Shown here: positions 1 through 64,000 of the stretch, piece after piece
Numbering within the stretch: position 1 is the stretch's first letter
Layout of the letters: every line of letters starts with the position of its first letter
Assembly: GCA_026991535.1 (NCBI GenBank)
Contig: JALXBH010000050.1
Coordinates: 14,380-78,379 of the forward strand
Source: Calditrichia bacterium
GTDB lineage: Bacteria; Calditrichota; Calditrichia; Calditrichales; J004
DNA length: 64,000 nt
Reading direction: 5' to 3'
Position numbers and translations under genes: made by a program
The notes under the pieces: generated by a model
Told to the model about the DNA's origin: nothing
Database searches by the model: none
The model's input: only the letters and a program-made list of their open reading frames with translations

Positions 1-723
1 AAAAAGACGATCCAATCCATCGAAAAAAAACAGCGCCGCATTGAGAAACTTCAACAACAGATGGCGGCGGACCTCAAGGAGAAGCAGCGCAGTCTGCAAC
101 AAAAACGCCTTGAGGAACAGATATTCGCCCAAAAGCGACGGGAGCGCAACACGCTGCTGGCCCAAATCGAAAAGGATTCCCGTTTTTACAAAAGACAGAT
201 TGATCTCAAGGAGAAGGAGCGCAAGCGGCTCTCCGGTCTGATTGCCGCCCTGGAACAAAAGCGTAAGGCCCGCGACATGGAGCGCCGCGAAACCAACGAG
301 CCGCCGCCGATTGATTTTGATGATTTTAAAAAGGGCCGGGGCAAGCTGCCCTGGCCGGTAAGGGGCAAGGTTGTCAGCAATTACGGCAAGGATTACGACC
401 CTAAAACCAAAACCTATGTCACCAATTCCGGCATTGAAATAAGCAGTGCCATCGGCACGCCGGTAAAATGCGTCTTTACCGGCGTGGTCAGTCTGATCAC
501 CTATATGTCCGGTTACGGCAATACCATCATCATCGACCACGGTCACGGTTATTACACCGTCTACTCCCATCTGGGTGAAATCTATGTGCAAAAGGGAGAT
601 GTGGTGGATGGTAACCAGATCATCGCCCTGATCGGCGACTCCGGTTCCCTGGCCGGTTCCAAGCTGCATTTTGAAATTTACGCCGGCAACAAGGCCAGCA
701 ACCCCCGCCTGTGGCTGCGTTAA
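1..723 (+). CDS. M23 family metallopeptidase (EnvC-like coiled-coil N-terminus), 5' end outside the window
   Basis: Frame 1 is open from base 1. The N-terminal part is charged and coiled-coil-like (QQKRLEEQ, KEKERKR). The C-terminal part carries M23 LytM motifs (IIIDHGHGYYTVYSHL, GDSGS, LHFEI). Confidence 0.85.
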   Translation, partial: KKTIQSIEKKQRRIEKLQQQMAADLKEKQRSLQQKRLEEQIFAQKRRERNTLLAQIEKDSRFYKRQIDLKEKERKRLSGLIAALEQKRKARDMERRETNEPPPIDFDDFKKGRGKLPWPVRGKVVSNYGKDYDPKTKTYVTNSGIEISSAIGTPVKCVFTGVVSLITYMSGYGNTIIIDHGHGYYTVYSHLGEIYVQKGDVVDGNQIIALIGDSGSLAGSKLHFEIYAGNKASNPRLWLR

Positions 724-900
724 GGCCTTAGTTCTTTTTTCCTTCGATAAATATAACACAGACCGTTAAAGCCTTGTCCCCCATTATATATCAGAATATA
801 AAACCGTTAATGTGAGGGGTAAATGCCTTGAAAAAGGCAGTCTTAGGCATTATCTTGCTTTTTCAATGTTCTTTTCTTTTCGTTATAATTTTGGAGTGAT

Positions 901-1677
901 ATGATGGCCAAAATAAAAAAATTCTCTTTAGCTCTGTTTCTCTTTCTTCTGTCATGTACGTCCGGTACCGGTCCGGATCTGTACGCTCCCCCGGATATGG
1001 AGCTGATTGTCAATGTGCCCTGGAACCTGACGGAGATAAAACCGGCCCCGGCCAATGTTTCCCTCGATGATATGCGGCCCTTTGCGCTTTACTTTGGTTC
1101 CGATACACTGCTGTTTGCCCATAACGGCTGCAACACTTTTTTCGGCCCCTTCACCATTGAGGGGGACAGTTTGAAGCTGCGGGGTTTCGGCTCCACATTG
1201 ATAGGATGTCCGTCCCATGATTTCTTTGACACCAATGCCCTGTTGAAAACCTCGAAAATAACAATACATAACGGCAATCTGGAAATGAGCCATGACGACA
1301 CCACCTTGATATTTACCTCCAAATTTTATACTCCCTTGCCGGAAACGGCCGTTTTGAATAAAACGATGATCCTCGTTTCATCCAACGACCCCCAAATGGC
1401 TTACTATGATTCCATTCAGTCTTATCCAACACTGCGTCTTAATGAAAACCGCACTTTTACCATACGCAGGCAAGTCAATACGGAATCCGGGGAATATGTC
1501 TATAAGGCAAACGGCTTGTTTGGCATGAACAAAGAGGGCGACTGGACTTTTGCCTTTTCTCCGCCCTATCTGTTTTTTGAAGGAAACTTGAAGAACGCCG
1601 GTCACTACAGTTTTAAAGACAATATTCTGAAGATAGAAAACCGGGACAAAGGTTATTATTATAATTTTCAACTCTGA
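901..1677 (+). CDS. META-domain (HslJ-like) lipoprotein
   Basis: Signal peptide with lipobox (FLFLLSC). META-like core HNGCNTFFGPFTIEGDSLKLRGFGSTLIGCP. Confidence 0.55.
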   Translation: MMAKIKKFSLALFLFLLSCTSGTGPDLYAPPDMELIVNVPWNLTEIKPAPANVSLDDMRPFALYFGSDTLLFAHNGCNTFFGPFTIEGDSLKLRGFGSTLIGCPSHDFFDTNALLKTSKITIHNGNLEMSHDDTTLIFTSKFYTPLPETAVLNKTMILVSSNDPQMAYYDSIQSYPTLRLNENRTFTIRRQVNTESGEYVYKANGLFGMNKEGDWTFAFSPPYLFFEGNLKNAGHYSFKDNILKIENRDKGYYYNFQL

Positions 1678-1726
1678 CGGATGTGAAGAACCGGTGATTG
1701 TCTCCACTATACAGACTGTTTTTGCG

Positions 1727-1761
1727 TAAAATAAAAATCCCCCGCGGATTGGGCGGGGGAT
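1727..1761 (-). terminator. Rho-independent terminator downstream of glmS
   Basis: Perfect 9-bp GC-rich stem ATCCCCCGC/GCGGGGGAT (1737-1761). On the minus strand it is followed by TTTTTATTTT. Confidence 0.6.
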
Positions 1762-1774
1762 GAAAAAAATCATC

Positions 1775-3601
1775 TTATTCCACGGTAACGCTCTTGGCCA
1801 GATTTCTGGGCTGATCCACATCGCAGCCGCGCATAACGGCCACGTGATAGGAGAGCAGTTGCAGCGGAATCACCGAAAGCAGCGGCGTCAGCGCCTTTAG
1901 CGTTTCCGGCACATAAATCACATGGTCGGCATATTTCTGAATGACGTCATCCCCCTGGGTGGCAATGCAGATGATGCGTCCGCCGCGCGCCTTAACCTCT
2001 TCGATATTGCTGATCACCTTATCATAGATGGCGTCCTTGGTGGCCAGAAAAACTACCGGCATATCCTTGTCGATCAGGGCGATGGGCCCGTGCTTCATCT
2101 CCGCCGCCGGGTAGCCCTCGGCATGGATGTAGGATATCTCCTTCAGCTTCAGCGCCCCTTCCAGAGCCACGGGGAAGTTGAAGCCCCGTCCCAGATAGAG
2201 AAAGTTGCGCTCATCGGTATAACGGCGGGCAAAATCGCGGATATAGTCATTTTGGTGCAGGATTATTTGTACCTTTTCCGGGATGCGCAATAGTTCATCC
2301 ACCATAGCCTTGCCCGTTTCGGAACTCATATTAAGCCTGCGGGCGATCATTAGCGTGATCAGGGTTAACACCGTAACCTGCGAGGTAAAGGCCTTGGTGC
2401 TGGCCACGCCGATCTCCGGACCGGCATGGATATAAACGCCGGCGTCTGTCTCGCGGGCGATGGTGGAGCCCACGGCATTGACCACGCCCAAAACCAGCGC
2501 CCCCTTGCGTTTGCCCTCGCGCAGGGCGGCCAGGGTATCCGCCGTTTCCCCCGACTGGGAGATGGCGATGATCACATCGTCTTCGCCAACGATGGGATTG
2601 CGGTAACGAAACTCGGAGGCATATTCCACCTCCACGGGAATGCGGCAAAACTCCTCGATCAGATACTCGCCCAACAAGGCGGCATGCCACGAGGTGCCGG
2701 AGGCGGTAATGATGATTTTCCTGGCCTTAATCAAGCGGTCGGCCACCGCTTCCAGCCCGCCCAACTTTACGATGCCCTCATCCTTGATGATACGGCCGCG
2801 CATGGCGTCCATGATCGTCTTGGGCTGTTCGTAAATCTCCTTAAGCATAAAGTGATCAAAGCCGCCTTTTTCTATGGATTCCAGCTCTATGGTCACCCGC
2901 TCAACGTTTTTCTTTATCTTTTTGTTTTCGATGGTCTTGGTGGTGACGCCCTTTTTGGAGATAATCGCCATTTCATAGTCATCCAGATAGAAGACATCCC
3001 GCGTGTACTGCACCAACGGGGTCACATCCGAGGCGACAAAATATTCATCCTTACCCACGCCGATAACGATGGGACTGCCCTTGCGGGCCACAAAGATATG
3101 ATCGGGCATATAGGTGCTGACCACGGCAATGCCATAGGTGCCGTCCACTTCGTGCAGGGCCTTGCGTACCGCCGCTTCGAAATCATCGGTATAAAACTCC
3201 TCGATTAAATGCACCAGGATCTCGGTGTCGGTTTCGGATTTAAAGGTGTGTCCCTTGTCTTCCAGCATTTTTTTCAGGCTGGCATAATTTTCGATGATGC
3301 CGTTATGGATTAAAACGATATTACCGCTACCGTCCGTATGAGGGTGGGCGTTGTTTTGATTGGGCTCTCCGTGTGTGGCCCAGCGTGTATGCCCGATACC
3401 CACATTGCCTTTAAGGGGCGTGTTTTCCAGAGCAGCTTCCAGGTTACGTATTTTACCCACTTCCTTAACCATATTGACGCCGGTGCCGTTTTGTACGGCG
3501 ATTCCGGCGGAGTCATAGCCCCGGTATTCCAGGCGTTTCAATCCGCCTATAAGAACATCCACGGCATCCTTATTACCGAGATAGCCTACAATTCCACACA
3601 T
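1775..3601 (-). CDS. glmS: Glutamine--fructose-6-phosphate aminotransferase
   Basis: The protein must begin MCGIVGY so that Cys2 is the Ntn nucleophile. The start was therefore moved from 3634 to the ATG at 3601. Two SIS domains are present, and the C-terminus is KSVTVE. Confidence 0.95.
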   Translation of the reverse strand: MCGIVGYLGNKDAVDVLIGGLKRLEYRGYDSAGIAVQNGTGVNMVKEVGKIRNLEAALENTPLKGNVGIGHTRWATHGEPNQNNAHPHTDGSGNIVLIHNGIIENYASLKKMLEDKGHTFKSETDTEILVHLIEEFYTDDFEAAVRKALHEVDGTYGIAVVSTYMPDHIFVARKGSPIVIGVGKDEYFVASDVTPLVQYTRDVFYLDDYEMAIISKKGVTTKTIENKKIKKNVERVTIELESIEKGGFDHFMLKEIYEQPKTIMDAMRGRIIKDEGIVKLGGLEAVADRLIKARKIIITASGTSWHAALLGEYLIEEFCRIPVEVEYASEFRYRNPIVGEDDVIIAISQSGETADTLAALREGKRKGALVLGVVNAVGSTIARETDAGVYIHAGPEIGVASTKAFTSQVTVLTLITLMIARRLNMSSETGKAMVDELLRIPEKVQIILHQNDYIRDFARRYTDERNFLYLGRGFNFPVALEGALKLKEISYIHAEGYPAAEMKHGPIALIDKDMPVVFLATKDAIYDKVISNIEEVKARGGRIICIATQGDDVIQKYADHVIYVPETLKALTPLLSVIPLQLLSYHVAVMRGCDVDQPRNLAKSVTVE

Positions 3602-3620
3602 AAAATTATTCTCCTTAAAA

Positions 3621-5174
3621 TTATTCCCACTCAATGGTAGCCGGCGGCTTGGAGCTCACATCGTATACCACGCGGTTGATTCCTTTTACTTCGTTTATAA
3701 TGCGGTTGGAAATGCGACCCAGAGCCTCGTAAGGCATGGGAAACCAATCCGCCGTCATGCCGTCGGTGCTGGTAACCGCGCGCAGGCCGATAACCGACTC
3801 ATAAGTGCGCTCATCACCCATCACGCCCACGGTGTTTACCGGCAGGAAAACGGCAAAGGCCTGCCAGATTTTATCATACAATCCAAAGTTATGCAGTTCC
3901 TGCATATAAATATCGTCCGCTAATTGCAAAAGGTGAATGCGTTCTTTTGTAATTTCACCCAAAATACGCACCGCCAGTCCCGGCCCGGGAAACGGATGCC
4001 GGCCGATAAGATTTTGCGGCAGACCCAGGGCCCGGCCCACGGCCCGTACTTCATCCTTAAACAGCTCGCGCAGGGGTTCCAAAAGCTTAAAACCCATCTT
4101 TTCCGGCAGGCCGCCCACATTATGGTGCGACTTTATGGTGGCCGACGGCCCCTTAAATGAGACGCTCTCTATCACGTCGGGATAGAGGGTGCCCTGGGCC
4201 AAAAAGGTGAAGTCTCCCAATCTTCGGGACTCTTTCTCAAAGACATTAATAAATTCATGGCCGATAATCTTGCGTTTTTTCTCCGGGTCGCTTACGCCTT
4301 CCAGGGCTTTGTAAAACTGTTCGCTGCTGTCCACCGTGGTCAGCTTTATTTTGTAGGCGTCACGGAACATCTTTTCCACCTGCACCGCTTCGTCGAGGCG
4401 CAACAGGCCGGTATCGATGAACATGCAATGTAACTGATCGCCGATGGCTCTGTGAATGAGCACGGCGGCCACGCTGGAGTCCACCCCGCCGCTCAGTCCC
4501 AGCAGTACCCGCGCGTCGCCCACGGTTTCGCGGATCTGGCGGATACTCTCTTCGATAAAGGATTCGGGCGACCAGTCTCCGCGGCAGCCGCACACCTCAA
4601 AAAGGAAGTTCTCCACCATTTTCCGGCCAAAAGCGCTGTGGGCCACCTCCGGATGAAACTGCAGGCCGAAAATGGCTTTTTCCCGGTGTTGTATGGCGGC
4701 AAAGGGTGAGTTGCCGGTGGTGGCGATGGCCTTAAAATCGTCCGGTAGTTGCAGCACCTTGTCTCCATGGCTCATCCAGACGGTGCTTTCCTCCGGTATG
4801 TTTTTAAAAAGGGGAGAATCCTCTTTCACAAACAGTTCGGCGCGACCGTATTCCTTTTTGGAAGAGGCTTCCACCTTGCCGCCCAACAGGTGGGTGGTCA
4901 GTTGCAGGCCGTAACAGATGCCCAAAACGGGAACACCGCTGTCATAAATTTCCCTGGAAATAAGCGGGGCCCGCGGGTCGTTAACGGAAAAAGGGCTGCC
5001 GGAGAGGATGATACCCTTTAGCAGGGGCGGGCGGTTATCTTTCCAGTTGTAATTGTAGGGATGAATTTCGCAAAAGACGCCGCTTTCACGCACCCGGCGG
5101 GCAATAAGCTGGGTATATTGCGATCCGAAATCCAGAATAAGTATGGTTTCATGTCCTAGGGCTTTAGTTTCCAC
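3621..5174 (-). CDS. guaA: GMP synthase (glutamine-hydrolysing)
   Basis: GATase1 N-terminus ([22 protein letters not shown]), PP-loop SGGVDSS, C-terminal PATIEWE. Confidence 0.95.
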
Positions 5175-5917
5175 GTGGCAAGTTCCTTTAAGAATTCGTG
5201 ATGGGTTAGATCATATTGAATGGGGGTGACAGATACCTTGTTGTGCATCACAATAACGTCGTCCACATCGTCGGCGCTGTCCAGAATCATCCGCTTACCG
5301 GCCATCCAGTAATAGGGGCGGTTTTGCGGATCGAAGCGTTTGTCAAAGCGTTCTTCATAGCGGCCTTCGCCCTGCCGCGCGGGCAGAACGTCCTCGATCT
5401 CTTCCTCCGCCAGCGGGGGCACGTTTACGTTAAGCAGGGTGCGCGGCGGCAGTCCCTTTTCCAGCACCAGCCGCGTCAGGTGGCGGGCCACCTTGGCCGC
5501 GTAGCCAAAGTTCTTTTTTTCAAAGCTGACCAGGGAAACGGCAATGGCCGGTATGCCCAGGATAACGCCCTCGGCCGCGGCGGAGACCGTGCCGGAATAG
5601 ATGACATTGGTGGCCGTGTTGGAACCCTGGTTGATGCCGCTGACGATGATGTCGGGCGGCTCTTCCATCAGACACTTCACGGCGATTTTTACGCAGTCGG
5701 CCGGCGTGCCGCTGACGGCATGGCCGAAGAAAACACTGTCCCGCTCGATTTCCACCACCCGCAGGGGATCGTAAACGGTGATGGCGTGACCGATGGCGCT
5801 GCGTTCGGCCAGCGGCGCCACCACGGTAACCTCTCCCACGGACCTGAGTGCCCCGGCCAATGCTTTGATGCCCGGGGCGTAAATACCGTCGTCATTGACA
5901 ACCAAAATAGATGGCAT
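5156..5917 (-). CDS. surE: 5'/3'-nucleotidase SurE
   Basis: N-terminal [14 protein letters not shown] and GINQGSN motifs. Overlaps the guaA start, consistent with one operon. Confidence 0.9.
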
Positions 5918-6043
5918 GCTTTTTCCTTGTTTAAATGGTATTTTGGGAAACGTTCATGGGATATAACCCTTTTCGGTCTGTTAGCGCGGAGGGCTTAGTG
6001 AAAAATAATACTCCGGGCGGTTATTTTGCCGGGCCTGTCTTGG

Positions 6044-6799
6044 TCAGGGGACTAAGCCGCCTCCGTTGGCACGGCCTTGCAGTGTCTGGATCTCTTCCGT
6101 GCTATAGTGAATCTCTCCGCTACTCTTATCCACGCGGTAATAGGCCCTGCGCACGGTAATCCGGTCATTCAGGCCCCAATCGCCATATGAGATGATCAAT
6201 TCCGTCAAGGTATGCAGAAAGAAGCTCTCCTCTTCCCGGCACCCGGAGGAAAGCACTTTGTAACTGCCGTTGTTATATTCATTTACAAAAACAAGATATT
6301 CGATAAGCTCCCTGACGCCGCCCACCGTCATCGGGCGTACATTATAGCGGCCGACCACCGCTCCCTTATTAAAGGAATCGTACATGGAGCGATCCAGATA
6401 GCCGCGCTTATGCACGCGGGAAAGAATGACGTCACCGGGGTGCTGTTCCCATACGCGGCGGAATTCAAAATACTTTTCCGTCTCCCGTTCGCTGACCAGC
6501 CTGCGGTAATAGGCGCTGTTGAGCGCGGATTGTTCCGACCAGTAACGGGCCGTATCCCGGCTGTTGGTGGAAAGCTCAATCCAGACCGCTTCCCGTTCAT
6601 TCAGGGCTTTTATGCTGACGGTGTTTTCATAATAAAAACTGCCGCTGTCGGTCTCTTCCGTATAAAAGCCCTCGGGGAATTTATAATCCGAGTAGACCAG
6701 TTTCAGGATTTCATCATCGGAGAACTCGACGGGATGTGTCTCGGTGCAACTCATTAAGACCGGCACAAGCAGGGCGAAGGTAAGCAGGGTGTTTCTCAT
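6044..6799 (-). CDS. Hypothetical lipoprotein
   Basis: 251-aa ORF with a signal peptide and lipobox (VLMSC). I recognised no family motif. Confidence 0.5.
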   Translation of the reverse strand: MRNTLLTFALLVPVLMSCTETHPVEFSDDEILKLVYSDYKFPEGFYTEETDSGSFYYENTVSIKALNEREAVWIELSTNSRDTARYWSEQSALNSAYYRRLVSERETEKYFEFRRVWEQHPGDVILSRVHKRGYLDRSMYDSFNKGAVVGRYNVRPMTVGGVRELIEYLVFVNEYNNGSYKVLSSGCREEESFFLHTLTELIISYGDWGLNDRITVRRAYYRVDKSSGEIHYSTEEIQTLQGRANGGGLVP

Positions 6800-6820
6800 C
6801 GCGCCTTTCTCCGTAAAAGG

Positions 6821-7675
6821 TTATTTAACCGGATTTTTATGTTTGAAAAATTTCAGGGCGTCGCTGATGCGTTGTTTCAGTTCATGGCGGTGTACGATCA
6901 TATCCAAAAAGCCGTGGTCGCGAACAAACTCGCTGCGCTGAAAGCCCTTGGGCAGATCCTGGCCGATGGTTTGCTTTATCACCCGCGGCCCGGCAAAACC
7001 GATCAGGGCCCCCGGCTCGGCGATGTTGATATCACCCAGCATGGCGTAGCTGGCCGTGGTACCGCCGGTGGTGGGGTTGGTCAGCAGGGAGATGTAGGGT
7101 ATGTTGATGCTGGCCAAACGGGCCAGCTTGGCGCTGGTTTTGGCCAACTGCATCAGGCTGAGCACCCCTTCGTGCATGCGCGCCCCGCCGGAAGCGGAGA
7201 GGATGATCAGCGGTTGTTTCTTTTTATAGGCCATGTCGATGGCGCGGCCTATTTTTTCACCCACCACGGAGCCCATGCTGCCGCCCATAAAGCGGAAATC
7301 CATAAAGGCGATCACCACGCTTTGTTTGTTGATTTTTCCCGTGCCGGTAATGACCGCTTCCTTCAGGCCGGTCTTCTTTACCGTGGCCAGGTATTTATCC
7401 TTGTAGCTTTTTACATCCACGAATTCCAGCGGGTCGGCCGAGGCCATGCCGGCATTAAACTCCTTAAAAGTACCCTCATCCAAAAGCAGATCGATATAGA
7501 CGTCGCTGCCGATACGGAAATGGTGATCACAATCGGCGCAGACATAATACTTTTTTTCCAGCTCTTTTTTATAGATGATGGCGCCGCAGCCGTCGCATTT
7601 TACCCACAGGCCGTCGGGCACATCCTTTTTAGGGGCGGCGGAACTTATCTTTTTCTTACGTTTAAACCAATCCAT
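6821..7675 (-). CDS. accD: Acetyl-CoA carboxylase carboxyltransferase beta subunit
   Basis: N-terminal Zn ribbon CDGCG...CADCDHH followed by a carboxyltransferase domain (GGSMGSVVGEK, SGGARMHEG). Confidence 0.9.
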   Translation of the reverse strand: MDWFKRKKKISSAAPKKDVPDGLWVKCDGCGAIIYKKELEKKYYVCADCDHHFRIGSDVYIDLLLDEGTFKEFNAGMASADPLEFVDVKSYKDKYLATVKKTGLKEAVITGTGKINKQSVVIAFMDFRFMGGSMGSVVGEKIGRAIDMAYKKKQPLIILSASGGARMHEGVLSLMQLAKTSAKLARLASINIPYISLLTNPTTGGTTASYAMLGDINIAEPGALIGFAGPRVIKQTIGQDLPKGFQRSEFVRDHGFLDMIVHRHELKQRISDALKFFKHKNPVK

Positions 7676-7682
7676 TTTGACC

Positions 7683-8120
7683 TCACTTTAACTCTTTTTT
7701 CATAACCAGGGCATCCTCGCCGTCCATGTAGTATTTTTTACGCAGATCGATCTGCCGGAAACCGCATGTATGATACAAATTTATAGCCGCGCTGTTGGAG
7801 GCGCGCACTTCCAGAAAGAGCTCTTTGTTTTCCCGAAAGCGTTCAAATATATAATGTAAAAATTTCAAGCCCAAACCTTTTCTGCGAAAACGGGGGTGAA
7901 CGGCAAAATTATTAAGATGTGCTTCGTCTTCAAACAGCCATAAAAAAGCAAAGGCACACAGCCGGCCATCCGTTTCCATTACCAGCGGGCAGCGGAAAAA
8001 ATCGGGGGCCAGCTCGGCGGAAATCATCTCCCGCGTCCAGGCGTCATGAAAAGCGGCCTGTTCTATTTCCATCACGCCGGCCAGGTCTGCGGCCTCCATG
8101 CGGCGGAAGGTAACGCTCAT
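7683..8120 (-). CDS. rimI: Ribosomal-protein-alanine N-acetyltransferase (GNAT)
   Basis: GNAT core (VHPRFRRKGLG). Sits next to tsaB and tsaE with a 4-nt start/stop overlap. Confidence 0.8.
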   Translation of the reverse strand: MSVTFRRMEAADLAGVMEIEQAAFHDAWTREMISAELAPDFFRCPLVMETDGRLCAFAFLWLFEDEAHLNNFAVHPRFRRKGLGLKFLHYIFERFRENKELFLEVRASNSAAINLYHTCGFRQIDLRKKYYMDGEDALVMKKELK

Positions 8121-8791
8121 AAACTGCCGGCAAAAGGATGAATGTACATGGGGTCCAGCGCCTTATCTTCATCCGGGCCGAACAGTTCCAGTTTTCTCTG
8201 GCCAAGGCGGGCGGTCAGCGAGGCGTTGTAGCGCGTGGACTCCAATAACAAAAGGCCCGTATCGCGCCACTCTTTTTTTAATGCCGCATCCAGATTCAGG
8301 TAGGGGGAGAGCGCCAATACCGCGTCGCCGGGTACGTGCCCGCTGATCTTTTCCAGGAGCGAGGTGCGGTGTTCCCGGAGCAGGGGGAAGTCGTCGCGCC
8401 ATTCGATTTCCGCCAGATAGACTTCACCTTTTCGGCTGTGGATAAGGGTAAACAGGGGGCGCTGTGTTACCGGGGCCTGCACGGCCAGCACCTGGTGGTT
8501 GGAAAGGGCCACCATGGGCAGGTTTTTACCGTAGGCGTAACCACGGCCGTAACTGAGTCCGATGCGCAAACCGGTAAAGGAACCGGGCCCGTTGTTCACG
8601 GCCACGGCATGCACCTTTAGCCCGGCATGGGCCGGTTGGCCGGCAATAAAGCTTAGCCCTTCGCCCACCCAGCGCCCCACCAGACTGGTGTGTTGCATGG
8701 GCAGTTCGTTGTTGAACTCCATCAGCGTGCGGCCCTGGTGGTAAAAAGCCACGCTGCATAAGCGGTCGCTGGTTTCAATGGCCAAAATCAT
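8117..8791 (-). CDS. tsaB: tRNA t6A37 biosynthesis protein TsaB
   Basis: N-terminal ILAIETS and GPGSFTGLRIG motifs. Overlaps tsaE and rimI. Confidence 0.8.
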   Translation of the reverse strand: MILAIETSDRLCSVAFYHQGRTLMEFNNELPMQHTSLVGRWVGEGLSFIAGQPAHAGLKVHAVAVNNGPGSFTGLRIGLSYGRGYAYGKNLPMVALSNHQVLAVQAPVTQRPLFTLIHSRKGEVYLAEIEWRDDFPLLREHRTSLLEKISGHVPGDAVLALSPYLNLDAALKKEWRDTGLLLLESTRYNASLTARLGQRKLELFGPDEDKALDPMYIHPFAGSL

Positions 8792-9219
8792 GACGGCTCC
8801 TTACGGCTCAGGGTATAAACACGGTTCCCGTTGTTGCGGCGTTCAATGTGTAAAAGATAGCAGGTCGCCAGCCAGGGCATCAAACGTTCCGGCCATTCGA
8901 TAAAGGCCACAGTCTGTTCGTTGATAAACTCTTCCCAGCCCAGTTCGTCCAGTTCGGCGTCGCTTTCCAGTCGGTAAAGATCCATGTGGATGACGGGATA
9001 ACGACCCTGATAATGCTGAATCAGGGTAAAGGTGGGGCTGGTAACCGCTTCGGCCACCTGCCAATGGCGGCAAATCTGCTGTACCATAAAGGTTTTTCCG
9101 CTGCCCAAATCCCCTTGCAGCAGGATGACGTCGCCGGGTTTAAAGCGTTCCGCCAGGACGGCGGCCAGCTTCACGGCCTGATCCGCATTTTCCGTTTTAT
9201 AGGCGTCGATTGTTTTCAT
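8788..9219 (-). CDS. tsaE: tRNA t6A37 biosynthesis ATPase TsaE
   Basis: P-loop GDLGSGKT, SPTFTL, HMDLYRL motifs. Confidence 0.85.
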   Translation of the reverse strand: MKTIDAYKTENADQAVKLAAVLAERFKPGDVILLQGDLGSGKTFMVQQICRHWQVAEAVTSPTFTLIQHYQGRYPVIHMDLYRLESDAELDELGWEEFINEQTVAFIEWPERLMPWLATCYLLHIERRNNGNRVYTLSRKEPS

Positions 9220-9291
9220 GCCGCTAATTTAGCAAAAAAGAGATATACGGACTATGAAAAAAGAATGCCGGTATAGGGGCGGCGGAAGGGC

Positions 9292-9328
9292 AAAAAAAAT
9301 CCCCCGCCCGCCGGCGCGGAAAGGGGAT
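9292..9328 (-). terminator. Candidate rho-independent terminator downstream of the M6 protease gene
   Basis: GC-rich hairpin ATCCCC...GGGGAT (9299-9328). On the minus strand it is followed by a run of eight T (complement of 9292-9299). Confidence 0.5.
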
Positions 9329-9397
9329 GTGATGATAAGTTGACTTTACAAGGCTATAAGCCGCTTAACGAAAACGGGTTTCGGGATATCTTCGTAC

Positions 9398-11602
9398 TTA
9401 TTTGAGCAGCAGCATCTGCTTGCCCTGGCGTCCGAAATCCGTTTCTATCCGGTAGTAATATACGCCGCTGGCCAGACCGGAGGCATCAAAGTTGATGCTG
9501 TGCGCGCCGGCGGGCTGCACGCCGTTTTGCAAAACGGCCACTCTTTTACCCAGCGTATTGAAAATCTCCAGCTTAACCATACTTTTTTGCGGCAAATTGT
9601 ACTCGATCACCGTGGCCGGGTTAAAAGGATTGGGGTAGTTTTGGGCCAGGCGAAACTGTTCCGGAGTCAGCAGCAGTTCTTCCAGTGCCGTTGGCGTGCC
9701 GGTCTGGATGCGGGCGCGGATGTTGATGTCGCCATAGGCGGAAATATCGTTATCATAGTTGACGCCGTCCGAGGACGAATAGGAACGGCCCGTGGGGGTG
9801 CTGTAGTCAAAGGAGATGCCATAGGCCTTATTGATGATCTTTACGGCCACGAAAAAGTCCTGCCCGGCGCTGACGTTCATGGTTTGCGGCAGGGCGACAT
9901 GATACCAGCCGTTTTGCGCCGCCGAATCGGTCACGGAGGTAATCAGGGTACCGGGGGAGGTACCGTCAAAACTGTCATAAACCAACACTTCATAGGGAAC
10001 GTTATTATCCCAAAAGCCGACGTCCACAATGGTCAGCTTGCCTGCTTCCGGAGCGGTAAATTTAACGCCAGCCCAAATATCCGCCGGAGAAGATGGTCCA
10101 TAGGCCCGGTTGATGCCCAATTCATCATAGCTGATGGCGTAACCGTAAAGCTGACGCGGCGTAAGGTCGGCGGTCATAATAGCGCCGGAAGCGCTGATAT
10201 TGCTAACCGCCATATTGGTGGCCTTACCGTCGTAGTCCTTGCTGTTGGGCGTGCTGTTGTTATCAAACACCGTGTTGTTGCTGCTTCCCGGGTAGGGGTC
10301 GCCGTCGTCACCGCGATTGACGCTGTTATCGAGGTCGGCGTTGCCGTCCGCCTCTTCCAGATCCACCATTTTATGGGTTTCATCGTTATTCACCGGTCCA
10401 CCGCTCCAACGGTCCTTGCCCCAGCCTCTGCTTTCATCGATGTGAAAAATAAGCAGTCCGCTACCGTTCAGATATTGATCAAACCCTGTCTTCTGCCGGT
10501 TTTCAATCAGCCAGTAGCGGTCAAACTCATAGCCGTCTTCCCACATCAGGTAAAGGGATTTATTGGTTTCGGCCCGCAGAATCTGCACATTGCTCTGGGG
10601 GGAGGTGATCACCGTGGGCGTAACCCAGCCCAACTGATACTTGCTCCAGCCGATCATGTGTGCCGGTTTTTCCGAATGGCTGCCATCGCCGCCCCAACTA
10701 CCGCCGGCCATCAGCCCCCATTCGCCAATTCCCTCGGAAGCCTCATAATCCGGCCCGTCGCCGGAGCCGGTGCGGTCGTATAAATCGGGCAGACCCAGCA
10801 CATGGCCGAACTCGTGGGTATAAACGCCGATTTCCCGGATAGTGCCGTTACCGTTGCCCCCGCCCGATTCCTCGGGGCAGATAAAGTAGGCGCTCACCTT
10901 TATGTTATTACCGTCCGCGCCAACGTCATTGGTAGTGTACGCGTTGCTTCCCAGGCTGCTCATGTGCGGCCAAAAGCTGTCGTTACCCGGCCACCAGTCG
11001 GCGCCCGCGCCGGCATAGACCACGGCCACGGCGTCCACATAGCCGTCATCGTCCCCGGAATTGGGGATGCCGTCGGGGCCGTCGTTATCATACAGCGCGT
11101 AATCGATGGAATCATCCGCCGCCTGTACCGACTCATAAACAAAGCCGGTTACATTTTGAGGAAAGGTGCCGCCGTAGCCGTTGTTGTCTCCGGCGTAATA
11201 GCTTAAATCCTGCCCCGTGTGTACCCAGCCGTAAACCGTTCCGCTTAAGTCAAACTGTCCGTAGGAGATTTCATCGTAATACTCGGTCATGGTACCGGTG
11301 GGGTTGTTGTCAAACAGGTGATCCTGAAAGGTGTTTGCGGAAAATTGTCCCGCCAGGTCGCTAAAGTCGGAAAGGATCACCGGCAGTTTAAATACATCAC
11401 TGTTCAACCCTTTTTTAAAGGATTGGCGGGCCTCCTTGCGGGCCGCCATGCGTTGGGCCCAGGCCGGATCGCCGTATTTGTCCTGCAGGATATTTTTTTC
11501 CATCAATTTCCAGAAATTGGCGGGAAAGGTACCCTTGTTGGGTGGGTTGACCGCCGGAGAAAAAGATACCAGCAGTAAAAGAAAAAGGGTTAAATGACGC
11601 AT
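9398..11602 (-). CDS. M6-family (immune inhibitor A-like) zinc metalloprotease with a T9SS C-terminal sorting domain
   Basis: Signal peptide, HEFGHVLGLPDLYD zinc site, and C-terminal NYPNPFNP...GVYYYRI...LLLK tail. Confidence 0.8.
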   Translation of the reverse strand: MRHLTLFLLLLVSFSPAVNPPNKGTFPANFWKLMEKNILQDKYGDPAWAQRMAARKEARQSFKKGLNSDVFKLPVILSDFSDLAGQFSANTFQDHLFDNNPTGTMTEYYDEISYGQFDLSGTVYGWVHTGQDLSYYAGDNNGYGGTFPQNVTGFVYESVQAADDSIDYALYDNDGPDGIPNSGDDDGYVDAVAVVYAGAGADWWPGNDSFWPHMSSLGSNAYTTNDVGADGNNIKVSAYFICPEESGGGNGNGTIREIGVYTHEFGHVLGLPDLYDRTGSGDGPDYEASEGIGEWGLMAGGSWGGDGSHSEKPAHMIGWSKYQLGWVTPTVITSPQSNVQILRAETNKSLYLMWEDGYEFDRYWLIENRQKTGFDQYLNGSGLLIFHIDESRGWGKDRWSGGPVNNDETHKMVDLEEADGNADLDNSVNRGDDGDPYPGSSNNTVFDNNSTPNSKDYDGKATNMAVSNISASGAIMTADLTPRQLYGYAISYDELGINRAYGPSSPADIWAGVKFTAPEAGKLTIVDVGFWDNNVPYEVLVYDSFDGTSPGTLITSVTDSAAQNGWYHVALPQTMNVSAGQDFFVAVKIINKAYGISFDYSTPTGRSYSSSDGVNYDNDISAYGDINIRARIQTGTPTALEELLLTPEQFRLAQNYPNPFNPATVIEYNLPQKSMVKLEIFNTLGKRVAVLQNGVQPAGAHSINFDASGLASGVYYYRIETDFGRQGKQMLLLK

Positions 11603-11655
11603 GACGCACTCCTTTAAAATGTCCGTTTTTATTTTAGGGGATAAATTCGCTGTCT

Positions 11656-12090
11656 CTATTGTGCCGGGGTAAAATCCATAATCAGCGCCCGGGCCGGTTT
11701 TTTAAATTGTTTCCAGTACAGGTTCATCTCAAGCACGGTTCCGGGAGCCATTTCCCGAAGGCCGAGCATTTTTTTGTTGGCCGGCATGTCCATATCCAGC
11801 GCCTGGCCTTCCCGTCGTATAAAGTTTGGGAAGCACTCCACCAGCCGGCTGGTATCATCCAGGGTGCGCACCAGCAGGCTAAAGCGGTTGTCCGCAAGCC
11901 TTTTAACTTCTTCCACCTTTACCTTTACCGTTTCTTTTTTTTCCATGGAAACCGGTGAAGATTGAGCGGAAGCGGCGGGTTTTGTTTCCGTCTGCCGGGA
12001 CGAACAGGAAAGAGCCAAAAAAATTAATAGTACACCAAATAGAGAGACGCGCATAACTTTCTCCGTTTTTTTATTAAGTGTTCGTAGCAA
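11656..12090 (-). CDS. Hypothetical lipoprotein
   Basis: 144-aa ORF with lipobox (LALSCS). No recognised family. Confidence 0.45.
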   Translation of the reverse strand: MLRTLNKKTEKVMRVSLFGVLLIFLALSCSSRQTETKPAASAQSSPVSMEKKETVKVKVEEVKRLADNRFSLLVRTLDDTSRLVECFPNFIRREGQALDMDMPANKKMLGLREMAPGTVLEMNLYWKQFKKPARALIMDFTPAQ

Positions 12091-12254
12091 AAAGTCATCA
12101 ATTTAGTTGTTAAGGGCGATATTTCCGTGATAGCTGGCACGATGTGGCAAAATATACCGTTTATTTACAGAAATGAAATTTTCAACAAATAAAAGGCCTT
12201 TCCGTTATAAGTCATAAAACGCCGGCATACGACGCCCTGAAATATGTTCGGCGC

Positions 12255-13538
12255 CTAAACGCCCATTACCCGCACCAGCCACAGGCTCAGGTCGGGCCAG
12301 TAGGTGATAATCACCAGACTGACCAGCAGAATGATCAAAAAGGGGATGGTGGCCTTGTACAGCTTCATCACCGGTTGTTCAAAACGCATGGAGGCGATAA
12401 ACAGATTCATACCCACGGGCGGGGTGGAGTATCCGATGCCCAGATTGGCCAGAAAGATGATGCCCAGATGCACGGGGTCTATATTAAACTGGGCGGCGAT
12501 GGGAATGACCAGCGGGGCTACCACCATAATGGCCGAAAAGATATCCATCATGGCGCCAACCACCAGCAAAAAGAGATTGAGAACGATTAAAAATTCGAAG
12601 GGGGAATCCACATAGCCGCGCATGGCTTCCAGAATGGCCGAGGGAATTTCGGCGTCTATCAGATAATTGGCCAGACCGAGCGCCGCGGCCAGAATTACCA
12701 GGATGCCGCCCACCATAATCATGCTCTCCCGGGCCACGCGCAACAGGTCTTTTTTTAGAGAGATGTCCCGGTAGATAAAGACTTCGATGATCAGCACATA
12801 AAAAGCGGTAACGGCCGCCGCTTCCGTGGCGGTAAAAAATCCGCCATAGATGCCGCCGAGAATGATAAAGGGCAGGGGAATTTCCCAGATAGCCTCGCGG
12901 GTGCTTTGCCACAGGCGTTTTTTATCAAAGGCCAGGCTTTTCATACCCACGCCCTGCCGCCGCGCCGACCATACACTGTACACGGAAAGCAGACCCACCA
13001 TAAGAATTCCGGGCAGGATACCGGCGGTAAACAGTTGATCGATACTGGTAGAAGAAACCAGTCCGTATAAAATTATAGGCAGGCTGGGCGGAAAGAGCAG
13101 GCCGAGGTTGCCCGAGGCGGTGAGCATGCCCAGGCTGAATTTTTCCGAATAGTTATCGTCCAGCAGGGCCGGCAGCAACAGACCGCCCAGGGCCACGATG
13201 GTAACCCCCGAGGCACCGGTAAAGGCGGTAAACACCGCGCAGGAAAGCAGGGTGACGATGGCCAGGCTGCCCGGCATCCAGCCCATCAGCGCCCGGGAAA
13301 AGTTGACCAGACGCTGCGGCGTTTTGCTTTCGGCCAGCATATAACCGGCAAAGGTAAACAAAGGGATAGCCAGCAGAACCGGTTGCGAGGCCAGGCGATA
13401 TAGCTCGATGATGACCGCCGAGCTGTCGATATCGGCGCTGAAGAAGGCCATCAGGGCAATGGCCGAGATGATGACAAACAGGGGTGTGCCGAACAGGGCC
13501 AGCACGGTCAGGGCCAGGGCGATCAATAACACTTCCAT
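12255..13538 (-). CDS. dctM: TRAP transporter large permease subunit
   Basis: 427-aa polytopic protein with DctM-like sequence throughout. Shares 1 nt with the dctQ stop. Confidence 0.85.
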   Translation of the reverse strand: MEVLLIALALTVLALFGTPLFVIISAIALMAFFSADIDSSAVIIELYRLASQPVLLAIPLFTFAGYMLAESKTPQRLVNFSRALMGWMPGSLAIVTLLSCAVFTAFTGASGVTIVALGGLLLPALLDDNYSEKFSLGMLTASGNLGLLFPPSLPIILYGLVSSTSIDQLFTAGILPGILMVGLLSVYSVWSARRQGVGMKSLAFDKKRLWQSTREAIWEIPLPFIILGGIYGGFFTATEAAAVTAFYVLIIEVFIYRDISLKKDLLRVARESMIMVGGILVILAAALGLANYLIDAEIPSAILEAMRGYVDSPFEFLIVLNLFLLVVGAMMDIFSAIMVVAPLVIPIAAQFNIDPVHLGIIFLANLGIGYSTPPVGMNLFIASMRFEQPVMKLYKATIPFLIILLVSLVIITYWPDLSLWLVRVMGV

Positions 13539-14035
13539 CAGGCCGCCGTCCCTTCCGGCCGCCGTGCCTCCACAATGCGCGTCAGGGCGGAGATGATAAA
13601 GCGGATAAGAATAAGGCCAAACCCGATGGGGATGATGATCTGGAAATACCAGGAGGGTATATCGTTAAAAACAATGGAGTTATACTCCTTTTCTTCCAGC
13701 ACAAAGGTGATGGCGGCCCGCAAAAGGTACCAGCTTACTCCCGCTGAGAAAAGATCGATAAAGGCCATAACGTAATTTTTTAGCGGCTTTTTCAGGTAGC
13801 GGGCAAAAACGTCTACATTGATATGCTTACCGTCACGGGTGGCCAGTGATGCGCCGATAAAACCGACCCATAAAACCAGATGGCGCAAAAATATGTCGCC
13901 CCATAAAATGCCTTTGTCAAAAAAACGTAAGATAACCTGCAGAAAAGCACCGAAAACCATCAGCAAAATGATGGTCAGCAGCAAGGCTCCCTCCAGCCCG
14001 GCCACGGCGTCATTGATTTTTTTGATGATCCTCAT
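13538..14035 (-). CDS. dctQ: TRAP transporter small permease subunit
   Basis: Four-TM DctQ-like protein. I chose the start at 14035 (MRIIKK) because a GGAGGGAG Shine-Dalgarno lies just upstream. The track ORF extends to 14080. Confidence 0.7.
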   Translation of the reverse strand: MRIIKKINDAVAGLEGALLLTIILLMVFGAFLQVILRFFDKGILWGDIFLRHLVLWVGFIGASLATRDGKHINVDVFARYLKKPLKNYVMAFIDLFSAGVSWYLLRAAITFVLEEKEYNSIVFNDIPSWYFQIIIPIGFGLILIRFIISALTRIVEARRPEGTAA

Positions 14036-14232
14036 CCTTACTCCCTCCGGCCTCGAAGGCAGGAAATCGTTTAAAGCCATATAACCCGCCCTGCCTTAAG
14101 CGGCTTTTTTGGCATGAAAGTCTGAAAGATATTGCAGCGGAGCTTTTAATACAAATGATACGTCTCACCTTTGAATGCAATCTTTTGATGACGTAGATTG
14201 CCGCTGTCACCACCCTGATTATAGGAAACCGT

Positions 14233-15552
14233 ATGATTCCGGGAATATTATACCGCCAACCCCGTCGACTTTGGCAAACCCTGCGTCCGCGACACAAACT
14301 GGAAGCCTTGTTCCTGGCCCTGGTTCTTTTGGCCGTGCCGGCCACGCGCGCCCATGCCCTTTTCGGTCAATGGCTGACTGCGGGCATGGACAGCGGCCGG
14401 CTGCTCTTTTTGATCTTGTGGAGTTTCCTCACCCTGTGGGTGTTCAGCCAATGGCCGGTTTTTCATTTTTTGGCGGGTCGGCAAAAAGTGGTTGCCCTTA
14501 CTGCAACCGCGCCGGCCACGCCCCGGCAGGCCCGGCAGATTCTTTTTTTTGTTAGTCTGAAATATCAATGGGTCCTTATTTTGCTTTTCGTCCCACTATG
14601 GGCGGCCTTTTGGGCCCATGCCCCGGCCAGGGGTCTGCTGTTGGCGGTGTTGGCCACCATAGGCGCCGCCCTGACCTGGCGTTCGGTTTTATATCTCTAT
14701 CTGCAATGGCAACCCGCACCCTGGTGGATTCCCTGGTTGACGGCGTTTATCCTTATGACCGCCGGTTTTTATGCCTATTTTTTACAATGGGAGGTCTTCT
14801 TCCTGGCTTTTTTTTTATTGGCTACCGCCCTGTATGTTTATTTTCACCGCTCCGCGGAAATAGACATGCTGGCCTTTTCCACCCCTGTCCGGCGCATCCC
14901 GGAGGCCGCGCAACGTTATGCGCGGGCTCAAAAGATGAAAATGCGTCCCGCTCCCCGGGGACCCCTGCGGTCCTGGATATTCAAGGAACGTCTGGCCCGG
15001 GAGCGGCATCGTGCTTTTCGCCTTTGGCGGCGGATTATGTTTTTATGGACGGCGGTAAGCTTTTTTGCCCTGGCTTTGAGTGCGCTTGCCGAGAGAAACC
15101 TGATTATCTTCGGCCTGTCGCTTTTATATGTGTGGGTTTATTTTGGCGCCGGGTTTAATGAAAAGTACCGCGACCCGGAACTTCCCTGGCTGATACAGGG
15201 GACGCCCCTGCGCCTGCGCGATTGGTGGCTGGCCCGTCTTTGGGTGGAAGGGGGCGACGCCCTGTGGGGACTGCTCCTGGCTGTCGGCGCCTGGCTGGCC
15301 GGTGGTCTTCCGGTGGACTTATTGTATATCTATACCGCTACCCTGATTGTTCTGTGGCTCATTTTTTTCGCCGCCGTGGTTAACTTTCAAATCATGTTTT
15401 ATGACAATGTACGCATGGCCGGTTATGCCTTTCATTTTACCATGCTGCTGCTGGGCATCATGATTTTTAACTATCGTTTGGTGGGGCCGTTGATCGCCCT
15501 GGCTTTAATGTTGTTTTTTAGCTATAAAAACTATAAATATATAAACAGATGA
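14233..15552 (+). CDS. Polytopic membrane protein of unknown family (putative permease partner of the downstream ABC ATPase)
   Basis: 439 aa with many hydrophobic segments. An ATGA stop/start overlap links it to the ABC ATPase gene. Confidence 0.55.
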   Translation: MIPGILYRQPRRLWQTLRPRHKLEALFLALVLLAVPATRAHALFGQWLTAGMDSGRLLFLILWSFLTLWVFSQWPVFHFLAGRQKVVALTATAPATPRQARQILFFVSLKYQWVLILLFVPLWAAFWAHAPARGLLLAVLATIGAALTWRSVLYLYLQWQPAPWWIPWLTAFILMTAGFYAYFLQWEVFFLAFFLLATALYVYFHRSAEIDMLAFSTPVRRIPEAAQRYARAQKMKMRPAPRGPLRSWIFKERLARERHRAFRLWRRIMFLWTAVSFFALALSALAERNLIIFGLSLLYVWVYFGAGFNEKYRDPELPWLIQGTPLRLRDWWLARLWVEGGDALWGLLLAVGAWLAGGLPVDLLYIYTATLIVLWLIFFAAVVNFQIMFYDNVRMAGYAFHFTMLLLGIMIFNYRLVGPLIALALMLFFSYKNYKYINR

Positions 15553-16193
15553 TCACGATAGAAAACCTTTCGGTTTATTACGATAATATTCAGGCGTTGA
15601 ACGGCTTATCATTACACTGGCCCCCGGGCAGGTTTGTCGGGCTGCACGGGGCAAACGGCGCGGGCAAAAGTACACTGCTCAAGGTGTGTTCGGGTATCAT
15701 CCGCCGCTATGAAGGCCGGGTTTTGTTCAGGAAGCGCCCCGCCGGTGAAAATCTTTTTAGTCTAAGGCAACAAACCTATTATGTACCGGAGAACGCGGAT
15801 ATCCTGCCCTATATGAGCGGCAGGGAGTTTTTGCAGATGATCCGCGCCCTCTATGGCCAACCGGCGGCAGAGGAGCATCTGGAGTATCTTTTAACCTTAA
15901 GCGGATTAAGGGAAAAGGCGGATGATCCGGGCCATACCTATTCGCATGGCATGCGTCAAAAACTATTTATCGCCGCCGCCCTGATTTCCGGCGCGGGGTG
16001 CCTGTTTTTAGACGAAGCCTTTAACGGTGTGGATCAGGAAAGCACGGAAGCGCTGCTAAGCCATATCCGCGATGATTTTTTAAATCCCGATCGTCTGGTG
16101 GTGATCAGCTCTCATCAAAAAAGTTTTTTGGAAAAATGGCAGGACACAGCTTTTAAAATGAAAAACGGACAACAGGAGCAGGGCAGACAATAA
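15549..16193 (+). CDS. ABC transporter ATP-binding protein
   Basis: Walker A GANGAGKST, signature-like YSHGMRQK, Walker B LFLDEAFNGVD. Confidence 0.85.
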   Translation: MITIENLSVYYDNIQALNGLSLHWPPGRFVGLHGANGAGKSTLLKVCSGIIRRYEGRVLFRKRPAGENLFSLRQQTYYVPENADILPYMSGREFLQMIRALYGQPAAEEHLEYLLTLSGLREKADDPGHTYSHGMRQKLFIAAALISGAGCLFLDEAFNGVDQESTEALLSHIRDDFLNPDRLVVISSHQKSFLEKWQDTAFKMKNGQQEQGRQ

Positions 16194-17191
16194 TGACGGA
16201 GGCCACATTTATCAAACGTAACCGTTCCTTTTGGAAAGAGGCGGAAGAAATGCTTAACTCCAACCGGGAAATGGATGTGGAGACCCTGAGCACCCTCTAT
16301 ATACGTCTTACGGATGATCTCTCCTGGGCGCGCACCTACTATGCGGAAAGCACTCTGTGCGGCTTTCTGAACAATCTGGTAAGCAGGACCCATCAGCAAT
16401 TATACCGCAGCCGCCAGCACAACACCGCCCGCCTGATCCGTTTTTGGAAACGGGATGTGCCCCTGCTTTTTTTTCGCTATCGCGCCTATTTTGCCCTTTC
16501 CCTGTTGATTACCGCCCTGGCCACGGGCATCGGCTGGCTTTCCGCCGCCAATGACGACGGCTTTGTTCGGCTGATTTTAGGTGACGCCTATGTTAACATG
16601 ACCCTGGAGAACATCGAAAACAACGATCCCATGGCCGTTTATAAAAAGATGAATGAAACCGATATGTTTCTGGGCATAACCATCAATAATATCCGCGTTT
16701 CGTTATTTGCCTTTGTTTTCGGTCTTTTTTTCAGCGTGGGCAGCGCCTATATTCTGTTTAGCAACGGCATCATGCTGGGTGCCTTTCATTACCTGTTTTA
16801 TGCCGCGGATATGCTGGTGCCGGCCCTGCGCACCATCTGGATACACGGCATTATAGAGATTAGCGCCATCATCATCGCCGGGGGAGCGGGCTTGCTTTTG
16901 GGTTCGGGGTTTCTTTTTCCCGGCAGCCATACCCGCCTGCATTCCTTTAAACGGGCCGTGCGCGACGGTATGAAAATTACCATCGGGCTGATTCCCTTTT
17001 TTATCATTGCCGGCTTTCTGGAAAGTTTTGTTACCCGTCATACGGAAATGCCCCCGGCCCTGAACGCGGTCATTCTGGCCCTTTCGGCGGCTTTCATCTT
17101 TTATTATGTTTATTATTATCCGGGATATGTTCATAAACACCTAACGAGGAGGAGCCATGGAACAAACAACACAACTGCAAAAGGCGCGTAA
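16193..17191 (+). CDS. SpoIIM-like (DUF95) integral membrane protein
   Basis: The soluble N-terminus followed by a multi-TM C-terminal half resembles the stage II sporulation protein M family. The assignment rests on recall of family architecture and on gene context. Confidence 0.6.
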   Translation: MTEATFIKRNRSFWKEAEEMLNSNREMDVETLSTLYIRLTDDLSWARTYYAESTLCGFLNNLVSRTHQQLYRSRQHNTARLIRFWKRDVPLLFFRYRAYFALSLLITALATGIGWLSAANDDGFVRLILGDAYVNMTLENIENNDPMAVYKKMNETDMFLGITINNIRVSLFAFVFGLFFSVGSAYILFSNGIMLGAFHYLFYAADMLVPALRTIWIHGIIEISAIIIAGGAGLLLGSGFLFPGSHTRLHSFKRAVRDGMKITIGLIPFFIIAGFLESFVTRHTEMPPALNAVILALSAAFIFYYVYYYPGYVHKHLTRRSHGTNNTTAKGA

Positions 17192-18014
17192 CATAAGCGA
17201 AACGCTTAACGCCGCATTCTCATTTTTAAGGGAACAGTTTATTCCCCTGGCCAAGAACCTTTTATATGTGGCCGGACCGCTGATTATTCTTTCCGCGCTG
17301 CTCAACTATTTCTTTTTCAGTAAAATTTTTGGCGCCATGGTATCCAATCCTTCCGATCCCGCCACGACCTTTAATCTTATGTTTTCTCCCCAGTATCTGT
17401 TATTGATGTTTACACAGGTATTGGTGACCACGGTTATAGCTCTGATTGTCAATTTTTATGTACTCGACTATGTTGAAGGCACCGGCCCCACCAGCGTGGC
17501 CCGCATGTGGCAACTGGTGCTGAACAAGACGCCGATCTTTTTGGTGTACAACATAGTTATCTTTTTCCTGATGATGCTGGGTATGATGTTTTTTGTGTTG
17601 CCCGGTATCTATTTGGCCATTGCCCTTGTGTTGTTTATACCGGCGGCTATTCAGGAAAACCTGGGTTTGGGCGCGGCCATAAAGCGCAGCATCCACCTTA
17701 TCAAAAATTACTGGTGGTTTACACTGGGACTGATGCTCCTTTCCATCATTATTCTCTATATTGTCTATGTCGTAATAGAGCTGCCGTTTATGCTTTTGGG
17801 CGTTGGCGCGGTATTTTCCGCCGGTTCGCCGTTTTCCATGGAAGAATTTGGGAATATGTACGGCATCTATGTCGCCTTTGCCCAACTTAGCATGCTGATC
17901 TACGCCTTTATTTTTCTGGTGGAAACCGTCCATTTTTACAGCCAGCGTGAGAAAAAGGAAGCCAGTGGGTTGAGCGGGCAAATTGCCGAACTGGAATCCC
18001 CGGTGACGGAGTAG
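17157..18014 (+). CDS. Integral membrane protein, unknown family
   Basis: 285 aa, multi-TM. Strong AGGAGGAG Shine-Dalgarno before the ATG. Overlaps the upstream gene by 35 nt. Confidence 0.5.
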   Translation: MEQTTQLQKARNISETLNAAFSFLREQFIPLAKNLLYVAGPLIILSALLNYFFFSKIFGAMVSNPSDPATTFNLMFSPQYLLLMFTQVLVTTVIALIVNFYVLDYVEGTGPTSVARMWQLVLNKTPIFLVYNIVIFFLMMLGMMFFVLPGIYLAIALVLFIPAAIQENLGLGAAIKRSIHLIKNYWWFTLGLMLLSIIILYIVYVVIELPFMLLGVGAVFSAGSPFSMEEFGNMYGIYVAFAQLSMLIYAFIFLVETVHFYSQREKKEASGLSGQIAELESPVTE

Positions 18015-18015
18015 C

Positions 18016-18711
18016 ATGCCCAGGGGAATACTTATAGTCGCCCTTTTTGCCTTGATTATCTTCCCGCGAGCGGCTTTCGCCGGGGCAGAGCGGCATATAA
18101 ACAAAGCCTTTATCGACTCCCTGCGTCAGGAACGGCAGTCAGACTACCGCGAGCCCCAATCGCCCCTGGAACAGCTTTTTTCAAGGATTTGGGCCGAGGG
18201 CATGGAATGGCTTTCCAGGCATATTTTTAAAAAAGCAACCCGCGCCTTTTGGGAAGGAATGGGTTACCTGATTGCCATTCTTTTTTTGCTCTATCTGGTG
18301 CATATGGCGCTCAGCGGCCGTTTCCGCGCCCCCTTGCGCTATGAGCCGGGGATGGCCGGGGCGCCCCCGCTATCCGCCGAAAATCCGGAAACCATCGATC
18401 CCGAACGGATTGAGACCCTGCTGCAACAGGCCGTGGAACAGGGCAACTGGCCCCTGGCCGCTCATTTCCTGTATCTGCGCCTGCTTAAGGCTTTTATACG
18501 GCACAGCCTGATTAACTGGCAGGCCTCTAAAACCAACCATGACTATATCCGCGAGCTGGGCCCCGGTCCCCTGAGGGAACGTTTCCGCGGCGTAACGCAC
18601 CGTTTTGAGATGGTTTGGTATGGGGCGCGACCCCTGGACAGGGAAAGCTTTGGCGCGTTTCGGGATGAGTGTGCATGGCTGGAAAAGCACATGGAGAGGG
18701 CGCATGTTTAA
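18016..18711 (+). CDS. DUF4129-like membrane-anchored protein
   Basis: Signal/TM segments and a C-terminal helical region (WQASKTNHDYIRELG...RFEMVWYGARP) typical of DUF4129 proteins encoded next to MoxR. Confidence 0.55.
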   Translation: MPRGILIVALFALIIFPRAAFAGAERHINKAFIDSLRQERQSDYREPQSPLEQLFSRIWAEGMEWLSRHIFKKATRAFWEGMGYLIAILFLLYLVHMALSGRFRAPLRYEPGMAGAPPLSAENPETIDPERIETLLQQAVEQGNWPLAAHFLYLRLLKAFIRHSLINWQASKTNHDYIRELGPGPLRERFRGVTHRFEMVWYGARPLDRESFGAFRDECAWLEKHMERAHV

Positions 18712-19855
18712 ACAAAAGGGTTTTTTGCCTCTTGCGCTGGCCCTTCTTCTTCTGCTTGGCGCTCAGTTTTTTATGTCACCGCCGCCCAACTGGATGCCCA
18801 GCTTTTCCGGCTCTGATGAGATCCCTTATGGGGCCGATGTGTTTTATAAAAGTCTGACCTATCTCTTCCCCGGGCAGGAAATCCGGGTCAACCGGGAAAA
18901 TTTTTATACCGCCCTGGCGGATCAACCCGGGGATAAAAACCTGATCATGCTGGATTTAAAACCGGAAATGGATAACCGGGAGCGGGAGGTTCTGTTCGAC
19001 TGGGTGAACCGGGGCGGCATGGTCTTTATCGCCGCCGGCGTTTTTGATCGCGCCATGAGGGACAGCCTTGGGTTGGATATTGATATCGAACCGTTGACCG
19101 GCGACACCCTGGAGACCACGCCCGCCGATACCATGAACCTGAGCGGCGTCGGTTTGGCAGAGCGCTATTTTTCTTCCTTTGATTCCGGCAGCGCGCTTGT
19201 TTTGCGCAAGGATGCCCGGGGCCGGGCTATCTATTTAAAACAGGCCCATGGCCGGGGCTTTTTTTATCTGAATTTACGTCCCTTTGCCTTTGCCAACTAT
19301 AATATTTTAATGCGTAGCTCGCTGCGGTTTGTGGAAGAAGCCATGCTGCAACTGCCCCCGCGGACGGTGATTTGGGATGAATACCATAAATCCTTAAAAA
19401 AACAGGCGGCACAGACGCCCATGCGCTACATCCTTGACCAACCGGCCCTGAGAGCGGCCTGGTTTACCCTGCTGGCCCTGATCGCCTCGTTTCTTCTGCT
19501 TGGCGGAAGACGCAGGCAAAAGGCGATCCCGGTTATTGAAGCGCCGAAAAACGAGAGCGTTAATTATCTAAAAACCCTGGGGCGTTTTTCCGTGCGTCGC
19601 ACCAGTCCCCTAAGCCTGATAAAACTTAAAAAGAAGCTGGCCCTGGCCTGGTTGCGCCAGCAATACGGCCTGGATGCGCGGGCCCTGGATAAACAGGTGG
19701 CCGCGGAACTGGCGCGCCGGAATATTCTGACGGAGAAAGAGGCCCGGCAATGGGTGATGACCATGAGCATGGCCGGGAAGAAACGATTTTACCAGCCGGA
19801 TGAATTAAAAAAGATGGCCACGATCATTCAGAAAATTTATAGACCCCGTACATAG
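18704..19855 (+). CDS. DUF4350-like protein
   Basis: Start moved to MFKQKGFLPLALALLLLLGA (ATG 18704, an 8-nt overlap with the upstream stop). N-terminal signal/TM plus a late TM. The family call is from context and recall. Confidence 0.5.
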   Translation: MFKQKGFLPLALALLLLLGAQFFMSPPPNWMPSFSGSDEIPYGADVFYKSLTYLFPGQEIRVNRENFYTALADQPGDKNLIMLDLKPEMDNREREVLFDWVNRGGMVFIAAGVFDRAMRDSLGLDIDIEPLTGDTLETTPADTMNLSGVGLAERYFSSFDSGSALVLRKDARGRAIYLKQAHGRGFFYLNLRPFAFANYNILMRSSLRFVEEAMLQLPPRTVIWDEYHKSLKKQAAQTPMRYILDQPALRAAWFTLLALIASFLLLGGRRRQKAIPVIEAPKNESVNYLKTLGRFSVRRTSPLSLIKLKKKLALAWLRQQYGLDARALDKQVAAELARRNILTEKEARQWVMTMSMAGKKRFYQPDELKKMATIIQKIYRPRT

Positions 19856-19870
19856 AAAAGGCAGGTAGTA

Positions 19871-20821
19871 ATGAATTTAGACGCATTTAAGAAACATGTG
19901 GAACAGCTACGTCACAATCTGGAAACGGTGATAGTCGGTCAGCGGGAAGTTATGGATTTACTGCTGACGGCCCTGTTTGCCGACGGCCATGTGCTGATTG
20001 AGAGCGCGCCGGGCATGGCAAAAACATTGATGGCCAAGGCCCTGGCCCGGGTGGTGGACGCCGGTTACAGCCGCATCCAGTTCACCCCGGATCTGATGCC
20101 CTCCGATGTAATAGGCACCTCGGTGTTTAATATGAAAAAGAGTGAATTTGAATTTAAGGCCGGGCCGCTTTTCGGTCAGTTGATATTGATCGATGAAATA
20201 AACCGCGCGCCGGCCAAAACACAATCGGCCCTGTTTGAAGCCATGGAGGAGCGGCAAATTACCGTGGACGGACAAACCTATCCCCTGCGGGCGCCCTTTA
20301 TGGTGATGGCCACCCAAAACCCCATCGAACAGGAGGGGACCTACCGACTGCCCGAGGCGCAGTTGGATCGTTTTTTGTTTATGTTGAAGCCCCAATATCC
20401 ATCGGAAAGCGAGGAGACGGATATTCTGGAACGCTATTCCGGCGTCTCCAACAGGGAAGTTTTGCAGGCCACGGGCCATGTAATAACAGCCGAACAACTA
20501 AAGGAAACACAGCAGGCCCTGCACCGTCTGACCGTTCGCCGCTCCATTGCCGAATACATCGCCAAAATCATTCGCGATACCCGGCGGCACCCGGCCATCT
20601 ACCTGGGCGCCTCGCCCCGCGCCGGCCTCTATCTGGTTAAGGCGGCCAAGGTGTGGGCGGCCATGAACGGGCGCGACTATGTTATTCCCGATGATATTAA
20701 GTATCTGCTGGGCCCGGTATTGGAACACCGCATGATTCTAAACCCGGAAAAGGAACTGGAGGGGCTGAGCCTGGGCCAGGTGCTGGAGGAGATCGTCTCC
20801 GGAATAGAGGTGCCCCGTTAG
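19871..20821 (+). CDS. MoxR-family AAA+ ATPase
   Basis: Walker A-like ESAPGMAKT, Walker B LILIDEINRA, ATQNPIEQEGTYRLPEAQLDRF. Confidence 0.9.
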   Translation: MNLDAFKKHVEQLRHNLETVIVGQREVMDLLLTALFADGHVLIESAPGMAKTLMAKALARVVDAGYSRIQFTPDLMPSDVIGTSVFNMKKSEFEFKAGPLFGQLILIDEINRAPAKTQSALFEAMEERQITVDGQTYPLRAPFMVMATQNPIEQEGTYRLPEAQLDRFLFMLKPQYPSESEETDILERYSGVSNREVLQATGHVITAEQLKETQQALHRLTVRRSIAEYIAKIIRDTRRHPAIYLGASPRAGLYLVKAAKVWAAMNGRDYVIPDDIKYLLGPVLEHRMILNPEKELEGLSLGQVLEEIVSGIEVPR

Positions 20822-22152
20822 TGAAGCGTTTTTTTGATTTTATACCGCTAAGGCGCTTTTACGCCTCCCTGGGCGCGGTGGCGGTACTGTTTGTCCTGGC
20901 CTATATGTATCCGGCGCTGTACGGCGTGGCCCGGGGTACGCTGATCCTGACGCTCTTTGTTACCCTGGCCGACTATATCGTACTTTTTGCCCGGCCGCGT
21001 CCGCTAACGGCCGAACGCCGCCATGCCGCCCGCTTCTCCAACGGAGACCCCAATCCGGTTACGTTGGAATTGTGCAACCGCTTGTCACTGCCCTTAAGGG
21101 CCACGGTTTATGATGAAGTGCCGGATATTTTTCAGTTCCGCCATTCCGTGGGGCGCGTAGAGCTGAGCGGCGGGGAAAGCCGCCAACTGCGCTATGTGCT
21201 GACGCCGGGCCAAAGAGGTATGTTCCGCTTCGGGCGCATTAATATTCTGCTGCAAAGCGTTCTCGGCTTTATCGGCCGTTTTCAGCGGCAGGAGGCCGGT
21301 GGCATCATTCACGTGTATCCTTCATTCCAAAAGCTGAAAGCCTACGATTTAAACGCGCTGACGCTGAGCGGGCCCGGTGGACATCTAAAGCGGGTGCGTC
21401 GCGTAGGCACCACCATGGAGTTTGACCAGATCCGCGCTTATGTACCGGGCGATGATTTCCGCTTTATCAACTGGGCGGCCACGGCCCGCAAGCATCAGGT
21501 GATGGTGAATCAGTACCAGGACGAACAGGCCCAAAGCGTTTACATGATCATTAATAACAGCCGGGTGATGCACATGCCATTCGACGGTTTAAGTCTGTTG
21601 GATCATTCCATCAACAGCGCGCTGGTGACCTCGCATATTGTGCTGCAAAGAAAAGATCGCCCCGGTCTGTTGAGTTTTAGCGCAGGCCCGCCCCGTTTTT
21701 TGGCTGCTTCGGCCCACAACCGGCAAATGACGCGCATACTGGATCATCTTTACCGCCTGGAAACGGACCGCCGCGAGGCCGATTATGAAAGGCTGTATGT
21801 TTACATTCAGAAACATATTCCCCAAAGAAGCCTGATTATACTCTATACCAATTTTGAGTCCCGGGTGGCCCTGGAACGCGTTCTGCCGGTTCTGAGAGAG
21901 ATCAACCGCAAGCATGTGCTGATGCTGATCTATTTTAAAAATGAACAGGTGGAGAAACTGCGGGAAGGCAAAGCTCCCGATTTGACCGCCGTGCACACTC
22001 AGGTGATGGCCGAACAGTATCTTTATGAGAAGGAAGCCATTCGCCACATTTTAAAGCATCATGGTATCATGGCGCTGTTTGTCACGCCGTCCGGGCTGAC
22101 CATCGAGGTGCTGAACAGCTATCTGGCCATAAAGGCCCGGCATATAATTTAA
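20821..22152 (+). CDS. DUF58 (vWA-like) protein, MoxR partner
   Basis: GTG start overlaps the moxR stop by 1 nt. Two N-terminal TM segments and a conserved FDQIRAYVPGDDFRFINW motif. Confidence 0.8.
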   Translation: MKRFFDFIPLRRFYASLGAVAVLFVLAYMYPALYGVARGTLILTLFVTLADYIVLFARPRPLTAERRHAARFSNGDPNPVTLELCNRLSLPLRATVYDEVPDIFQFRHSVGRVELSGGESRQLRYVLTPGQRGMFRFGRINILLQSVLGFIGRFQRQEAGGIIHVYPSFQKLKAYDLNALTLSGPGGHLKRVRRVGTTMEFDQIRAYVPGDDFRFINWAATARKHQVMVNQYQDEQAQSVYMIINNSRVMHMPFDGLSLLDHSINSALVTSHIVLQRKDRPGLLSFSAGPPRFLAASAHNRQMTRILDHLYRLETDRREADYERLYVYIQKHIPQRSLIILYTNFESRVALERVLPVLREINRKHVLMLIYFKNEQVEKLREGKAPDLTAVHTQVMAEQYLYEKEAIRHILKHHGIMALFVTPSGLTIEVLNSYLAIKARHII

Positions 22153-22269
22153 AGCCGTTTGTCTTGCCCGGAGTGGTGAGAAAAGCGTATCTTACGGAGA
22201 GGGACAAACGATCCCGGCCTTTAAGCAGCTGTTTCCCCTGATTACAATAACCCGTTTAGAGAAGGCTCC

Positions 22270-23007
22270 ATGGAAAATATTGATATCGCCACCACCCAGA
22301 ATGTGGCCATAAATTATAAGCTGGCGGGCATTGCCGACCGCATGCTGGCCGTGATTCTGGACTGGATAATACAGGCCGCATATCTTATCACCCTTTTTAT
22401 TGTCGGGGCCTTTCTGCAAAGCGGCTTCGGGATGGGCATTGAAAGTTTTGGTCTTATGTCGCTGTTAACCCTGCCCCTGTTTCTTTACGAGGTGTTGTTT
22501 GAAAGCCTGATGAACGGCCAGACTCCCGGAAAGAAAATTCGCGGCATACGGGTTATGAGTACGGATGGCAGCGAAGCCAACATAGGGCAATTTATCATCC
22601 GCTGGTTGCTGCGTTTTGTGGACGTCACCTTTACCCTGGGAAGCGTGGGGCTGATTACCCTGTTTATCAATAACAGGGGGCAGCGCCTGGGCGATATCGC
22701 CGCGGGCACCACGGTGGTGCTTACCGGAGAAAAGGCCGATGTGGATGGCTCCTTTCTGGCGCAAAACGAGCCGAACGCGCCCCCCGTATGGCCCCAGGCC
22801 CGTCACATGAGCCCCAGGGAAGCGAGCCTGCTACGCCAGGTGTTGAACAGCCGGCCGGAATCGGATGAAGCCTATGCGGAGCTGTTGGAAAATACCGCCC
22901 GGATTTATGCGCAAAAGCTGAATATTGCCAACCCCTCGCCGGATAACCGGCAGTTTTTGGAAACCTTATTACGCGACTATCATAACAGCGGGGCGGAAGT
23001 CGGATAG
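22270..23007 (+). CDS. RDD-family membrane protein
   Basis: N-terminal RDD-type membrane domain (ADRMLAVILDWIIQ..., GQTPGKKIRGIRV) with a soluble C-terminal tail. Confidence 0.7.
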   Translation: MENIDIATTQNVAINYKLAGIADRMLAVILDWIIQAAYLITLFIVGAFLQSGFGMGIESFGLMSLLTLPLFLYEVLFESLMNGQTPGKKIRGIRVMSTDGSEANIGQFIIRWLLRFVDVTFTLGSVGLITLFINNRGQRLGDIAAGTTVVLTGEKADVDGSFLAQNEPNAPPVWPQARHMSPREASLLRQVLNSRPESDEAYAELLENTARIYAQKLNIANPSPDNRQFLETLLRDYHNSGAEVG

Positions 23008-23014
23008 CCGTCCT

Positions 23015-24211
23015 TTAACGTAACAGCACCATTTTCCGGCTATCGACAAAGGAAGCGCTTTTCAGCCTGTAAATATATACTCCGCCGGCCAGTCCGGAGG
23101 CGTCAAAACGCACCGTATGTTCTCCGGCATCCTCAACTTTATTAAGCAGGGTTGCTATTTTACGGCCGGTAATGTCAAAAACCGACAATTCCACTTTTTC
23201 CCTTTTCATTAAACGGTAAGGGATAAGCGTTTCCGGGTTAAAGGGATTGGGGTAGTTGGCATACAGTCTTGTCTGTTGCGGAAGGAATGGTTCGTTCTTG
23301 TCCAGACCCGTGGCAATGGCCGTGCGATAAACATAACCGCTGTCGGTGCCGACATAATAATAGTCCCGGCTGTCGATAAAGGTGGCCGTAATGCGTTCCC
23401 CTTCCGGCAAGGTGAGGATCCGTTTCCACGTAGAGTCTTTTCCCGAAAATTCATAGACCCTGCCGCTATATTGTGATTTGTACAGGATATCCTGATGGTT
23501 GACGTCAAACTTTCCCGAAATAGTCTTCCGGGTGTAAGCCTCCCAGCTTTGGCCGCGGTCGCGGGACACCAGGGTATCCACAAAGAGTTCGCCCCTGGAA
23601 TTGACGATAATATCATGGTTCTGAAGATCCCCAATATCACGTAAAAAATGGAAACTCCTCCCGCCGTCGGTGGACAGGGACAGATCCACCCCAATCCCCA
23701 TGGATATAAAGACATCCGATACATAGATTTCCCCCGAAGGTCCCAACGCCATAGCGATGATCTCCACCTGACTGGCGCCGGTGGTAACATCCGGCGTGTC
23801 CCAGCTTTGTCCGTCATCGTAGGAGTGATAAATATAGGATAAACCGTCCGTCGAATAACAGGTATCCCCCTTGGAGACGATCTCCCGGGCATACCGAAAA
23901 ACAGAATCCCATTGGCCGCCGAAATCTGTGGAGCGATAAGTCACCCACCAGGTGCTGGCAAAAAAGGTGTTATTCCCGTTGATGGTAAAATAAACAAAGA
24001 AGGAGTCCGGGAGTTGCCGGAATTCAGCCCAGTTCATGCCCGTACTGTCCGATTTATAGATACGGTCCGCTGAAAGAAGATAAAGATTTTGATCGCTATC
24101 CTCGGCAAAAGAGGTAATTTTCCCGCCGCTGCCGGGGGAAACTTTGTACCATCCTGTTTGCGCGGATAAAAAGGAAAGAGCGATAAACAGAAAAAAGGCC
24201 GTGGTTCGCAT
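23015..24211 (-). CDS. BNR/Asp-box beta-propeller protein with a T9SS C-terminal domain
   Basis: Start reset to MRTTAFFLFIALSFLSA (ATG 24211, GGAGG upstream). Repeated Asp-box motifs (SDSTGMNW, STDFGGQW, DDGQSW, STDGGRSF, SRDRGQSW). NYPNPFNP...GVYIYRL tail. Confidence 0.7.
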   Translation of the reverse strand: MRTTAFFLFIALSFLSAQTGWYKVSPGSGGKITSFAEDSDQNLYLLSADRIYKSDSTGMNWAEFRQLPDSFFVYFTINGNNTFFASTWWVTYRSTDFGGQWDSVFRYAREIVSKGDTCYSTDGLSYIYHSYDDGQSWDTPDVTTGASQVEIIAMALGPSGEIYVSDVFISMGIGVDLSLSTDGGRSFHFLRDIGDLQNHDIIVNSRGELFVDTLVSRDRGQSWEAYTRKTISGKFDVNHQDILYKSQYSGRVYEFSGKDSTWKRILTLPEGERITATFIDSRDYYYVGTDSGYVYRTAIATGLDKNEPFLPQQTRLYANYPNPFNPETLIPYRLMKREKVELSVFDITGRKIATLLNKVEDAGEHTVRFDASGLAGGVYIYRLKSASFVDSRKMVLLR

Positions 24212-24327
24212 GGGAACCTCCTTTTGCGTATAGGGGAAAACGGCGGGCTCGCCAAACTTTTTAAAGCTTGGGTAAATGTATGTTTTAACAAGGCCTTTTT
24301 CAAGGCGTTGTTTTCCCCCTTGTTTCG

Positions 24328-24987
24328 TTATGCCGCCGGGGGTAGCACATAAAAGTAAACGGCCATAAAGTGGCAAAAGCTTCCCAGCAAAACAAACAGA
24401 TGAAAGATGGCGTGATTGAGCTTTATTTTTTTGATGCTGTAGATAACGGCGCCCAGGGTATAGGCCGCGCCGCCGGCAAAAAGCCAGCGCAGTCCGTCCG
24501 AGGCCAGGCGATCCATCAGCGGTGAAATAACAAACACGATCAGCCAGCCCATAAAAACATACATCAGCGTGGAGAGGAGGTTGTAGCGGCCGGTGAAGAA
24601 GATTTTTAAAATGATGCCGGTCAGGGCCATGCCCCAGGAGAGACCGAAAATTATCCAACCGGTAGTCCCATGCAGGGTGACCAGCGTAAACGGCGTATAG
24701 GTTCCGGCAATCAGCACATAGATGGAGGCGTGGTCAAAAATACGCAGCCGCTTGCGGATCACAGGACTTTGCGCTTTGTGATAAAAGGTGGAGGCGCTAT
24801 ACAGCACGATCATACTGGCGCCGTAAATGGCCGCGCCGGCGATGTGCCAGGCCGTTCCGTACAGTGAGGCTTTGATCACCAGGCATATCAGGGCCACAAT
24901 GCTTAAGGCCAGGCCAAAGGCATGGGAAAGTACATTGATCCTTTCCTCCGCGGGGCTGTAAAAGACGGTTTCGTCACCGGTTTTCAT
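24328..24987 (-). CDS. Hemolysin III / PAQR family membrane protein
   Basis: Seven-TM protein with a family-typical HxxG N-terminus, DHASIY and HLFVLLGS motifs. Confidence 0.85.
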   Translation of the reverse strand: MKTGDETVFYSPAEERINVLSHAFGLALSIVALICLVIKASLYGTAWHIAGAAIYGASMIVLYSASTFYHKAQSPVIRKRLRIFDHASIYVLIAGTYTPFTLVTLHGTTGWIIFGLSWGMALTGIILKIFFTGRYNLLSTLMYVFMGWLIVFVISPLMDRLASDGLRWLFAGGAAYTLGAVIYSIKKIKLNHAIFHLFVLLGSFCHFMAVYFYVLPPAA

Positions 24988-25065
24988 GGGCGCTCCTTAT
25001 GCGGGAACGGGTCTAATGTCTGTTTACCGCAAGGAGTTATACAGACAGGCATAGTCCCGCGATCC

Positions 25066-26040
25066 CTATTTTTTCTCCAGAAAAAGGTTTTTCATTTTTT
25101 TGAGGATCTCCGGATTGGGCAGACCTTTTTTTCCCATAACCAGAAAGGTGAAGTTGCTGGCCATGATCTCCTCGGGATGAATAACATAGTTGGTGTTTCT
25201 GCCAATCATTTCCCAGAAAGCGGGAGTTTGATAGGCGTTGATCATCAGCGGCTTGTCCTCCTCCATTACGGGCACAGTGTATCCGTCCTTCTCTTCCACC
25301 CGCAACAGCACAAAACTCAGGCTTTGAAAAATCCCTCCCGTTTTGCTGACGTCATACACGGGCTGGGTGGCATAGATAAAGGGCGCCACGCGCAACACGC
25401 CTTCTTCGGAAGGCAGGTTGGCATAGCTGTTCATTTCCGGCGCGTCGGGATTAGTGATGTGGCGCTCAAACCAGGCTTCCGGCAAGGTCAATTCCGGGCC
25501 GGTTTCAAAACCGATGATTTTGTAAAAACGGGCCCGCATGGCGCGATTGTGCCGGGAATAGACGTGAAATATTTCATGAATAAAGGTCTCTTCCAGGGCG
25601 CCCCGTGCCGCCGACTTCAGCATGAGGTCGGTATAGACAATGGTATTCATGCGCGTGTAGGCCACTCCCACGCCGCCCACCTCGTCGCCGGTGGTGCGGA
25701 TGAGGATGATTTTTCCGGGCAGGTTGAGTTGCAGGGCCTGCAGCTGCGCATGGTGATTGCGGGCGAATTGTTCAAACATGGTTTTCAGGCTGTCCGGCCA
25801 GTTACGGACGTTCCGGGCCAAATGCTGCTTGTATTCCGCCACGCTTACCTCCCGGTCCGTGCGCATGGAAGCGGAGCGGTCGTAGGCGGAGACCCGTTGC
25901 ATGTAATCATCGTCTTTGATGACCAGGGCGGCGGCGGTGGCCGAATCGGCAAAAACCAGTTCGGTGCCTTCAATCAATTCAACGGCCCGAAGGGTGGAGA
26001 AGGACATTGTCAGTATCAACAGAAAAAGAATATAACGCAT
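25066..26040 (-). CDS. Secreted hypothetical protein with an HExxH motif
   Basis: Signal peptide. Single HEIFH motif in the context TFIHEIFHVYSRHN. No recognised family. Confidence 0.45.
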   Translation of the reverse strand: MRYILFLLILTMSFSTLRAVELIEGTELVFADSATAAALVIKDDDYMQRVSAYDRSASMRTDREVSVAEYKQHLARNVRNWPDSLKTMFEQFARNHHAQLQALQLNLPGKIILIRTTGDEVGGVGVAYTRMNTIVYTDLMLKSAARGALEETFIHEIFHVYSRHNRAMRARFYKIIGFETGPELTLPEAWFERHITNPDAPEMNSYANLPSEEGVLRVAPFIYATQPVYDVSKTGGIFQSLSFVLLRVEEKDGYTVPVMEEDKPLMINAYQTPAFWEMIGRNTNYVIHPEEIMASNFTFLVMGKKGLPNPEILKKMKNLFLEKK

Positions 26041-26055
26041 GGGGTTTTCCTCGCT

Positions 26056-26367
26056 TTAGTCGTCCGTGGCGGGGTGCCAAAGATAATGTTTCAGGTCAAT
26101 ACGACCGTTGGCGGCAAAGGTTACGCCCTCGCTCCGTAACAGGGCGCTTTGCACCTCTCCTCCGGCATGGGGCGGCAGGCTTATGCTTCCCCGGGAATTT
26201 ACAACCCGCCACCAGGGGATGTCTTCCGCGCGCGGGCAGGCATGCAGGGCATAGCCCACCATGCGCGGGGTAATGCCGGGCAGCGCGGCCGCGATGGCGC
26301 CGTAGGTGGAGATCCGTCCCCGGGGAATGTTTTTTACGCAGTCATAAACCGCCCGATAGCGACTCAT
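26056..26367 (-). CDS. Alkyltransferase-like (ATL) / MGMT-family DNA-binding protein lacking the acceptor cysteine
   Basis: MGMT C-terminal fold motifs (IPRGRISTYGAIA, RMVGYAL). PWWRVV replaces the PCHRV active site. Confidence 0.75.
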   Translation of the reverse strand: MSRYRAVYDCVKNIPRGRISTYGAIAAALPGITPRMVGYALHACPRAEDIPWWRVVNSRGSISLPPHAGGEVQSALLRSEGVTFAANGRIDLKHYLWHPATDD

Positions 26368-26469
26368 ATGGCTTCTCCTTGTTCCCGGCCCTGGAAGTGA
26401 GCGACACTACAAAGCCCTAAGCTATCGGATTTGCCCGATAAATTCAAAAAGGACCGTAAAAAAGCGGCA

Positions 26470-27075
26470 TTATTTTTTTTGCGCGCTTCCGGCATGGCGT
26501 TGGGCCAGTATCTCCTCGATCTCTTCCAGTTGGACGCCGCGCTGTTGCAGCAAAACCAAAAGGTGAAAAAGAAGATCGGCTGTTTCGTTTTTGAACAGCG
26601 CGTCGTTGTTGTCCATGGCCTCGATAATCAGTTCCGTGGCCTCCTCGCCCACCTTTTGGGCAATTTTGTTAACGCCCTTTTCAAACAGCGCGCTGGTATA
26701 GGATTGTGCGGATGGGTTTTTTTTCCTGTCGGCGATTATATCCTGCAATTTATATAAAAAACCCTTTGCCGAATGTTCATTAAAGCAGGTATCATTACCC
26801 GTGTGGCATACCGGTCCGGCGGGCCGGGCCTTTATCAACAGGGTATCCCCGTCGCAGTCGGCCACGATTTCACGGACGGTTAAAAAGTTACCGGAGGTTT
26901 CTCCCTTGGTCCATAGCCGTTTTTTCGAACGCGAATAAAAGGTAACCCGTCCTTCCCGTTCGGTTTTACTTAAAGCCTCCCGGTTCATATAACCCAGCAT
27001 CAGCACGCGCCCGTTGAGGGCATCCTGAATTATGGCCGGAACCAGACCATTGCCTTTGTCAAAATCTATACGCAT
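26470..27075 (-). CDS. hisI: Bifunctional phosphoribosyl-AMP cyclohydrolase / phosphoribosyl-ATP pyrophosphatase
   Basis: HisI N-terminus ([23 protein letters not shown]) fused to a HisE C-terminus ([20 protein letters not shown]). Confidence 0.9.
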
Positions 27076-27824
27076 CGTATGGCCACCTTTTTGGTTTGTA
27101 AATATTTTTTTAGTTCGGGGATGGCAATTTCGCCAAAGTGAAAAATACTGGCCGCCAGGGCGGCGTCGGCCCGTCCCTTTTTAAAGACGTCATAAAAATG
27201 GTGTATCGTGCCCGCCCCGCCGGATGCGATAACCGGAATACCCACCGTGTCCACCACGCGGGCGGTCAGCTCCACGGCAAAACCGTCCCGGGTGCCGTCG
27301 TTGGGGATGGCCGTCAGCATGATTTCCCCCGCGCCCCGTTGCCAGGCCTCCCGGGCCCAGGCCAGGGTATCCAGCGCTGTGGGTTGGCGCCCGCCGTGGG
27401 TAAACACCTTCCAGCGGCCATCGACAACATCCGTATCGATAGCCAGCACGACACATTGACTGCCAAAAGCTTCGGCCAATTGAGAAATAAGCGCCGGGTT
27501 TTTTACCGCAGCCGAGTTTACGCTAACCTTGTCGGCTCCGGCCTGTAGCAGCAGTTCCACGTCTGCGGTGGTGGCAATGCCGCCGCCAACCATAAAGGGG
27601 ATGTCAATGGCCCGCGAGATGCGTTCCACCAGGCGGGCCAGGGTTTTGCGCTTCTCTATGGTAGCCGTTATATCCAAAAAAACAAGCTCATCGGCCCCCT
27701 GTTCCGCGTAAAGACGGGCCAGTTCCACCGGATCGCCCGCATCGCGGATATCCACAAAGTTAACACCCTTAACCGTCCGTCCGTCCCGGATATCCAGGCA
27801 GGGGATAATACGTTTTTTTAACAT
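27066..27824 (-). CDS. hisF: Imidazole glycerol phosphate synthase cyclase subunit
   Basis: KRIIPCLDI..., [14 protein letters not shown] motifs. Confidence 0.95.
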
Positions 27825-27870
27825 GCTTCACCTTATTGTTCGGGCGGCGTTTATCCGCCGCGCTTTAAAC

Positions 27871-28584
27871 TTAAAATTCCCGTAATTCATCCAGGCGTAT
27901 GCGGTTTTCATACAGGGCCTTGCCGATAATGGCTCCCTCCAGCCCCATGTCGCGTAAGCGTCGCAGTTCCCCCAGGGTGCTGATGCCACCGCTGGCGATC
28001 AACTTTAGTTGCGGAGAGTTTTGTAGAATCCTTTTATAGAGATCAAAGGCCGGGCCCTCCAACATGCCGTCCCGGCCGACATCGGTGCAAATCACATAGC
28101 GCGCGCCCCGGCCGGCCAGGCTGTCGATAAAGCTCTCCACATCCAGTCCGGCGCTTTCCCGCCAGCCGTCGGTCATAATGCGTCCCTGGCGGGCGTCGGC
28201 GCCCAGGATAATTTTCTCCGCCGAATAGCGTTGCAGCCATTCCAGAAAAAGTTGCGGGTTCCTTGCGGCCACGCTGCCGGCGGTAACCTGGCACGCGCCG
28301 CATTCAAAGGCGATACGGACGTCCTTTTCGCTTTTTACGCCGCCGCCAAAGTCTATGCGCAGGCTGCTGCGGGCAGCCAGCCGTTCCAGCACCGGCCAAT
28401 TGACGATATGATTGCTTTTAGCGCCGTCCAGATCCACCACATGCAGATATTTAAGGCCGGCGTCTTCAAAAAGACGGGCCGCGTCAAGGGGGTCTTCGTT
28501 GTAAATTTTTTTCCGCTTGTAGTCGCCCTGGGTCAGGCGCACGCACTTTCCGTCAATAATGTCTATGGCGGGAATGATTCTCAT
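27871..28584 (-). CDS. hisA: ProFAR isomerase
   Basis: [29 protein letters not shown] motifs. Confidence 0.9.
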   Translation of the reverse strand: MRIIPAIDIIDGKCVRLTQGDYKRKKIYNEDPLDAARLFEDAGLKYLHVVDLDGAKSNHIVNWPVLERLAARSSLRIDFGGGVKSEKDVRIAFECGACQVTAGSVAARNPQLFLEWLQRYSAEKIILGADARQGRIMTDGWRESAGLDVESFIDSLAGRGARYVICTDVGRDGMLEGPAFDLYKRILQNSPQLKLIASGGISTLGELRRLRDMGLEGAIIGKALYENRIRLDELREF

Positions 28585-29159
28585 AGTTCTAAAAAATTCC
28601 TTAAAAGTTTTTGTCCGCCACCGGCCGATTTCTCGGGGTGGAACTGCACGCCGTAAAAGTTGTCCTTTTGCAGGGCGGCGCTAAATGGCAGCAGATATTC
28701 GCAAAGGGCCGCTGTGTGCGGACCGCTTTCCACATAGTAACTGTGAACAAAGTACATGTTTTCCGTTTCGCCTATACCGCGGAACAGTTCACCGCGCGGC
28801 TGTTGCAGATTATTCCAACCCATGTGGGGCACGTTGCCATCCGGCGGAAAGCGGCGGACTTTTTCGGGAAAAATACCCAGGCAGGGAGTATCGTTCTCCT
28901 CGGAAAAAGCGCACATCAACTGCATGCCCAGACATATGCCCAAAAAGGGCTGTTTCAGCGCGGTGATGGTTTCATCCAGTCCTCTTTCCCTAAGGTAGGC
29001 CATGGCGCCGGAAGCTTCGCCCACGCCGGGAAAGATCACTTTGTCCGCCTCATGGATAACGCGGGGTTCATCGCTCAGGATATATTCCGCGCCCAGGCGG
29101 TTCAGCGCGTTCATTACCGAGCGGGTGTTGCCGGCGTTGTATTTAATCAGGGCAATCAT
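28581..29159 (-). CDS. hisH: Imidazole glycerol phosphate synthase glutaminase subunit
   Basis: GATase1 motifs (PGVG, GICLGMQ, FHPEKS). Confidence 0.9.
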
Positions 29160-30244
29160 AAGCGGCCCTTGGTGCTGGGCACCCGTCCGTCGTGGGTGCG
29201 GGTTGCGGCCTGGCTCAGGGCACGGGCCCAGGCCTTGAAGACCGCCTCGATCTTGTGATGCTCATTTTCACCCTCCACGCTGATATTGAGGGTGCAACGC
29301 GCCGTGTCACAAAAGGATTTGAAAAAGTGGCTGAACATTTCCGTGGGCATTTCGCCGATCTTTTCCCGCCTGAATTCCGCCTGCCATACCAACCAGGGGC
29401 GTCCGCCAAAGTCCACCGCCACCTGCGCCAGGCTTTCGTCCATGGGCAGCAGAAAGCCATAGCGCCGCACGCCCTTTCGCGAGCCCAGCGCCTTGTCAAA
29501 GGCCTCACCCAGGGCCAGGCCGGTATCTTCAATGGTATGATGCTCGTCTACCCGCAGATCGCCCTTAACCGTTATTTCCAGGTCAAAGCCGCCGTGCCGG
29601 GCCAGTTGATCCAGCATATGGTCAAAAAATCCCAGTCCGGTGGCAATGCGCGCCTCGCCCGTGCCGTCAAGGTTAAGTGACAGGGCGATATCCGTTTCAC
29701 GCGTTGTCCGCCGGACTTCGGCCCGCCGCGGCCGCTGCTTAAGATAGCGGTATATTTCATCCCAGGAGACGCTGCACAGCTCGGCCTGTCCCTCCTGATC
29801 CCGGGTAATGCGGATGGCCCGGGCGCCCAGGTTGCGTGCCAGCTGTACGTCGCTTTCCCGGTCGCCGATAACGTAGGACGCGGCCAGGTCGTAATCGCCC
29901 TTCATATAATGGGTCAGCATGGCGGTTCCCGGTTTTCGGCCCGGGGCCTTGTCTCCGGGAAGGCTGCGGTCAATGAGGATTTCCCGGAAAACAACCCCCT
30001 CGCCGCGTAAAATTTCAAGCATCTTATTGTGGGCGGGCCAAAAGGTCTCCTCGGGGAAGGAGGCGCTGCCCAGGCCGTCCTGATTGGTGACCATGACCAG
30101 TTCATAGTCCAGTTCGCGGGCGATGCGCGCCAGGGCACTGATGGCGCCGGGCAAAAAGGAGAGTTTTTCATAGCTGTCTATCTGTTCATCCCGCGGTTCG
30201 GCAATGATGGTGCCGTCGCGGTCTATAAAAAGCACTTTTTTCAT
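29156..30244 (-). CDS. hisB: Bifunctional histidinol-phosphatase / imidazoleglycerol-phosphate dehydratase
   Basis: Start reset to [12 protein letters not shown] (ATGA overlap with the hisC stop). HAD DxDGT motif followed by IGPD motifs ([16 protein letters not shown]). Confidence 0.9.
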
Positions 30245-31272
30245 TGTAGGTTCCTTAAGGCGTTTAACAATTGTTCGTTTTCGCGGGCCGTGCCCACGGA
30301 GATACGCAGGCATCCGGGCACCATGGATGAACGGTTCCGCACCACCACCCCTTGCCGGGCCAGCTCCCTGTATATCCGTTCCGCGTCGGTAACGCGCACC
30401 AGCAAAAAATTGGCGTCAGAAGGAAAAACGTTAACCACGCAGGGCAGTTTGTGAAGTTCCCGCCGAAGGTTGTGGCGTTCCCGGATAAGTTCCCGGATTT
30501 CCCGGGCCCTGCCGCTAAGGCGATCCAGTTTGGACAGGGCCGCCTTTTGCGTTAGCCCGTTTACGTTGTAGGGCGGTTTTATCCTGTTCAGAATGTTAAT
30601 GACCCCGCTGTGGGCAAAGGCCATGCCCAGACGTATGCCAGCCATGCCCCAGGCCTTGCTGAAGGTCTGTAAAACCACCATGTTGGGTATCTCCTCCAGA
30701 CGCCCTAACATGCCCTGTGTATCGGCAAAGTCGATGTAGGCTTCGTCCACCACCACCAGGCCGTGGAAGCTTTGGGCCAGGGTAATGATTTGGCCTTCGG
30801 GTATCAGGTTGCCCGTAGGATTGTTGGGTGAGCATATAAAAAGCATTTTCAGTCGCTTATCCTTCAGCCGGGGCAGGAGGGATTCGGTATCGATGTGAAA
30901 ATTGTCATCCAAAGGCGATTCGATTACGGCAACGTCGTTTATGGCCGCGCTGACCGTATACATGCCATAGGTTGGGGGAAAGATCATGACGCTTTCCCGG
31001 CCCGGAACGCAAAAGGCGCGCAGCAGCAGGTCTATGGCTTCATCGCTGCCGTTGCCTAAAAAGATATTTTGCGGCTCCACATTTTTTATGGCGGCGATCT
31101 TTTTTTTCAGCGCCCGTTGCATGGGGTCGGGGTAGCGGTTTAGCCCGCTTTCATAGGGGCTCTCATTGGCGTCCAGCCAAACGCTGGCTTCGCCCTTAAA
31201 TTCATCCCGCGCCGAGCGGTAGGGCTTTAGCCGGCGTATATTTTCCCGGGTCAGTTTTTCCGGATCAAACAT
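30241..31272 (-). CDS. hisC: Histidinol-phosphate aminotransferase
   Basis: Class II aminotransferase. SPNNPTGN motif and PLP lysine motif [14 protein letters not shown]. Confidence 0.9.
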
Positions 31273-32542
31273 CTTTAATCTCCCGCAGACGTAGTGTTAC
31301 GGCATTCCTGTGCGCCAGAAGCTGCTCGGCTTCCGCCATCAGTTCGATGGCCGGGCCGATTTTTTTCAGACCCCGGGCGCTGATTTTTTGAAAGGTAATC
31401 ATTTTTACAAAGCTGTCCAGCGAAACCCCGCTGTATGCGGCGGCATGGCCGTTGGTGGGCAGGGTGTGGTTGGTGCCGCTGGCATAGTCTCCCGCGCTTT
31501 CGCAGCTATGGGAACCAATAAAAACGCTGCCCGCATTTACAACATCCTCCGCCAGTTCCCCGGCGCTGTCCGTGGCCAGAATCAAATGTTCCGGCGCATA
31601 GAGGTTGCTCAGCTCCAGCGCTTCCCGCAAATCATGCAGCAGGATCATTTTGCTGTGGGCCAGGGCGCTTGCGGCTGTTTCCCGGCGCGGCAGGAGGGTA
31701 AGCTGTTTCTCTATCTCCCGTTCCACCGCGTTTATCAACGAGGCAGAGGTGCATAAAAATATCACCTGGGAATCAGTTCCATGCTCGGCCTGGCTTAATA
31801 AGTCCGCCGCGATAAAGGCGGGGTTGCCTTCCCCGTCGCTGATGATCAGCACCTCGCTGGGACCCGCCGGCATATCGATGGCCGTGCCGGCGCTTTGCGC
31901 CATTTGCTTGGCCAGGGTCACATAGCGGTTGCCGGGGCCGAATATCTTGTCCACGCGCGGTACGCTTTCCGTGCCGTAACACATGGCGGCCACGGCCTGC
32001 GCACCACCGATGGTAAACAGCCGTTTTATGCCCAGGATGCGCGCCGTGTAAAGAATGGCCGGAGCAATGTGCCCATCGGCGTTGGGTGGCGTACAGACCA
32101 CAATCTCGCGGCAACCGGCCAAACGGGCGGGCACGGCCAGCATCAACAGGGTGGAAAAGAGGGGCGCGCTGCCGCCGGGGATGTACAAACCCACGCGCTC
32201 CACCGGTACGGCCCGCCGCCAGCAGAGCACGCCCGGCTGGGTTTCCACGGCTTTTTCCGTCCTTTTCTGGGCCCGGTGAAATTGTTCTATATTACTCCGG
32301 GCCATATCGATGGCCGCCCGCAGCGGGGGGGCAAGCTCCGTTGTTTCGGGAACTTCCCTCGACAGGGAAGAGAGGCGCGCGCCGTCAAACCGGCGGGTCA
32401 GCTCAAAAAGGGCCGCGTCTCCCTGTTGACGAACCTGGTTTAAAATATCCGCCACCCCGGAGCGAATATCCTTGTCCGAGGCAAAAGGCCGGGCGCAAAG
32501 ACCGGGCCACTCCTTTCGATCGGGATAGGTAATTATCTTCAT
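31265..32542 (-). CDS. hisD: Histidinol dehydrogenase
   Basis: Full-length HisD-like sequence (IPGGSAPLFSTLLM, SQAEHG, GDYASGTNHTLPT). Confidence 0.95.
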   Translation of the reverse strand: MKIITYPDRKEWPGLCARPFASDKDIRSGVADILNQVRQQGDAALFELTRRFDGARLSSLSREVPETTELAPPLRAAIDMARSNIEQFHRAQKRTEKAVETQPGVLCWRRAVPVERVGLYIPGGSAPLFSTLLMLAVPARLAGCREIVVCTPPNADGHIAPAILYTARILGIKRLFTIGGAQAVAAMCYGTESVPRVDKIFGPGNRYVTLAKQMAQSAGTAIDMPAGPSEVLIISDGEGNPAFIAADLLSQAEHGTDSQVIFLCTSASLINAVEREIEKQLTLLPRRETAASALAHSKMILLHDLREALELSNLYAPEHLILATDSAGELAEDVVNAGSVFIGSHSCESAGDYASGTNHTLPTNGHAAAYSGVSLDSFVKMITFQKISARGLKKIGPAIELMAEAEQLLAHRNAVTLRLREIKDV

Positions 32543-33393
32543 TATAAAAACATCTTTTCAATGGGACATACCAGAATTCCTTGCGCGCCCGCCCGGCGCA
32601 GACCGTCGATCACCTCCCAGAAGGTATCTTCCTTAACCACGCTGTGCACGCTGCTCCAGCCCTTTTCCGCCAGGGGCAGGATGGTCGGGCTTTTCATTCC
32701 CGGTAACAGGGCGCAGATCGTGTCCAGGGCCTCGTCCGGCGCGTTAAGCAAAATATACTTGTTTTGACGGGCATTTTGTACCGCCTGAATGCGGAAACGT
32801 AAGCGGCTGAGTATCGTTTGTTTTTCGCCCCGCAGGCCGGGGTTGCTGATCAGCACGGCCTCGCTGTGCAGAATAGTTTCCACCTCACGCAGGCCATTCA
32901 TCAGCAAGGTGCTGCCCGTGCTTACAATATCGCACACACCGTCGGCCAGGCCGATGCCCGGGGCTATTTCCACGCTGCCGCTGATCTCTTCTATGGCGGC
33001 GTTGATGCCCTGCCCGCGCAGGTAGTTATTCAAAATAACAGGGTAGGTGCTGGCAATTTTTTTGCCGTTAAACCAGGACGGGCCATTATAGCTTTCCTCG
33101 CGTCGCACAGCCAGGGAAAGGCGGCATTTACCAAAACCCAGCTTTTCCTCCACACGTACCTGCTTCTCCTTTTCCAGCACCACGTTCTCTCCCAAAATAC
33201 CCACGTCGGCCACGCCGTCGGCCACATATTGGGGGATATCATCATCCCGCAAATAAAGAACATCCACGGGAAAGTTACTGGCCTCGGCCTTCAGCTTACC
33301 GCCGTTGCTTATGCGGATGCCGCATTCCCTGAGCAGGCTCAGGCTTTGCTCGCTTAGCCGCCCCTTTTTTTGTATGGCTATCTTCAGTCGCAT
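32542..33393 (-). CDS. hisG: ATP phosphoribosyltransferase (long form)
   Basis: MRLKIAIQKKGRL N-terminus and a 283-aa length that includes the C-terminal regulatory domain. Shares 1 nt with the hisD start. Confidence 0.9.
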   Translation of the reverse strand: MRLKIAIQKKGRLSEQSLSLLRECGIRISNGGKLKAEASNFPVDVLYLRDDDIPQYVADGVADVGILGENVVLEKEKQVRVEEKLGFGKCRLSLAVRREESYNGPSWFNGKKIASTYPVILNNYLRGQGINAAIEEISGSVEIAPGIGLADGVCDIVSTGSTLLMNGLREVETILHSEAVLISNPGLRGEKQTILSRLRFRIQAVQNARQNKYILLNAPDEALDTICALLPGMKSPTILPLAEKGWSSVHSVVKEDTFWEVIDGLRRAGAQGILVCPIEKMFL

Positions 33394-33424
33394 CTCTCAT
33401 CCTTTCACTGTATAATTTTTGGGC

Positions 33425-33462
33425 AAAAAAAAACCCGTCCGAGGGTCATTCAGACGGGTTTT
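33425..33462 (-). terminator. Intrinsic terminator forming the his attenuator; it may also terminate the upstream permease gene
   Basis: Minus-strand RNA AAACCCGUCUG-AAUGACCCU-CGGACGGGUUU gives an 11-bp stem with one G.U pair, followed by a U run. It lies 32 nt upstream of the hisG ATG and 32 nt downstream of the leader ORF stop. Confidence 0.7.
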
Positions 33463-33493
33463 ATTAATGATTTTTATTTTCAGACACACAACA

Positions 33494-33568
33494 TCATTGC
33501 CAACTCGTATAAACGACCGGATAAACTATTACGGCATGATGATGGTGGTGAAATTGAATCTTTTTCAT
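33494..33568 (-). CDS. hisL: Histidine operon leader peptide (24 aa, MKKIQFHHHHHAVIVYPVVYTSWQ)
   Basis: Hand translation of the minus strand gives ATG AAA AAG ATT CAA TTT CAC CAC CAT CAT CAT GCC ... TGA. Five consecutive His codons span 33536-33550. The position between a promoter-like element and the terminator hairpin before hisG fits attenuation. Confidence 0.65.
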   Translation of the reverse strand: MKKIQFHHHHHAVIVYPVVYTSWQ

Positions 33569-33577
33569 AGCGCGCCC

Positions 33578-33605
33578 AATATAAGCGTGATTCCGGAATT
33601 TGCAA
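33578..33605 (-). promoter_or_regulatory. Candidate sigma-70-type promoter for the his leader
   Basis: Minus-strand TTGCAA (33600-33605), a 16-nt spacer, then TATATT (33578-33583). The -10 element ends 9 nt before the leader ATG, which implies a very short 5' UTR. Confidence 0.3.
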
Positions 33606-33628
33606 AATTTTTATTGCACGCCCGGATG

Positions 33629-34615
33629 CTAATGGTTTTGGCGAATCAGGAGATAGACAAAAAAAGGGCCGCCCAGAAAGGCGGTAACAATACCCACCGG
33701 TATTTCCGCCGGGGAGATGAGCATGCGGGCGATGGTATCGCTGAGGGTTAAAAAGAGGCCGCCCAGCATCAGGGCGCCCCAAAAAAGATACTTGTGGTTG
33801 GCGCCGAACATCATGCGGATCATATGGGGAATGACCAGCCCCACAAAGCCGATGGGTCCGGCCAGGGCCACGTAAAAACCGGCCAGCACCGCCCCGAAAA
33901 TAAGGGAATGTTTTTGCAACCGGTCCACATCAACCCCCTTGCTTTTGGCCAGTTCCTCGCCCGTGAGCAACACGTTAAAATGGCGGTAATGCCACAAAAA
34001 GTAAAGGGCGCCGGCAAGGGTCAGTCCGAGGGCGGTTAGCGGATAGGCCCAGCCGGCCACATCCAGGGCCCCCATTACCCAGCGGATCATTTTAAAGGTT
34101 TCGGTAAAGTCGGCCAGATAGTGCAACAACATATTCAGCGCCGAGAAGAAGAAACTAAAGGCTACCCCAAGCAAAATGATGTTATAGACGGAGGCCTGTT
34201 TCCAAAAGCGGGTAAGGTAAAATATCAGGCCGATGGCCAGCAGACTGCCGAGAATGGAAAAAAGAGCCACCGTGGATAAAAAACCGAAAGAGACGGCCAG
34301 TCCCAACTTAATGGCCAGTACCGCGCCCAGGGCCCCTCCGGAGGAGACCCCCAGTGTGTAGGGGGAGGCCAGGGCATTGCGCAGAACCACCTGATAGACA
34401 GCGCCCACCAGGGCCAGCCCCGCCCCCACGGCCCAGGCAAATATAACCCGCGGCAAACGAATATGCACAAGGATGAGGCGATCCAGGCCTTCGGGGTTAT
34501 CCAGGGCTTCCGTCAGGCTGATTTTCTGGCTGCCCCAAAAAGGGAAAAGGAAAACCAGCAATAAAAACAACAGCATCCATCCCGGAAAAAATCGTATAGA
34601 AAAAAAACGGCTCAT
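33629..34615 (-). CDS. FecCD/BtuC-family ABC permease (iron-siderophore/cobalamin type)
   Basis: 328-aa protein with about 9-10 TM segments and FecCD-type sequence (RLPRVIFAWAVGAGLALVGAVYQ, TAFLGGPFFVYLL). Confidence 0.85.
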   Translation of the reverse strand: MSRFFSIRFFPGWMLLFLLLVFLFPFWGSQKISLTEALDNPEGLDRLILVHIRLPRVIFAWAVGAGLALVGAVYQVVLRNALASPYTLGVSSGGALGAVLAIKLGLAVSFGFLSTVALFSILGSLLAIGLIFYLTRFWKQASVYNIILLGVAFSFFFSALNMLLHYLADFTETFKMIRWVMGALDVAGWAYPLTALGLTLAGALYFLWHYRHFNVLLTGEELAKSKGVDVDRLQKHSLIFGAVLAGFYVALAGPIGFVGLVIPHMIRMMFGANHKYLFWGALMLGGLFLTLSDTIARMLISPAEIPVGIVTAFLGGPFFVYLLIRQNH

Positions 34616-34753
34616 ATTTTTTAGGGAACTCTTGAGAAAATGTGTAATTTACCACCGAAAGGTTTATCAAAAAAGAAAGCTAAGTTTACTTTTTGATGAC
34701 CGTGACGAAACAAAATACAACGAGATTGCTTAAAAGCACGGAAAGGCAAGATC

Positions 34754-35038
34754 ATGGAATTTTTATTAGTACCCATTTTGTTTGGCGCCGCCATCTTTTT
34801 ATTGGGCATCGGTAAATTTATCGGCGGTAAAGAACTTAACAGTTCCTGCGCCTCCGGCGACCACCTGAAGGATTATGGACATGATGACGCTTCCTGCGGG
34901 GCATGCTCCAACGAGGATGTTAAGTTCTATATCTCCAGGGATGATCCCGGTTTTGACCGCGTGGCCTCCCTGGGGTATCCCAACCGCGATAAACGATTTA
35001 TCGACAAACTGGATTTTAAACCCGACCGTTTTAAGTAG
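34754..35038 (+). CDS. Small membrane-anchored Cys-containing protein, unknown function
   Basis: 94 aa. One N-terminal TM helix followed by SSCASGD...DDASCGACS. No confident family call. Confidence 0.4.
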   Translation: MEFLLVPILFGAAIFLLGIGKFIGGKELNSSCASGDHLKDYGHDDASCGACSNEDVKFYISRDDPGFDRVASLGYPNRDKRFIDKLDFKPDRFK

Positions 35039-35139
35039 ACGCTTCTCTTTGGTCCGGAACCGCTATATATCTCCGCCCGCCCGGATTTATTAACGGGTGG
35101 GTTTAATTCTCCAAAACGCCCACTGAACAAGCAAGTTGG

Positions 35140-35166
35140 ACAAGGAGAACGCCCCCTTGTGTTTTT
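35140..35166 (+). terminator. Candidate terminator
   Basis: Stem ACAAGG/CCTTGT with a 9-nt loop, followed by GTTTTT. About 100 nt downstream of the small ORF. Confidence 0.4.
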
Positions 35167-35190
35167 AAATCATCCAGGCGGTTCCCCGGG

Positions 35191-37578
35191 CTATTTTAAC
35201 AGAAACACCTGCCCCTGCAGCGGTTCCAGGCTGATCTCCAGAACCGGAGGCAGCAAGGCATACTTTTTGGCATTGTACAGGGCAATGACACTGTTAATCA
35301 CAATGTCCTCCGGGAAATTCAATGCTAATCGTTTTGGCTTATCGCTTTTGTTCAGGATCACCAACAGGCGTTCCCGTAAGTCCGTGCGTAAAAAGGCATA
35401 AACATCCTTATCCACATATAGCGGTCTGAAATCGCCATAGCGCAGGGCGGAGTGATCGCGACGCATTTTTACCAGCCTGCTGATACTTTTCAATTGTTCG
35501 CGTTCGGCCTTTGTCAGTTTTTCCTGAAAACGCATCATGCGTCGGTTATCGGGGTCGGCGGCGCCGGTCATGCCGATTTCATCTCCGTAATAAAGCACGG
35601 GTGTGCCGGGAATGCTCATCATATACATCATATAAAGCTGTGCCGTGCGGTATGTTTGTTCCCTGTCCACCTTCGGCGGATTTTTCCAGCCGATTTCCGC
35701 GGCATCCGCCCCCCTGGGGATATCGTGTTCGGCCAGGGCCATAAAGCGTACCTTGTCATGGCTGTCCATCAGGTTGCCCATTTTATGATCGACGCCAAAC
35801 ATATCCAGCCCTTTAAGCAGTTCCAGGTTTAAATCACGGAAGTCTCCTTCCTTTTCGGTAAAGGTGGGTATGGCCACATCATAAAGCGGAAAGTTGAATT
35901 GGGCGTCCAGTTGACCGTTGTTTACATAGGAGCGGATCAGCTTGTAGGAGCCGAAGGTTTCGCCGATCTGGAACAGGGGCGTTTCCCTTCCGGGGTTGAT
36001 CTGTTCCTTTATTTTACGGGTCAGGGTACGCCAGAAAGCATTGGGCACGTGTTTAACCGCGTCCTGACGGAAACCGTCAAGGTCGGCGGTTTTAAGCCAC
36101 CAGATGGCATCATCGGTCATCTGCTCCAGAGCCCGGGCCGAGTTGACATAGTCAAAGGAGGGCAGGAAGGGCTCGAACCAGGTGGTCAGGCGGTGGCGGT
36201 CCCATTGGCGCAGGTTAAGCGTGCCGTCGGTCAGCTTGAGCTTGCCAAACCATTCCGGGTGCTCCACATAATAGGGGTGATTTTTGTGAACATGGTTGGA
36301 GACGAAATCCAGAATAACCTTTAATCCGCGTTTATGGGCGGCGGCGGTTACCTTTTGCAACAGAGCCATGTCGCCAAAGCGTTCATCCACGGTGCGGGGC
36401 AGAATGGGCCAGTAGCCGTGATAGCCGCTATACCAACGGTGGGGCTTCAGATATTCCTGCCAGGCATCTTCCGGATTTTGATTTAATGGAGAAATCCATA
36501 AGACATTTACCCCCAGATCATTAAAATAGCCGTCCTCAATTTTACCCAACAGACCCTGCAGGTCGCCGCCCATATAATTGACTTTGTCGGCCAGATCCTT
36601 ATGCGCCACCTTTTTATTGTTAGAGGGGTCGCCATCGGCAAAACGATCGACAAAAAGAGAATAGATGACCGCGTCCTGCCAGTCGAAGGGATGTTTCTTC
36701 AGGCCGGCGACTTCACCATTGACAAAGTGCACTTTTTTGTAGGAGGAGCCGCCATCACGAAACTGCACGGCCACCCATAGGTTGCTGCGGGGGCTGAACC
36801 GTTTTTGTTTAAGCGAAACCTGCAGGTCGCTGCCGGAAAGGGTGTAGTTGCTGGTATCCAGCAGCTGTTTGTTGAAGATGACGTATACCTGGCGCGGAGT
36901 GCGCTTTACCGGGCCTTTTTGACGGAGGCGGAAAGTGGTGATGACATTCTTTTGTTTTTTGGCGTGGCTTTTATAATACAGGGTGTAATCGGCGCCGGCG
37001 GAGCTGACGGACAGAACGGAATTGAACTCGCCAAAGGGGTTGCGGGCCTTTTTAGTGTTGCCCGGGTCAATAACTTCCCGGCCGTTTACCAAAAAACGGT
37101 ACTCATAGCGCCCGGGATTCATGGCCTGTTGTGTTTCATAGCGTTTTTTCGCGGCGTTGTAGGTCATCGGCGGGCTGTTGCGGTTCCAGTCGTTAAATGA
37201 GCCGAAAAGACGAACGTCAAGATTTGCCTTACGCGAGGGATAGAAAAAAAAGACGCGGCTTTTCTTGCGCACATTAACAGGAATAAAGTATCCCTTTTTC
37301 TGATATCTGAAGTTAAAATAGGTTGCCCCCTGAAAGGAGCTGTCCGCCGTCAGGACAACGGCATTCTTTTCCGGGAGATATTGTACCGCCAGCGACGGGC
37401 TGCGTCCCAGTTCGATGGTATGATCCGGTGCGTAAAACATATCGGAGAGGACCAGCGTATCCGTTACGCCGGCCGTCAGGCGGATCGTATCAAAATCGTC
37501 CGTGATGGTAAAACGCTCCCGGGAGCAGGACAGGGATAAAAAGAGCGCGGAAAGGATGACTACTCGAAAATAATACAT
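35191..37578 (-). CDS. GH13 alpha-amylase-family lipoprotein with an N-terminal CBM48/E-set-like module
   Basis: Lipobox LSLSCS. GH13 regions I-IV are LDFVSNHV, GFRQDAVKHV, QIGETFG, LMDSHD. The N-terminus has FGSFNDWN...YEYRFLVNG, a glycogen-binding-like module. Confidence 0.85.
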   Translation of the reverse strand: MYYFRVVILSALFLSLSCSRERFTITDDFDTIRLTAGVTDTLVLSDMFYAPDHTIELGRSPSLAVQYLPEKNAVVLTADSSFQGATYFNFRYQKKGYFIPVNVRKKSRVFFFYPSRKANLDVRLFGSFNDWNRNSPPMTYNAAKKRYETQQAMNPGRYEYRFLVNGREVIDPGNTKKARNPFGEFNSVLSVSSAGADYTLYYKSHAKKQKNVITTFRLRQKGPVKRTPRQVYVIFNKQLLDTSNYTLSGSDLQVSLKQKRFSPRSNLWVAVQFRDGGSSYKKVHFVNGEVAGLKKHPFDWQDAVIYSLFVDRFADGDPSNNKKVAHKDLADKVNYMGGDLQGLLGKIEDGYFNDLGVNVLWISPLNQNPEDAWQEYLKPHRWYSGYHGYWPILPRTVDERFGDMALLQKVTAAAHKRGLKVILDFVSNHVHKNHPYYVEHPEWFGKLKLTDGTLNLRQWDRHRLTTWFEPFLPSFDYVNSARALEQMTDDAIWWLKTADLDGFRQDAVKHVPNAFWRTLTRKIKEQINPGRETPLFQIGETFGSYKLIRSYVNNGQLDAQFNFPLYDVAIPTFTEKEGDFRDLNLELLKGLDMFGVDHKMGNLMDSHDKVRFMALAEHDIPRGADAAEIGWKNPPKVDREQTYRTAQLYMMYMMSIPGTPVLYYGDEIGMTGAADPDNRRMMRFQEKLTKAEREQLKSISRLVKMRRDHSALRYGDFRPLYVDKDVYAFLRTDLRERLLVILNKSDKPKRLALNFPEDIVINSVIALYNAKKYALLPPVLEISLEPLQGQVFLLK

Positions 37579-37671
37579 GTGATGCCTCGTGTTATCGGAG
37601 ATTCACTTTCTGAGCGATGCTAATATAAAAAAAACGCGTCTAAAGGAAAATGTGAAAGGCCCGGACGGTCT

Positions 37672-38475
37672 TTAATCCGTATCAAGTGCCACCACGGTTC
37701 CCTCGTTGCTGCGTACATTAAAAACAACATTGTTTTCAAAAATCAGATATTGCCCTTTTATGCCGTTTAACCGGCCCCGGAACTCCGGAGTTTTGCTTAA
37801 ATTCAGACTGACCACCTTGTGCGGCCATGAGGTTACCGGGTATTCGATACGTGTCAGATGTACATTACTTTCCAGAAAGTAGGGCCGGGCCTCTTCGGGA
37901 ATATAGGCCTTAAGCTGTTCACGCAATTCAAAAAGATCGGTGTCGCCGATTTCATTTTTTAACATGCGCCGCCAGTTTGTTTTGTCAGACACATGTTTTT
38001 TTAAGGCCACCTCGGTAATGCCCGCCAGATAACGGTTAGGTGTTTCCACGATCTCCAGGGCGGCGGAAGCCCCCTGGTCGATCCAGCGCGTGGGTACCTG
38101 CGTTTTACGGGTTACCCCCACCTTGGCGTTACTGGAAAGAGCCAGGTAGACGATATGTGGCTTAAGCTGAACCTCTTTTTCATATTCCAGATCCCGGTCT
38201 TCAATTCCCAAATGGGCCGTGGAGAGCTCCGGGCGCATAACCCAATCGCCCACATCGGCCTGCTTATAAAAGCAATCGTAACAGTAGCCCTGGCGGAAAA
38301 TTTTTTTGGCGCTACCGCAGTTCAGGCAACGATATCCCTTAAAGGTCAACCCAAGGTTATGTCCCACAAGCGCGTTCATATCCAGCCGGGTGGAGCCCAT
38401 GTTGAGGAAGTACCGAACGGGGACGTCATATTCGGTTTCCATTTTTGTCAACACATCTACATAAGTCATGGTCAT
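37672..38475 (-). CDS. DUF2797-like protein with a Cys4 ribbon
   Basis: 267 aa. CLNCG...CYDC motif near the N-terminus. The family call is from recall. Confidence 0.55.
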   Translation of the reverse strand: MTMTYVDVLTKMETEYDVPVRYFLNMGSTRLDMNALVGHNLGLTFKGYRCLNCGSAKKIFRQGYCYDCFYKQADVGDWVMRPELSTAHLGIEDRDLEYEKEVQLKPHIVYLALSSNAKVGVTRKTQVPTRWIDQGASAALEIVETPNRYLAGITEVALKKHVSDKTNWRRMLKNEIGDTDLFELREQLKAYIPEEARPYFLESNVHLTRIEYPVTSWPHKVVSLNLSKTPEFRGRLNGIKGQYLIFENNVVFNVRSNEGTVVALDTD

Positions 38476-38647
38476 TCCTGTTGTTTCGGTCAGAGTTTCG
38501 GATGGACGTGTAATTCAATATAGGCATCCGGGTTAATCTTTTCCCGAAAAACTGTTTTTCCGCCCCAAACAGGGATAAAAGAAATATTTTACCCATAACG
38601 GATTGCTTTAGCTGTAAGAATCCGTTAAATTTGCCATCTTTTCCAAA

Positions 38648-38720
<73 letters not shown>

Positions 38721-38773
38721 CTTTTTTCCCCGTGGTAAATCCCATTTTATCGTAGCGGCTTTCCGCGCGCGGC

Positions 38774-40591
38774 TTATTCCGGAATGATCTTATAACTCAA
38801 TATGTGATAGACTCGATTAAATTGCGGGCTGTTACCGGGGATAATATGCCTGCTTTCCTCTTTCAGATGCCAGTGGCTCATCTTTTTGTTTTTCAGGATG
38901 ATTTTCTTTACAGTCTCCGTCCAGGGAACATCGATGCTGTGTTCATTACTCTTTATCCGGGTCTGGCGCACGTAAATCACCACCTGGTTACGGGTGGTTT
39001 GGCCAAGGTGTTCGAACAGTCGGTTATACTGTTTTAATAAATGGTAATACCGGAGAATCTCCTCTTGCCTGCTCATAAGCTCCAGGCGGGTAAAGAACTC
39101 ATCCATTTGCCGGGGCAGCCAGCGGGCCAGTCCTCCCTTTTCGGACATCTCCTCCCGGTATTCCTCCAAAAGCGCGTCGGGGATATCCCTGTGGCCCAAT
39201 AATTGCCGTTCCGCCTTTTGAACAACAGGCAAAAGCTTAAGCATTTCGATAATGTTGCGGTCTTCCCTGCTAAAGCCGCTTTTACCCAGGCGGTTGGGTA
39301 AAAAGAGAATCGTGCTGTCCCGAACCTCCGTCGTTTTAAATACATCGTCGTTAAAGCAGTTCAGGCGGCCGTAAGTCATGGGCAGCCAGGCGTCAAACTT
39401 GCCCAGCAGGTAGCGCTTTAGGTAAAAGCGCCGCAGATAATCGATCAGGCTGCTTACAAATGAAGGCAATTCCTTTTTTCTCAGAGCCCCCTGCAGGGTC
39501 ATGATCAGGGCGGCCAGAACGATGGTATTGAGTCCGCTATCCTTGCTCAGCGCACCGGTCTCAATCAGAAAACGGGTGCAGGCGGCATATTTTAAAAAAG
39601 GTTCGGGCAGGCTGAAACCGTGAGTTTTTAACCTCCGTCTTTCATCCTGCCAGTACGAAATAAACTGACCTTCGGCGCTGTACATAAACAGGTCGGTCTG
39701 GGCGGCGGCAGTGGCGCTCATCAGCATGTTTATTTTAGACTGTAACTCGTTTATCAGCGAGCTCAGTTCGGAAAGCCGGATATGCGGCAGGGCAGCGTTA
39801 GCCTGCTGGATGGCGGCCTTAATGGGGTTAAGCTCCACGGTTGTTACATCCAGGCCCAGACAGATCGCCCGGGTGTATATCTCCTCTTCGGTATCAAACA
39901 GGGCTTGCAGGCTGCTTTCCGGGTGGGGGGCCAGGGCGTTGAGCGAAGCCTGAATCCAGCGGCGGTCCGGCAGGCGTTGGCTTCTTTTTTTCAGGTCGAA
40001 GAAAAAAGAAGCGGGCCTGGGAGGGCGGGCATAGCTGATCATCTCGTAAGGATTCAGGTCGTTTTCGGCCTCGGGTGAAAGAAGCAGTTCCTCCTTAAGG
40101 TTCTTAATCTGAGTGTCGGCCTCGTTCTCATTGCGGCTGGTCTGTTCAATATAAAGCAGGCGATCCCATAAAAAAGAGCGGGTACTTATGCGGAAAACGC
40201 GCCATAGATAGACGTTGTATTCCCGGTAAGGCATGTTGGAGAGCTCCTCCCTCAGCCATTGGGGGTCCGGCTCCAGGGCCTGTTGAAACAGGAAAATCTC
40301 TTTAATGTAGGCCAGGCGTTTTAACAGGGGGATAACATTGGGGGGCGCGTCGCCGCTCCAAAGATAGCCGTGGCGTCCACGGCCGGGCAGGCCGTCGGTC
40401 AGGGCGTTTTGCAGGGGCAAATCCTTTTCGATGATCCTTTTGATCTCCGGCTGTTGCGAGAGCTGAAAGATATTGTCAATCGGTAAAACCGGCCCCAGCA
40501 GGGCGCTAATCTCCATTTCGGAAAAACGGCGTACTTCCTCCACCGGTTGCTGTAAATCCAAAAGTTTAAAATAGAGGTACTTGTTTCGCAT
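38774..40591 (-). CDS. Hypothetical 605-aa protein, translationally coupled to glgC
   Basis: Long uninterrupted ORF. Its ATG lies 1 nt after the glgC TGA. No signal peptide, TM segment or catalytic motif that I recognise. Confidence 0.6.
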   Translation of the reverse strand: MRNKYLYFKLLDLQQPVEEVRRFSEMEISALLGPVLPIDNIFQLSQQPEIKRIIEKDLPLQNALTDGLPGRGRHGYLWSGDAPPNVIPLLKRLAYIKEIFLFQQALEPDPQWLREELSNMPYREYNVYLWRVFRISTRSFLWDRLLYIEQTSRNENEADTQIKNLKEELLLSPEAENDLNPYEMISYARPPRPASFFFDLKKRSQRLPDRRWIQASLNALAPHPESSLQALFDTEEEIYTRAICLGLDVTTVELNPIKAAIQQANAALPHIRLSELSSLINELQSKINMLMSATAAAQTDLFMYSAEGQFISYWQDERRRLKTHGFSLPEPFLKYAACTRFLIETGALSKDSGLNTIVLAALIMTLQGALRKKELPSFVSSLIDYLRRFYLKRYLLGKFDAWLPMTYGRLNCFNDDVFKTTEVRDSTILFLPNRLGKSGFSREDRNIIEMLKLLPVVQKAERQLLGHRDIPDALLEEYREEMSEKGGLARWLPRQMDEFFTRLELMSRQEEILRYYHLLKQYNRLFEHLGQTTRNQVVIYVRQTRIKSNEHSIDVPWTETVKKIILKNKKMSHWHLKEESRHIIPGNSPQFNRVYHILSYKIIPE

Positions 40592-40592
40592 A

Positions 40593-41870
40593 TCAGATGA
40601 TGGTGTTGTCGGGTATGACGGTACCCTTGGCGATTATGATGATACCGTCCCGAATGGTGTAAAGCTTTTCCCGTACTTCCCTTTGGTTGTCCTTGTTTAT
40701 GAGCTGAACATTGTTGCCGATGCGGCAATCCATGTCCACAATGGAGTTGCGTATGATGCAGTTTTTGCCAATACCCAGATTAGGCATGTTGCTATCCTGA
40801 TTCCTGTCGCGCTCCACAATGTGTTCATAGCGGGCGTTACCCATGATGATGGAACGTTGAATCAGTGTGCCTTCGTCGATAAAGGAACGGATACCGATAA
40901 CGGCATGCTCAATAATCGAGCCCAGCAATATGGAGCCCTCGGAGATCACCGAATGGTTTATCTGGCACTGGTTTATCTTTGAGGCCGGCAGGTACCGCGG
41001 ATGTGTGAAAAAAGGATATTTTTCATCATAAAAATTGAACTTGGGTATGGGGGTTGTAAAATCCATATGCGCCTCAAAAAAGGCACGGATGGTTCCGATA
41101 TCTTCCCAATAGCCGTCAAAGAAGTAGGCAAAAACTTTTTTCTCTGTTAAACTGTCCGGTATGATTTCCTTACCGAAGTCCTCCTTTTGGTTGTTCTCCA
41201 AAAGCTTAAACAGCACCTCTTTTTTAAAGATGTAAATACCCATGGAGGCAATATGACGCCGTTCGCCCGGGTCAATGTGGAATTCATGGAAAAGGGTTTC
41301 CTCAATATGCAGAGTGTCGAGGACCTCCTTTTCCCGGGGTTTTTCCACGAACTCAGTTATGCGTCCCTTTTTATTGGCCTTGAGGATGCCAAATCCGGCC
41401 GCATCCTTTTCGTGAACCGGTTTGACGGCAATGGTGATATCGGCGTCCTTTTCAATATGGTAGCGCAGAAAGGAGCGATAATCCATGCGGTACAGGTGAT
41501 CTCCGGAGAGGATGATGATATGTTCGTGGGCGCTTTTAAAAAAGGAGATGTTTTTGCGCACCGCGTCGGCCGTGCCCTGATACCAGTCATTATTTTCGGT
41601 TGTCTGTTGCGCGGCCAGAATGCGGATCGACCCCCGGGAAAAATTATCAAAGCGGTAAGAGTCGTATATATGCCGGTGCAGGGACTCCGTATTGAATTGG
41701 GTCAGGATAAAAATATCACGGACGCCGGCATGAAGACAATTGCTCATGGGAATATCGATCAAACGGAATTTGCCGCCGATGGGTACGGCGGGCTTGGAAC
41801 GTACCTGCGTCAACGGGTCCAGTCGCGAGCCCCGTCCGCCGCCTAAAATGACGGCTGTCATATTGTTCAT
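40593..41870 (-). CDS. glgC: Glucose-1-phosphate adenylyltransferase
   Basis: N-terminal GGGRGSRLDPLT, followed by a nucleotidyltransferase fold and a C-terminal left-handed beta-helix region. Confidence 0.9.
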   Translation of the reverse strand: MNNMTAVILGGGRGSRLDPLTQVRSKPAVPIGGKFRLIDIPMSNCLHAGVRDIFILTQFNTESLHRHIYDSYRFDNFSRGSIRILAAQQTTENNDWYQGTADAVRKNISFFKSAHEHIIILSGDHLYRMDYRSFLRYHIEKDADITIAVKPVHEKDAAGFGILKANKKGRITEFVEKPREKEVLDTLHIEETLFHEFHIDPGERRHIASMGIYIFKKEVLFKLLENNQKEDFGKEIIPDSLTEKKVFAYFFDGYWEDIGTIRAFFEAHMDFTTPIPKFNFYDEKYPFFTHPRYLPASKINQCQINHSVISEGSILLGSIIEHAVIGIRSFIDEGTLIQRSIIMGNARYEHIVERDRNQDSNMPNLGIGKNCIIRNSIVDMDCRIGNNVQLINKDNQREVREKLYTIRDGIIIIAKGTVIPDNTII

Positions 41871-41882
41871 ATCACCCCCGGG

Positions 41883-42230
41883 TCAAACGAGGCGGGCAAA
41901 ATCCAATAGGCCCTGCTCGTCGTAACCGATAAAATAGTTATTGTTGTTTTCAAGTAAAGGCCGCTTAATCATCGCCTGATTTTGTTGAAGTATATCCAGA
42001 AGTTGATCGTCGCTCAAAGACTTTTCTTTAATGCCCAGGTCGCGGTATGTCCGGCCCCGCGTGTTTATTAGCTTCATTAAACCCAGCCTGTCGCTGATTT
42101 CCTTTAATTTGCCGGGGGAAAGCGGCGTTGCGCGCACATCAATAAACTGAAACGGGATGCCGTGCCGATCCAGAAGTTTTTTGGTTTTGCGAATGGTATC
42201 GCAGTTGGGGATGCCGTACAGCCGTAGCAT
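41883..42230 (-). CDS. ArsC/Spx-family thioredoxin-fold protein (YffB-like)
   Basis: Start reset to MLRLYGIPNCDTIRKTKKLL. The single CDT motif and length (115 aa) are typical of ArsC-family proteins. Ends 12 nt upstream of glgC. Confidence 0.7.
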   Translation of the reverse strand: MLRLYGIPNCDTIRKTKKLLDRHGIPFQFIDVRATPLSPGKLKEISDRLGLMKLINTRGRTYRDLGIKEKSLSDDQLLDILQQNQAMIKRPLLENNNNYFIGYDEQGLLDFARLV

Positions 42231-42512
42231 GGTTTTGTCTCCGTCTAAGTAGCTAAATATACCGTGATTTACCATAAAAATCTAACTTTTAAGACTCTGC
42301 GGAAACCTGTCCTCTTTGGGGGATGGTCTGTTATGTGTCCGGAAAATCGACCGGATATGAAAGGACAAAAAAAACAGTCCGCGTATGGGTTCAAAGTTTG
42401 TTTTCCGGCCTAACTATGCTTTTGACTGTCTGCCCCCTGATTTTGCCAAAATATTAGAAAAATATAAGTCAATTGTCAGAAATATTTACCGAAACTATTT
42501 GATTCACATTTT

Positions 42513-42538
42513 TTAGTAACTATATTTAGTGTTACTAA
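42513..42538. promoter_or_regulatory. Perfect inverted repeat TTAGTAAC-N10-GTTACTAA (candidate operator)
   Basis: Read directly from the sequence, 37 nt upstream of the GH13 ATG (42575). Lies in the 344-nt divergent intergenic region. The spacer contains TATATTT. Confidence 0.3.
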
Positions 42539-42574
42539 TGGATCGGCGACGTCTCACTCAAACCATTTTTATCT

Positions 42575-44398
42575 ATGTATCGACTCTTTTTTTTGCTGAC
42601 CGTGCTTCTGCTTTCCTGTAAGCAGCATCCCGTGGTTTCCGGCCCGGAGTGGGTGCCGTCGTCCGTGTTTTATCAAATTTTCCCGGAGCGTTTTGCCAAC
42701 GGGGACAGCACCAACGATCCTACACGGGCCAGCCTGGCCGGCAGCTATCCCCATGACACGACCAACGCCTGGCATATCAGTCCCTGGACGTCCGACTGGT
42801 ATAAGCTGCAACCCTGGGAAAAGGCCAATGGCAAGGGCTTTGCCTATAATGCTCAACGAAGGCGATACGGAGGCGATCTGCAGGGGATAATCAACCGTCT
42901 GGACTACCTGCAAAAGCTGGGTATCAACGCCATCTATCTCAACCCCGTTTTCTATTCTCCCTCCCTGCATAAATACGATGCCGCCGCATATCATCATATC
43001 GATCCCTATTTTGGTCCCGATCCCCGGGCCGATTTAAAGCTGTTTGAAAAGGAAAACCCCGCCGATCCCGCAACCTGGCAATGGAGCAGCGCCGACAAGC
43101 TTTTTCTAAAGCTGTTGGAGCAGGCGCACGGCAGGGGCATGCGTGTTATCATCGACGGCGTTTTTAACCACACCGGTATAAATTTTTGGGCCTTCCGTGA
43201 TGTGCGGGAAAAGGGCGCGGACTCGCCTTTTGCTTCGTGGTATACCATAAAACGCTTTGACGATCCTTCTACCTCCCGCGATGAGTTTGATTACCAGGGG
43301 TGGATGAATGTGCGCGAACTGCCCGAACTGAAGGAAGATGAAAACGGTTTAATTGCGCCGGTGGCGGAACACATATTTGCCGTCGTCCGACGTTGGATGG
43401 ACCCCAACGGAGATGGTGATCCCTCCGACGGCATAGACGGTTGGCGCCTGGATGTGGCCGAAATGGTGCAACATCCCTTTTGGAAAAAGTTCAGGGAAGA
43501 GGTTAAGTCCTTAAACCCCCAGGCCTATATTACCTGCGAAATTTTTTGGGAGGACTGGGCCAATAACAAATTAATGGATCCAGGACCCTGGCTGCAAGGC
43601 GATCAGTTTGACGGAGTGATGAACTATCGCTGGGCGGCGGCCATGACCCGCTTTTTTATTGATGACAGCACCCGCTACAACGCCGATGAGTTTGCCCGGG
43701 AGATTATGCGCCTCGACCGTAGTTATGCCCCGGAAACACGTTACCAACTGCTTAACCTGATGGACAGTCACGATACGGACCGGCTGGCGTCCAATATTGT
43801 AAACCCCGATCTTTTTTATGATAAAATGGTGGGGCTGAACGACAATCCGCGTTACAACGTGCGGCGTCCCAATGATGGGGAGTGGCGGAAGCTGCGTCTT
43901 ATTGCCATGGTGCAAATGACCTTTCCCGGCCCTCCGATGATCTACTACGGCACCGAGGCCGGTATGTGGGGCGCCGACGACCCCGATGAGCGCAAGCCCA
44001 TGGTCTGGCCGGAAATGACCTACGAAACCGAAACCGCCAATATCAGCCTTACCCCGCGCCCCGCGGACCCCGTCCTTTTTGACAGCACCCTTTATAACTT
44101 TTACTCCCGACTCATCCATTTACGATTGTCGCAGCCCGCGTTGACCCGGGGCAGCATGAAGTTTGTCTTTTCCGATCGGGAAAAGGATATCCTGGCCTAC
44201 AAGCGTATTCTGGGGATGGATGAAATTTTGGTATTGATCAACAACTCTTCCTCGGAGCAGACGGTCTTTCTCCCCGAGTATGATTCCAGGTGGCAGAACC
44301 TTATCCTGGGTAAGCCTTTTGTTTATATCAACCGGGAAGGCGTACGCATGGCGGGCAAAAGCGCCTTTATCCTTAAAAAGGTAAGTGAAGATGCGTAG
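42575..44398 (+). CDS. GH13 alpha-amylase-family lipoprotein (neopullulanase/cyclomaltodextrinase-like)
   Basis: Lipobox LLLSCK. GH13 regions are DGVFNHTG, GWRLDVAEMV, ITCEIFW, LMDSHD. Confidence 0.85.
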   Translation: MYRLFFLLTVLLLSCKQHPVVSGPEWVPSSVFYQIFPERFANGDSTNDPTRASLAGSYPHDTTNAWHISPWTSDWYKLQPWEKANGKGFAYNAQRRRYGGDLQGIINRLDYLQKLGINAIYLNPVFYSPSLHKYDAAAYHHIDPYFGPDPRADLKLFEKENPADPATWQWSSADKLFLKLLEQAHGRGMRVIIDGVFNHTGINFWAFRDVREKGADSPFASWYTIKRFDDPSTSRDEFDYQGWMNVRELPELKEDENGLIAPVAEHIFAVVRRWMDPNGDGDPSDGIDGWRLDVAEMVQHPFWKKFREEVKSLNPQAYITCEIFWEDWANNKLMDPGPWLQGDQFDGVMNYRWAAAMTRFFIDDSTRYNADEFAREIMRLDRSYAPETRYQLLNLMDSHDTDRLASNIVNPDLFYDKMVGLNDNPRYNVRRPNDGEWRKLRLIAMVQMTFPGPPMIYYGTEAGMWGADDPDERKPMVWPEMTYETETANISLTPRPADPVLFDSTLYNFYSRLIHLRLSQPALTRGSMKFVFSDREKDILAYKRILGMDEILVLINNSSSEQTVFLPEYDSRWQNLILGKPFVYINREGVRMAGKSAFILKKVSEDA

Positions 44399-46043
44399 GC
44401 TTTTTTTTATGGCAATGGCTGTGCTCTTGCTGGCCTCCTGCCGTCAGCAACCGGTACAAACGGTGGCGACTGTGGGAGACTACACGGTCGACTTTGACAG
44501 CTACCTGAAGCGCTACCGTGAGTATCTGTTTACATCGGCCATGAAGGATAACCTGGTAACCCGCAGGCAGGTGGCGCAAAACATGGCGCATGAACTGTTG
44601 CTTAAGTATTATGATGACAATAGCGCCCTGGAAAACGATCCCGAATATAAAAAGGAGCTGGAGTGGGCCAAAAATCAAATGATCCTCGGTTATCTGAAGG
44701 ATCAGGAAGTATACGCCCGCATAACCGCGGATGAGCGGGAGGTGCGCCGGGCCTTTGCCCGCAGCAAGGAAAAGATAGCCGCCCGGCACCTGTACGCCCC
44801 TACCCGTGAAGAAGCAGAGCGTTTATACACGGCCTTAAAGCAGGGCGCCTCCTTTGAGGAGCTGGCCCGGAAAACCTTTACCGATTCCATCCTGAAAAGC
44901 AATGGCGGTTACCTGGGATATTTTAGCTGGGGGGACATGGACCCCGCCTTTGAGGACAGCGCCTACAGTCTGCGACCTGGGGAAATATCCCGTCCCGTAA
45001 AAACGGCGCAGGGTTACAGCATTATAAAAGTGGAGGACCGCAAGCCCGCGCCCCTGTTGACGGAAACACAATATCTAAACGCCCGGCGCGGCATAGAGCG
45101 CATTTTGCGTATCAATAAAAAACGTCCGGCGGAGCAGGCTTTTTTAAAGCAGCGTTTTGATGAAGAAAAATTAAATTTTTACGATGAAGGTCTCAGTCGT
45201 CTGGTAGGGAGGCTCTCCGCCCGCGACGAAGAACGGCGGGAGGCGTATGATACGGTGGCCGCCTATGGCGAACGGGTATTTACCCTGGCTGATATCAGGA
45301 AGGAGCTGGAGCGTGTCCCGCAAAGCGTACAGGCCGCCATTGTCGATATCCCTTCGCTAAAGGCGGCGATTAAGGGTTTGCTTATACAGAAGGCCTTGCT
45401 GGATGAAGCCCGGGAAAAAGGATATGACGAAGCGCCCCTTGTGCGGGAGAAGGTGGAAACGGCACGCAATAATCTTTTTCTGAAATTTAAGTTTAATCAG
45501 GTTTTACGGGCCTTTACCGTACCCGATAGCGCCTTGAAGGCCTACTATCTGGATCATAAGGACGAATTTAAATCGCCCCGCAAGCTGGAAGTCTCCGAAA
45601 TTCTGGTGGACAGCGAGGACAAGGCCCTGGAGTTAAAAGCCCGTTTGATGGCCGGGGAAGATTTTGGAAAGCTGGCCCGGGAGCATTCCCTGCGCCGCTG
45701 GTCCGCGGAGCGGGGCGGGCGGATGGGGCTTTCGGATTGGGGCCGCTTCGGTCTGTTGCGCGGAAAACTATGGAAGGCGCCCCTGAACAAAGTTGTGGGG
45801 CCCTGGCAGGCGCGAGGTCTGTTTGGTCTGTTTAAGGTAACCCGCCGCATAAAGCCCGGGCCGCAAAGTTACAAAGCCGTAAAAGAGGAACTTATTCAAA
45901 GATATAAAAAAGAGTATGAATGGAAGATAATGTTTATCTATTTGAATAATCTTTATAAAAAAACAAAGATCAGCTATAACAATGACCTGATAAAATCCTT
46001 TGTTTTGGATGAAACAATCGATGGGATCAGTAAGGAGCACTAA
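44385..46043 (+). CDS. SurA/PrsA-like peptidyl-prolyl isomerase lipoprotein (two parvulin-like domains)
   Basis: Lipobox LLASC. Parvulin-like segments (NGGYLGYFSWGDMDPAFEDSAY...GYSIIKV and GGRMGLSDWGRF...LFGLFKV). Confidence 0.7.
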   Translation: MKMRRLFFMAMAVLLLASCRQQPVQTVATVGDYTVDFDSYLKRYREYLFTSAMKDNLVTRRQVAQNMAHELLLKYYDDNSALENDPEYKKELEWAKNQMILGYLKDQEVYARITADEREVRRAFARSKEKIAARHLYAPTREEAERLYTALKQGASFEELARKTFTDSILKSNGGYLGYFSWGDMDPAFEDSAYSLRPGEISRPVKTAQGYSIIKVEDRKPAPLLTETQYLNARRGIERILRINKKRPAEQAFLKQRFDEEKLNFYDEGLSRLVGRLSARDEERREAYDTVAAYGERVFTLADIRKELERVPQSVQAAIVDIPSLKAAIKGLLIQKALLDEAREKGYDEAPLVREKVETARNNLFLKFKFNQVLRAFTVPDSALKAYYLDHKDEFKSPRKLEVSEILVDSEDKALELKARLMAGEDFGKLAREHSLRRWSAERGGRMGLSDWGRFGLLRGKLWKAPLNKVVGPWQARGLFGLFKVTRRIKPGPQSYKAVKEELIQRYKKEYEWKIMFIYLNNLYKKTKISYNNDLIKSFVLDETIDGISKEH

Positions 46044-48758
46044 ATGAGACAAAAGTTCTTTACACTGTTTTTATTGGCTTGCGTTCAGGGGCTGATGGCC
46101 GGAACGACGGGTAAGATAGCCGGTCATGTTCAGGACAAGAACAGTGGCGAACCCTTGATCGGGGTCAATATATACCTTGAAAATACCGTGTTGGGCGCCA
46201 CCACCGATGTTAATGGTGATTATGTTATCCTCAACATTCCGCCGGGTAAGTACACGGTTATTGCCCAGTACATCGGCTATCATGAGGTTAAAATGGAAGG
46301 GGTGCGCATCAGCATCGACCGTACCACAACATTGGACTTTACGCTGTCCGAGGAGACGATGGAACTGGAGTCGGCCATTGTGGTACAGGCGCAACGCGAT
46401 CTGATCCAGAAAGACCTTACTTCCAGCAAGGCTGTGGTTTCCTCCGAGCAGATCGAATCCCTGCCGGTGGTGGAGATGAGTGACATATTACAGCTACAGC
46501 CGGGCGTAAGCCGCGGGGCCAACGGTGAGTTTCACATTCGCGGCGGTCGCAGTTCCGAGATTGCCTATCAGGTAAACGGGGTTTCCATCAGCGATGCCTA
46601 TGACGGCAGCCAGGCCGTGGATATAGACAACAACAGTATTCAGGAGATCGAGGTTATTTCCGGTACCTTCCCCGCCGAATACGGTAACGCCATGTCCGGC
46701 GTGGTGAACGCCGTAACCAAGGAGGGCTCCCAAACCTTTGAAGGTAATGTTCAGGTTTTCAGCGGCGACTATCTTAGCAACTTTACCGATTATTTTTTCA
46801 ATATAGATAATTTCAATCCCGCTCAGGACTACAGTCTGCGCGGCTCCCTCAGCGGACCCATTTTTCGTAACCTGACCTTTTTTATGACCACCCGTTATAA
46901 TTATACCGACGGCTATCTGTATGGCACGCGCAAGTTTTCGGTTAACGGGGATACCTTGGTGGCCCAACGTCCGGACGGCACTTTTGAAAACGGGGCTATT
47001 GTGCCCATGAACTGGAGTAAAAACTGGACGGGGCAGGGCAAGCTTACCTTTACACCGACGGGGACGCTCAAGCTTACTTCCGAGTTCCTGTTTTCCCGTC
47101 GTAATTTTCAGGACTATGACCATAATCTGAAATATGCACCCGATGGAAATTTAAATAAGTTTCTGGATAGCTATAACGGCTGGTTTTCCATGACGCATAC
47201 CCTTTCGGCCACCACTTTTTATGAGGTAAAAACGGCTTATCTTGTTAAGCAATTTAAGCAGTATCTTTACGAAAGCCCCACGGATCCCCGTTACCTGGAC
47301 CCCTCCGGACGCGTGGTTGGCGAAAATGTTGTTCCCTGGCGCGCGGACGGCAATGCTTTTGCCACCGGCGGTACCAACAACAGCCGTTTTTCACGGGAGA
47401 CCCGTACCTTTCAGGTACGCGCCGATATCGTTTCACAGTTAAATAAAAACCATCTGGTAAAGATGGGTTTGGAGACGCGTATCCATCGCCTGAGCCTGGA
47501 TGACTACAGCGTGCAGGACGGCGCGATCAATGATAAAGACCTTTTTCTGCCCACCGTCCCGGATAAAAACAGCGCTCAGCGCTCCAACTATGTACGTAAG
47601 CCCGTCGAATTTGCCGGCTATATTCAGGATAAAATCGAATATCAGGATCTGACCATCAATGTGGGTGTGCGTCTCGATTATTTTGATCCCAATGCCAAGG
47701 TGCCGGCCATCCAAAGCGATCCCGATATCAATGACCCGATCAATGCCGCCTATGATTCCGTTTCCTATGCCGAAAGAGAAAGTGTTTATCTGAGGGACGC
47801 CACGGCCAAGTGGCAGATCAGTCCCCGTCTGGGTATTTCCTATCCCATCAACAGCGAGGGTACCATTCACTTTTCCTATGGCCACTTTTTGCAGGTACCT
47901 TCCTTTGAATACCTCTATAACCGCAGCGATTACCGTCTGCCCGACAACCCCAATAACGAGGGGGTTTTCGGCAATGCCGACCTGGACGCCCAGCGTACCA
48001 TTATGTATGAGCTGGGCCTGCAACAGGGCTTTGCCAGGGATTACCGGTTGGATGTAACCGGCTTTTACCGCGATGTGCGCGATTGGATCAGTACCAGCGC
48101 CCCCATCCGCACCCTGAACAACGGCACCTATATTAAATATATCAACAAGGATTATTCGAATATCAAAGGCCTAACCCTGAGCTTTAACAAGCGGTATAGT
48201 AACAACTATTCCTTTGATATGAGCTATACCTTTCAAATTGCCGAAGGCAGCAACTCGTCCCCCGAGGATGAGTTTAACGCCATCAACTCCGGCGCGGCGC
48301 CGACCATCTTTATTTTACCGCTGGACTGGGATCAGCGTCATTTGCTAAATCTCTCCTTTTACTATGGCATGGAAAACTGGGGCAGCAGTATTATTGCCCG
48401 TTTCGGCTCCGGCCTGCCTTACACGCCCAGCATCACCCAGGTCACTTCCGATCGCGGCATCAGCGCCGGCCTGCAACGCAACAGCCGGGAAAGGCCGGGT
48501 CAGTTTACTATTGATCTGCGCCTGCATTATGCCTTTGAACTGGCCTCGGCCCGCATGACTGCCTTTTTACGCGTGTTTAACCTGCTGGACAACCGTGTGG
48601 TTGTTAATGTTTTTGGCGACACGGGTAAGGCGGATTTTACTACTAACTATATCAATGTAACAACCAACGGACCAAATACTGTTCAGGAATATACCCGCTT
48701 TCCATGGCACTATGCCCCGCCAAGAAGGGTGCAATTCGGTCTGGAAATGGCTCTGTAA
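46044..48758 (+). CDS. TonB-dependent receptor-like outer-membrane protein with an N-terminal carboxypeptidase-regulatory-like domain (SusC-like architecture)
   Basis: Signal peptide. CarboxypepD_reg-like segment (GKIAGHVQDKNSGEPLIGVNIY...GDYVILNIPPGKYTV). Plug motifs (HIRGGRSSEIAYQVNGVSI). Long beta-barrel region. Confidence 0.8.
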   Translation: MRQKFFTLFLLACVQGLMAGTTGKIAGHVQDKNSGEPLIGVNIYLENTVLGATTDVNGDYVILNIPPGKYTVIAQYIGYHEVKMEGVRISIDRTTTLDFTLSEETMELESAIVVQAQRDLIQKDLTSSKAVVSSEQIESLPVVEMSDILQLQPGVSRGANGEFHIRGGRSSEIAYQVNGVSISDAYDGSQAVDIDNNSIQEIEVISGTFPAEYGNAMSGVVNAVTKEGSQTFEGNVQVFSGDYLSNFTDYFFNIDNFNPAQDYSLRGSLSGPIFRNLTFFMTTRYNYTDGYLYGTRKFSVNGDTLVAQRPDGTFENGAIVPMNWSKNWTGQGKLTFTPTGTLKLTSEFLFSRRNFQDYDHNLKYAPDGNLNKFLDSYNGWFSMTHTLSATTFYEVKTAYLVKQFKQYLYESPTDPRYLDPSGRVVGENVVPWRADGNAFATGGTNNSRFSRETRTFQVRADIVSQLNKNHLVKMGLETRIHRLSLDDYSVQDGAINDKDLFLPTVPDKNSAQRSNYVRKPVEFAGYIQDKIEYQDLTINVGVRLDYFDPNAKVPAIQSDPDINDPINAAYDSVSYAERESVYLRDATAKWQISPRLGISYPINSEGTIHFSYGHFLQVPSFEYLYNRSDYRLPDNPNNEGVFGNADLDAQRTIMYELGLQQGFARDYRLDVTGFYRDVRDWISTSAPIRTLNNGTYIKYINKDYSNIKGLTLSFNKRYSNNYSFDMSYTFQIAEGSNSSPEDEFNAINSGAAPTIFILPLDWDQRHLLNLSFYYGMENWGSSIIARFGSGLPYTPSITQVTSDRGISAGLQRNSRERPGQFTIDLRLHYAFELASARMTAFLRVFNLLDNRVVVNVFGDTGKADFTTNYINVTTNGPNTVQEYTRFPWHYAPPRRVQFGLEMAL

Positions 48759-48782
48759 CCGCTTTAGCAGGAGATACTTTTG

Positions 48783-51700
48783 ATGAACGGAATGAAAATA
48801 AATTTTTACCGGCTTGTGGTTTTGGTGCTTGGCATGACCATGACCCTTTCCGCGCAATATACACCCGGTAAGGAGCGCGGCAACCCCGACTACAGGCGCA
48901 AGGCACAGCTTGAGGGCAATAATGTGCGTACCACGATTTTTAACTGGGGACAAACAGGACGCCAGGGCGCCGTGCCCATTTCGGTGGAAACACCCTATGA
49001 GTGGCCCAAAAATACCGGCAAGGTCTATCTGGCTCTGACCGGGCTTTTTGTCGGCGGTGAGGTGATTGATGAGGATGGCAATAAGCTGCGCATCGTCGAT
49101 GTAATGAATTACCGCGAAAATCCCACCACCCGCGATACCTGGAACATGGAGCCGGTGCCGGGCTATTTTAACACGGCCCGTCCTTCCAGCGAGCAGACCA
49201 TCGCCAATTCGGTCGATCCGGAATCGTGGCCGCCCTTTTGGCCGGATAAAGAGGGTGATGCAAATGACCCCGGTTGGGCCGGAAGCTGGAACGGCTATTT
49301 CGGCAAAAACATATTTAACGCCGATCAGGAAATTTACTACCGCGCCTCGGACGACCTTTACGACCGTTATAACTATTTTCCCGATACCACCGACCTGACC
49401 CGCAAGGGCATGGGCATCATTCTGGATGTACGCAACATGGCCTGGTCGCAAATTCTGGTCAGCGATGTGGTTTATCTGCTTCACACCTTTAAAAACGACG
49501 GCACCAAGGATATTGAAAAATTTGCCGTAACCATTTGGGATGCCGATTTCGTGGGTGGCGACGGCGATTCTCAGGATGATATTTCAGAGTTTGATCTGCT
49601 GGAAGATATCATCTGGAGCCGGGACAGCGACCATAAAGCGCCTACCTTCGGTAATGATCCCGTGGGTATCGTCGGTGTGTCCCTCTTGGAGACGCCGGGT
49701 ATTGCCATCGACCGTGTGGATAACGATGGTGACGGCGAGTTGAACAGTCCCATCGTCAGCGAGGAGATGCTGGTGGGCGAAGACCCCACCAACCTTTTGG
49801 ATGATAATGGCAACGGTCTGATCGATGAGAATGAAACCCATGTGCCCTTTGGCGATCAAAAAGGGGTGGGTTATGCCGACCGCATAGACAACGACGGTAA
49901 CGCCGAGGCCAACAGTCCGCTGGTCACCCAGGCCATGGCCGATCTGGTGGCTTCCGATACCTGGAAACGATGGCCGCCCAATCCCGAAGCCGATGACCTG
50001 CAAAACGGCGCGGTTCATCTGCTGATGGTGGAGTCCGACGATGTGGGCGCGGCCTTTGCTGATTTTATTGACAATGATGATAACGGCGAGGCCGGCAGTC
50101 CCGTCATCACACAGAAGATGATCGATCAGGCCTCCGGTGACAGCCCTTATTTTCGCTATAAGGTTCCGGGTACCGATATTATTCTATACGATGTAAAGGC
50201 CGAAGACCTGGGCAAGGCCTATGCCGACGGCGTGGATAACGACGGCAACGGTGCCGTTGACGAAGGCATCGACGAAGGTATTGACGAGATGATTGAGGAA
50301 AGGCGCAACGATTTCGTCGATAATGACGGCGACTGGAATCCGTTGCTCGACGATGTGGGGCTGGACGGCGTGCCCGATACGGGTGATGAAGGTGAAAATG
50401 ACGGCGTGCCCACCTCGGGTGCCGGCACCAACTTTCCCGGAGAGCCCAACATTGACGTAACCGATGTTTCCGAAACCGATCAGATCGGCATTACCAATGC
50501 CCAGCGGCTCAGCGCCGGAGCGCTGGATTTAAGCAGCGACGCCGTGCTCTGGTTCAATTATATGATTCCCGGAAAATTCTACGATCCGCAAAGCGTCGTT
50601 TCCGGTGAATTCGACGTGCTGGTCAGCGCCGCCTACTTCCCCTTAAAGGCCGGTCAGTCCGAGCCGATCTCCATGGCCGTTATACTGGCCAACGGACCGG
50701 TTCCCGATCCCAACGGCGAAATACGCAAGCAGGCCGTACTGAAAAAACGGGTGCGCGCCCAGGAAACGTATAATAACGACTATCAGTTTGCCAATGCCCC
50801 TGCCACGCCCACCCTTACGGCCGTGCCCGGCGATAACAAGGTTACCCTTTATTGGGATGATGCCGCCGAAAAGAGTTTTGATCAATATATCGCCAATATC
50901 GGCGGTAACGGCAACGACTTTGAAGGCTATCGCATCTACCGCAGTACCGACCCCGCCCTGCAGGATGTTACCAATATTACCAACGGCTATGGTGAGTTGA
51001 TCTTCAGATCCCCGCTGGTTCAGTTCGATCTGATAGACAATTATTATGGTTTTGACTCGGTGGGTATCGACGGTGTGCATTTTAACCTGGGCAGTAATAC
51101 CGGTATTAAACATACTTTTGTGGATGAAAGTGCCAAAAACGGTTTTACCTACTATTATGTGCTTACTTCCTACGACTTCGGCTATCCCGAGGGCAATATT
51201 CTGCCGACCGAATCACCCTTCCGCATCAATGTGCGCGGCGACGGCACCATACAGCTTAGCAAAAACGTGGCCCGGGTTTCGCCCGCGCCGCCCGCGGCCG
51301 GCTATGTGGAAGCCACCCTGGGTAATGTCCGGCATGCGGCGGGTACCTCATCCGGTAAGATTGGGTATGATATCATAGACCCCAACAAGGTGCGCGACGG
51401 TCATGTCTATCATATAACTTTTCGTGACACGTTACGACCGGGGATCGGCGCCGAGTCCGATACGCTGACCACCCTTTCCTACACCCTGGTGGATTCCACC
51501 TCGGGCGACACGCTGGTGGCCGACAACCGCAATCTGGCGGCCGGCACCGAACAGCCGCTGACCGACGGTTTCCGCCTTATTTTTCAAAACGAGGAACAGG
51601 TGGAGCTGAACACGGCTCTTTCGGGCTGGAGCAGTCCCGATATCCCCGATTTTGAATTTGCCAAGCTCACCCAGCCCAACGGGAATAACGGCCGCCAGGC

Positions 51701-52463
51701 TCCCTTTGATTATGAAATCATCTTTGGTGATCGCGGCTTTGGCCAGTCCACGGAGATCCAGTTTGAGGGCGAAACCTGGCCCGCGCGGGATGTGAATTTT
51801 AAAGTGTATAATAAAAGCACCGGTAAATTTATCAACTTCGGCTTTGTGGATGTGGATACAAAAAACGGCCGCGACGGTATCTTTTCGGCTTCGGTGGATA
51901 CCCTGTTTGGCGTCGTTTTTATAAAGCGCAACGATCTGATCGCCTTTCTTGAGGAAAATCAAAACGGCGATGAAGAGTTTACCTGGCAGTTTAAGCTAAA
52001 GGACGCTCCGGTGGATTCCCTGGGCCAGCGTATCCCCGCCGCGGGTGATACGGCCAAACTGTTACTTAAAAAACCCTTCCTGTCGGGCGACCTTTACCGC
52101 TTTGCCGCCCGGGGCGCCTATGTGGACAGGGATACGGCAAAAGCCGGATTGAGCGACATCAAGGTGGTGCCCAACCCCTATCGGGGCTATGCCGCCTTTG
52201 AGGGCAGAAATATTTACACGCAGGGCCGGGCGCCCCGTATGTTGCAGTTCACGCATCTGCCCGCGCGTTGCACCATTCGTATTTATACCATAAACGGCGA
52301 ACTGGTAAAGGTGATCGAGCATGAATCGGATATCGCCAACGGCACGGCGCGCTGGGATATGCTGACCAAGGATAAACTGGCCATCAGTTACGGTGTCTAT
52401 ATCTATCATATACAAGCCGACGGTATCGGTGAAAAAGTCGGTAAATTTGCGGTTATAAAATAG
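48783..52463 (+). CDS. Very large secreted protein with DxDxDG Ca-binding-loop repeats, an FN3-like module and a variant beta-sandwich C-terminal domain
   Basis: ATG at 48783 preceded by GGAG. The track ORF starts at TTG 48780. Signal peptide ...TLSA-QY. Repeated (A)DxIDNDGNGE..SP motifs at aa 305-560. FN3-like PGDNKVTLYWDD...GYRIYRS...YYYVLTSYD. C-terminus VVPNPY...IRIYTINGELV...GVYIYHI...FAVIK. Confidence 0.6.
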   Translation: MNGMKINFYRLVVLVLGMTMTLSAQYTPGKERGNPDYRRKAQLEGNNVRTTIFNWGQTGRQGAVPISVETPYEWPKNTGKVYLALTGLFVGGEVIDEDGNKLRIVDVMNYRENPTTRDTWNMEPVPGYFNTARPSSEQTIANSVDPESWPPFWPDKEGDANDPGWAGSWNGYFGKNIFNADQEIYYRASDDLYDRYNYFPDTTDLTRKGMGIILDVRNMAWSQILVSDVVYLLHTFKNDGTKDIEKFAVTIWDADFVGGDGDSQDDISEFDLLEDIIWSRDSDHKAPTFGNDPVGIVGVSLLETPGIAIDRVDNDGDGELNSPIVSEEMLVGEDPTNLLDDNGNGLIDENETHVPFGDQKGVGYADRIDNDGNAEANSPLVTQAMADLVASDTWKRWPPNPEADDLQNGAVHLLMVESDDVGAAFADFIDNDDNGEAGSPVITQKMIDQASGDSPYFRYKVPGTDIILYDVKAEDLGKAYADGVDNDGNGAVDEGIDEGIDEMIEERRNDFVDNDGDWNPLLDDVGLDGVPDTGDEGENDGVPTSGAGTNFPGEPNIDVTDVSETDQIGITNAQRLSAGALDLSSDAVLWFNYMIPGKFYDPQSVVSGEFDVLVSAAYFPLKAGQSEPISMAVILANGPVPDPNGEIRKQAVLKKRVRAQETYNNDYQFANAPATPTLTAVPGDNKVTLYWDDAAEKSFDQYIANIGGNGNDFEGYRIYRSTDPALQDVTNITNGYGELIFRSPLVQFDLIDNYYGFDSVGIDGVHFNLGSNTGIKHTFVDESAKNGFTYYYVLTSYDFGYPEGNILPTESPFRINVRGDGTIQLSKNVARVSPAPPAAGYVEATLGNVRHAAGTSSGKIGYDIIDPNKVRDGHVYHITFRDTLRPGIGAESDTLTTLSYTLVDSTSGDTLVADNRNLAAGTEQPLTDGFRLIFQNEEQVELNTALSGWSSPDIPDFEFAKLTQPNGNNGRQAPFDYEIIFGDRGFGQSTEIQFEGETWPARDVNFKVYNKSTGKFINFGFVDVDTKNGRDGIFSASVDTLFGVVFIKRNDLIAFLEENQNGDEEFTWQFKLKDAPVDSLGQRIPAAGDTAKLLLKKPFLSGDLYRFAARGAYVDRDTAKAGLSDIKVVPNPYRGYAAFEGRNIYTQGRAPRMLQFTHLPARCTIRIYTINGELVKVIEHESDIANGTARWDMLTKDKLAISYGVYIYHIQADGIGEKVGKFAVIK

Positions 52464-52481
52464 CCCGCGGGAGAATATGCA

Positions 52482-53495
52482 ATGAAAACAAAAACACTTA
52501 TTTTGATTATACTGATGTTTGCCGCGACACTATGGGCGGATGTTTCCAAAACGGGTACCACGGCCGGCAAATTTTTAAATATCGGCATGGGGCCGCGTAC
52601 GGTGGCCATGGGCGGGGCCTACTCCTTCTCCACGGATGATCCGGGGGCGGTATACTGGAATCCGGCCGGTATCGGGCGCATCAGCAGACCCATGGGGCTT
52701 TTCAGCCAAACCAGCTGGATTGCCGATGTGAATCTGAATTTTATCACTATGGCCATGCCCACGGGGGACGCCGGTGTTTTCAGCGCCTCGGTAACGGCGG
52801 TTACCATGCCCGATATGCTGGAGACAACCGAGTTTCAGCCGGAAGGCACCGGCAATACCTTTGCCGCGGGCATGTATGCCATCGGCCTGACCTATGCCCG
52901 GCCCTTGACGGAAAATTTTGTAATTGGCGCTACTTTGAAATATGTTAGGGAAAATATTGCCGCCTCGTCGGCGCAGGGAATTGCCCTGGATATCGGTACG
53001 GTATTTACCACCCCTTTCAGCGGTATCCGTTTCTCCACGTCGATTACCAATTTTGGCACCAAGATGCGTATCAACGGCGATGATCTGCTGTTTCAAAACA
53101 CGCCCAATCCCGAGCAATCGGGCACGGTGAACCGGTTGAATTCCAATTACGAAACCGACGCCTTTGACCTGCCCCTGCGTTTGCAACTGGGACTCTCCCG
53201 CGATTTTGAAATCAGCGAGGGCCAAAACCTTGTTTTGGCCATGGATGCCGGCTTGCCCAGCGATAACACGCAATACATGAATCTCGGGGCGGAGTGGTCG
53301 TTTTTGAATAAAATGGTTTTTCTGCGCGGCGGTTTTAAAACGCTGTTTATGCGTGACCGCGAGGAGGGACTGACCCTGGGCGCCGCCGTGCGTTACAACA
53401 GCGTGGGCTATATGTCCTTTGCCATAGACTATGCTTTTCAAAGCTTTAAGTTTTTGGGCGATGTTCACACATTTGGCATAAAAGTCGGATTTTAA
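52482..53495 (+). CDS. PorV/PorQ-family outer-membrane beta-barrel protein
   Basis: Signal peptide. N-terminal GTTAGKFLNIGMGPRTVAMGGAYSFSTDDPGAVYWNPAGIG is typical of the PorV/PorQ family. C-terminus ends in F. Confidence 0.65.
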   Translation: MKTKTLILIILMFAATLWADVSKTGTTAGKFLNIGMGPRTVAMGGAYSFSTDDPGAVYWNPAGIGRISRPMGLFSQTSWIADVNLNFITMAMPTGDAGVFSASVTAVTMPDMLETTEFQPEGTGNTFAAGMYAIGLTYARPLTENFVIGATLKYVRENIAASSAQGIALDIGTVFTTPFSGIRFSTSITNFGTKMRINGDDLLFQNTPNPEQSGTVNRLNSNYETDAFDLPLRLQLGLSRDFEISEGQNLVLAMDAGLPSDNTQYMNLGAEWSFLNKMVFLRGGFKTLFMRDREEGLTLGAAVRYNSVGYMSFAIDYAFQSFKFLGDVHTFGIKVGF

Positions 53496-53570
53496 AAAAG
53501 GAGGTGCTTAATCTTAGCAAACGTATATAAAAACTTTACATGTTCCACTAACCAAACAGGAGGTTTCTCA

Positions 53571-55778
53571 ATGAGAAAACTTTCGATACTTTTCACCCTT
53601 GGCCTGTTTCTGCTCGGTTTTACCGGCCTGCAGGCTGCTGAAGTGAATGTCACTTTTCAGGTAGACATGAACGTTCAGATGCTTAAGGGCAATTTTGACC
53701 CCGGCACTCAGGTGGTGCGCCTGGCCGGTTCCATGCAGGACTGGAGCCCTTCACTGGCGCCCGACATGGAAGACCCGGACGGCGATGGTATTTTTGAAGT
53801 CACTTATACCATGTCCAGCGGGGATCACCAGTATAAATATGTAATCGGTACGGATTGGGGCAACAATGAAGGCGACCCGAACCGTTCCATCACCATTGGG
53901 GATAAGGATACCACCATCGCTCCCGTATTTTATAACGATGAAGCGGCGTTGACCTTTCCCGCATCTTCGGACAGCACGGTTATCCTGCATCTGGCTGTCA
54001 ACATGACCCGTCAGATTCAGATTGCCAATTTTGATCCCGAGACGGATGTTGTTCGTGCTGCCGGTTCTTTTCAGGACTGGAGTCCCGCAAACGCGCCCGA
54101 TATGTCCGATCCCGACGGTAACGCTACTTATGTGGTGACCTATGAAGTAAAACCGAACCAGACCTATGCCTATAAGTTTGTCATCGGTACGGATTGGGGC
54201 AACAACGAGTCTGACCCCAACCGTGAGTTTACCGTGGGTGCCAATGATACGGCTGCCGCACCTGTATATTTCGACGATGATCCGTATGTAGAGCCTGTGG
54301 CGGGTGACTCCATAATGGTAACCCTGCAGGTGGATATGAGCGTGAAGATACTGGAAGGCTTCTTTGATCCTTCTTCCGATGTGGTACGCGCTGCCGGTAG
54401 TTATCAGGGTTGGAGCCCGTCTGCCGCGCCCAATATGGAAGACGGCGACGGTGACAGCGTTTATGTAGGCACTTACAAGATGCCGGCCAACAGCAGGCAG
54501 GAATACAAATTCATCATCGGTACGGACTGGGGCAACAACGAGGATAATAACCGCGCCATTGAACTCGGTGCCAATGATACCACCATCGCTCCGGTATTTT
54601 ATAATGACGATGATGTGGTTACGGACATCAAAGACGGCAGCATCAACTTTAACGTGCGCATGGATGTTATGGCCGAGGTGCTGATTTTTGATCCGGCCAA
54701 GGACTCCCTGCAGGTGCGCGGCGGTTTTAACGGCTGGGGCGATAGCGATCCCACGCGTTCCAAAATGTCCAGCAAAACCACGGACCCGTTGGAGTGGTTC
54801 CTGAATGTGCCTTTTGTACAGCAGGGCGTGGGCGATAACCAGTCCTATAAGTACTATGTTGTTAAAGCGGATGAAAGTACAACCTGGGTCGATGGCTGGG
54901 AACGTCCCGCTTCTCAGGGCGGCGGTAACCGCGATGTTGAATTTGCCGGTGTGGAAAATCAGGACGCCAGCGAAGAGACCACCTATTATGACGACGTTCA
55001 TCCCGATTGGGTAATCGAGAGCGGCAAGGATGTTTCCGTGGTCTTCTCCGTGGACATGGCCCCGGCCATGGACGGTGATCTGCAGGCCGTACCCTTTGAT
55101 CCCGCCACCGATACCCTGTACTGGATCGGTGAAATGCCTTCCTTTGTCAATACGCAGGGATGGGAAGATGTTGATGAAATGCGCGTTCTCAAACTTACCG
55201 ACGACGACGGCGATAATATTTTCTCAGCCACTCTGTCGCTGGTAACGCCGACCTTCAACACCTTTGAGTATCGTTACGCCTGGCGCAGTCAGGATGGCAG
55301 TTGGACCTTCGAGCCGGCCGGTTTTGGCGATTTTGCCTATCGTATCCGCTACATCGGCCAGGATGGCGCCCGCAGCTTCCCCACGCTGCCCTGGGATATG
55401 CCGACCGATACCTGGACCAACCAGGAAGATAAGTCCGACCAGCAGGAATTCGATCCGTTTAAGTCGTTGACCTCCATCGGTCATACCCCGGATGTTCCGA
55501 CCGTTTATCAATTGGATCAGAACTATCCGAACCCCTTCAACCCCTCAACCACCATCAGGTTTACCGTACCGGTTGCCGGTAAGGTAACACTGACGGTTTA
55601 CAATGTTGCGGGCCAGAAGATTGCTACGCTGATTAACGGCAATGTGACCGCCGGTTCCCATACACGTGTATGGAACGGCAAGGACAACGCCGGAAATCAG
55701 GTTGCTTCCGGTGTCTACTTTTACAAGTTGACCGCTGAGAAATTCTCGGCAACCGAGAAAATGATCCTGATGAAGTAA
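53571..55778 (+). CDS. Non-catalytic surface protein with five CBM20-like starch-binding modules and a T9SS C-terminal domain
   Basis: AGGAGG Shine-Dalgarno and a signal peptide. The modules contain G(S)xQDWSP...YKFVIGTDWGNNESDPNREFTV, which resembles the CBM20 core (fungal glucoamylase SBD ...EYKFI...WESDPNREYTV). NYPNPFNP...GVYFYKL...LMK tail. Confidence 0.7.
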   Translation: MRKLSILFTLGLFLLGFTGLQAAEVNVTFQVDMNVQMLKGNFDPGTQVVRLAGSMQDWSPSLAPDMEDPDGDGIFEVTYTMSSGDHQYKYVIGTDWGNNEGDPNRSITIGDKDTTIAPVFYNDEAALTFPASSDSTVILHLAVNMTRQIQIANFDPETDVVRAAGSFQDWSPANAPDMSDPDGNATYVVTYEVKPNQTYAYKFVIGTDWGNNESDPNREFTVGANDTAAAPVYFDDDPYVEPVAGDSIMVTLQVDMSVKILEGFFDPSSDVVRAAGSYQGWSPSAAPNMEDGDGDSVYVGTYKMPANSRQEYKFIIGTDWGNNEDNNRAIELGANDTTIAPVFYNDDDVVTDIKDGSINFNVRMDVMAEVLIFDPAKDSLQVRGGFNGWGDSDPTRSKMSSKTTDPLEWFLNVPFVQQGVGDNQSYKYYVVKADESTTWVDGWERPASQGGGNRDVEFAGVENQDASEETTYYDDVHPDWVIESGKDVSVVFSVDMAPAMDGDLQAVPFDPATDTLYWIGEMPSFVNTQGWEDVDEMRVLKLTDDDGDNIFSATLSLVTPTFNTFEYRYAWRSQDGSWTFEPAGFGDFAYRIRYIGQDGARSFPTLPWDMPTDTWTNQEDKSDQQEFDPFKSLTSIGHTPDVPTVYQLDQNYPNPFNPSTTIRFTVPVAGKVTLTVYNVAGQKIATLINGNVTAGSHTRVWNGKDNAGNQVASGVYFYKLTAEKFSATEKMILMK
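53640..54611 (+). repeat. Three tandem, highly similar ~111-112-codon modules inside the CBM gene (two more divergent copies follow, to about 55370)
   Basis: The DNA string atcggtacgga(t/c)tggggcaacaa recurs at 53844, 54183 and 54516, a period of 333-339 nt. The protein modules align over about 100 aa. Confidence 0.75.
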
Positions 55779-55791
55779 GCTAAACATTCAG

Positions 55792-55820
55792 GCCGGCCGC
55801 TCCGGCGGCCGGCTTTTTTT
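55792..55820 (+). terminator. Rho-independent terminator ending the GH13-to-CBM operon
   Basis: Stem GCCGGCCGC/GCGGCCGGC with a 4-nt loop, followed by TTTTTTT. Confidence 0.8.
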
Positions 55821-55908
55821 ATTACCAATGGTATTTTTCCCTTTGCTTTGGCGAAAGCAAAAAGAAAAATATCCTGCCTTACAATCATTTACTTATAACG
55901 GGGAAAGC

Positions 55909-57723
55909 ATGAGTATACTCGATTATTCTATTGTTGTCGTCTATCTGATAGGCATGGTTGGCATCGGTCTCTATTTTCAGCGCAAGGCCTCCAAGGGCAT
56001 CAGTTCCTACTTTTTGGGCGAGCGCGATATGCCGTGGTGGGCGTTGGGCGCATCGGGCATGTCCTCAAACCTGGATGTCAGCGGTACCATGATCAATACG
56101 GCTTTTATTTTTGCCCTGGGCGCCTCGGGTTTTTTTATAGAAATCCGCGGCGGCGTTACGCTTATCATGGCTTTTTTGATGATCTTTCAGGGTAAATGGA
56201 ACCGCCGGGCCCTGGTGATGACCCTGGCCGAATGGATGCATTTTCGCTTTGGCAAAGGCCGTCAGGGCGATGTGGCCCGTTTGATTGCCGCTTTCTCCAT
56301 TATAATAGTCACTATCGCCATGATCACCTATTTTGCCATCGGCTCCGGAAAGTTTGTGGGTGAGTTTTTGGGTATACCCGACTACCTGGGGTTGCCATCA
56401 CAGTTTTGGGCGGCCACGCTTATGATCGGCCTGGCCATGATATACACCGTGGCCAGCGGTTTATACGGCGTGGTCTGGACGGATGTTTTTCAGGGTATCC
56501 TTATTTTTGGAACCATTATTTTTATTTGCAGTCTGGCCTTTTTCAGTTTTAACCTGCCGGAAACCTTTCAGGTATCCGTACCCCTGCGCGATGGCGGTTT
56601 TATGGCGCTAAACACTACCCGCGAGGCCTGGACCAGTGTCTGGCCCAGTTGGGAACTGAACCTGCCCGCGGAATCGGCCTATTCTATTTATAATTTATTT
56701 GGCATCGCCATTCTCTTTTATCTGGTCAAGGTAACCATCGAGGGCGCCGGGGGGACGTCGCAATATATGATCCAGCGCTTTTTTGCCTCTCGCAGCGACC
56801 GCGAGTCGGGTTTACTCTCCCTGTTCTGGACGGTGTTGCTTGCTTTTCGCTGGCCCTTTATCGCTGCCATTGCCATTCTGGGTATCGTTTTTGGTACGCA
56901 AAGTGGGGTTATTGAGGACCCGGAAGCGGTTCTACCCATCGTTATCAACCAGATGGTGCCTATCGGTATTAAGGGCATACTGGTGGCTGGTCTGATGGCC
57001 GCGGCCATGTCCACCTTCGACTCCACGGTAAATGCCGGAGCCGCTTATTGGGTTAAGGATATTTACCAAACCTATATCAATCCCAAGGCCAGTGAAAAAA
57101 CGCTGATGGCCCACGGACGCTGGTCGTCAATCATCCTGGTGGTACTGGGTCTCGGTTTTATGTTGTTGATTAATAATATAAATGAAATATGGGGCTGGAT
57201 AACCTCCAGCCTGGGCGCGGGATTACTGGTGCCGACCATGGCCCGCTGGTATTGGTGGCGCATGAACGGTTACGGTTTTGCCGCCGGTACCGTGGCCGGA
57301 ATGGTGGCCGCCGTTTTACAGCGGCTGTTTTTGCCCGATATTCCGGAATACTTTTCATTTATGATCGCTACTTCCGCTTCGCTTGTCGGAATGATCATCG
57401 GTACCTATCTGGCGCCGGCCACGGATGAAAAGGTGTTGCTGGAATTTTATAAACGCACCCGCCCCTTTGGTTTTTGGGGGCCGATCCGTAAGAAAATCAA
57501 GGGCGAAGTGATGGAAAAAATCAACAGGGAAAACCGGCGGGATATTATTGCCACCTTTTTTGCCGTGCCCTGGCAGGTGGTCTTGTTCCTGACGGGAATG
57601 GCGGTTATCATGAAGCGCTGGGATGAGTTTGCCTGGCTGGGTGTGATCCTGCTGGCCCTCTCCACGGGCTTGTATTTCTTCTGGTTCCGGCATCTTTCCA
57701 CGGAAGTTAAAGTGACGGATTAG
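55909..57723 (+). CDS. Sodium:solute symporter family (SSF) transporter
   Basis: Start reset to MSILDYSIVVVYLIGMVGIGLYF, a typical SSF N-terminus. About 13-14 TM segments. Confidence 0.85.
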   Translation: MSILDYSIVVVYLIGMVGIGLYFQRKASKGISSYFLGERDMPWWALGASGMSSNLDVSGTMINTAFIFALGASGFFIEIRGGVTLIMAFLMIFQGKWNRRALVMTLAEWMHFRFGKGRQGDVARLIAAFSIIIVTIAMITYFAIGSGKFVGEFLGIPDYLGLPSQFWAATLMIGLAMIYTVASGLYGVVWTDVFQGILIFGTIIFICSLAFFSFNLPETFQVSVPLRDGGFMALNTTREAWTSVWPSWELNLPAESAYSIYNLFGIAILFYLVKVTIEGAGGTSQYMIQRFFASRSDRESGLLSLFWTVLLAFRWPFIAAIAILGIVFGTQSGVIEDPEAVLPIVINQMVPIGIKGILVAGLMAAAMSTFDSTVNAGAAYWVKDIYQTYINPKASEKTLMAHGRWSSIILVVLGLGFMLLINNINEIWGWITSSLGAGLLVPTMARWYWWRMNGYGFAAGTVAGMVAAVLQRLFLPDIPEYFSFMIATSASLVGMIIGTYLAPATDEKVLLEFYKRTRPFGFWGPIRKKIKGEVMEKINRENRRDIIATFFAVPWQVVLFLTGMAVIMKRWDEFAWLGVILLALSTGLYFFWFRHLSTEVKVTD

Positions 57724-57894
57724 ATTGTTGATAACCGTGGAGTTTTCCACATAATAAACTGCCGGGGGTATGGCGAAATTTCACCATACCTGCGGTGTCT
57801 CTTGTAGGGAAAAGCGCTGTAAGTATTTTAATATCAGTAGTTTATCGTGTTTATTTCAATGGGTAAACGGCAAATAGGTGTACGATCGTATTTC

Positions 57895-59067
57895 ATGAAA
57901 AAAGTTATCCACAATTTATCAACAAGCAAAAATGGTATGTTTTACATACTGCTTTTTATGCTAACAAACATTCTTTTTTTAGCCTGCGGACAAGAAAAAA
58001 ATTGGGATGATGTGCTGGATTTGATGGTTGATTTGCCCGAAGAGGGCAGGCAAATCGCGGCGGAACGCTGGCTGGAGAGGCAGAATGCTTTTCCCCTGGT
58101 AGAGGACAGTACGGTTGTTTTTATTTACAGGAACCGCCGCGATATACCTGTTTTTTTGACGGGTGATTTTAACGGCTGGTCTGACAAGGCGGAACCCTTT
58201 TTGAAAATTATCGGCACGGATATCTATTACAGAAGACATTCGTTTAGACCGGACGCCCGAGTGGAATATAAAATTATTGCCGGCAAAAAATGGCTGTTGG
58301 ATTCATTGAACCACAATGTTGCCAGCGGAGGGTTTGGCAGCAATTCTGTTTTGTTTATGCCGGAATACCGTTTTCCCCGGGAAATATTACGTTTGCGAAA
58401 CAAGGCCTACACGAAACTGGACACCGTAAGCTTTAAGGCGGGTGGAGGGGAGTACAGGGGCTATGTATACCGGCATCCCGAAGCCGCGGAACAAGACCCG
58501 TTTATAGTATTCAATGACGGCGGCGATTATATACGTTTTGGTCAGGCAACGGTAATAATGGATAACCTTATCCGCGAGGGACGCCTGCCCGCTCTGAATG
58601 CTCTTTTTGTCGATCCTCTGGATCGCATGCGTGAGTTGCGCTTTGATGATGATTATTTAAAGCGTCTGTTACGGGAGATTGTGCCGGCCTGTTTAAAGCA
58701 ATATGCTTTAAGGCCTTCTCATATATATATGGGAGGCGCCTCGCTGGGAGGCTTGACCTCATTGTATGCTCTAAGGGATCATGGAACCATGCTGGAGGGG
58801 CTCTTTTCCCAGTCCGGCTCCTTTTGGGTTGACAGTTTGCGTATTGTTAAGGCGCTGGACAAAGCGGCGATCAAAGGAAAAAAAATCTATGTGTCCTATG
58901 GACTTTATGAGTCTCAGGACGAAAATCAAAAAAAGACGGTAAATTTTTTAAAAGAACAACAGGCCCGGCTAAAGGTTCAGGCCGTGGCCGACGGGCATAA
59001 CTGGGGAAACTGGAGCGGCACCCTGGGCAGCGCCCTGCGCTTTCTGTTATCCTCCGGGGAGAAGTAA
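57895..59067 (+). CDS. Esterase-family alpha/beta hydrolase lipoprotein with an N-terminal CBM48/E-set-like module
   Basis: Start reset to MKKVIHN...LFLACGQ (lipobox). N-terminal TGDFNGWSD...VEYKII module. Nucleophile elbow GGASLGG. Confidence 0.7.
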   Translation: MKKVIHNLSTSKNGMFYILLFMLTNILFLACGQEKNWDDVLDLMVDLPEEGRQIAAERWLERQNAFPLVEDSTVVFIYRNRRDIPVFLTGDFNGWSDKAEPFLKIIGTDIYYRRHSFRPDARVEYKIIAGKKWLLDSLNHNVASGGFGSNSVLFMPEYRFPREILRLRNKAYTKLDTVSFKAGGGEYRGYVYRHPEAAEQDPFIVFNDGGDYIRFGQATVIMDNLIREGRLPALNALFVDPLDRMRELRFDDDYLKRLLREIVPACLKQYALRPSHIYMGGASLGGLTSLYALRDHGTMLEGLFSQSGSFWVDSLRIVKALDKAAIKGKKIYVSYGLYESQDENQKKTVNFLKEQQARLKVQAVADGHNWGNWSGTLGSALRFLLSSGEK

Positions 59068-59068
59068 T

Positions 59069-59908
59069 ATGGTATATGATGAAATAGCACAACGCATGAA
59101 AAAACTGGGATTTACTCTGTATGAGTCCAAGGCCTATGTTTCGCTGTTGCAGCACAACCCGGCCACGCGTTACGAATTGAGCAAGCAATCCGGCGTGCCC
59201 CGTTCCGCTATTTACGACGTTATCCGCAAGCTGGAAAACATGGGCGCTGTCAACGGCACCTATACCGAGCCGCAAAAATATATGCCCCTGCCGCCGGATC
59301 AGCTGTTTGATTTGCTGGAACGGCAGTTTAAGCAACGCGTTTCGGAAGTGCGACAGGCCATGAAGCATTTTGAAATAGCCCTGGAACCGGGCCATCTGTG
59401 GAATATTGTCGGTTACGAAAACATGATACATAAAGCCCGAGAGATGATCGAGCGCGCCGAAAAGTCCATCTATATTTCCGTGTGGCAACAGGAAGCGGAT
59501 ATGTTGAAAAAGGAACTGGGCGCGGCTATAAAGCGCGGAGTAAAGATCATCGCTTTTTCCTTTACCACCATAGACCTGCCCACGGAATGCATCTATACCT
59601 ACGGCATTAATCAGGATGACATGGAAGCCTTTTGGGATCATAAGATCATACTGGTTGTGGATCAAAACGAACTGTTGATGGGCGAGGCCGACCGTAAGTT
59701 GCCCAAAAAAACAGCCTGGACCCACAATAAAGCGATCGTTGACATTGCCACCAACCACATCATTCTGGATATCACCCTGTTTGGTATGCGTAATAATATT
59801 GATGTTTCGGATACGGTGGTTTCCATGCAAAAAGCCACCTCGGATCATCTGCAGGAGTTGCTGGCCACCAGCACAAAGGAGACCATTCAGGTTAAGAACG
59901 GAAAATAA
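59069..59908 (+). CDS. TrmB-family sugar-responsive transcriptional regulator
   Basis: N-terminal winged helix LGFTLYESKAYVSLLQHNPATRYELSKQSGVPRSAIYDVIRKLENMG plus a C-terminal effector domain. Starts 2 nt after the esterase stop. Confidence 0.8.
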   Translation: MVYDEIAQRMKKLGFTLYESKAYVSLLQHNPATRYELSKQSGVPRSAIYDVIRKLENMGAVNGTYTEPQKYMPLPPDQLFDLLERQFKQRVSEVRQAMKHFEIALEPGHLWNIVGYENMIHKAREMIERAEKSIYISVWQQEADMLKKELGAAIKRGVKIIAFSFTTIDLPTECIYTYGINQDDMEAFWDHKIILVVDQNELLMGEADRKLPKKTAWTHNKAIVDIATNHIILDITLFGMRNNIDVSDTVVSMQKATSDHLQELLATSTKETIQVKNGK

Positions 59909-60300
59909 TGCCGCTTTTTTTCCTTCCCTGAAAAATGATAAGCGCACGGCCGATACAGATGAGCCCGCCGCGTTTTAATGATACGGTAATTTTGCGTTTT
60001 GCAAAACTTTTTTGATTACGTCTCATGTTGGTCACTTATATATAATGGGCGGGGGCGCTTTTTGTTTGAAAAGGATGTCATCGCTCGGAACGATAAAGAC
60101 CCATATTTCGAAACGTGCTTTTCCCGTCCCATAGTCCTAAGAAGGCAAAACCCCATTTTGACCTCAGGAAATTTTATAGTACATTCTTCATCATCTTCGC
60201 CGGCGCCGCCCGCGGGGAATTAAAAAGGTAAAACGCTATTTATGTGCTCTGCCTGGGCAATGGGGCCTATGACAGCTCAAACCCGGGCGGGTGATAATCC

Positions 60301-61800
60301 GTGAAAGTAAAACAGATGAAGCAGACAGGATTAAAGTATAAGTTTTTAATTTTCGGTACTCTTTTGGTTGTGGCCGTTGTTGTGGCGGGTCTGCTGGCCT
60401 TTAATATGTTGTTGGAGCGTTTTCCCGCTCAGCGGGAGTATCTTTTAATGGCATTGGCCCTCTTTTTTATAGTCAGTGGCATCGGTGCTCTTATACTTTT
60501 TTCCCATATTATGATTAAGCCGGTGATACACCTTACGGAAAAGGTGGATCGCGTACGTCGGGGAGAGATGGATGTGGATATCCGCGTGGCCGAGGATGGT
60601 CAGTTTATCGATGAGATGGACATGTTGTATAGCGGGTTTGCCCATATGGTGGCCTCTCTTAAGGATAATTTTTTACAATTAAGCCGGGCCAAGGAACAGG
60701 CTGAAGGGTTTTCCCGTGAACTGGAAAAAAGTAAAAGCAGACTGGAAGCTATCTTTAACGGTATTTCCGACGGCATTATGATTATCGATAAAGAGTATAA
60801 AATTGTAGCCCACAACAAAAAGATGAAAAATATTCTGGGTTTTTCCAAAGACAGGCTTGTGGGAGAGCAATGCTTCCAGATGTGTACGGGAACGCAGGAT
60901 AAGTGCGGTTTTTGCAATGCCGGTCGTGTTTTTGACAGCGGCCAGCCCATATTCACCTATTGCACCAAGGATGACCGTGAAAGCTGCGAAGAAAAGGTGT
61001 TTGAGGTCCACAATTTTCCCCTGTATGATAAAAACGGAGAAGTCCGTCAAATTGTGGAGTACGTAAAAGATGTTACGGACGCCACGCGCATGCGCAGCAA
61101 TCTGGAACATGCCCAAAGGCTGGCGGATATTGGTACCATGGCCGGCAAGGTGGCCCACGAGGTGCGTAATCCGTTGAATGCTATCCAGGGCGCGGCTCAC
61201 TACTTAAAGGGCGAGCTGGATAACGAGGAGGCCCGTAATTATCTCAACCTTATACAGGAACAGGTGGAGCGGGTTAACGGGGTGACCACACAACTCCTTT
61301 CACTTTCCAAGCCGATGACGCCGGTATTACAGCCGGGCAGCATTATAGAGGTGGTGGAGCGCGCCCTGCAGGTTACGCGTCCGCAACTGATGGCCCTTAA
61401 GGCCAATGTGGTGTATAAACCACCTAAATCAACGCCCAATCTTCTTATAAACGAAGGACAGTTGGAACAGGCGGTGATTAACATAATCCTGAATGCCGTG
61501 GAGGCCATGGATGGAACCGGCCAACCCGAGCTCCGCATCCGCTATCTTATAAACGAAGAGGCGGAAAGACCCAATGTGGAAATAGTCATAGAAGATAACG
61601 GCACGGGTTTAAAGGAAATTACCTATGATGACATTCTGAAACCCTTTTTTACCACCAAGGCCAAGGGAACGGGATTAGGGCTGACCATTGTGAAAAGAAT
61701 CGTCGATAATCATCACGGACAATTTACGCTTAAATCACGGACAGGACAAAAGGGGGCCGTGGCTGTTATAAGGCTGCCCATAGGCGGGGGAACGGTATGA
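60301..61800 (+). CDS. Sensor histidine kinase (2 TM, HAMP, PAS, HisKA, HATPase_c)
   Basis: H-box AHEVRNPLNAI, N-box IILNAVEAM, G-boxes EDNGTGL and GTGLGL. PAS-like region with a Cys cluster (CFQMCTGTQDKCGFC). GTG start; an ATG at 60316 is an alternative. Confidence 0.85.
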   Translation: MKVKQMKQTGLKYKFLIFGTLLVVAVVVAGLLAFNMLLERFPAQREYLLMALALFFIVSGIGALILFSHIMIKPVIHLTEKVDRVRRGEMDVDIRVAEDGQFIDEMDMLYSGFAHMVASLKDNFLQLSRAKEQAEGFSRELEKSKSRLEAIFNGISDGIMIIDKEYKIVAHNKKMKNILGFSKDRLVGEQCFQMCTGTQDKCGFCNAGRVFDSGQPIFTYCTKDDRESCEEKVFEVHNFPLYDKNGEVRQIVEYVKDVTDATRMRSNLEHAQRLADIGTMAGKVAHEVRNPLNAIQGAAHYLKGELDNEEARNYLNLIQEQVERVNGVTTQLLSLSKPMTPVLQPGSIIEVVERALQVTRPQLMALKANVVYKPPKSTPNLLINEGQLEQAVINIILNAVEAMDGTGQPELRIRYLINEEAERPNVEIVIEDNGTGLKEITYDDILKPFFTTKAKGTGLGLTIVKRIVDNHHGQFTLKSRTGQKGAVAVIRLPIGGGTV

Positions 61801-63200
61801 GTAACAAACCCAGAATTCTGGTAATTGATGATGAGCCGTCCATTTTAACGGTAATGAAAGCCAACCTTAAGCGGGAAGGCTATGAGGTGCATGTGGCCGA
61901 AAACGGACTTATTGGTTTTGAGAAAATAAAAAATGATGAGTTTGATACGGTTATTGCCGATTATCAGATGCCCAGAATGACCGGTATGCAGGTGCTGGAA
62001 GAGATGCAGTTGAAGCAGATCGACATCCCCATTATCATTGTTACCGCCCACGGTTCCATCGAACAGGCGGTGGACGCCATGCAAAAGGGGGCGCTTAACT
62101 ATCTTACCAAGCCGATAAATTATGATGAACTGGTCACCGTGGTGCGCAATGCCGTGCGGCAACAGGCATTGAAAAAAGAGGTAAAGCGCCTGCGCCGGGA
62201 AGTGGATTCGCGCTACAACTTTAGCAATATCATAGGGCAGAATGAACGGATGCGGGCTATTTTTGACCTGATTACCGATGTGGCCGATACCGATGCCACG
62301 GTGCTGATCCATGGTGAAACAGGCACGGGTAAGGAGTTAATTGCCAAGGCTATTCATTATAACAGCTACCGGGGCAATGAGTCCTTTGTGAGGGTAAATT
62401 GTGCCGCCCTGGCCGAAACGCTTTTGGAAAGCGAACTGTTCGGACATGAAAAAGGAGCCTTTACCGGAGCGCTGACTACAAGGATCGGTCGTTTTGAACA
62501 GGCCGATAAGGGAACGATTTTTCTGGATGAGGTGGGGGATATTTCTTCTTCCACGCAATCCAAGCTGTTGCGCGTATTGCAGGAACGGGAGTTTGAAAGG
62601 GTGGGCAGCAATGAAACCCGGCAGATCGATGTGCGGGTTATTGCCGCCACAAACCGCAAGCTGGAGCAGGATGTGGCCCGTAAGGAGTTTCGCCAGGATT
62701 TGTATTACCGCCTCAATGTGATTCCCATAGAGCTGCCGCCCCTGCGCGAGCGTGTAGACGACATCCCCCTGCTGGCGGTGCACTTTATGAACCGCTATGC
62801 CAAAAAATTTAAAAAAAATATAGAGGAGATCGATGCCCGCGCCGTGCAATTGTTAATGGCCCAAAGCTGGCCGGGCAATATCCGTCAACTGGAGAATGTG
62901 ATCGAGCGGGCCGTCATCAAGGAAAAAGGCGGCTGCCTGACGCGCGACACCCTTTCCACCTGTATCAGTTTGCCCAAGGCCCACAGCTACCAGTATTTTA
63001 TTAATGAGGAGTTGTCTTTTAATGAGCTTAAATCGGAATTGATTTCCAAATTTGAGCGTGAATATATTTCGCGCATTTTAAAAAGATATGACGGTAATAT
63101 CTCCCGGGCGGCCAGGCATGCCGGCATCCATTATAAAAATTTCTGTGATAAGATGAAGAAGTACGAAATCACCAAATGGGATTTTATACGCCAAAACTAA
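61797..63200 (+). CDS. Sigma-54-dependent response regulator (NtrC family)
   Basis: Receiver domain (ILVIDDEPSI), AAA+ domain (GETGTGKE) with the GAFTGA sigma-54 contact motif, and a C-terminal Fis-type HTH (GNISRAARHAGIHYKNF). Overlaps the kinase stop by 4 nt. Confidence 0.9.
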   Translation: MSNKPRILVIDDEPSILTVMKANLKREGYEVHVAENGLIGFEKIKNDEFDTVIADYQMPRMTGMQVLEEMQLKQIDIPIIIVTAHGSIEQAVDAMQKGALNYLTKPINYDELVTVVRNAVRQQALKKEVKRLRREVDSRYNFSNIIGQNERMRAIFDLITDVADTDATVLIHGETGTGKELIAKAIHYNSYRGNESFVRVNCAALAETLLESELFGHEKGAFTGALTTRIGRFEQADKGTIFLDEVGDISSSTQSKLLRVLQEREFERVGSNETRQIDVRVIAATNRKLEQDVARKEFRQDLYYRLNVIPIELPPLRERVDDIPLLAVHFMNRYAKKFKKNIEEIDARAVQLLMAQSWPGNIRQLENVIERAVIKEKGGCLTRDTLSTCISLPKAHSYQYFINEELSFNELKSELISKFEREYISRILKRYDGNISRAARHAGIHYKNFCDKMKKYEITKWDFIRQN

Positions 63201-63207
63201 GGTTCTT

Positions 63208-63225
63208 TTGCCACAGGTATGGCAA
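63208..63225. promoter_or_regulatory. Perfect inverted repeat TTGCCA-N6-TGGCAA (candidate enhancer-binding site; alternatively a weak terminator hairpin)
   Basis: Read directly from the sequence. It begins 8 nt after the activator stop codon and lies about 150 nt upstream of the -24/-12-like element. Confidence 0.3.
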
Positions 63226-63366
63226 TAATACCATAATATTTTCCTTTCTTTTCTTTTTGATCCTATTCCCGCTTTAATTTTATTGAAGAGCCCGTTCCTT
63301 GCTATTAGTGATATGCGGGTTGTTTTACGCCTGTTTAGTAATTTTATAAGCAGGGCGGGTTTCTTC

Positions 63367-63382
63367 TGGCATGAATCTTGAT
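63367..63382 (+). promoter_or_regulatory. Candidate sigma-54 (-24/-12) promoter for tusA and the dsrE-like gene
   Basis: TGGCATGAATCTTGAT compared with the consensus TGGCACG-N4-TTGCW. The GG at -24 and the spacing are correct, but the -12 element reads GA instead of GC. Lies 77 nt upstream of the tusA ATG. Confidence 0.35.
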
Positions 63383-63458
63383 ACATATCTCCCCGCCTGA
63401 CTAACTCCCTCATGTACAATAGTGTACGCTTTTTTAACCATATACCGGAGGATTTTAA

Positions 63459-63695
63459 ATGAGCGATGTACAAGCCAATATGGAACTGGATTGCCGCGGG
63501 CTAAACTGTCCGTTGCCGATTCTCAAAACCAAAAAAGCCATCGAGACCCTGAATACGGGCGATGTGCTTAAAATGGTGGCGACCGATCCCGGCTCCATAA
63601 ATGACATGACCGCCTGGACAAAGCGCACGGGTAACGAGTTGCTTTCTCATGAAGAGTCTGGCGACGAGTACGTATTTTTCATTCGTAAAAAGTAG
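63459..63695 (+). CDS. tusA: TusA-family sulfurtransferase
   Basis: 78 aa. Active-site motif DCRGLNCPLPILKTKKA. GGAGG Shine-Dalgarno upstream. Confidence 0.8.
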   Translation: MSDVQANMELDCRGLNCPLPILKTKKAIETLNTGDVLKMVATDPGSINDMTAWTKRTGNELLSHEESGDEYVFFIRKK

Positions 63696-63709
63696 AGGGG
63701 AGTTTTTAT

Positions 63710-64000
63710 ATGTCGGATACAAAAAAAATGGCTTTGATAGCCTCGCGTGGTACTCTGGATTGGGCTTATCCGCCCTTTATTCTGGCCTCCACCGCCGTGG
63801 CCATGGATATGGAAGTGCAGATATTTTTCACCTTTTACGGTTTGACCTTGTTAAAGAAAAAGCTGGACGCCAAGGTGGCTCCGCACTCCAATCCCTCCAT
63901 GCCCATGAAAATGCCTTTCGGGCCGAAATCCTTTAAAAATATCGAGTGGCCTATTCCCAACCTGATTTCATCCAACCTGCCCGGTTTTAATGATGTGGCT
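63710..64000 (+). CDS. DsrE/DsrF-like (DsrE2/COG2210-type) protein, 3' end outside the window
   Basis: Hand translation from ATG 63710 is open to the window end: MSDTKKMALIASRGTLDWAYPPFILASTAVAMDMEVQIFFTFYGLTLL.... This ORF is not in the track because it has no stop. AGAGGGGAG lies upstream. Confidence 0.6.
   Translation, partial: MSDTKKMALIASRGTLDWAYPPFILASTAVAMDMEVQIFFTFYGLTLLKKKLDAKVAPHSNPSMPMKMPFGPKSFKNIEWPIPNLISSNLPGFNDVA

Follow-up and report, generated by a model that had tools for sequence, protein, structure and literature searches.

MoxR-type ATPases and vWA-type proteins have been predicted to form membrane-proximal systems (PMC3495828), and several described neighbourhoods resemble the locus analysed here, nine genes (g1 to g9) at positions 14233-23007 of a 64,000-nucleotide window from a Calditrichia bacterium. 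One of these, found in mycobacteria, Bacteroidota and Ignavibacteriota, has the same seven families as g3-g9; they cluster at Rv3689-Rv3695 in M. tuberculosis, and in M. chelonae the same families are co-regulated (BB28_RS01875-01900 and RS24340) (PMC8191103). In the window's clade this arrangement is preceded by an ABC pair, g1 and g2, that is translationally coupled. The archaeal arCOG01314 (DUF4350)-MoxR-vWA complex, a predicted membrane-associated system for secretion or membrane remodelling (Makarova, Galperin & Koonin 2015, PMC5898192), has the same core of DUF4350, MoxR (COG0714) and a vWA-type protein, and, as here, most of its components are predicted to reside in the membrane or outside the cytoplasm. 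However, Ig-like S-layer-type proteins (arCOG02884 and others) occur in its neighbourhoods and were not seen here, and the partners in the window are instead SpoIIM-like, YciC-like, DUF4129 and RDD proteins.

The Bat operon (Bacteroides aerotolerance; MoxR-DUF58-BatA-BatB-BatC-BatD-BatE), for which stress phenotypes are reported (PMC11834572), likewise has a MoxR gene of the MRP type followed directly by DUF58, in FCB-group bacteria and with membrane-associated partners. Its partner set is nevertheless entirely different, as Pfam finds neither BatA/BatB vWA membrane proteins nor TPR proteins among our nine products. A MoxR and DUF58/vWA pair is also known at the membrane together with a transglutaminase, and this pair is common to that system and the window. 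Pfam detected no transglutaminase or peptidase domain in the nine products; YebA-type transglutaminase proteins end in a DUF4129 domain like that of g5. Finally, g3 matches the whole model of SpoIIM, known from the engulfment DMP complex of Bacillus subtilis. Unlike the B. subtilis protein, g3 has an extra N-terminal domain, DUF8413, and its cluster lacks SpoIID and SpoIIP; the MoxR/DUF58 context is that described for SpoIIM of non-sporulating bacteria, whose homologues lie beside vWA and COG0714 genes (PMC5898192).

Organization of the nine-gene cluster

The nine ORFs are tightly packed and co-directional on the + strand, and all were found where the original prediction, made from the sequence alone, had placed them. 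A 4-nt ATGA overlap joins g1 to g2, a 1-nt TAATG overlap joins g2 to g3, and g3 and g4 overlap by 35 nt; g4 and g5 are 1 nt apart, g5 and g6 overlap by 8 nt, g7 and g8 share 1 nt (TAG/GTG), and 117 nt separate g8 from g9. To the junctions listed originally we add the 15-nt gap between g6 and g7. The unusual start codons are supported by comparison with relatives: in four of them (L001, L002, L020 and L021) g3 and g4 also overlap, by 23-41 nt, and the N-terminus of g1 is conserved. Because stop and start codons overlap, a single transcript for all nine genes is probable, and within the window's own clade co-transcription appears very likely.

Pfam upholds the families first named for these products (ABC_tran, SpoIIM, DUF4129, DUF4350, MoxR, DUF58 and RDD). 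The count of membrane proteins has to be corrected from six to seven of the nine, because hydropathy gives DUF58 an N-terminal two-helix anchor.

The g3-g9 module

The module opens with g3 (16193-17191; 332 aa), a SpoIIM-family membrane protein (PF01944, 1.9e-38) whose cytoplasmic, helical DUF8413 domain spans about 95 residues. Together with MoxR it is the most conserved member, with more than 6,293 homologues that are about 50-55% identical across Bacteroidota, Rhodothermales, Ignavibacteriaceae and Calditrichota. Its AF2 model has a pLDDT of 84.7, and Foldseek returned no solved structural neighbour (best E-value 0.52). The polytopic g4 (17157-18014; 285 aa; about 6 helices) weakly resembles the YciC/UPF0259/GPDPase_memb group, matching PF10110 at 1.1e-6, just under the cut-off, and the YciC family at 3.6e-4; its orthologues are labelled UPF0259, GPDPase_memb or DUF7847, and its position is unchanged in 67 of 80 loci.

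Two bitopic proteins follow. According to hydropathy, g5 (18016-18711; 231 aa) has either a signal peptide or an anchor, a short and charged stretch in the periplasm and one transmembrane helix, with DUF4129 (PF13559, 6.9e-12, residues 152-217) at the cytoplasmic C-terminus. In g6 (18704-19855; 383 aa counted from the ATG, the ORF opening with a TTG at 18605), hydropathy again places a signal or anchor at the N-terminus; about 220 residues form a domain in the periplasm, and a single transmembrane helix leads to a cytoplasmic tail of 114 residues that is very basic. Its Pfam match to DUF4350 (1.9e-8) is shared by all seven orthologues (PF14258, best 8.4e-15).

The soluble MoxR-type AAA+ ATPase g7 (19871-20821; 316 aa) matches AAA_3 at 2.3e-64 and AAA_lid_2 at 3.4e-25, has intact Walker A (GMAKT) and Walker B (DE) motifs, and finds its closest solved chain in 2R44 (5.9e-80). 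It had been expected to act with a vWA-type partner, and its gene indeed adjoins that of the DUF58 protein g8 (20821-22152; 443 aa, GTG start; PF01882, 4.9e-16), the two overlapping as given above. Hydropathy suggests that g8 is tethered by an N-terminal two-helix hairpin and has a cytoplasmic body. Its MIDAS is degenerate, with I(D/N)xGRxM where DxSxS is expected in an alignment of 7 orthologues, so that g8 may not bind in the metal-dependent way usual for vWA proteins.

Gene content and order extend well beyond the window. In 34 of the 39 metagenomic loci with enough sequence, g4-g8 follow g3 in the same order, and this recurrence in independent loci indicates that the g3-g8 arrangement is more than chance. 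The order is common to Pontibacter actiniarum (L020), an Ignavibacteriaceae MAG (L021) and another Calditrichota genome (L019), all of which carry g3-g9 without the ABC pair. By comparison of sequences, then, composition and gene order are shown to be conserved across FCB-group bacteria, towards which our sample is biased, since the 80 metagenomic loci were the best-scoring relatives (47-55% identity). These genomes and loci, with the mycobacterial table (PMC8191103), agree with the original prediction that a SpoIIM/DUF4129/DUF4350/RDD neighbourhood recurs across phyla; as also stated there, no biochemical function for it is on record.

The g1-g2 ABC pair

A polytopic protein of no recognizable family was how g1 (14233-15552; 439 aa) first appeared, and so it remains: it has no match in Pfam or NCBIfam, and an exhaustive HMMER search of 1.84 billion proteins yielded only 68 representatives, all about 440 aa long. 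With 12 of 12 genome loci in Calditrichota, we regard this as an undescribed family that, on present sequences, is restricted to that phylum. Hydropathy gives roughly 6+6 transmembrane helices with a 60-residue basic loop between the halves, which align in register (P=0.014), and we presume g1 to be the fused double permease of the ABC pair. Its fold is a prediction: the AF2 model is poor (pLDDT 50), Foldseek found nothing significant, the E-values of an hhalign comparison with YadH, an ABC-2 permease of E. coli, were 0.33 and 0.67, and matches to ABC2_membrane, in 3 of 44 family members, are weak and sub-threshold.

The companion ATPase g2 (15549-16193; 214 aa) consists of a nucleotide-binding domain only (PF00005, 4.9e-24) and follows g1 in all 18 loci. 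Its best NCBIfam models, DrrA, CcmA and GldA, all score far below their cut-offs, and its closest solved domains are those of ABCA3/4/1/7 (1e-30 to 1e-27), then NosF (2e-23), so that it resembles the DrrA/CcmA/NosF/ABCA-like (ABC-2) class. Walker A, Walker B and H-loop motifs are intact.

The pair thus recalls the ABC-2/type V exporters (DrrAB, NosFY, GldAFG and the ABCA lipid transporters), to whose ATPases g2 is closest, also in its strictly adjacent permease gene and in the ABC2_membrane matches of some g1 relatives. Unlike those exporters, it has a permease of about 12 helices in 439 aa with no significant match to an ABC-2 model, and the g2 family alignment shows Glu for the Q-loop Gln and YSHGM for the LSGGQ signature. 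Unlike them, too, the pair is confined to Calditrichota, where it stands alone in about eight species (L005, L006, L010-L018), among heterogeneous neighbouring genes.

Relationship between the pair and the module

On balance, it seems probable that MoxR-DUF58 remodels a membrane complex and that a lineage-specific, co-transcribed ABC exporter pair lies in front of the genes for this complex. The locus would then be a composite of Unit A (g1-g2) and Unit B, the widespread seven-gene module g3-g9. In Unit B, five membrane proteins may form a complex in the cytoplasmic membrane, g3, g4 and g9 being polytopic and g5 and g6 bitopic with a periplasmic domain. The membrane-tethered DUF58 would recruit a soluble MoxR hexamer to the inner membrane face, where MoxR, at the expense of ATP, could put parts of the complex together, remodel them or pull them out. 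By analogy with other MoxR-vWA pairs, MoxR may thus serve as a chaperone or remodeller in an envelope or membrane-homeostasis function; we do not propose that MoxR is itself a transport ATPase. In Unit A, g1 would combine two fused permeases of the ABC-2 type and work with a dimer of g2. Since none of the loci has a gene for a binding protein next to the pair, and since g1 almost lacks periplasmic loops, we infer an exporter or flippase with a hydrophobic substrate. In the window's clade, Unit A would have come to sit directly upstream of Unit B, as an accessory, lineage-specific addition and not as part of the core module.

The original prediction went further, to one integrated envelope machine with two ATPases, in which pair and module act together directly. 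An example would be a GldAFG-style transporter of g1/g2 and a GldG-like DUF4350, its assembly or gating controlled by MoxR-DUF58. The families and the MoxR/DUF58 pairing on which the idea drew have held; the pair, however, is separable and the module occurs without it, and a single machine is therefore weakly supported and, we judge, improbable. In the window, stop/start overlaps do continue through the g2/g3 junction; at this junction its relatives L002 and L001 have an overlap of 4 nt and a gap of 8 nt, respectively. All nine genes stay in this arrangement down to a g1 identity of 64%, and g2 of the window's clade has lost a roughly 25-residue C-terminal tail kept in all other g2 proteins. 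The class of the g2 ATPase is one that pairs with ABC-2 permeases, and archaeal DUF4350 is reported by HHpred to be similar to GldG, an accessory subunit of an ABC-2 transporter (PMC5898192), but hmmscan of g6 and its orthologues against GldG or ABC_transp_aux models gave 0/7 matches.

The distribution of the pair also bears on both sides. It adjoins the module only in the window's clade (L001, L002/3, L008) and in one other lineage, L009, where g1 identity is only about 28%, and neighbour-joining (NJ) trees separate the module-linked pairs from the stand-alone clade. It is therefore possible that the link is real and ancestral in Calditrichota, and a functional link between pair and module is likewise possible from these sequences. 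Against a single machine, the L009 spacer between g2 and g3 is 229 nt long and contains a stable hairpin (-24.9 kcal/mol) and a U-tract, the stand-alone pairs have no module nearby, and L019, although also from Calditrichota, has the module without the pair. In our gene-neighbourhood survey, neither an ABC pair nor any co-directional ABC gene stood upstream of g3 in the 43 other, metagenomic, module loci.

An accessory role of the module in gliding motility or type IX secretion (T9SS) is suggested by Por_Secre_tail sorting domains in flanking genes on both sides, by GldA among the better NCBIfam matches of g2 (5.5e-23) and by the published link between DUF4350 and GldG (PMC5898192). We nevertheless find it very unlikely: g2 scores 81.9 bits against a GldA cut-off of 402.6, neither GldF nor GldG was matched in Pfam, NCBIfam or hmmscan searches, and the genes for T9SS cargo are on the other strand and vary from one relative to the next. 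Mycobacteria, which are not known to have a T9SS, contain the module as well, and the Actinobacteria already indicate that it exists without T9SS genes. That the nine genes encode an anti-phage or conflict system based on MoxR-vWA is scarcely credible, although MoxR-vWA ternary conflict systems exist (PMC7159879) and g7 matches the Pfam family bpMoxR (3.2e-12), as PADLOC gives generic P-loop and AAA matches only, no beta-propeller, effector or other conflict-type domain is found, the composition profile shows no obvious anomaly (GC 0.48-0.56 over the region), and the context is housekeeping, the module being strictly conserved between phyla, at about 50% identity and in a vertical-looking way.

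The mobile member of the module is the RDD-family membrane protein, g9 in the window (22270-23007; 245 aa; PF06271, 5.3e-21), which has three helices and ends in a domain of about 110 residues. Upstream of g3 and divergent from it in 25 loci, its gene lies downstream in another 6 and was not seen in 2. In the window it lies downstream of DUF58, unlike the divergent upstream position of most loci.

Layout and gene families of the cluster

The locus at 14233-23007 (+) is a variant of a known conserved gene cluster, with a previously undescribed, phylum-restricted ABC pair fused upstream. The pair consists of g1 (14233-15552), encoding a 439-aa membrane protein, and g2 (15549-16193), encoding an ABC ATPase, and the seven genes that follow, g3 to g9, make up the module. 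The nine co-directional ORFs of the original prediction were borne out, and every junction that it had listed matches. These are a 4-nt ATGA overlap of g1 and g2, a 1-nt TAATG overlap of g2 and g3, a 35-nt overlap of g3 and g4, a 1-nt gap between g4 and g5, an 8-nt overlap of g5 and g6 (with the ATG at 18704 as the g6 start), a 1-nt TAG/GTG overlap of g7 and g8, and a 117-nt gap before g9; a 15-nt gap between g6 and g7 was missing from that list. Relatives bear out the start codons that were harder to choose: the g3/g4 overlap comes back at 23-41 nt in four other lineages, and the g1 N-terminus is invariant in close homologues. Across the cluster, a sigma-70 scan gave promoter-like sites at the level of shuffled sequence, and a parallel scan listed terminator-like sites that lie within genes.

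Every family proposed earlier was recovered by Pfam HMM search, each above its gathering score. The ATPase g2 matches ABC_tran (PF00005, 4.9e-24), and domains typical of the module lie in adjacent genes: SpoIIM (PF01944, 1.9e-38) in g3 (16193-17191), DUF4129 (6.9e-12) in g5 (18016-18711), DUF4350 (1.9e-8) in g6 (18704-19855), the MoxR domains AAA_3 (2.3e-64) and AAA_lid_2 (3.4e-25) in g7 (19871-20821), DUF58 (4.9e-16) in g8 (20821-22152) and RDD (5.3e-21) in g9 (22270-23007). The remaining module gene, g4 (17157-18014), shows a weak GPDPase_memb/YciC likeness. As anticipated, g1 belongs to no recognizable family, with zero matches in Pfam or NCBIfam.

Six membrane proteins had been counted originally; hydropathy gives seven, the DUF58 protein being membrane-anchored too, through an N-terminal two-helix anchor that carries a large cytoplasmic body. 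By the same measure g5 and g6 are bitopic, the latter with some 220 periplasmic residues and a very basic cytoplasmic tail of 114 residues, and g1 has roughly 6+6 helices on either side of a basic 60-residue loop. A common docking domain in the cytoplasmic parts of g3, g5, g6 and g9 was considered and rejected, as hhalign comparisons among these domains gave no significant similarity. PDB sequence searches with g3, g5, g6 and g8 found no solved relative.

A widespread module built around MoxR and DUF58

The seven-gene module is autonomous and widespread. Homologues of g3 number more than 6,293, many of them 50-55% identical, in Flavobacteriia, Cytophagia, Rhodothermales, Ignavibacteriaceae and Calditrichota. 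The gene order from g3 to g8 is identical in another member of the Calditrichota (L019), in Pontibacter actiniarum and in an Ignavibacteriaceae MAG, with no ABC pair at any of the three. A metagenome scan returned 572 relatives, the best 80 loci of which were compared with the window proteins by tblastn. Among these best 80, g4 to g8 follow in order in 34 of the 39 loci with enough downstream sequence, and the position of the RDD gene varies: upstream and divergent in 25 loci, downstream as in the window in six, not seen in two. Median identity to the window falls from 54% for g7 and 51% for g3 through 38% (g8) and 35% (g9) to 28% (g5), 26% (g4) and 25.5% (g6). The original prediction had proposed a survey of gene neighbourhoods, for example around MoxR-DUF58 pairs; a co-directional homologue of g1 or g2 was found in front of g3 in none of the 43 other loci, from the same best 80, that have at least 2.1 kb of upstream sequence.

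Two g4-like genes stand in tandem in L019 (11043-12845), where a CpeT-family gene (17285-17929) is also inserted between the DUF58 and RDD genes. In two metagenomic modules inserted sequence separates the DUF4350 gene from the MoxR gene, about 2.8 kb in L025 (11818-14636) and about 1.3 kb in L029 (5414-6714).

The same families are clustered in Mycobacterium chelonae, where an expression table shows them to be co-regulated, and the M. tuberculosis orthologues are Rv3689-Rv3695 (PMC8191103). The range of the module extends from Bacteroidota and Calditrichota to mycobacteria, M. tuberculosis included. It ranks with the more widespread of the conserved clusters that have no assigned function, a genuine long-standing unknown for which we found no functional study in the literature.

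In g7, Walker A (GMAKT) and Walker B (LIDE) are intact, and the closest solved match is 2R44 (5.9e-80); g8, a DUF58 protein of vWA type, directly adjoins it. Measured against other MoxR-vWA chaperone pairs with an MRP-type MoxR, the window has the AAA_3 core with its lid and the adjacent DUF58 gene and lacks an intact MIDAS: the DxSxS motif is replaced by I(D/N)xGRxM in all seven aligned orthologues, from four lineages, so that both metal-binding serines are missing at this position. Across 67 sequences of g3, polar residues located within the membrane helices or close to them are invariant (N165, N166, H218, E222, E277, T281 and R282), and a periplasmic loop is strongly conserved (R126, G130, D131, Y133, T137, P146 and Y150). 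Its near-MoxR level of conservation, together with the invariant polar H218, E222, E277 and R282 in membrane helices, suggests that g3 is a catalytic or transport core rather than a passive scaffold. A confident AF2 model of g3 (pLDDT 84.7) had no significant PDB neighbour in Foldseek (best E 0.52).

We propose a model in which g3, g4, g5, g6 and g9 would form a complex in the cytoplasmic membrane. DUF58 would dock MoxR at the inner membrane face, and the docked ATPase may then assemble or remodel the membrane complex in an ATP-dependent manner, by analogy with other MoxR-vWA pairs and their clients. The simplest view of the ABC pair is that it would be an exporter or flippase, probably co-transcribed with the module in the window clade.

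Related settings offer partial parallels. Makarova, Galperin and Koonin noted that in bacteria SpoIIM homologues have a COG0714 ATPase and a vWA protein as neighbours, and for archaeal DUF4350-MoxR-vWA clusters they predicted a secretion or membrane-remodelling complex (PMC5898192). The Bat operon is another MoxR-DUF58 setting, with stress phenotypes (PMC11834572), but the nine products have no VWA or TPR match in Pfam that would correspond to its vWA proteins BatA and BatB or its TPR protein BatC, and an RDD gene follows DUF58 where the Bat operon has BatA/BatB. A membrane-proximal MoxR-vWA system was proposed by Zhang and Aravind for a related transglutaminase operon (PMC3495828). Whereas the MoxR-vWA-YebA system has a transglutaminase-like peptidase domain, Pfam finds none in the nine products, only DUF4129. 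The autolysin genes SpoIID and SpoIIP of the sporulation DMP engulfment complex are likewise absent from the nine-gene cluster. One RDD protein has been reported to be a Na+/H+ antiporter (PMC5996927). A reading of the locus as a defence system was rejected, PADLOC giving generic ATPase similarity only (mad3, DolB and others).

An ABC pair confined to Calditrichota

The pair is confined to one phylum and is demonstrably separable from the module. Searched exhaustively with HMMER, 1.84 billion representative proteins yielded no more than 68 relatives of g1, nearly all of about 440 aa, and the 12 g1 loci in 185,579 species genomes scanned are all from Calditrichota. At all 18 loci collected with g1 relatives (L001-L018), from at least 12 species, the g1 homologue lies directly upstream of a g2 homologue. 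The module follows 3' of the pair in two lineages only, the window clade (L001, L002/L003 and L008, with L007 incomplete) and L009, a distant lineage in which g1 is 28% identical. L005, L006 and L010-L018 have the pair by itself; the genes around it are unrelated and differ from locus to locus (MgsA, DUF6913, a C1-like peptidase, LexA/DinB, SPFH proteins), and a comparison of these neighbourhoods found no conserved third partner.

The Walker A (GANGAGKST), Walker B (LFLDEA, catalytic Glu included), D-loop (NGVD) and H-loop (SSH) of the g2 ATPase are intact. Two motifs are altered, and invariantly so, throughout its family, in the window and in the homologues of L001-L018: the Q-loop Gln is a Glu (APED/VPEN), and the LSGGQ signature is YSHGM(R)QK. 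Among solved structures, g2 comes closest to the ATPase domains of ABCA3/4/1/7 (1e-30 to 1e-27) and NosF (2e-23), and the best NCBIfam matches, DrrA, CcmA and GldA, all fall far under their cut-offs. ATPases of the DrrA, NosF and ABCA types partner ABC-2 (type V) permeases, and the domain class of g2 is consistent with such an exporter. The pair has the parts expected of an exporter-type ABC transporter, a full ATPase motif set (in its variant signature and Q-loop form) and a dedicated membrane-protein gene beside the ATPase gene.

We term g1 the presumed permease because of the invariant g1-g2 gene pairing. The direct evidence for an ABC-2 fold in g1 is weak: sub-threshold matches to ABC2_membrane or ABC2_membrane_5 in 3 of 44 family members (5e-4, 1.6e-3), and a conserved motif that hhalign places, for both halves of g1, at one and the same stretch of E. 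coli YadH, although neither alignment is significant. The N- and C-terminal halves align in register (P=0.014), a pattern suggestive of duplication. A profile search against PDB sequences found nothing relevant, and a word-indexed profile search to enlarge the g1 alignment yielded just six proteins. The AF2 model built from five sequences is too poor (pLDDT 50), and Foldseek with this model returned nothing below E 0.24, with NosY 47th at E 4.9. Together, g1 and g2 constitute a small unannotated ABC family, marked by unusual conserved motif variants (the Q-loop Glu and YSHGM), that would deserve a definition of its own.

The link between pair and module, and the genomic setting

A component whose mechanism is known, when naturally fused to the module, may give a clue to what the module does. 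Here it is an ABC-2-class ATPase with a previously undescribed permease-like partner, a weak hint that some hydrophobic component of the envelope is exported or flipped, and the clue is of limited value because the pair is separable and restricted to one phylum. The original prediction had gone further and proposed that all nine products form one envelope machine with two ATPases. Its description of the cluster stands and its interpretation is partly supported; the separability of the pair counts against the single machine, which we consider unlikely. In its favour, the stop and start codons of g2 and g3 overlap both in the window and in L002, pair and module have remained adjacent in L009 despite very low identity, neighbour-joining trees of g1 and of g2 place module-linked pairs apart from the stand-alone clade, and the C-terminal tail, about 25 residues long, that every other g2 protein keeps is missing from g2 of the window clade alone. 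However, most of the genomes sampled have the pair without the module or the module without the pair, and in L009 itself a 229-nt spacer (2443-2671) separates g2 from g3. Inside this spacer a U-rich tract comes after a stable hairpin (-24.9 kcal/mol, z = -3.0), an arrangement that could be a terminator or attenuator.

A more specific and quite improbable version makes g1 and g2 true partners of the module. They would form a new ABC-2-like exporter of lipid or polymer, with DUF4350 as a GldG-like periplasmic accessory and MoxR-DUF58 setting its assembly or activity through the SpoIIM-like, YciC-like and RDD proteins. A similarity of DUF4350 to GldG was reported by HHpred for archaeal proteins (PMC5898192), and it would explain the partnership, but our hmmscan of NCBIfam and Pfam did not reproduce it: at E<=1, none of seven g6 orthologues matched GldG (TIGR03521/ABC_transp_aux). 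An identification of g2 as GldA was also rejected (TIGR03522, 81.9 bits where the cut-off is 402.6). If such a partnership did exist, the window clade would keep in one operon what other phyla encode in trans, and the Rv3689-Rv3695-type module would for the first time be open to a functional approach, as the accessory system of an envelope-acting ABC exporter.

On its upstream side the cluster adjoins genes of a TRAP transporter (DctQ/DctM) that run divergently, and on its downstream side a type IX secretion cargo gene in convergent orientation. The exact proteins also stand in NCBI MAGs labelled Caldithrix abyssi. Por_Secre_tail sorting domains of type IX secretion occur in three window proteins, an M6 peptidase with a lectin-like domain (9398-11602, -), a 547-aa protein in which it is the sole domain (23015-24658, -) and a CBM20/pullulanase-X25 starch-binding protein (53571-55778, +), and such flanking genes fit an FCB-group bacterium. 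The starch-binding protein belongs to a starch-utilisation cluster (42575-57723, +) that also encodes an alpha-amylase, a PpiC-type rotamase, a SusC-like TonB-dependent receptor and an SSF symporter. Within this cluster a 1,227-aa ORF (48780-52463) has no Pfam match at E<=1e-5, and neither does a 605-aa ORF at 38774-40591 (-). Long ORFs overlap on opposite strands at 24922-26139 (+) and 25066-26040 (-), the former encoding 405 aa without a Pfam match. Two scanned members of a same-strand ORF run at 26470-33393 (-) are HisIE-like (PRA-CH and PRA-PH) and HisF/HisA-like genes of histidine biosynthesis, and glmS-like and guaA-like genes lie at 1775-5174 (-); together they point to an ordinary chromosomal, housekeeping setting for the nine-gene cluster.

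Follow-up and report, generated by a model that had tools for sequence, protein, structure and literature searches.

In the enterobacterial hisL leader (E. coli, Salmonella) tandem His codons are followed by an anti-antiterminator, which involves the His codons, by an antiterminator, and by a terminator with a U tract, and the leader precedes hisG of the operon hisGDC[NB]HAF[IE]. The abstract of a study by Vitreschak et al. from 2004 (FEMS Microbiol Lett 234:357) is said to list candidate his attenuators in Bacteroidetes/Chlorobi. For Firmicutes, candidate his attenuators with His-rich leader peptides and terminator/antiterminator hairpins are known from sequence comparison alone (Ashniev et al., 2022, PMC9413887). 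Like the element described here they are missed by the Rfam family His_leader (RF00514), and they differ from it in phylum and in sequence.

In Bacteroidetes, the Bacteroid-trp leader (RF01692) has been predicted as a cis-regulatory RNA of the leader-peptide type before an amino-acid operon (Weinberg et al., 2010, PMC2864571), and it was mapped in Flavobacterium psychrophilum (supplement of PMC9723704). It differs from the element described here in that it has Trp codons, belongs to the trp operon and is unrelated in sequence; it has no match at this locus and, unlike the Bacteroidota his leader, it has an Rfam family of its own.

The closest described system is the hisG leader THC0290_N_0824 of F. 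psychrophilum, which was called leader-peptide attenuation by Guérin et al. (2021, ISME Commun, PMC9723704, Table S7, SI D9). It is preceded by a TAnnTTTG promoter and followed by hisG. The transcription start site was mapped 6 nt after this box, a 129-nt 5′ transcript ends at the terminator, the read-through is condition-dependent, and his expression was highest in minimal medium (supplement of PMC9723704). The published entry contains a minimum-energy fold only and no antiterminator model (PMC9723704). The annotation sits in the supplement, and no Bacteroidota his attenuators were found in the main texts covered by the literature searches. A preliminary description of the present locus had stated that leader-peptide attenuators outside Proteobacteria are known mainly from comparative predictions, a view that has to be revised in the light of the mapped start site and the conditional read-through of the F. 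psychrophilum member.

Here, the region upstream of hisG of an uncultured hydrothermal-vent organism was analyzed within a 64 kb stretch of DNA (the window). The element found there is real and ordinary: it represents a divergent form of a widespread Bacteroidota class, and its subfamily is already annotated in Flavobacterium. The analysis yielded a coordinate-level model of his operon control for this organism, comprising the stall site, the antiterminator strands, and the terminator.

Anatomy of the hisG leader

The features of the locus are compiled in Table 1. The minus-strand leader ORF with five consecutive His codons that had been reported before was indeed present, and hisG follows 100 nt downstream of it. 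It was the only short ORF in a scan of the 64 kb window that combined a run of amino-acid codons, a terminator, and an intergenic position; other leader-peptide-like ORFs with terminators in the whole-window scan were only chance matches inside coding regions.

Table 1. Positions of the leader elements and of the neighboring genes in the window.
Feature	Position	Strand	Sequence or parts	Basis
Candidate Bacteroidota-type promoter	33576..33606	minus	−33 TTTG 33606..33603, 19-nt spacer, −7 box TATATTGG 33583..33576	
Alternative −7 box	33610..33603	minus	AAATTTTG, 34 nt before leader ATG	
FecCD/BtuC-type permease, upstream neighbor	34615..33629	minus		NCBIfam
Leader ORF (hisL-like), 24 codons and stop	33568..33494	minus	MKKIQFHHHHHAVIVYPVVYTSWQ*	translation
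Regulatory codons, five consecutive His	33550..33536	minus	CAC CAC CAT CAT CAT	sequence reading
Predicted anti-antiterminator, untranslated state	33478..33553	minus	His-codon region A 33553..33532 with stop-codon region B 33504..33478	minimum-energy folds
Predicted C:D hairpin (alternative partner for antiterminator 5′ strand, terminated states)	33500..33520	minus	CCGGUCGU-UUAU-ACGA-G-UUGG	folds
Predicted antiterminator 5′ strand	33502..33518	minus	GGUCGUUUA-U-ACG-A-GUU	nascent-RNA fold, ribosome on His codons
Predicted antiterminator 3′ strand (terminator 5′ arm and loop)	33444..33460	minus	AAC-C-CGU-C-UGAAUGACC	nascent-RNA fold
Antiterminator inner hairpin	33466..33498	minus	AAUGAU 33498..33493 (overlaps UGA stop) with AUCAUU 33471..33466	every fold
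Intrinsic terminator (stem 33462..33430)	33462..33425	minus	5′ arm AAAACCCGUCUGA 33462..33450, loop AUGACCC 33449..33443, 3′ arm UCGGACGGGUUUU 33442..33430, U9 (T9 in DNA) 33433..33425	terminator scan
hisG ORF	33393..32542	minus	ATG at 33393	
Operon hisG-hisD-hisC-hisB(fused)-hisH-hisA-hisF-hisIE	26470..33393	minus	eight genes	NCBIfam equivalog matches, all eight genes

For the region between the leader and hisG an 11-bp GC-rich hairpin followed by a U run had been described. The hairpin and the U tract were verified, but the stem comprises 13 pairs around a 7-nt loop, i.e., a 9-bp core (CCCGUCUGA/UCGGACGGG) and four A-U pairs, with an energy of −18.4 kcal/mol. The described spacings, 32 nt from the leader stop to the hairpin and 32 nt from the end of the U tract to the hisG ATG, were exact. 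Alternatively to termination, translation of the leader could act post-transcriptionally on hisG, via mRNA stability, translational coupling, or accessibility of the start site, and the hairpin could be mainly a structural or processing element. It is known that a structure sequestering the ribosome-binding site replaces the terminator in some attenuators (PMC9413887), and that translation initiation in Bacteroidota is unusual in that it occurs without a Shine-Dalgarno sequence (PMC9723704). However, the stem is a canonical one with the U tract following immediately, the hairpin is separated from the hisG ATG by 32 nt without any overlap with the start region, and in F. psychrophilum the homologous hairpin marks the end of the 5′ transcript segment, with read-through that depends on the condition (PMC9723704), so that a post-transcriptional role of this kind appears very unlikely.

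The gene order of the operon had been noted before as E. coli-like in a genome that otherwise looks like a member of the FCB group. The order was confirmed, but it is common in Bacteroidetes (PMC8305728). The encoded HisG is the long form with a C-terminal regulatory domain (TIGR03455).

Conservation of the leader in Bacteroidota

The preliminary description had proposed to inspect the hisG upstream regions of related genomes for the His run and the hairpin, and both turned out to be conserved. A His-rich leader ORF was present upstream of hisG at 132 of 139 Bacteroidota loci, compared with 4 of 139 reverse complements and 8 of 1390 shuffled sequences, showing that the arrangement does not occur by chance. 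The leaders of the relatives contain 3–7 His codons within a 7-codon span, and a terminator was found at the corresponding position in 134 of 141 of them. His leader-peptide attenuators thus precede hisG in more than 90% of the sampled Bacteroidota loci.

These data bear on the possibility of a coincidence, in which the hairpin merely terminates the upstream permease operon and the His-rich ORF has arisen in the spacer by chance. In favor of this explanation, the permease gene has the same direction as the his operon, and only 60 nt lie between its end and the leader ATG. However, the leader arrangement is independent of the orientation of the upstream neighbor (40 co-directional, 23 divergent, 22 without a neighbor), and leader and terminator are found in more than 90% of the loci whatever the upstream gene is, including at least 23 with a divergent neighbor. 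Moreover, the gap of 32 nt between the U tract and hisG does not contain a promoter motif, so that transcription of the his genes must cross the hairpin. In addition, a covariance model of 119 positions (R1), which was built from 55 relatives with exclusion of the window, matched the whole element: its sole significant match in the 64 kb was 33568..33428, with 48.5 bits, an E value of 2.8e-7, and model positions 1–119 of 119. A coincidence is therefore hardly credible, and it is effectively refuted by the comparative data.

A scan against the Rfam His_leader model had also been suggested. RF00514 was the best Rfam match and extended over the full model length, but the score of 38.0 bits (E 2.6e-4) was below the gathering score of 49, and membership in the family was therefore rejected; the element is hisL-like in its working, but it is not a family member. 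Of ten relatives only one had any match to RF00514 (31.5 bits, E 0.29), and none of 20 relatives reached the threshold, so the proteobacterial model does not recognize the Bacteroidota class in general. There is no Rfam family for Bacteroidota his leaders, and as a consequence they are missed in genome annotation. The layout is that of hisL, whereas the element differs from hisL in its helices, in its arm sequences, and in its candidate promoter, which is of the Bacteroidota type, and it lacks a Shine-Dalgarno sequence.

The Bacteroidota his leaders fall into at least three sequence subfamilies that follow the same logic. All three keep the reading frame with its ATG and the His run, although the RNA is otherwise different. 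This argues against direct sensing of histidine or tRNA-His by the leader RNA as a riboswitch, T-box, or protein-binding RNA, in which case the ORF would be irrelevant. In many Firmicutes, his genes are under T-box control (PMC9413887), but at permissive thresholds no T-box or riboswitch match was obtained in the window, nor was any found in 20 relatives, and direct sensing is considered to be extremely improbable. The three subfamilies have conserved peptide tails (FHTCSQAR*, FLPxG*), which may be set by RNA pairing and not by a function of the peptide.

The leader of the window belongs to subfamily A, in which the terminator arms are near-invariant and 94.2% paired across 58 relatives. The 5′ arm of the window (AAAACCCGUCUGA) is identical to the consensus core of the subfamily, while its 3′ arm is UCGGACGGGUUUU; the arms of the family are AAACCCGUCUGA and CAG(G/A)CGGGUUU.

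Predicted alternative structures and their dependence on the ribosome position

Plain minimum-energy folds, with or without a ribosome footprint on the His codons, always kept the terminator and led to the reading that there is no antiterminator. This reading was overturned by folds of the nascent RNA and by the observation that E. coli hisL, a validated attenuator that served as a positive control, behaved alike in the same folding pipeline. For the nascent-RNA folds, the RNA was cut before the terminator 3′ arm and a ribosome was placed on the His codons. Under these conditions positions 33518..33502 paired with 33460..33444, and the fold had an energy of −20.3 kcal/mol, compared with −12.0±2.4 kcal/mol for 1000 dinucleotide shuffles. 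Only three of the 1000 shuffles matched the energy, and none matched both the energy and the E-arm pairing. The probability that the terminator 5′ arm is paired in the nascent RNA was 0.22 without a ribosome, rose to 0.68 when codons 4–13, which include the His codons, occupied the A site, and was again 0.22 with the ribosome at the stop codon; the respective medians for subfamily A were 0.29, 0.73, and 0.20. Hence the mutually exclusive terminator and antiterminator folds that the preliminary description had proposed to look for do exist among the predicted structures, and there they depend on the position of the ribosome.

In the full-length RNA the terminated state (−28.5 kcal/mol) exceeded the antiterminated one (−20.3 kcal/mol) in stability by about 8 kcal/mol, indicating that the switch must be kinetic. 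The kinetic behavior of E. coli hisL was the same, and the terminated state was likewise favored.

Three complementary hexamer or pentamer motifs had been pointed out as possible alternative pairings, and all three were found: AAUGAU over the leader stop codon, AUCAUU downstream of it, and AAUGA at 33450..33446, which consists of the last stem pair and the loop of the terminator. The first two form a helix in every fold, but a pairing of AUCAUU with the loop AAUGA was rejected, because the loop pairs best with GGUCGUUUA (33518..33510). The competing structure is instead the longer helix described above, which encloses the AAUGAU/AUCAUU hairpin, and this inner hairpin brings the two antiterminator strands together.

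Comparative data are consistent with these structures. The antiterminator and the inner hairpin were 84.1% paired in 58 relatives, versus 31–46% when the partners were slid; for the part of the antiterminator in the family register the value was 85%. The covariation score was 0.131 compared with 0.102±0.006 and was reached by none of 500 shuffles, which retain phylogenetic relatedness as a confounder; the high sequence conservation leaves limited room for covariation within the family. The homologous inner helix GUGAUAU/AUAUCAU was 82.9% paired in the 58 relatives and has changes on both sides at four of seven pairs, and in one relative (L087) the antiterminator has a double change from G-C to A-U. 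For 102 of 131 leaders, at most one of 30 shuffles attained the observed energy.

In the predicted anti-antiterminator, regions A and B form a long hairpin that encloses the small C:D hairpin, and the same topology was obtained for five relatives (L042, L138, L113, L102, L150). Formation of this hairpin leaves the terminator 5′ arm unpaired in the nascent RNA, in line with its pairing probability of 0.22. The C:D hairpin itself is a predicted element only: the homologous CUUGC/GCGAG hairpin was 84% paired across the 58 relatives, and its covariation was not significant in this set.

Taken together, the hisL-type attenuation layout before hisG that had been proposed gains support from the conservation, from the folds that depend on the ribosome position, and from His_leader being the best Rfam match. 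The element is probably a ribosome-mediated (leader-peptide) transcription attenuator of the his operon, of a class found across Bacteroidota, and the leader together with the terminator hairpin most likely raises the expression of the operon when histidine is short.

The following course of events is suggested. Transcription would start at a Bacteroidota-type promoter just upstream, and a ribosome would translate the leader while the RNA polymerase advances. When charged tRNA-His is scarce, the ribosome would stall at the five His codons, the predicted stall site, and would thereby keep the His-codon region from pairing with the region of the stop codon. The freed 5′ strand of the antiterminator could then pair with the terminator 5′ arm and loop, nucleated by the AAUGAU/AUCAUU hairpin. 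As the antiterminator would be complete before the terminator 3′ arm is made, the polymerase would read through into hisG. When histidine is plentiful, the ribosome would reach the UGA at 33496..33494 and cover the antiterminator 5′ strand as well as AAUGAU. The 5′ arm would be left free, the terminator with its U tract would form, and transcription would end 32 nt before hisG. If the leader is not translated, the hairpin between the His codons and the stop-codon region and the C:D hairpin would sequester the antiterminator, and the terminator would form as well.

Divergence of the D segment

The F. psychrophilum leader MSLNQLHHHHFHICSQAKC belongs to the same subfamily as that of the window, and the two can be aligned via the His run, the D segment, the inner hairpin, and the terminator (AAACCCGU(C/U)UGA...ACGGG). 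The leader of the window has 24 codons with five uninterrupted His codons, compared with 19 codons in F. psychrophilum. The D segments are UUUAUACGAG and CUCAGGCGAA, respectively, and the terminator loops differ, with the predicted antiterminator of the window extending into the loop.

In the relatives, the D segment contains nine nucleotides in a row with a conservation of 90% or more, wobble positions included, which indicates a constraint at the RNA level. In the window, whose leader is a divergent member of subfamily A, the typical D motif CUCAGGCGAG is replaced by UUUAUACGAG, and four of eight core positions differ. The 3′ half of the antiterminator 5′ strand is in the register of the family D segment. 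In this register eight of ten positions can pair with the terminator 5′ arm in the window, compared with nine of ten in the consensus, and the outermost pair has changed on both sides from C-G to U-A. The 9-bp extension UGAAUGACC:GGUCGUUUA into the terminator loop is lineage-specific and absent from the relatives. Six contigs of the same species (identical HisG) are identical there, and the nearest other relative in genome and metagenome scans has a HisG identity of 73% at best. Among the six contigs the leader contains only two SNPs in total, none of them in any helix, and the single one inside the leader ORF (33557 T>A) is a synonymous change in an Ile codon.

It could be argued that in this lineage the attenuator responds only weakly or is in decay, i.e., that the parts have been inherited while the antiterminator is ineffective, the terminator is constitutively leaky, and control is exerted by feedback inhibition of the long-form HisG with its regulatory domain. 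The changes of the near-invariant D motif and the additional mismatch in the family register would fit to such a decay, as would the higher stability of the terminated state and the lack of comparative support for the lineage-specific extension. On the other hand, the sequestration of the 5′ arm upon stalling at the His codons is about as high as the family median, the energy of the antiterminator is an outlier relative to the shuffles, the validated E. coli attenuator has the same thermodynamic imbalance, and the five His codons, the ORF, and the terminator are intact, with a synonymous SNP as the sole change in the ORF. Decay of the attenuator is thus regarded as unlikely.

Promoter candidates and initiation of leader translation

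The −7 box of the candidate promoter has one mismatch to the consensus TAnnTTTG. In 124 of 141 relatives the 70 nt before the leader ATG contained an exact TAnnTTTG, an enrichment that was judged by the low expected frequency of the motif and not by a measured control. The distance of 7 nt between box and ATG in the window is one of the common classes among the relatives (19 cases). Judged from the position of its box, the candidate promoter would start transcription about 1–3 nt before the leader ATG, and its use would result in a near-leaderless leader mRNA without a Shine-Dalgarno sequence.

It is quite possible, if still somewhat short of probable, that the vent lineage has rewired the antiterminator, with partial loss of the ancestral D pairing and a new 9-bp helix (GGUCGUUUA:UGAAUGACC) in the terminator loop, and that it translates the leader from a near-leaderless, Shine-Dalgarno-free mRNA. 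So far, no demonstration of transcription-translation coupling is known for Bacteroidota. As initiation in this group is not led by a Shine-Dalgarno sequence and the promoters are of another type, a validated attenuator would be direct evidence for coupling there. If the rewiring and the near-leaderless translation are true, the class with its three subfamilies would offer a defined system, absent from Rfam, to test coupling and classical attenuation in Bacteroidota. The candidate promoter region is also marked by a sigma-70 scan, at positions 33606..33578.

Organization of the region upstream of hisG

The preliminary description had claimed a his attenuator with the layout of enterobacterial hisL at 33425-33605. 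The leader ORF with five His codons was indeed found upstream of hisG, with the sequence and the translation that had been given, and NCBIfam matches agreed with the upstream permease and the gene order hisG-D-C-B(fused)-H-A-F-IE (see the table). Compact, E. coli-like his operons have been reported to be common in Bacteroidetes (PMC8305728). Both distances had also been read correctly, as the hairpin starts 32 nt past the leader stop codon and the T run ends 32 nt ahead of the hisG ATG (33393). The hairpin itself is present, but its stem has 13 bp (a 9-bp core and four A-U pairs) instead of the proposed 11 bp. It has an A run on one flank and a U run on the other, and given its symmetry termination might in principle occur in both directions. 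Another terminator-like site is located at the 3'-end of the permease ORF (CCGCCTTTCTGGGCGG then CCCTTTTTTT, 33669-33684, minus strand) and is probably a chance match inside coding sequence. A scan of the 64-kb window found no other leader ORF with a terminator outside of coding sequence.

Features of the hisG upstream region (the last three lines are positions that differ among contigs of the same species)
Feature	Position	Strand	Source or remark
FecCD/BtuC-type permease, directly upstream of the leader	34615..33629	-	NCBIfam
Alternative box AAATTTTG	33610..33603	-	One mismatch; 5'-UTR of ~29 nt
Candidate -33 box TTTG	33606..33603	-	19-nt spacer to -7 box
Candidate -7 box TATATTGG	33583..33576	-	Ends 7 nt ahead of leader ATG
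Leader ORF, MKKIQFHHHHHAVIVYPVVYTSWQ	33568..33494	-	Starts ATG AAA AAG ATT CAA TTT CAC CAC CAT CAT CAT GCC, ends TGA
Antiterminator pairing GGUCGUUUA with UGAAUGACC	33518..33510 with 33452..33444	-	Nascent-RNA fold
Antiterminator pairings ACG/CGU and GUU/AAC		-	Nascent-RNA fold
Inner hairpin AAUGAU/AUCAUU	33498..33493 / 33471..33466	-	Nascent-RNA fold
Terminator-like stem, 13 pairs, 7-nt loop	33462..33430	-	Terminator scan
T9 run after the stem	33433..33425	-	Terminator scan
hisG, hisD, hisC, fused hisB, hisH, hisA, hisF, hisIE	33393..26470	-	NCBIfam
Differing position	33636		Permease gene
Differing position	33557		Leader, synonymous Ile
Differing position	33464		Linker

A candidate promoter (33606..33576) matches the Bacteroidota -33/-7 consensus with a single mismatch. 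Its assignment, and that of the alternative box, is an inference from the DNA sequence. In F. psychrophilum the transcription start site (TSS) was mapped 6 nt past the box (PMC9723704); if this distance is applied to the window box, the leader mRNA would be nearly leaderless. In many relatives the distance from the end of the TAnnTTTG box to the leader ATG is 4-10 nt (13 at 4 nt, and 19 at the 7 nt also found in the window), which implies leaderless or nearly leaderless leader-peptide mRNAs; distances of 16-19 nt form a second mode.

Conservation of the leader in Bacteroidota

The sample comprised 80 hisG loci from species-representative genomes, 80 from metagenomes and six contigs with identical HisG; the named loci were all from Bacteroidota, and one record was labelled Neomarinimicrobiota. 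Upstream sequence of 330 nt was available for 139 loci, and 132 of these had a His-rich leader ORF (8-45 codons, at least three His in 7 codons), compared to 4/139 reverse complements and 8/1390 shuffles. An intrinsic terminator followed the leader in 134/141 cases, so that the His run and the hairpin are both conserved upstream of hisG in relatives, and the exact Bacteroidota -7 box TAnnTTTG was found within 70 nt upstream of the leader in 124/141. The arrangement does not depend on the presence or orientation of the upstream neighbor (co-directional at 40 loci, divergent at 23, none at 22), and thus termination of the upstream gene does not by itself account for the hairpin.

The six contigs of the same species (L081-L086) come from several assemblies, among them one of a hydrothermal-vent metagenome as well as two NCBI MAGs (GCA_011375365.1, GCA_026993405.1). 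Their permease-leader-hisG arrangement is identical, and they differ from the window at three positions within the 247 nt upstream of hisG. In one relative (L079) the subfamily-A terminator AACCCGTCTGAGCATACCAGGCGGGTTTTT lies about 100 nt upstream of hisG, directly after a coding region and without a leader ORF; this locus appears to have lost the leader and kept the hairpin. In Chitinophaga silvisoli, a terminator-bearing region about 1.9 kb upstream of hisG (L025:1077-1158), with weak sub-threshold Thr_leader-like and sRNA-like Rfam matches, could represent a further attenuator or just a terminator.

At least three sequence types with differing terminator arms were distinguished: subfamily A, mostly Bacteroidales-type records (peptide end ...HHHHFHTCSQAR*, terminator AAACCCGUCUGAG...CAGGCGGGUUU); subfamily B, the Chitinophagales type (peptide end ...HHHHFLPxG*, arms GGGCUUACC/GGUAAGCCC); and a third group of Ekhidna and flavobacterial forms. 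In every subfamily a segment within the leader ORF imitates the terminator 3'-arm (e.g., L042:2836-2953, L013, L005). The window leader is a divergent member of subfamily A. Its terminator 5'-arm is identical to the consensus core and the stretch from stop codon to terminator aligns well; the leader is longer and its 3'-half is different. The nearest relative outside of the species (L087, 73% HisG identity, leader MNTTQRHHHHFHAHFIAQASWN) has an intermediate form. A covariance model of subfamily A (55 leaders, without that of the window) yielded one significant match in the 64-kb window (33568..33428, 48.5 bits, E 2.8e-7, full model length), while the next matches had E values of at least 0.6; a weak one lies on the opposite strand (33409-33461, plus strand, 15.9 bits, E 0.64).

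Pairing design in subfamily A and in the window

In subfamily A a segment of the leader ORF, D (CUCAGGCGAG, S-Q-A-R codons), mimics the terminator 3'-arm CAGGCGGG with one A·C mismatch and can pair with the 5'-arm CCCGUCUGAG (segment E). D and E are separated by a small hairpin, GUGAUAU/AUAUCAU, which abuts or overlaps the leader stop codon. An alternative partner of D is CUUGC (segment C), just past the His codons, and the His codons can pair with the segment GUGAUAUG. In an alignment of 58 relatives the terminator was 94.2% paired, and D:E plus inner hairpin 84.1%, versus 31-46% when the partners were slid by 1-3 columns. The covariation score of D:E plus inner hairpin (0.131 versus 0.102±0.006) was reached by none of 500 shuffles, and both-sided changes occurred at six pairs; in L087 one D:E pair has cleanly changed from G-C to A-U. 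The C:D hairpin was 84% paired, and its covariation was not significant. Strong sequence conservation limits the covariation: in D, conservation is at least 90% over a run of nine nucleotides. As these include wobble positions, the tails shared among the peptides (FHTCSQAR*, FLPxG*) are probably by-products of RNA pairing.

In the window, 8 of 10 positions of D (UUUAUACGAG) pair with E in the family register, compared to 9 of 10 in the consensus, and at the outermost pair both sides have changed (C-G to U-A). The predicted fold also has a 9-bp extension into the terminator loop. Relatives, with their different loops, lack this extension, which appears to be a compensation specific to the lineage. 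We slightly favor the particular antiterminator pairing put forward for this lineage; that the attenuator is weakened or decaying there appears unlikely.

Folding of the nascent RNA

Plain folding of the window leader, with or without a ribosome footprint, always kept the terminator. Attenuation is decided during RNA synthesis, and therefore the transcript was folded only to the last base ahead of the terminator 3'-arm. When the last His codon was placed in the A site, the RNA past the ribosome was predicted to form one extended structure (-20.3 kcal/mol) that sequesters the entire terminator 5'-arm and loop. Among 1000 dinucleotide shuffles of the upstream part (mean -12.0±2.4 kcal/mol), 3 matched the observed energy, 52 the observed arm pairing, and none both. 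The three hexamers of the preliminary description are present, but folding corrected which segments pair with which.

When the ribosome was walked codon by codon, the mean pairing probability of the terminator 5'-arm was 0.22-0.24 with the ribosome at the start and 0.23 in its absence; here the His-codon region (33553..33532) is predicted to join the stop-codon region (33504..33478) in a long hairpin, which keeps the antiterminator strand occupied. The value was 0.68 when codons 4-13, among them all five His codons, were in the A site, and 0.22 near the stop codon, with the ribosome over the antiterminator 5'-strand and AAUGAU. Mutually exclusive, ribosome-dependent terminator and antiterminator structures were thus predicted, and the modeled RNA follows classical three-state attenuator logic. 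In the full-length RNA, the terminated state has the lower energy (-28.5 versus -20.3 kcal/mol), and hence the switch must be kinetic.

With the same pipeline, median 5'-arm pairing without ribosome, at the His stall and at the stop codon was 0.29/0.73/0.20 in subfamily A, 0.52/0.73/0.33 in subfamily B and 0.26/0.63/0.19 in the third group. Antiterminator-state energies across the family were about 6-8 kcal/mol below those of shuffles, and in 102/131 leaders at most 1/30 shuffles reached the observed energy. The annotated E. coli hisL region served as a positive control. Its full-length fold kept the terminator, as in the window, and 5'-arm pairing of the nascent RNA was 0.57 under His stall versus 0.25 without ribosome; the simple equilibrium model failed to reproduce its stop-codon state, showing that the method has limits.

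Conservation, the covariance model match and the three-state folds support the reading as a leader-peptide his attenuator, and the element is probably a functional, histidine-responsive, ribosome-mediated transcription attenuator. A post-transcriptional action of the leader is very improbable.

Relation to known leaders

Rfam His_leader (RF00514) was the best Rfam match of the window element, over the full length of the model, but the score of 38 bits was below the gathering score of 49, and membership was therefore rejected. None of 20 relatives reached any Rfam gathering score, and among 10 compared with His_leader one had a match at all (31.5 bits, E 0.29). The element would thus work like hisL and yet stand outside RF00514, as the window element and the 20 relatives all score below the gathering threshold. 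Across the whole window, a tRNA gene (38648-38720, plus strand) is the sole Rfam family at gathering score.

No Rfam family covers the Bacteroidota his leader class in any subfamily, yet the class is already known and not new. Attenuators in Bacteroidetes/Chlorobi were reportedly predicted by Vitreschak et al. in 2004. The F. psychrophilum leader, classed by Guérin et al. as leader-peptide attenuation, can be aligned over all features with the window leader and with subfamily A. For that element Guérin et al. reported a mapped TSS, a 129-nt 5'-transcript and read-through under specific conditions, with his expression being maximal in minimal medium (PMC9723704). A Bacteroidetes trp leader, RF01692, was described by Weinberg et al. 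(2010; PMC2864571), and comparable Firmicutes his attenuators, likewise missed by RF00514, by Ashniev et al. (2022; PMC9413887).

In the E. coli his leader, UCAGGCGA (in ...GUCUUUCAGGCGAUGUGUG...) is located about 13 nt past the His run, and subfamily A has the same 8-mer (CUCAGGCGAG) about 14 nt past its own, with a pairing role that differs from that in E. coli. The shared 8-mer, the sub-threshold RF00514 matches and the common operon order could reflect common ancestry or coincidence.

Follow-up and report, generated by a model that had tools for sequence, protein, structure and literature searches.

A giant protein with a divergent T9SS-type C-terminal domain and a PorV-like barrel accompany a TonB-dependent transporter in glycan utilisation loci of several phyla

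Which protein captures the sugar at the cell surface when an outer-membrane glycan transporter has no SusD encoded beside it? This question is raised by a locus of a Calditrichota bacterium, which we analysed within a 64,000-nucleotide stretch of DNA (the window, in whose positions all coordinates are given). The gene following its TonB-dependent transporter (TBDT) encodes a protein of 1227 residues, here called the giant, and the next gene encodes an outer-membrane barrel.

An alpha-glucan utilisation locus and its regulation

The region is an alpha-glucan utilisation locus. Six genes at 42575-55820 run in a single direction and are closed by an intrinsic terminator (55790..55815, + strand; an 11-bp stem with 9 G-C pairs and a T-run, TTTTTATT), the best-scoring site of the terminator scan. 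The six-product, terminator-bounded operon of the original prediction is borne out, and all nine open reading frames lie where it had placed them, on the + strand. Its view of the locus as a counterpart of a starch polysaccharide utilisation locus also holds: a surface binder, a TBDT, a probably periplasmic GH13, an inner-membrane symporter and a regulator are all encoded.

The first product (42575..44398, +) is a GH13 lipoprotein (PF00128, 188 bits). Partial matches to the maltodextrin glucosidase and cyclomaltodextrinase models of NCBIfam point to a neopullulanase-, cyclomaltodextrinase- or maltodextrin-glucosidase-like alpha-glucan hydrolase. Since no acidic residues follow the cysteine of its lipobox (LLSC, then KQHP), it probably faces the periplasm, by a sorting rule established in Bacteroidota that perhaps does not hold for Calditrichota. 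The second (44385..46043, +) is a PrsA/SurA-like lipoprotein (lipobox LLASC, then RQQP) with two parvulin PPIase domains (PF00639/PF13616/PF13145, in two stretches). After the TBDT, the giant and the barrel, the operon ends with a protein of X25/CBM20/CBM48-like modules and a type-A T9SS C-terminal domain (CTD; 53571..55778, +). Five CBM20-like modules had been predicted; three are clear tandem copies (residues 23-125, 141-237 and 248-347), and the other two are divergent and match weakly. The T9SS tail proposed for this binder was confirmed (TIGR04183, 46 bits; cut-off 23), and from these domains we infer a surface starch-binding protein.

Downstream lie an SSF sodium:solute symporter (55828..57723, +; PF00474, 113 bits), an enterochelin-esterase-like esterase (57847..59067, +) and a TrmB-family regulator (59069..59908, +). 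Orthologues of the symporter, 79-84% identical, follow the module in three Calditrichia-type loci (L005, L013, L039) and adjoin it in a fourth (L044), making it a candidate inner-membrane sugar importer. The esterase had been described as carrying a CBM48; the esterase domain stands (PF00756), but Pfam detected no CBM48 at E<=5. Upstream, on the - strand, are a second GH13 with a CBM48 and the lipobox LSLSC (35191..37578) and a glucose-1-phosphate adenylyltransferase (GlgC; 40593..41870; PF00483 and PF25247). The window contains T9SS cargo bearing CTDs but no core T9SS genes, and by Pfam no extracellular amylase was identified in it, nor a secreted one in the operon. As originally noted, SusD is absent: no locus product matches a SusD family in Pfam, the giant having been searched down to E<=5.

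The regulator was correctly predicted to be of TrmB type (PF01978, 77 bits; PF11495, 33 bits), and L019 and L045 likewise have TrmB homologues linked to the module. A consensus scan placed a candidate promoter with sigma-70-like hexamers (TTGATT-16-TATATT, 9/12 matches, assigned by position only) at 42499..42526 (+). Its -10-like hexamer is overlapped by a perfect 8-bp inverted repeat, TTAGTAAC-N10-GTTACTAA (42513..42538), a candidate TrmB operator with a single occurrence in the window (0.01-0.05 expected). In L013 the sequence AGTAA-N12-TTACT lies immediately upstream of the GH13 gene; L045 has it both between the divergent trmB and GH13 genes and upstream of the CBM gene, and L033 with one mismatch. 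The putative operator gains support because two further lineages have the same half-sites, placed identically in the promoter. The regulator may bind the palindrome over the -10 region and let go when sugar is present. Regulators vary between loci (TrmB, LacI, a Y_Y_Y sensor kinase, a sigma-54 two-component system), with the core unchanged.

The transporter, the giant and the barrel

The TBDT (46044..48758, +) has a carboxypeptidase-regulatory-like N-terminal extension (CarbopepD_reg), a TonB-box-like SAIVVQA, a plug and a barrel of ~22 strands (Pfam; AF2 model, pLDDT 75.9). It had been called a SusC-like receptor. The SusC-type extension is indeed present, but we rejected membership of the SusC/RagA family, as TIGR04056 matched residues 24-230 alone, at 76 bits against a cut-off of 368, and the top 50 Foldseek neighbours of the model were classical TBDTs throughout. 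Its homologues bear the database name 'TonB-dependent receptor'. PDB 8bmx (BtuB-BtuG), a non-SusC TBDT with a surface-protein cap, is among its structural neighbours.

The giant (48780..52463, +) has a signal peptide of the signal-peptidase-I type, with no lipobox. It matches no Pfam family even at E<=5 and no PDB sequence; more than 1264 homologues, none with a name, and 4150 clusters at 50% identity were found. A conserved N-domain is followed by variable Asp-rich, Ca-binding-like repeats, by Fn3-like and beta-sandwich domains and by a T9SS-type CTD. The AF2 model (pLDDT 77.6) is almost all-beta; its helices are few and short, and it lacks a TPR-like all-alpha domain. Its 50 Foldseek matches included no SusD/RagB protein, so that the SusD fold whose presence the original prediction had considered was not found; most were Fn3/Ig-type adhesion and receptor ectodomains, and the best was PorZ.

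The divergent CTD, which the original prediction had not reported, comprises the last ~110 residues (52131..52460, +). This 'g-type' domain has the alignment motif VVPNPY..WE..NPY.SGRGPR..HF.HLP..CTIRIFT..GELV and matches the canonical type-A CTDs of neighbouring CBM proteins with 92% probability in HHalign. The PorU CTD model recognised 31 of 33 family members, the PorZ CTD model 30 and TIGR04183 15. The window's giant reaches 16 bits with TIGR04183, under the cut-off of 23, and scores highest, though weakly, against the PorZ and PorU CTDs (26 and 20 bits). Among the top 150 family representatives, 120 have the g-type CTD and 16 a canonical type-A CTD. Four relatives with a canonical CTD were informative (L160, L165-L167), and none of them has a PorV-like barrel, a TBDT or CAZymes nearby. 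CTD type is associated with the barrel (Fisher p ~1e-6, no phylogenetic correction, on five type-A rows including the fragment L128), an association confounded in that these relatives, few in number, also have no TBDT and are shorter or more distant. In PorU and PorZ the CTDs are retained and the proteins remain attached to PorV and PorQ, and cognate PorV-like barrels have been proposed to shield CTDs from cleavage (PMC10202324). By resemblance, the CTD of the giant would likewise be retained, not processed.

The FadL-like barrel itself (52482..53495, +; NF033709, 178 bits, cut-off 90) scores 94 against PorQ (cut-off 220), 53 against PorV (250) and 18.5 against BamG (250; E 8.6e-4), and its only PDB sequence match is the F. 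johnsoniae PorV (6h3i_F, E 3.6e-5). By these scores it is a PorV/PorQ-family paralogue that is neither core PorV nor PorQ. A role as cognate anchor fits it better than the chaperone or cargo-handling role suggested earlier, because the giant has a PorU/PorZ-like CTD that travels with the barrel and the TBDT.

Conservation across phyla and glycans

TBDT, giant and PorV-like barrel form a near-invariant unit at about 130 loci of Calditrichota, Ignavibacteria, Rhodothermales, Balneolales, Marinimicrobia, KSB1 and Kryptonia. In two independent samples of 80 loci each, counting giants with the family-specific CTD in informative cases, a TBDT lies beside the g-type giant in 120/123 loci and the barrel in 126/132, and most exceptions are contig-end or ORF-calling artefacts. 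The triad pointed out in the original prediction is thus kept as a unit. Giant and TBDT genes overlap or are separated by a few to tens of bases in at least six phylum-level lineages, and the three proteins co-vary in their identity to the window copies (r = 0.88-0.92).

The full order PPIase-TBDT-giant-PorV-like-CBM/T9SS recurs at 45-97% identity in Calditrichota, Ignavibacteria/Melioribacteraceae, Rhodothermales, Marinimicrobia/Fidelibacterota and KSB1-labelled MAGs, and at 39-41% in Balneolaceae; a Kryptonium MAG has the core trio. The PPIase gene directly precedes the TBDT in most alpha-glucan orthologous loci. In some paralogous loci it follows the giant gene, and many paralogous triads have none. 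T9SS type-A cargo genes stand beside most triads, and the barrel adjoins the giant even in loci that lack a CBM/T9SS gene downstream.

Paralogous triads, at 30-40% identity, accompany CE2/CBM9/GH26 genes (mannan-type), GH94 with a PF10091 glucanase and CBM30 (beta-glucan-type), and also sulfatase and epimerase genes. One 1.0-Mb Melioribacteraceae contig holds an alpha-glucan and a mannan-type module together, and Melioribacter roseus has this module (L010, L040) besides a genuine SusCDE operon (PMC3534657). The triad is therefore a generic module, also present in mannan and beta-glucan loci, and is not specific to alpha-glucans.

Alternative readings and proposed mechanism

Does the giant take part in sugar capture, or does it serve another purpose? 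PPIase, barrel and giant could be private assembly or secretion accessories instead of working importer parts, either forming a locus-specific 'dome' outside the cell, comparable to BamG-K in the Bacteroidota BAM, or serving as a dedicated shuttle for the CBM cargo. The original prediction had suggested such a role. In the Bacteroidota BAM, the FadL-like BamG anchors surface proteins, two PPIases among them (PMC12578637), and the operon encodes both a PPIase and a FadL-family barrel with weak similarity to BamG, with T9SS cargo genes beside most triads. We nevertheless consider this unlikely: the BamG score is far below the cut-off, the PPIase is missing from many paralogous triads, and the barrel follows the giant and its CTD, not the CBM cargo, as in the order TBDT-PorV-giant of L061, L082 and L143. 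Several loci per genome, each with its own diverged three-protein set, would also be costly for assembly factors. Quite improbable, in our view, is that the giant supplies the missing extracellular activity, as a new family of surface glycanase or debranching enzyme feeding the TBDT in the role of SusG. The operon's want of a secreted amylase would be explained, as would the giant's unusual conservation, which includes numerous invariant Asp, Glu and aromatic positions, and one of its domains is similar in structure to the N-terminal beta-supersandwich of GH94 phosphorylases (Foldseek probability 0.99). That domain is non-catalytic, however, and the giant resembles no glycoside hydrolase family and no catalytic domain. 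Alpha-glucan, mannan-type and beta-glucan-type paralogues share 108 conserved residues; a single active site acting on different linkages would be unlikely to give this pattern. Moreover, paralogous loci already encode T9SS-secreted GH26 or GH144-like enzymes, and the giant need not be an amylase because the T9SS-tailed GH13 of a related alpha-glucan locus is a separate protein.

Relatives that stand alone, carry ordinary CTDs and lie outside any glycan locus, together with the adhesin-like Foldseek matches, would suit a T9SS surface adhesin pair of giant and barrel that is merely co-localised with TBDT genes. The near-constant TBDT neighbour in at least six phylum-level lineages, the co-divergence of the proteins and the consistent CAZyme context make this very improbable. 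We give hardly any credence to an ordinary SusC/SusD pair whose SusD is fused into the giant or too diverged to be recognised. The giant does come immediately after a TBDT that bears a SusC-type extension, but this reading is already contradicted by the almost all-beta giant, the lack of SusD matches and the failure of the SusC/RagA model, as well as by the signal peptide without lipobox and by the true SusCDE operon that M. roseus has besides the module.

On balance, though with considerable doubt, we favour the reading in which the giant reaches the surface through the T9SS, is kept there by the cognate PorV-like barrel and acts as the glycan-capture partner of the TBDT. The absence of a recognisable CBM in the giant counts against capture. 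Its 45-60% identity across phyla is far above what is usual for SusD-like binders and could reflect enzymatic or structural constraint instead of binding.

In the model that we propose, the outer-membrane core is a conserved module of PPIase lipoprotein, TBDT with N-terminal extension, ~1200-residue giant and PorV/PorQ-family barrel. The CBM20/X25 protein would be exported by the T9SS, its type-A CTD processed, and would tether starch at the cell surface. The giant, exported by the same route, would retain its CTD and dock through it in the barrel encoded by the neighbouring gene, and may so be kept beside or over the TBDT as a capture or lid partner. The TBDT would import malto-oligosaccharides, engaging TonB via the TonB box between extension and plug; the GH13 lipoprotein would trim them, and the SSF symporter would carry the products across the inner membrane. 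The parvulin lipoprotein may aid folding of the proline-rich giant, assembly of the TBDT, or both. Diverged copies of the three outer-membrane proteins would be reused beside other CAZymes for other glycans.

Taken together, the spread of the trio over several phyla and into loci for other sugars suggests a kind of sugar-capture machine not yet described; we found no description of the module in the searchable literature. The docking of the giant in its barrel would resemble that of PorU with PorV and of PorZ with PorQ. Its proposed role is comparable to that of SusD (plus SusE/F) for SusC, or of BtuG for BtuB, with a giant and a PorV-like barrel in place of the usual SusD lid.

Gene content and regulation of the alpha-glucan locus

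All nine open reading frames of the original prediction are present at the coordinates given there, all on the + strand. The first six (42575-55778) overlap or are separated by at most 75 nt, and the best intrinsic terminator in our scan (55790-55815, +; 11-bp stem with nine G-C pairs and a T-run) ends this run, in agreement with the proposed terminator-bounded operon. The first gene encodes a GH13 enzyme (42575-44398; PF00128, 187.9 bits) with the lipobox LLSC and a predicted alpha-amylase catalytic domain. It is followed by genes for a lipoprotein with two parvulin peptidyl-prolyl isomerase (PPIase) domains and the lipobox LLASC (44385-46043; Pfam/NCBIfam), a TonB-dependent transporter (TBDT; 46044-48758) with CarbopepD_reg, Plug and barrel domains in Pfam, a secreted protein of 1227 aa without a family in Pfam or NCBIfam (48780-52463), hereafter the giant, and a PorV/PorQ-family barrel (52482-53495; NF033709, 178.1 bits against a cut-off of 90, residues 26-337). 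The sixth product is the CBM protein (53571-55778), which combines X25/CBM20/CBM48-like modules with a type-A, i.e. canonical, T9SS C-terminal domain (CTD; TIGR04183, 46 bits against a cut-off of 23; PF18962, 30.5 against 27). Its matches to PF00686 (66.5 bits) and PF22058 (69.6 bits) lie above cut-off and predict CBM20/X25 starch-binding modules. Of the five CBM20-like modules originally counted, three are clear tandem repeats, but the other two are divergent. The secreted products other than the GH13 enzyme and the PPIase have signal-peptidase-I type signals. At the protein level, the window is 97% identical to one Calditrichales MAG.

Downstream lie genes for an SSF symporter (55828-57723; Pfam/NCBIfam), an esterase (57847-59067; PF00756 in Pfam) and a predicted TrmB-family regulator (59069-59908). 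The TrmB assignment is borne out by a winged helix-turn-helix (PF01978, 77.3 bits) and an effector domain (PF11495, 32.7 bits), both above cut-off. The CBM48 expected on the esterase is not detectable, even at E<=5 in Pfam. Related Calditrichia-type loci (L005, L013) conserve the esterase gene behind the SSF gene, and a Neomarinimicrobiota locus without an SSF gene (L056) has it as well; the first ~150-200 residues of the protein match no family.

The regulator may bind a candidate operator at 42513-42538, the inverted repeat TTAGTAAC-N10-GTTACTAA. This repeat occurs once within the window and overlaps a -10-like hexamer, in the sole good promoter match upstream of the operon. Among homologous loci, AGTAA-N12-TTACT is found 40-60 nt upstream of the GH13 gene in L013 (Calditrichaceae, 59% identity), in L045 both between divergent trmB and GH13 genes and ahead of the CBM gene, and with one mismatch in L033. 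A hit at 6371 in L033 was set aside as a chance match since it lies inside a coding region. Over 1.33 Mb of loci, five half-site occurrences were observed against 2.4 +/- 1.7 expected, a count that is not significant alone, so the half-site evidence consists of the consistent promoter position. A stricter operator pattern is confined to MAGs of the same species.

The alpha-glucan theme reaches beyond the genes originally delimited, because a GH13-CBM48 gene and GlgC lie upstream on the opposite strand. This second GH13 protein (35191-37578, -; CBM48 as AMPK1_CBM, lipobox LSLSC) may act ahead of import. Between GlgC and a DUF2797 gene, a 605-aa ORF (38774-40591, -) has no match in Pfam at E<=5 or in NCBIfam. 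It adjoins GlgC also in the MAG of 97% identity (L001) and could be an unrecognised glycogen-metabolism protein. Two further genes encode T9SS cargo, one with an M6 (immune inhibitor A-like) peptidase, a lectin-like domain and a CTD (9398-11602, -), the other a 547-aa protein whose sole recognisable domain is the CTD (23015-24658, -). Together, these two genes indicate that the organism uses the T9SS widely. Directly 3' of the trmB gene, a PAS/HAMP histidine kinase and a sigma-54-dependent response regulator are encoded (60301-63200, +); a similar sigma-54 pair flanks a mannan-type module in L061. In Rfam and tRNA scans, the locus yielded no regulatory RNA, and tRNA-Thr (CGT; 38648-38721, +) is the sole RNA gene found in the window.

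The transporter, the giant and the barrel

The TBDT had been described as SusC-like, a likeness that applies to its N-terminal architecture only. PF13715/PF13620 match residues 25-113 and Plug residues 122-220, and the AF2 model (pLDDT 75.9) consists of a beta-sandwich (23-101), a flexible linker containing the TonB-box-like SAIVVQA, the plug and a barrel of ~22 strands. The order of N-terminal extension, TonB box and plug is thus that of SusC. However, the SusC/RagA model TIGR04056 aligns with residues 24-230 alone and gives 75.6 bits against a cut-off of 368. The best 50 Foldseek matches in the PDB are all classical TBDTs (PqqU, PfeA, PirA, FepA, Cir, FusA, YddB, BtuB and similar), with no SusC/RagA chain among them; they include B. 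thetaiotaomicron BtuB with its surface protein (8bmx). Homologues of the TBDT are named 'TonB-dependent receptor' in the source records. As originally stated, the locus has no SusD, with no SusD family match in any of the nine products (Pfam, E<=5). Set against the PULDB definition of a tandem susC/susD pair beside CAZymes, the locus has the CAZymes but neither susD nor a true susC. The TBDT, CAZyme, inner-membrane transporter and regulator that define a CUT-type locus are all co-located.

The AF2 model of the giant (pLDDT 77.6), built on a 44-sequence alignment, is almost wholly beta with a few short helices. A SusD hidden within this protein would make the locus an ordinary SusCD pair. This explanation is contradicted by the almost all-beta model, by the Foldseek matches, which contain no SusD/RagB, by the absence of any SusD family in Pfam at E<=5 and by a signal without a lipobox. 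The single sequence and the 44-sequence profile, searched against Pfam (E<=5, for the entire protein as well as four pieces), NCBIfam and all PDB chains, matched nothing outside the CTD, and no solved structure among the PDB chains resembles the giant in sequence. Along the protein, a conserved N-domain (residues ~1-300) precedes a variable block of Asp-rich DxDxDG-type repeats (~320-540), which is frequently missing from paralogues. Next come an Fn3-like module and additional beta-sandwiches, with the lowest conservation at residues 880-1080, and a conserved domain forms the last ~110 residues. A word-indexed search returned more than 1264 homologues; the best 120 are 57-97% identical, 1166-1256 aa long and all 'hypothetical'. 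The family comprises 4150 clusters at 50% identity (E<=1e-3), 532 of them at E<=1e-30, with at least 522 loci in species-representative genomes. Among 150 family representatives, longer members have extra repeats, and there is no natural fusion with a PorV-like or TBDT domain.

The C-terminal domain of the giant carries a family-specific motif, VVPNPY..WE..NPY.SGRGPR..HF.HLP..CTIRIFT..GELV..., and is related to the T9SS CTDs. HHalign relates its profile, at 92% probability, to the type-A CTDs of the CBM proteins encoded nearby, and some relatives of the giant bear a canonical type-A CTD at the same position. In NCBIfam, CTD matches within the family are to PorU in 31/33 cases, to PorZ in 30/33 and to the generic type-A model in 15/33; the window giant itself scores 16 bits with TIGR04183, under the cut-off of 23. 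The PorU and PorZ equivalogs align with the final ~55-110 residues alone (14-26 bits against cut-offs of 420 and 260), and neither the C25 peptidase domain of PorU nor PorZ-type propellers are detectable in the giant by sequence. The adjacent barrel falls below the equivalog cut-offs for PorV (NF033710, 53 against 250), PorQ (NF033711, 94 against 220) and PorV2 (68 against 325), and is therefore a paralogue distinct from the core PorV/PorQ. Its sole sequence match in the PDB is PorV (6h3i_F). In P. gingivalis, porU presumably adjoins porV (PG0026/PG0027). PorU and PorZ are T9SS proteins with uncleaved CTDs, which remain docked to PorV and PorQ (PMC10202324; PMC10947112).

Conservation and reuse of the three-gene module

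The TBDT, the giant and the barrel are conserved as a unit, as the original prediction had anticipated. Within the 80 best-matching genome loci, the gene order PPIase-TBDT-giant-PorV-like-CBM/T9SS persists in genomes labelled Calditrichia, Ignavibacteria/Melioribacteraceae, Rhodothermales, Balneolaceae, Neomarinimicrobiota, Fidelibacterota and KSB1. Carriers of the full order include Melioribacter roseus and one cultured Melioribacter sp., and a Kryptonium MAG retains the TBDT-giant-PorV-like core. The identities of the three proteins to the window copies co-vary (r = 0.88-0.92), and the trio appears again in an independent set of 80 metagenome loci found by way of distant relatives. In the pooled informative cases, a TBDT lies directly upstream of a giant with the family-specific CTD in 120/123, and a PorV-like gene adjoins such a giant in 126/132. 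Most departures from this pattern are due to contig ends or frameshifts, to the second unit in a tandem pair (L058) or to a different gene order, TBDT-barrel-giant-PPIase (L061, L082, L143). Tandem duplicated units (TBDT-giant-barrel-TBDT-giant) are found in L058 and L069. In L058, no separate barrel accompanies the second giant, which may mean that two giants share a single barrel or that the second unit is incomplete.

The trio is not specific to starch. Paralogous trios at 30-40% identity adjoin other sets of genes: CE2, CBM9 and GH26 proteins with T9SS tails and a sigma-54 two-component system in a mannan-type locus (L061); LacI, GH94 and a PF10091 (GH144-type) glucanase with CBM30 and a T9SS tail (L070, L079); and a CBM9 protein, an SSF transporter, a sulfatase and an epimerase (L082). 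The setting of L070 and L079 is similar to the beta-1,2-glucan cluster in Ignavibacterium album, whose description mentions just 'a TonB-dependent transporter' (PMC8861115). One 1.0-Mb Melioribacteraceae contig carries both an alpha-glucan and a mannan-type unit. Regulators differ between loci (TrmB in the window, L019 and L045; LacI in L002; a Y_Y_Y sensor kinase in L084), whereas the outer-membrane core does not. A genuine SusCDE operon is present as well in Melioribacter roseus (PMC3534657), which rules out that the module is a consequence of a lineage lacking SusD. Since this organism has both, the module is an alternative to SusCD and no stop-gap. Another SusD-less set lies beside the alpha-glucan module of one Melioribacteraceae genome (L002/L003, 18887-23669). 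It encodes a 742-aa TBDT that shares the N-terminal extension, a 326-aa protein without a Pfam or NCBIfam match, a GH53 protein with a T9SS tail and GH5; the 326-aa protein may be a second kind of TBDT partner.

If the barrel holds the giant by its CTD, CTD type and barrel should be inherited together. The top 150 family representatives comprise 120 with the family-specific CTD and 16 with a canonical type-A CTD, the latter named 'T9SS type A sorting domain-containing protein' at NCBI. The barrel is adjacent or absent in 126 and 6 cases with the family-specific CTD and in 0 and 5 with type-A (Fisher p ~1e-6, kinship ignored); the type-A group is small, includes one fragment (L128) and is confounded by simultaneous loss of the TBDT. 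Its informative loci are three ~950-aa members on long contigs (L165-L167) and L160, whose surroundings contain neither a PorV-like barrel nor a TBDT nor CAZymes. This co-occurrence indicates that the family-specific CTD, the barrel and the TBDT form one co-inherited set, which matches what a cognate anchor predicts, short of proof. The three long-contig members (P0406, P0392, P0405) stand alone amid unrelated genes (Nqr operon, SCO1/SenC and others). They keep the N-domain at ~50% identity, lack the Asp-rich repeat block and end in a type-A CTD.

A possible glycan-import machine and its relation to known systems

We tentatively propose that the trio, often with the parvulin lipoprotein, may be a distinct and ancient outer-membrane machine for glycan import in FCB lineages outside Bacteroidia (Calditrichota, Ignavibacteriota, Rhodothermota/Balneolota, Marinimicrobia/Fidelibacterota, KSB1 and Kryptonia). 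Such a machine would do the work of SusCD with T9SS-built parts, and the three genes would supply the PUL marker so far missing in these phyla. In the mechanism proposed for the locus, the CBM protein would be exported by the T9SS and then tethered at the surface. The giant would take the same export route, keep its CTD, be held by the adjacent barrel and act as a capture or lid partner of the TBDT. The GH13 and PPIase lipoproteins would face the periplasm, as neither has an acidic residue after the Cys, judged by the Bacteroidota rule for surface lipoproteins (PMC12578637). The PPIase may chaperone the giant or the TBDT, and the SSF symporter would finish uptake. No extracellular amylase was identified in the window; in a related alpha-glucan locus, a separate GH13 protein with a T9SS tail is a candidate for this activity.

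The original prediction had instead suggested that the chaperone and the barrel form a private biogenesis kit. This idea has a real precedent in the BamG-anchored dome with PPIases of the Bacteroidota BAM complex (PMC12578637). However, each locus has its own diverged copies and the barrel is linked to the CTD of the giant, and we regard the idea as unlikely. It is more improbable still that the giant is a novel surface glycanase: its conserved residues are common to paralogues for different glycans, and those loci have dedicated secreted glycoside hydrolases. That the giant and the barrel form an adhesin pair unrelated to transport is hardly credible given the near-invariant adjacency of the TBDT.

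Pairs of susC and susD are almost the sole basis on which PULs are discovered and glycan niches assigned. Ignavibacteria and Kapabacteria are reported to have CAZyme clusters with few or no susCD, which are scarce in Ignavibacteriales clusters (PMC10576277), and the uptake systems of these groups are therefore effectively invisible. If our proposal is correct, a three-gene signature would allow TBDT-based glycan loci to be located and typed across several abundant environmental phyla, including marine Marinimicrobia, sediment Calditrichota and Ignavibacteria of hot springs and wastewater. It would also provide a first functional context for the 'dark' family of the giant (~4,000 clusters at 50% identity, no Pfam/NCBIfam model), show PorV-family barrels and retained CTDs at work in nutrient uptake as well as in the secretion machine itself, and offer a natural experiment in building a TBDT lid without surface lipoproteins. 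Cultured carriers are Melioribacter and probably Rhodothermus and Caldithrix.

In the full-text literature searched, which did not extend to subscription journals, we found no description of the trio, and an earlier description is possible. The likeness to a Bacteroidota starch PUL drawn in the original prediction holds for the functional logic. Like SusCDEFG and other SusCD PULs or utilisomes, the locus combines predicted surface glycan binders, a probably periplasmic GH13 enzyme, an inner-membrane transporter and a putative sugar-responsive regulator. Its TBDT has a carboxypeptidase-regulatory-like extension before the TonB box and a partner gene directly downstream, and genomes hold several paralogous loci for different glycans. 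In contrast to SusCD PULs, it has neither a SusD TPR lipoprotein nor a SusC/RagA TBDT, its surface components are predicted T9SS cargo instead of surface-exposed lipoproteins, its obligatory components further include a PorV-family barrel and often a parvulin PPIase, and TrmB, LacI and other regulators replace SusR or HTCS. The TBDT-based CUT loci for carbohydrate utilisation of Xanthomonas and other Proteobacteria (PMC1790865) likewise cluster a SusD-less TBDT with CAZymes, an inner-membrane transporter and a regulator, but are not known to have a large surface partner, a PorV-like barrel or the T9SS. We would thus place the novelty in a putative T9SS-dependent accessory pair on a known type of TBDT-based glycan utilisation locus.

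This pair resembles PorU-PorV and PorZ-PorQ, in which a large secreted protein with a similar CTD is encoded beside a PorV/PorQ-family barrel and the retained CTD serves as the docking element for that barrel at the cell surface (PMC10202324, PMC10947112, PMC5562754). Those pairs are single-copy parts of the secretion machine, whereas the giant and its barrel are locus-specific, present in multiple copies per genome and tied to a TBDT. SprB-SprF and PG1035-PorP similarly place a dedicated barrel beside large T9SS cargo, with many paralogous pairs per genome, and PorP/SprF barrels anchor cargo with type-B CTDs non-covalently (PMC9143113). They differ in the barrel (PorP/SprF instead of PorV/PorQ), in the CTD (type-B instead of type-A-related) and in function, which is adhesion or gliding as opposed to the nutrient import proposed here. 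In BtuB-BtuG of Bacteroides (PDB 8bmx), a TBDT that is likewise not a SusC works with a beta-rich, ligand-capturing surface partner. BtuG is a ~40-kDa lipoprotein beta-propeller without a barrel anchor and its cargo is vitamin B12, while the giant would be held by a barrel and serve glycan uptake.
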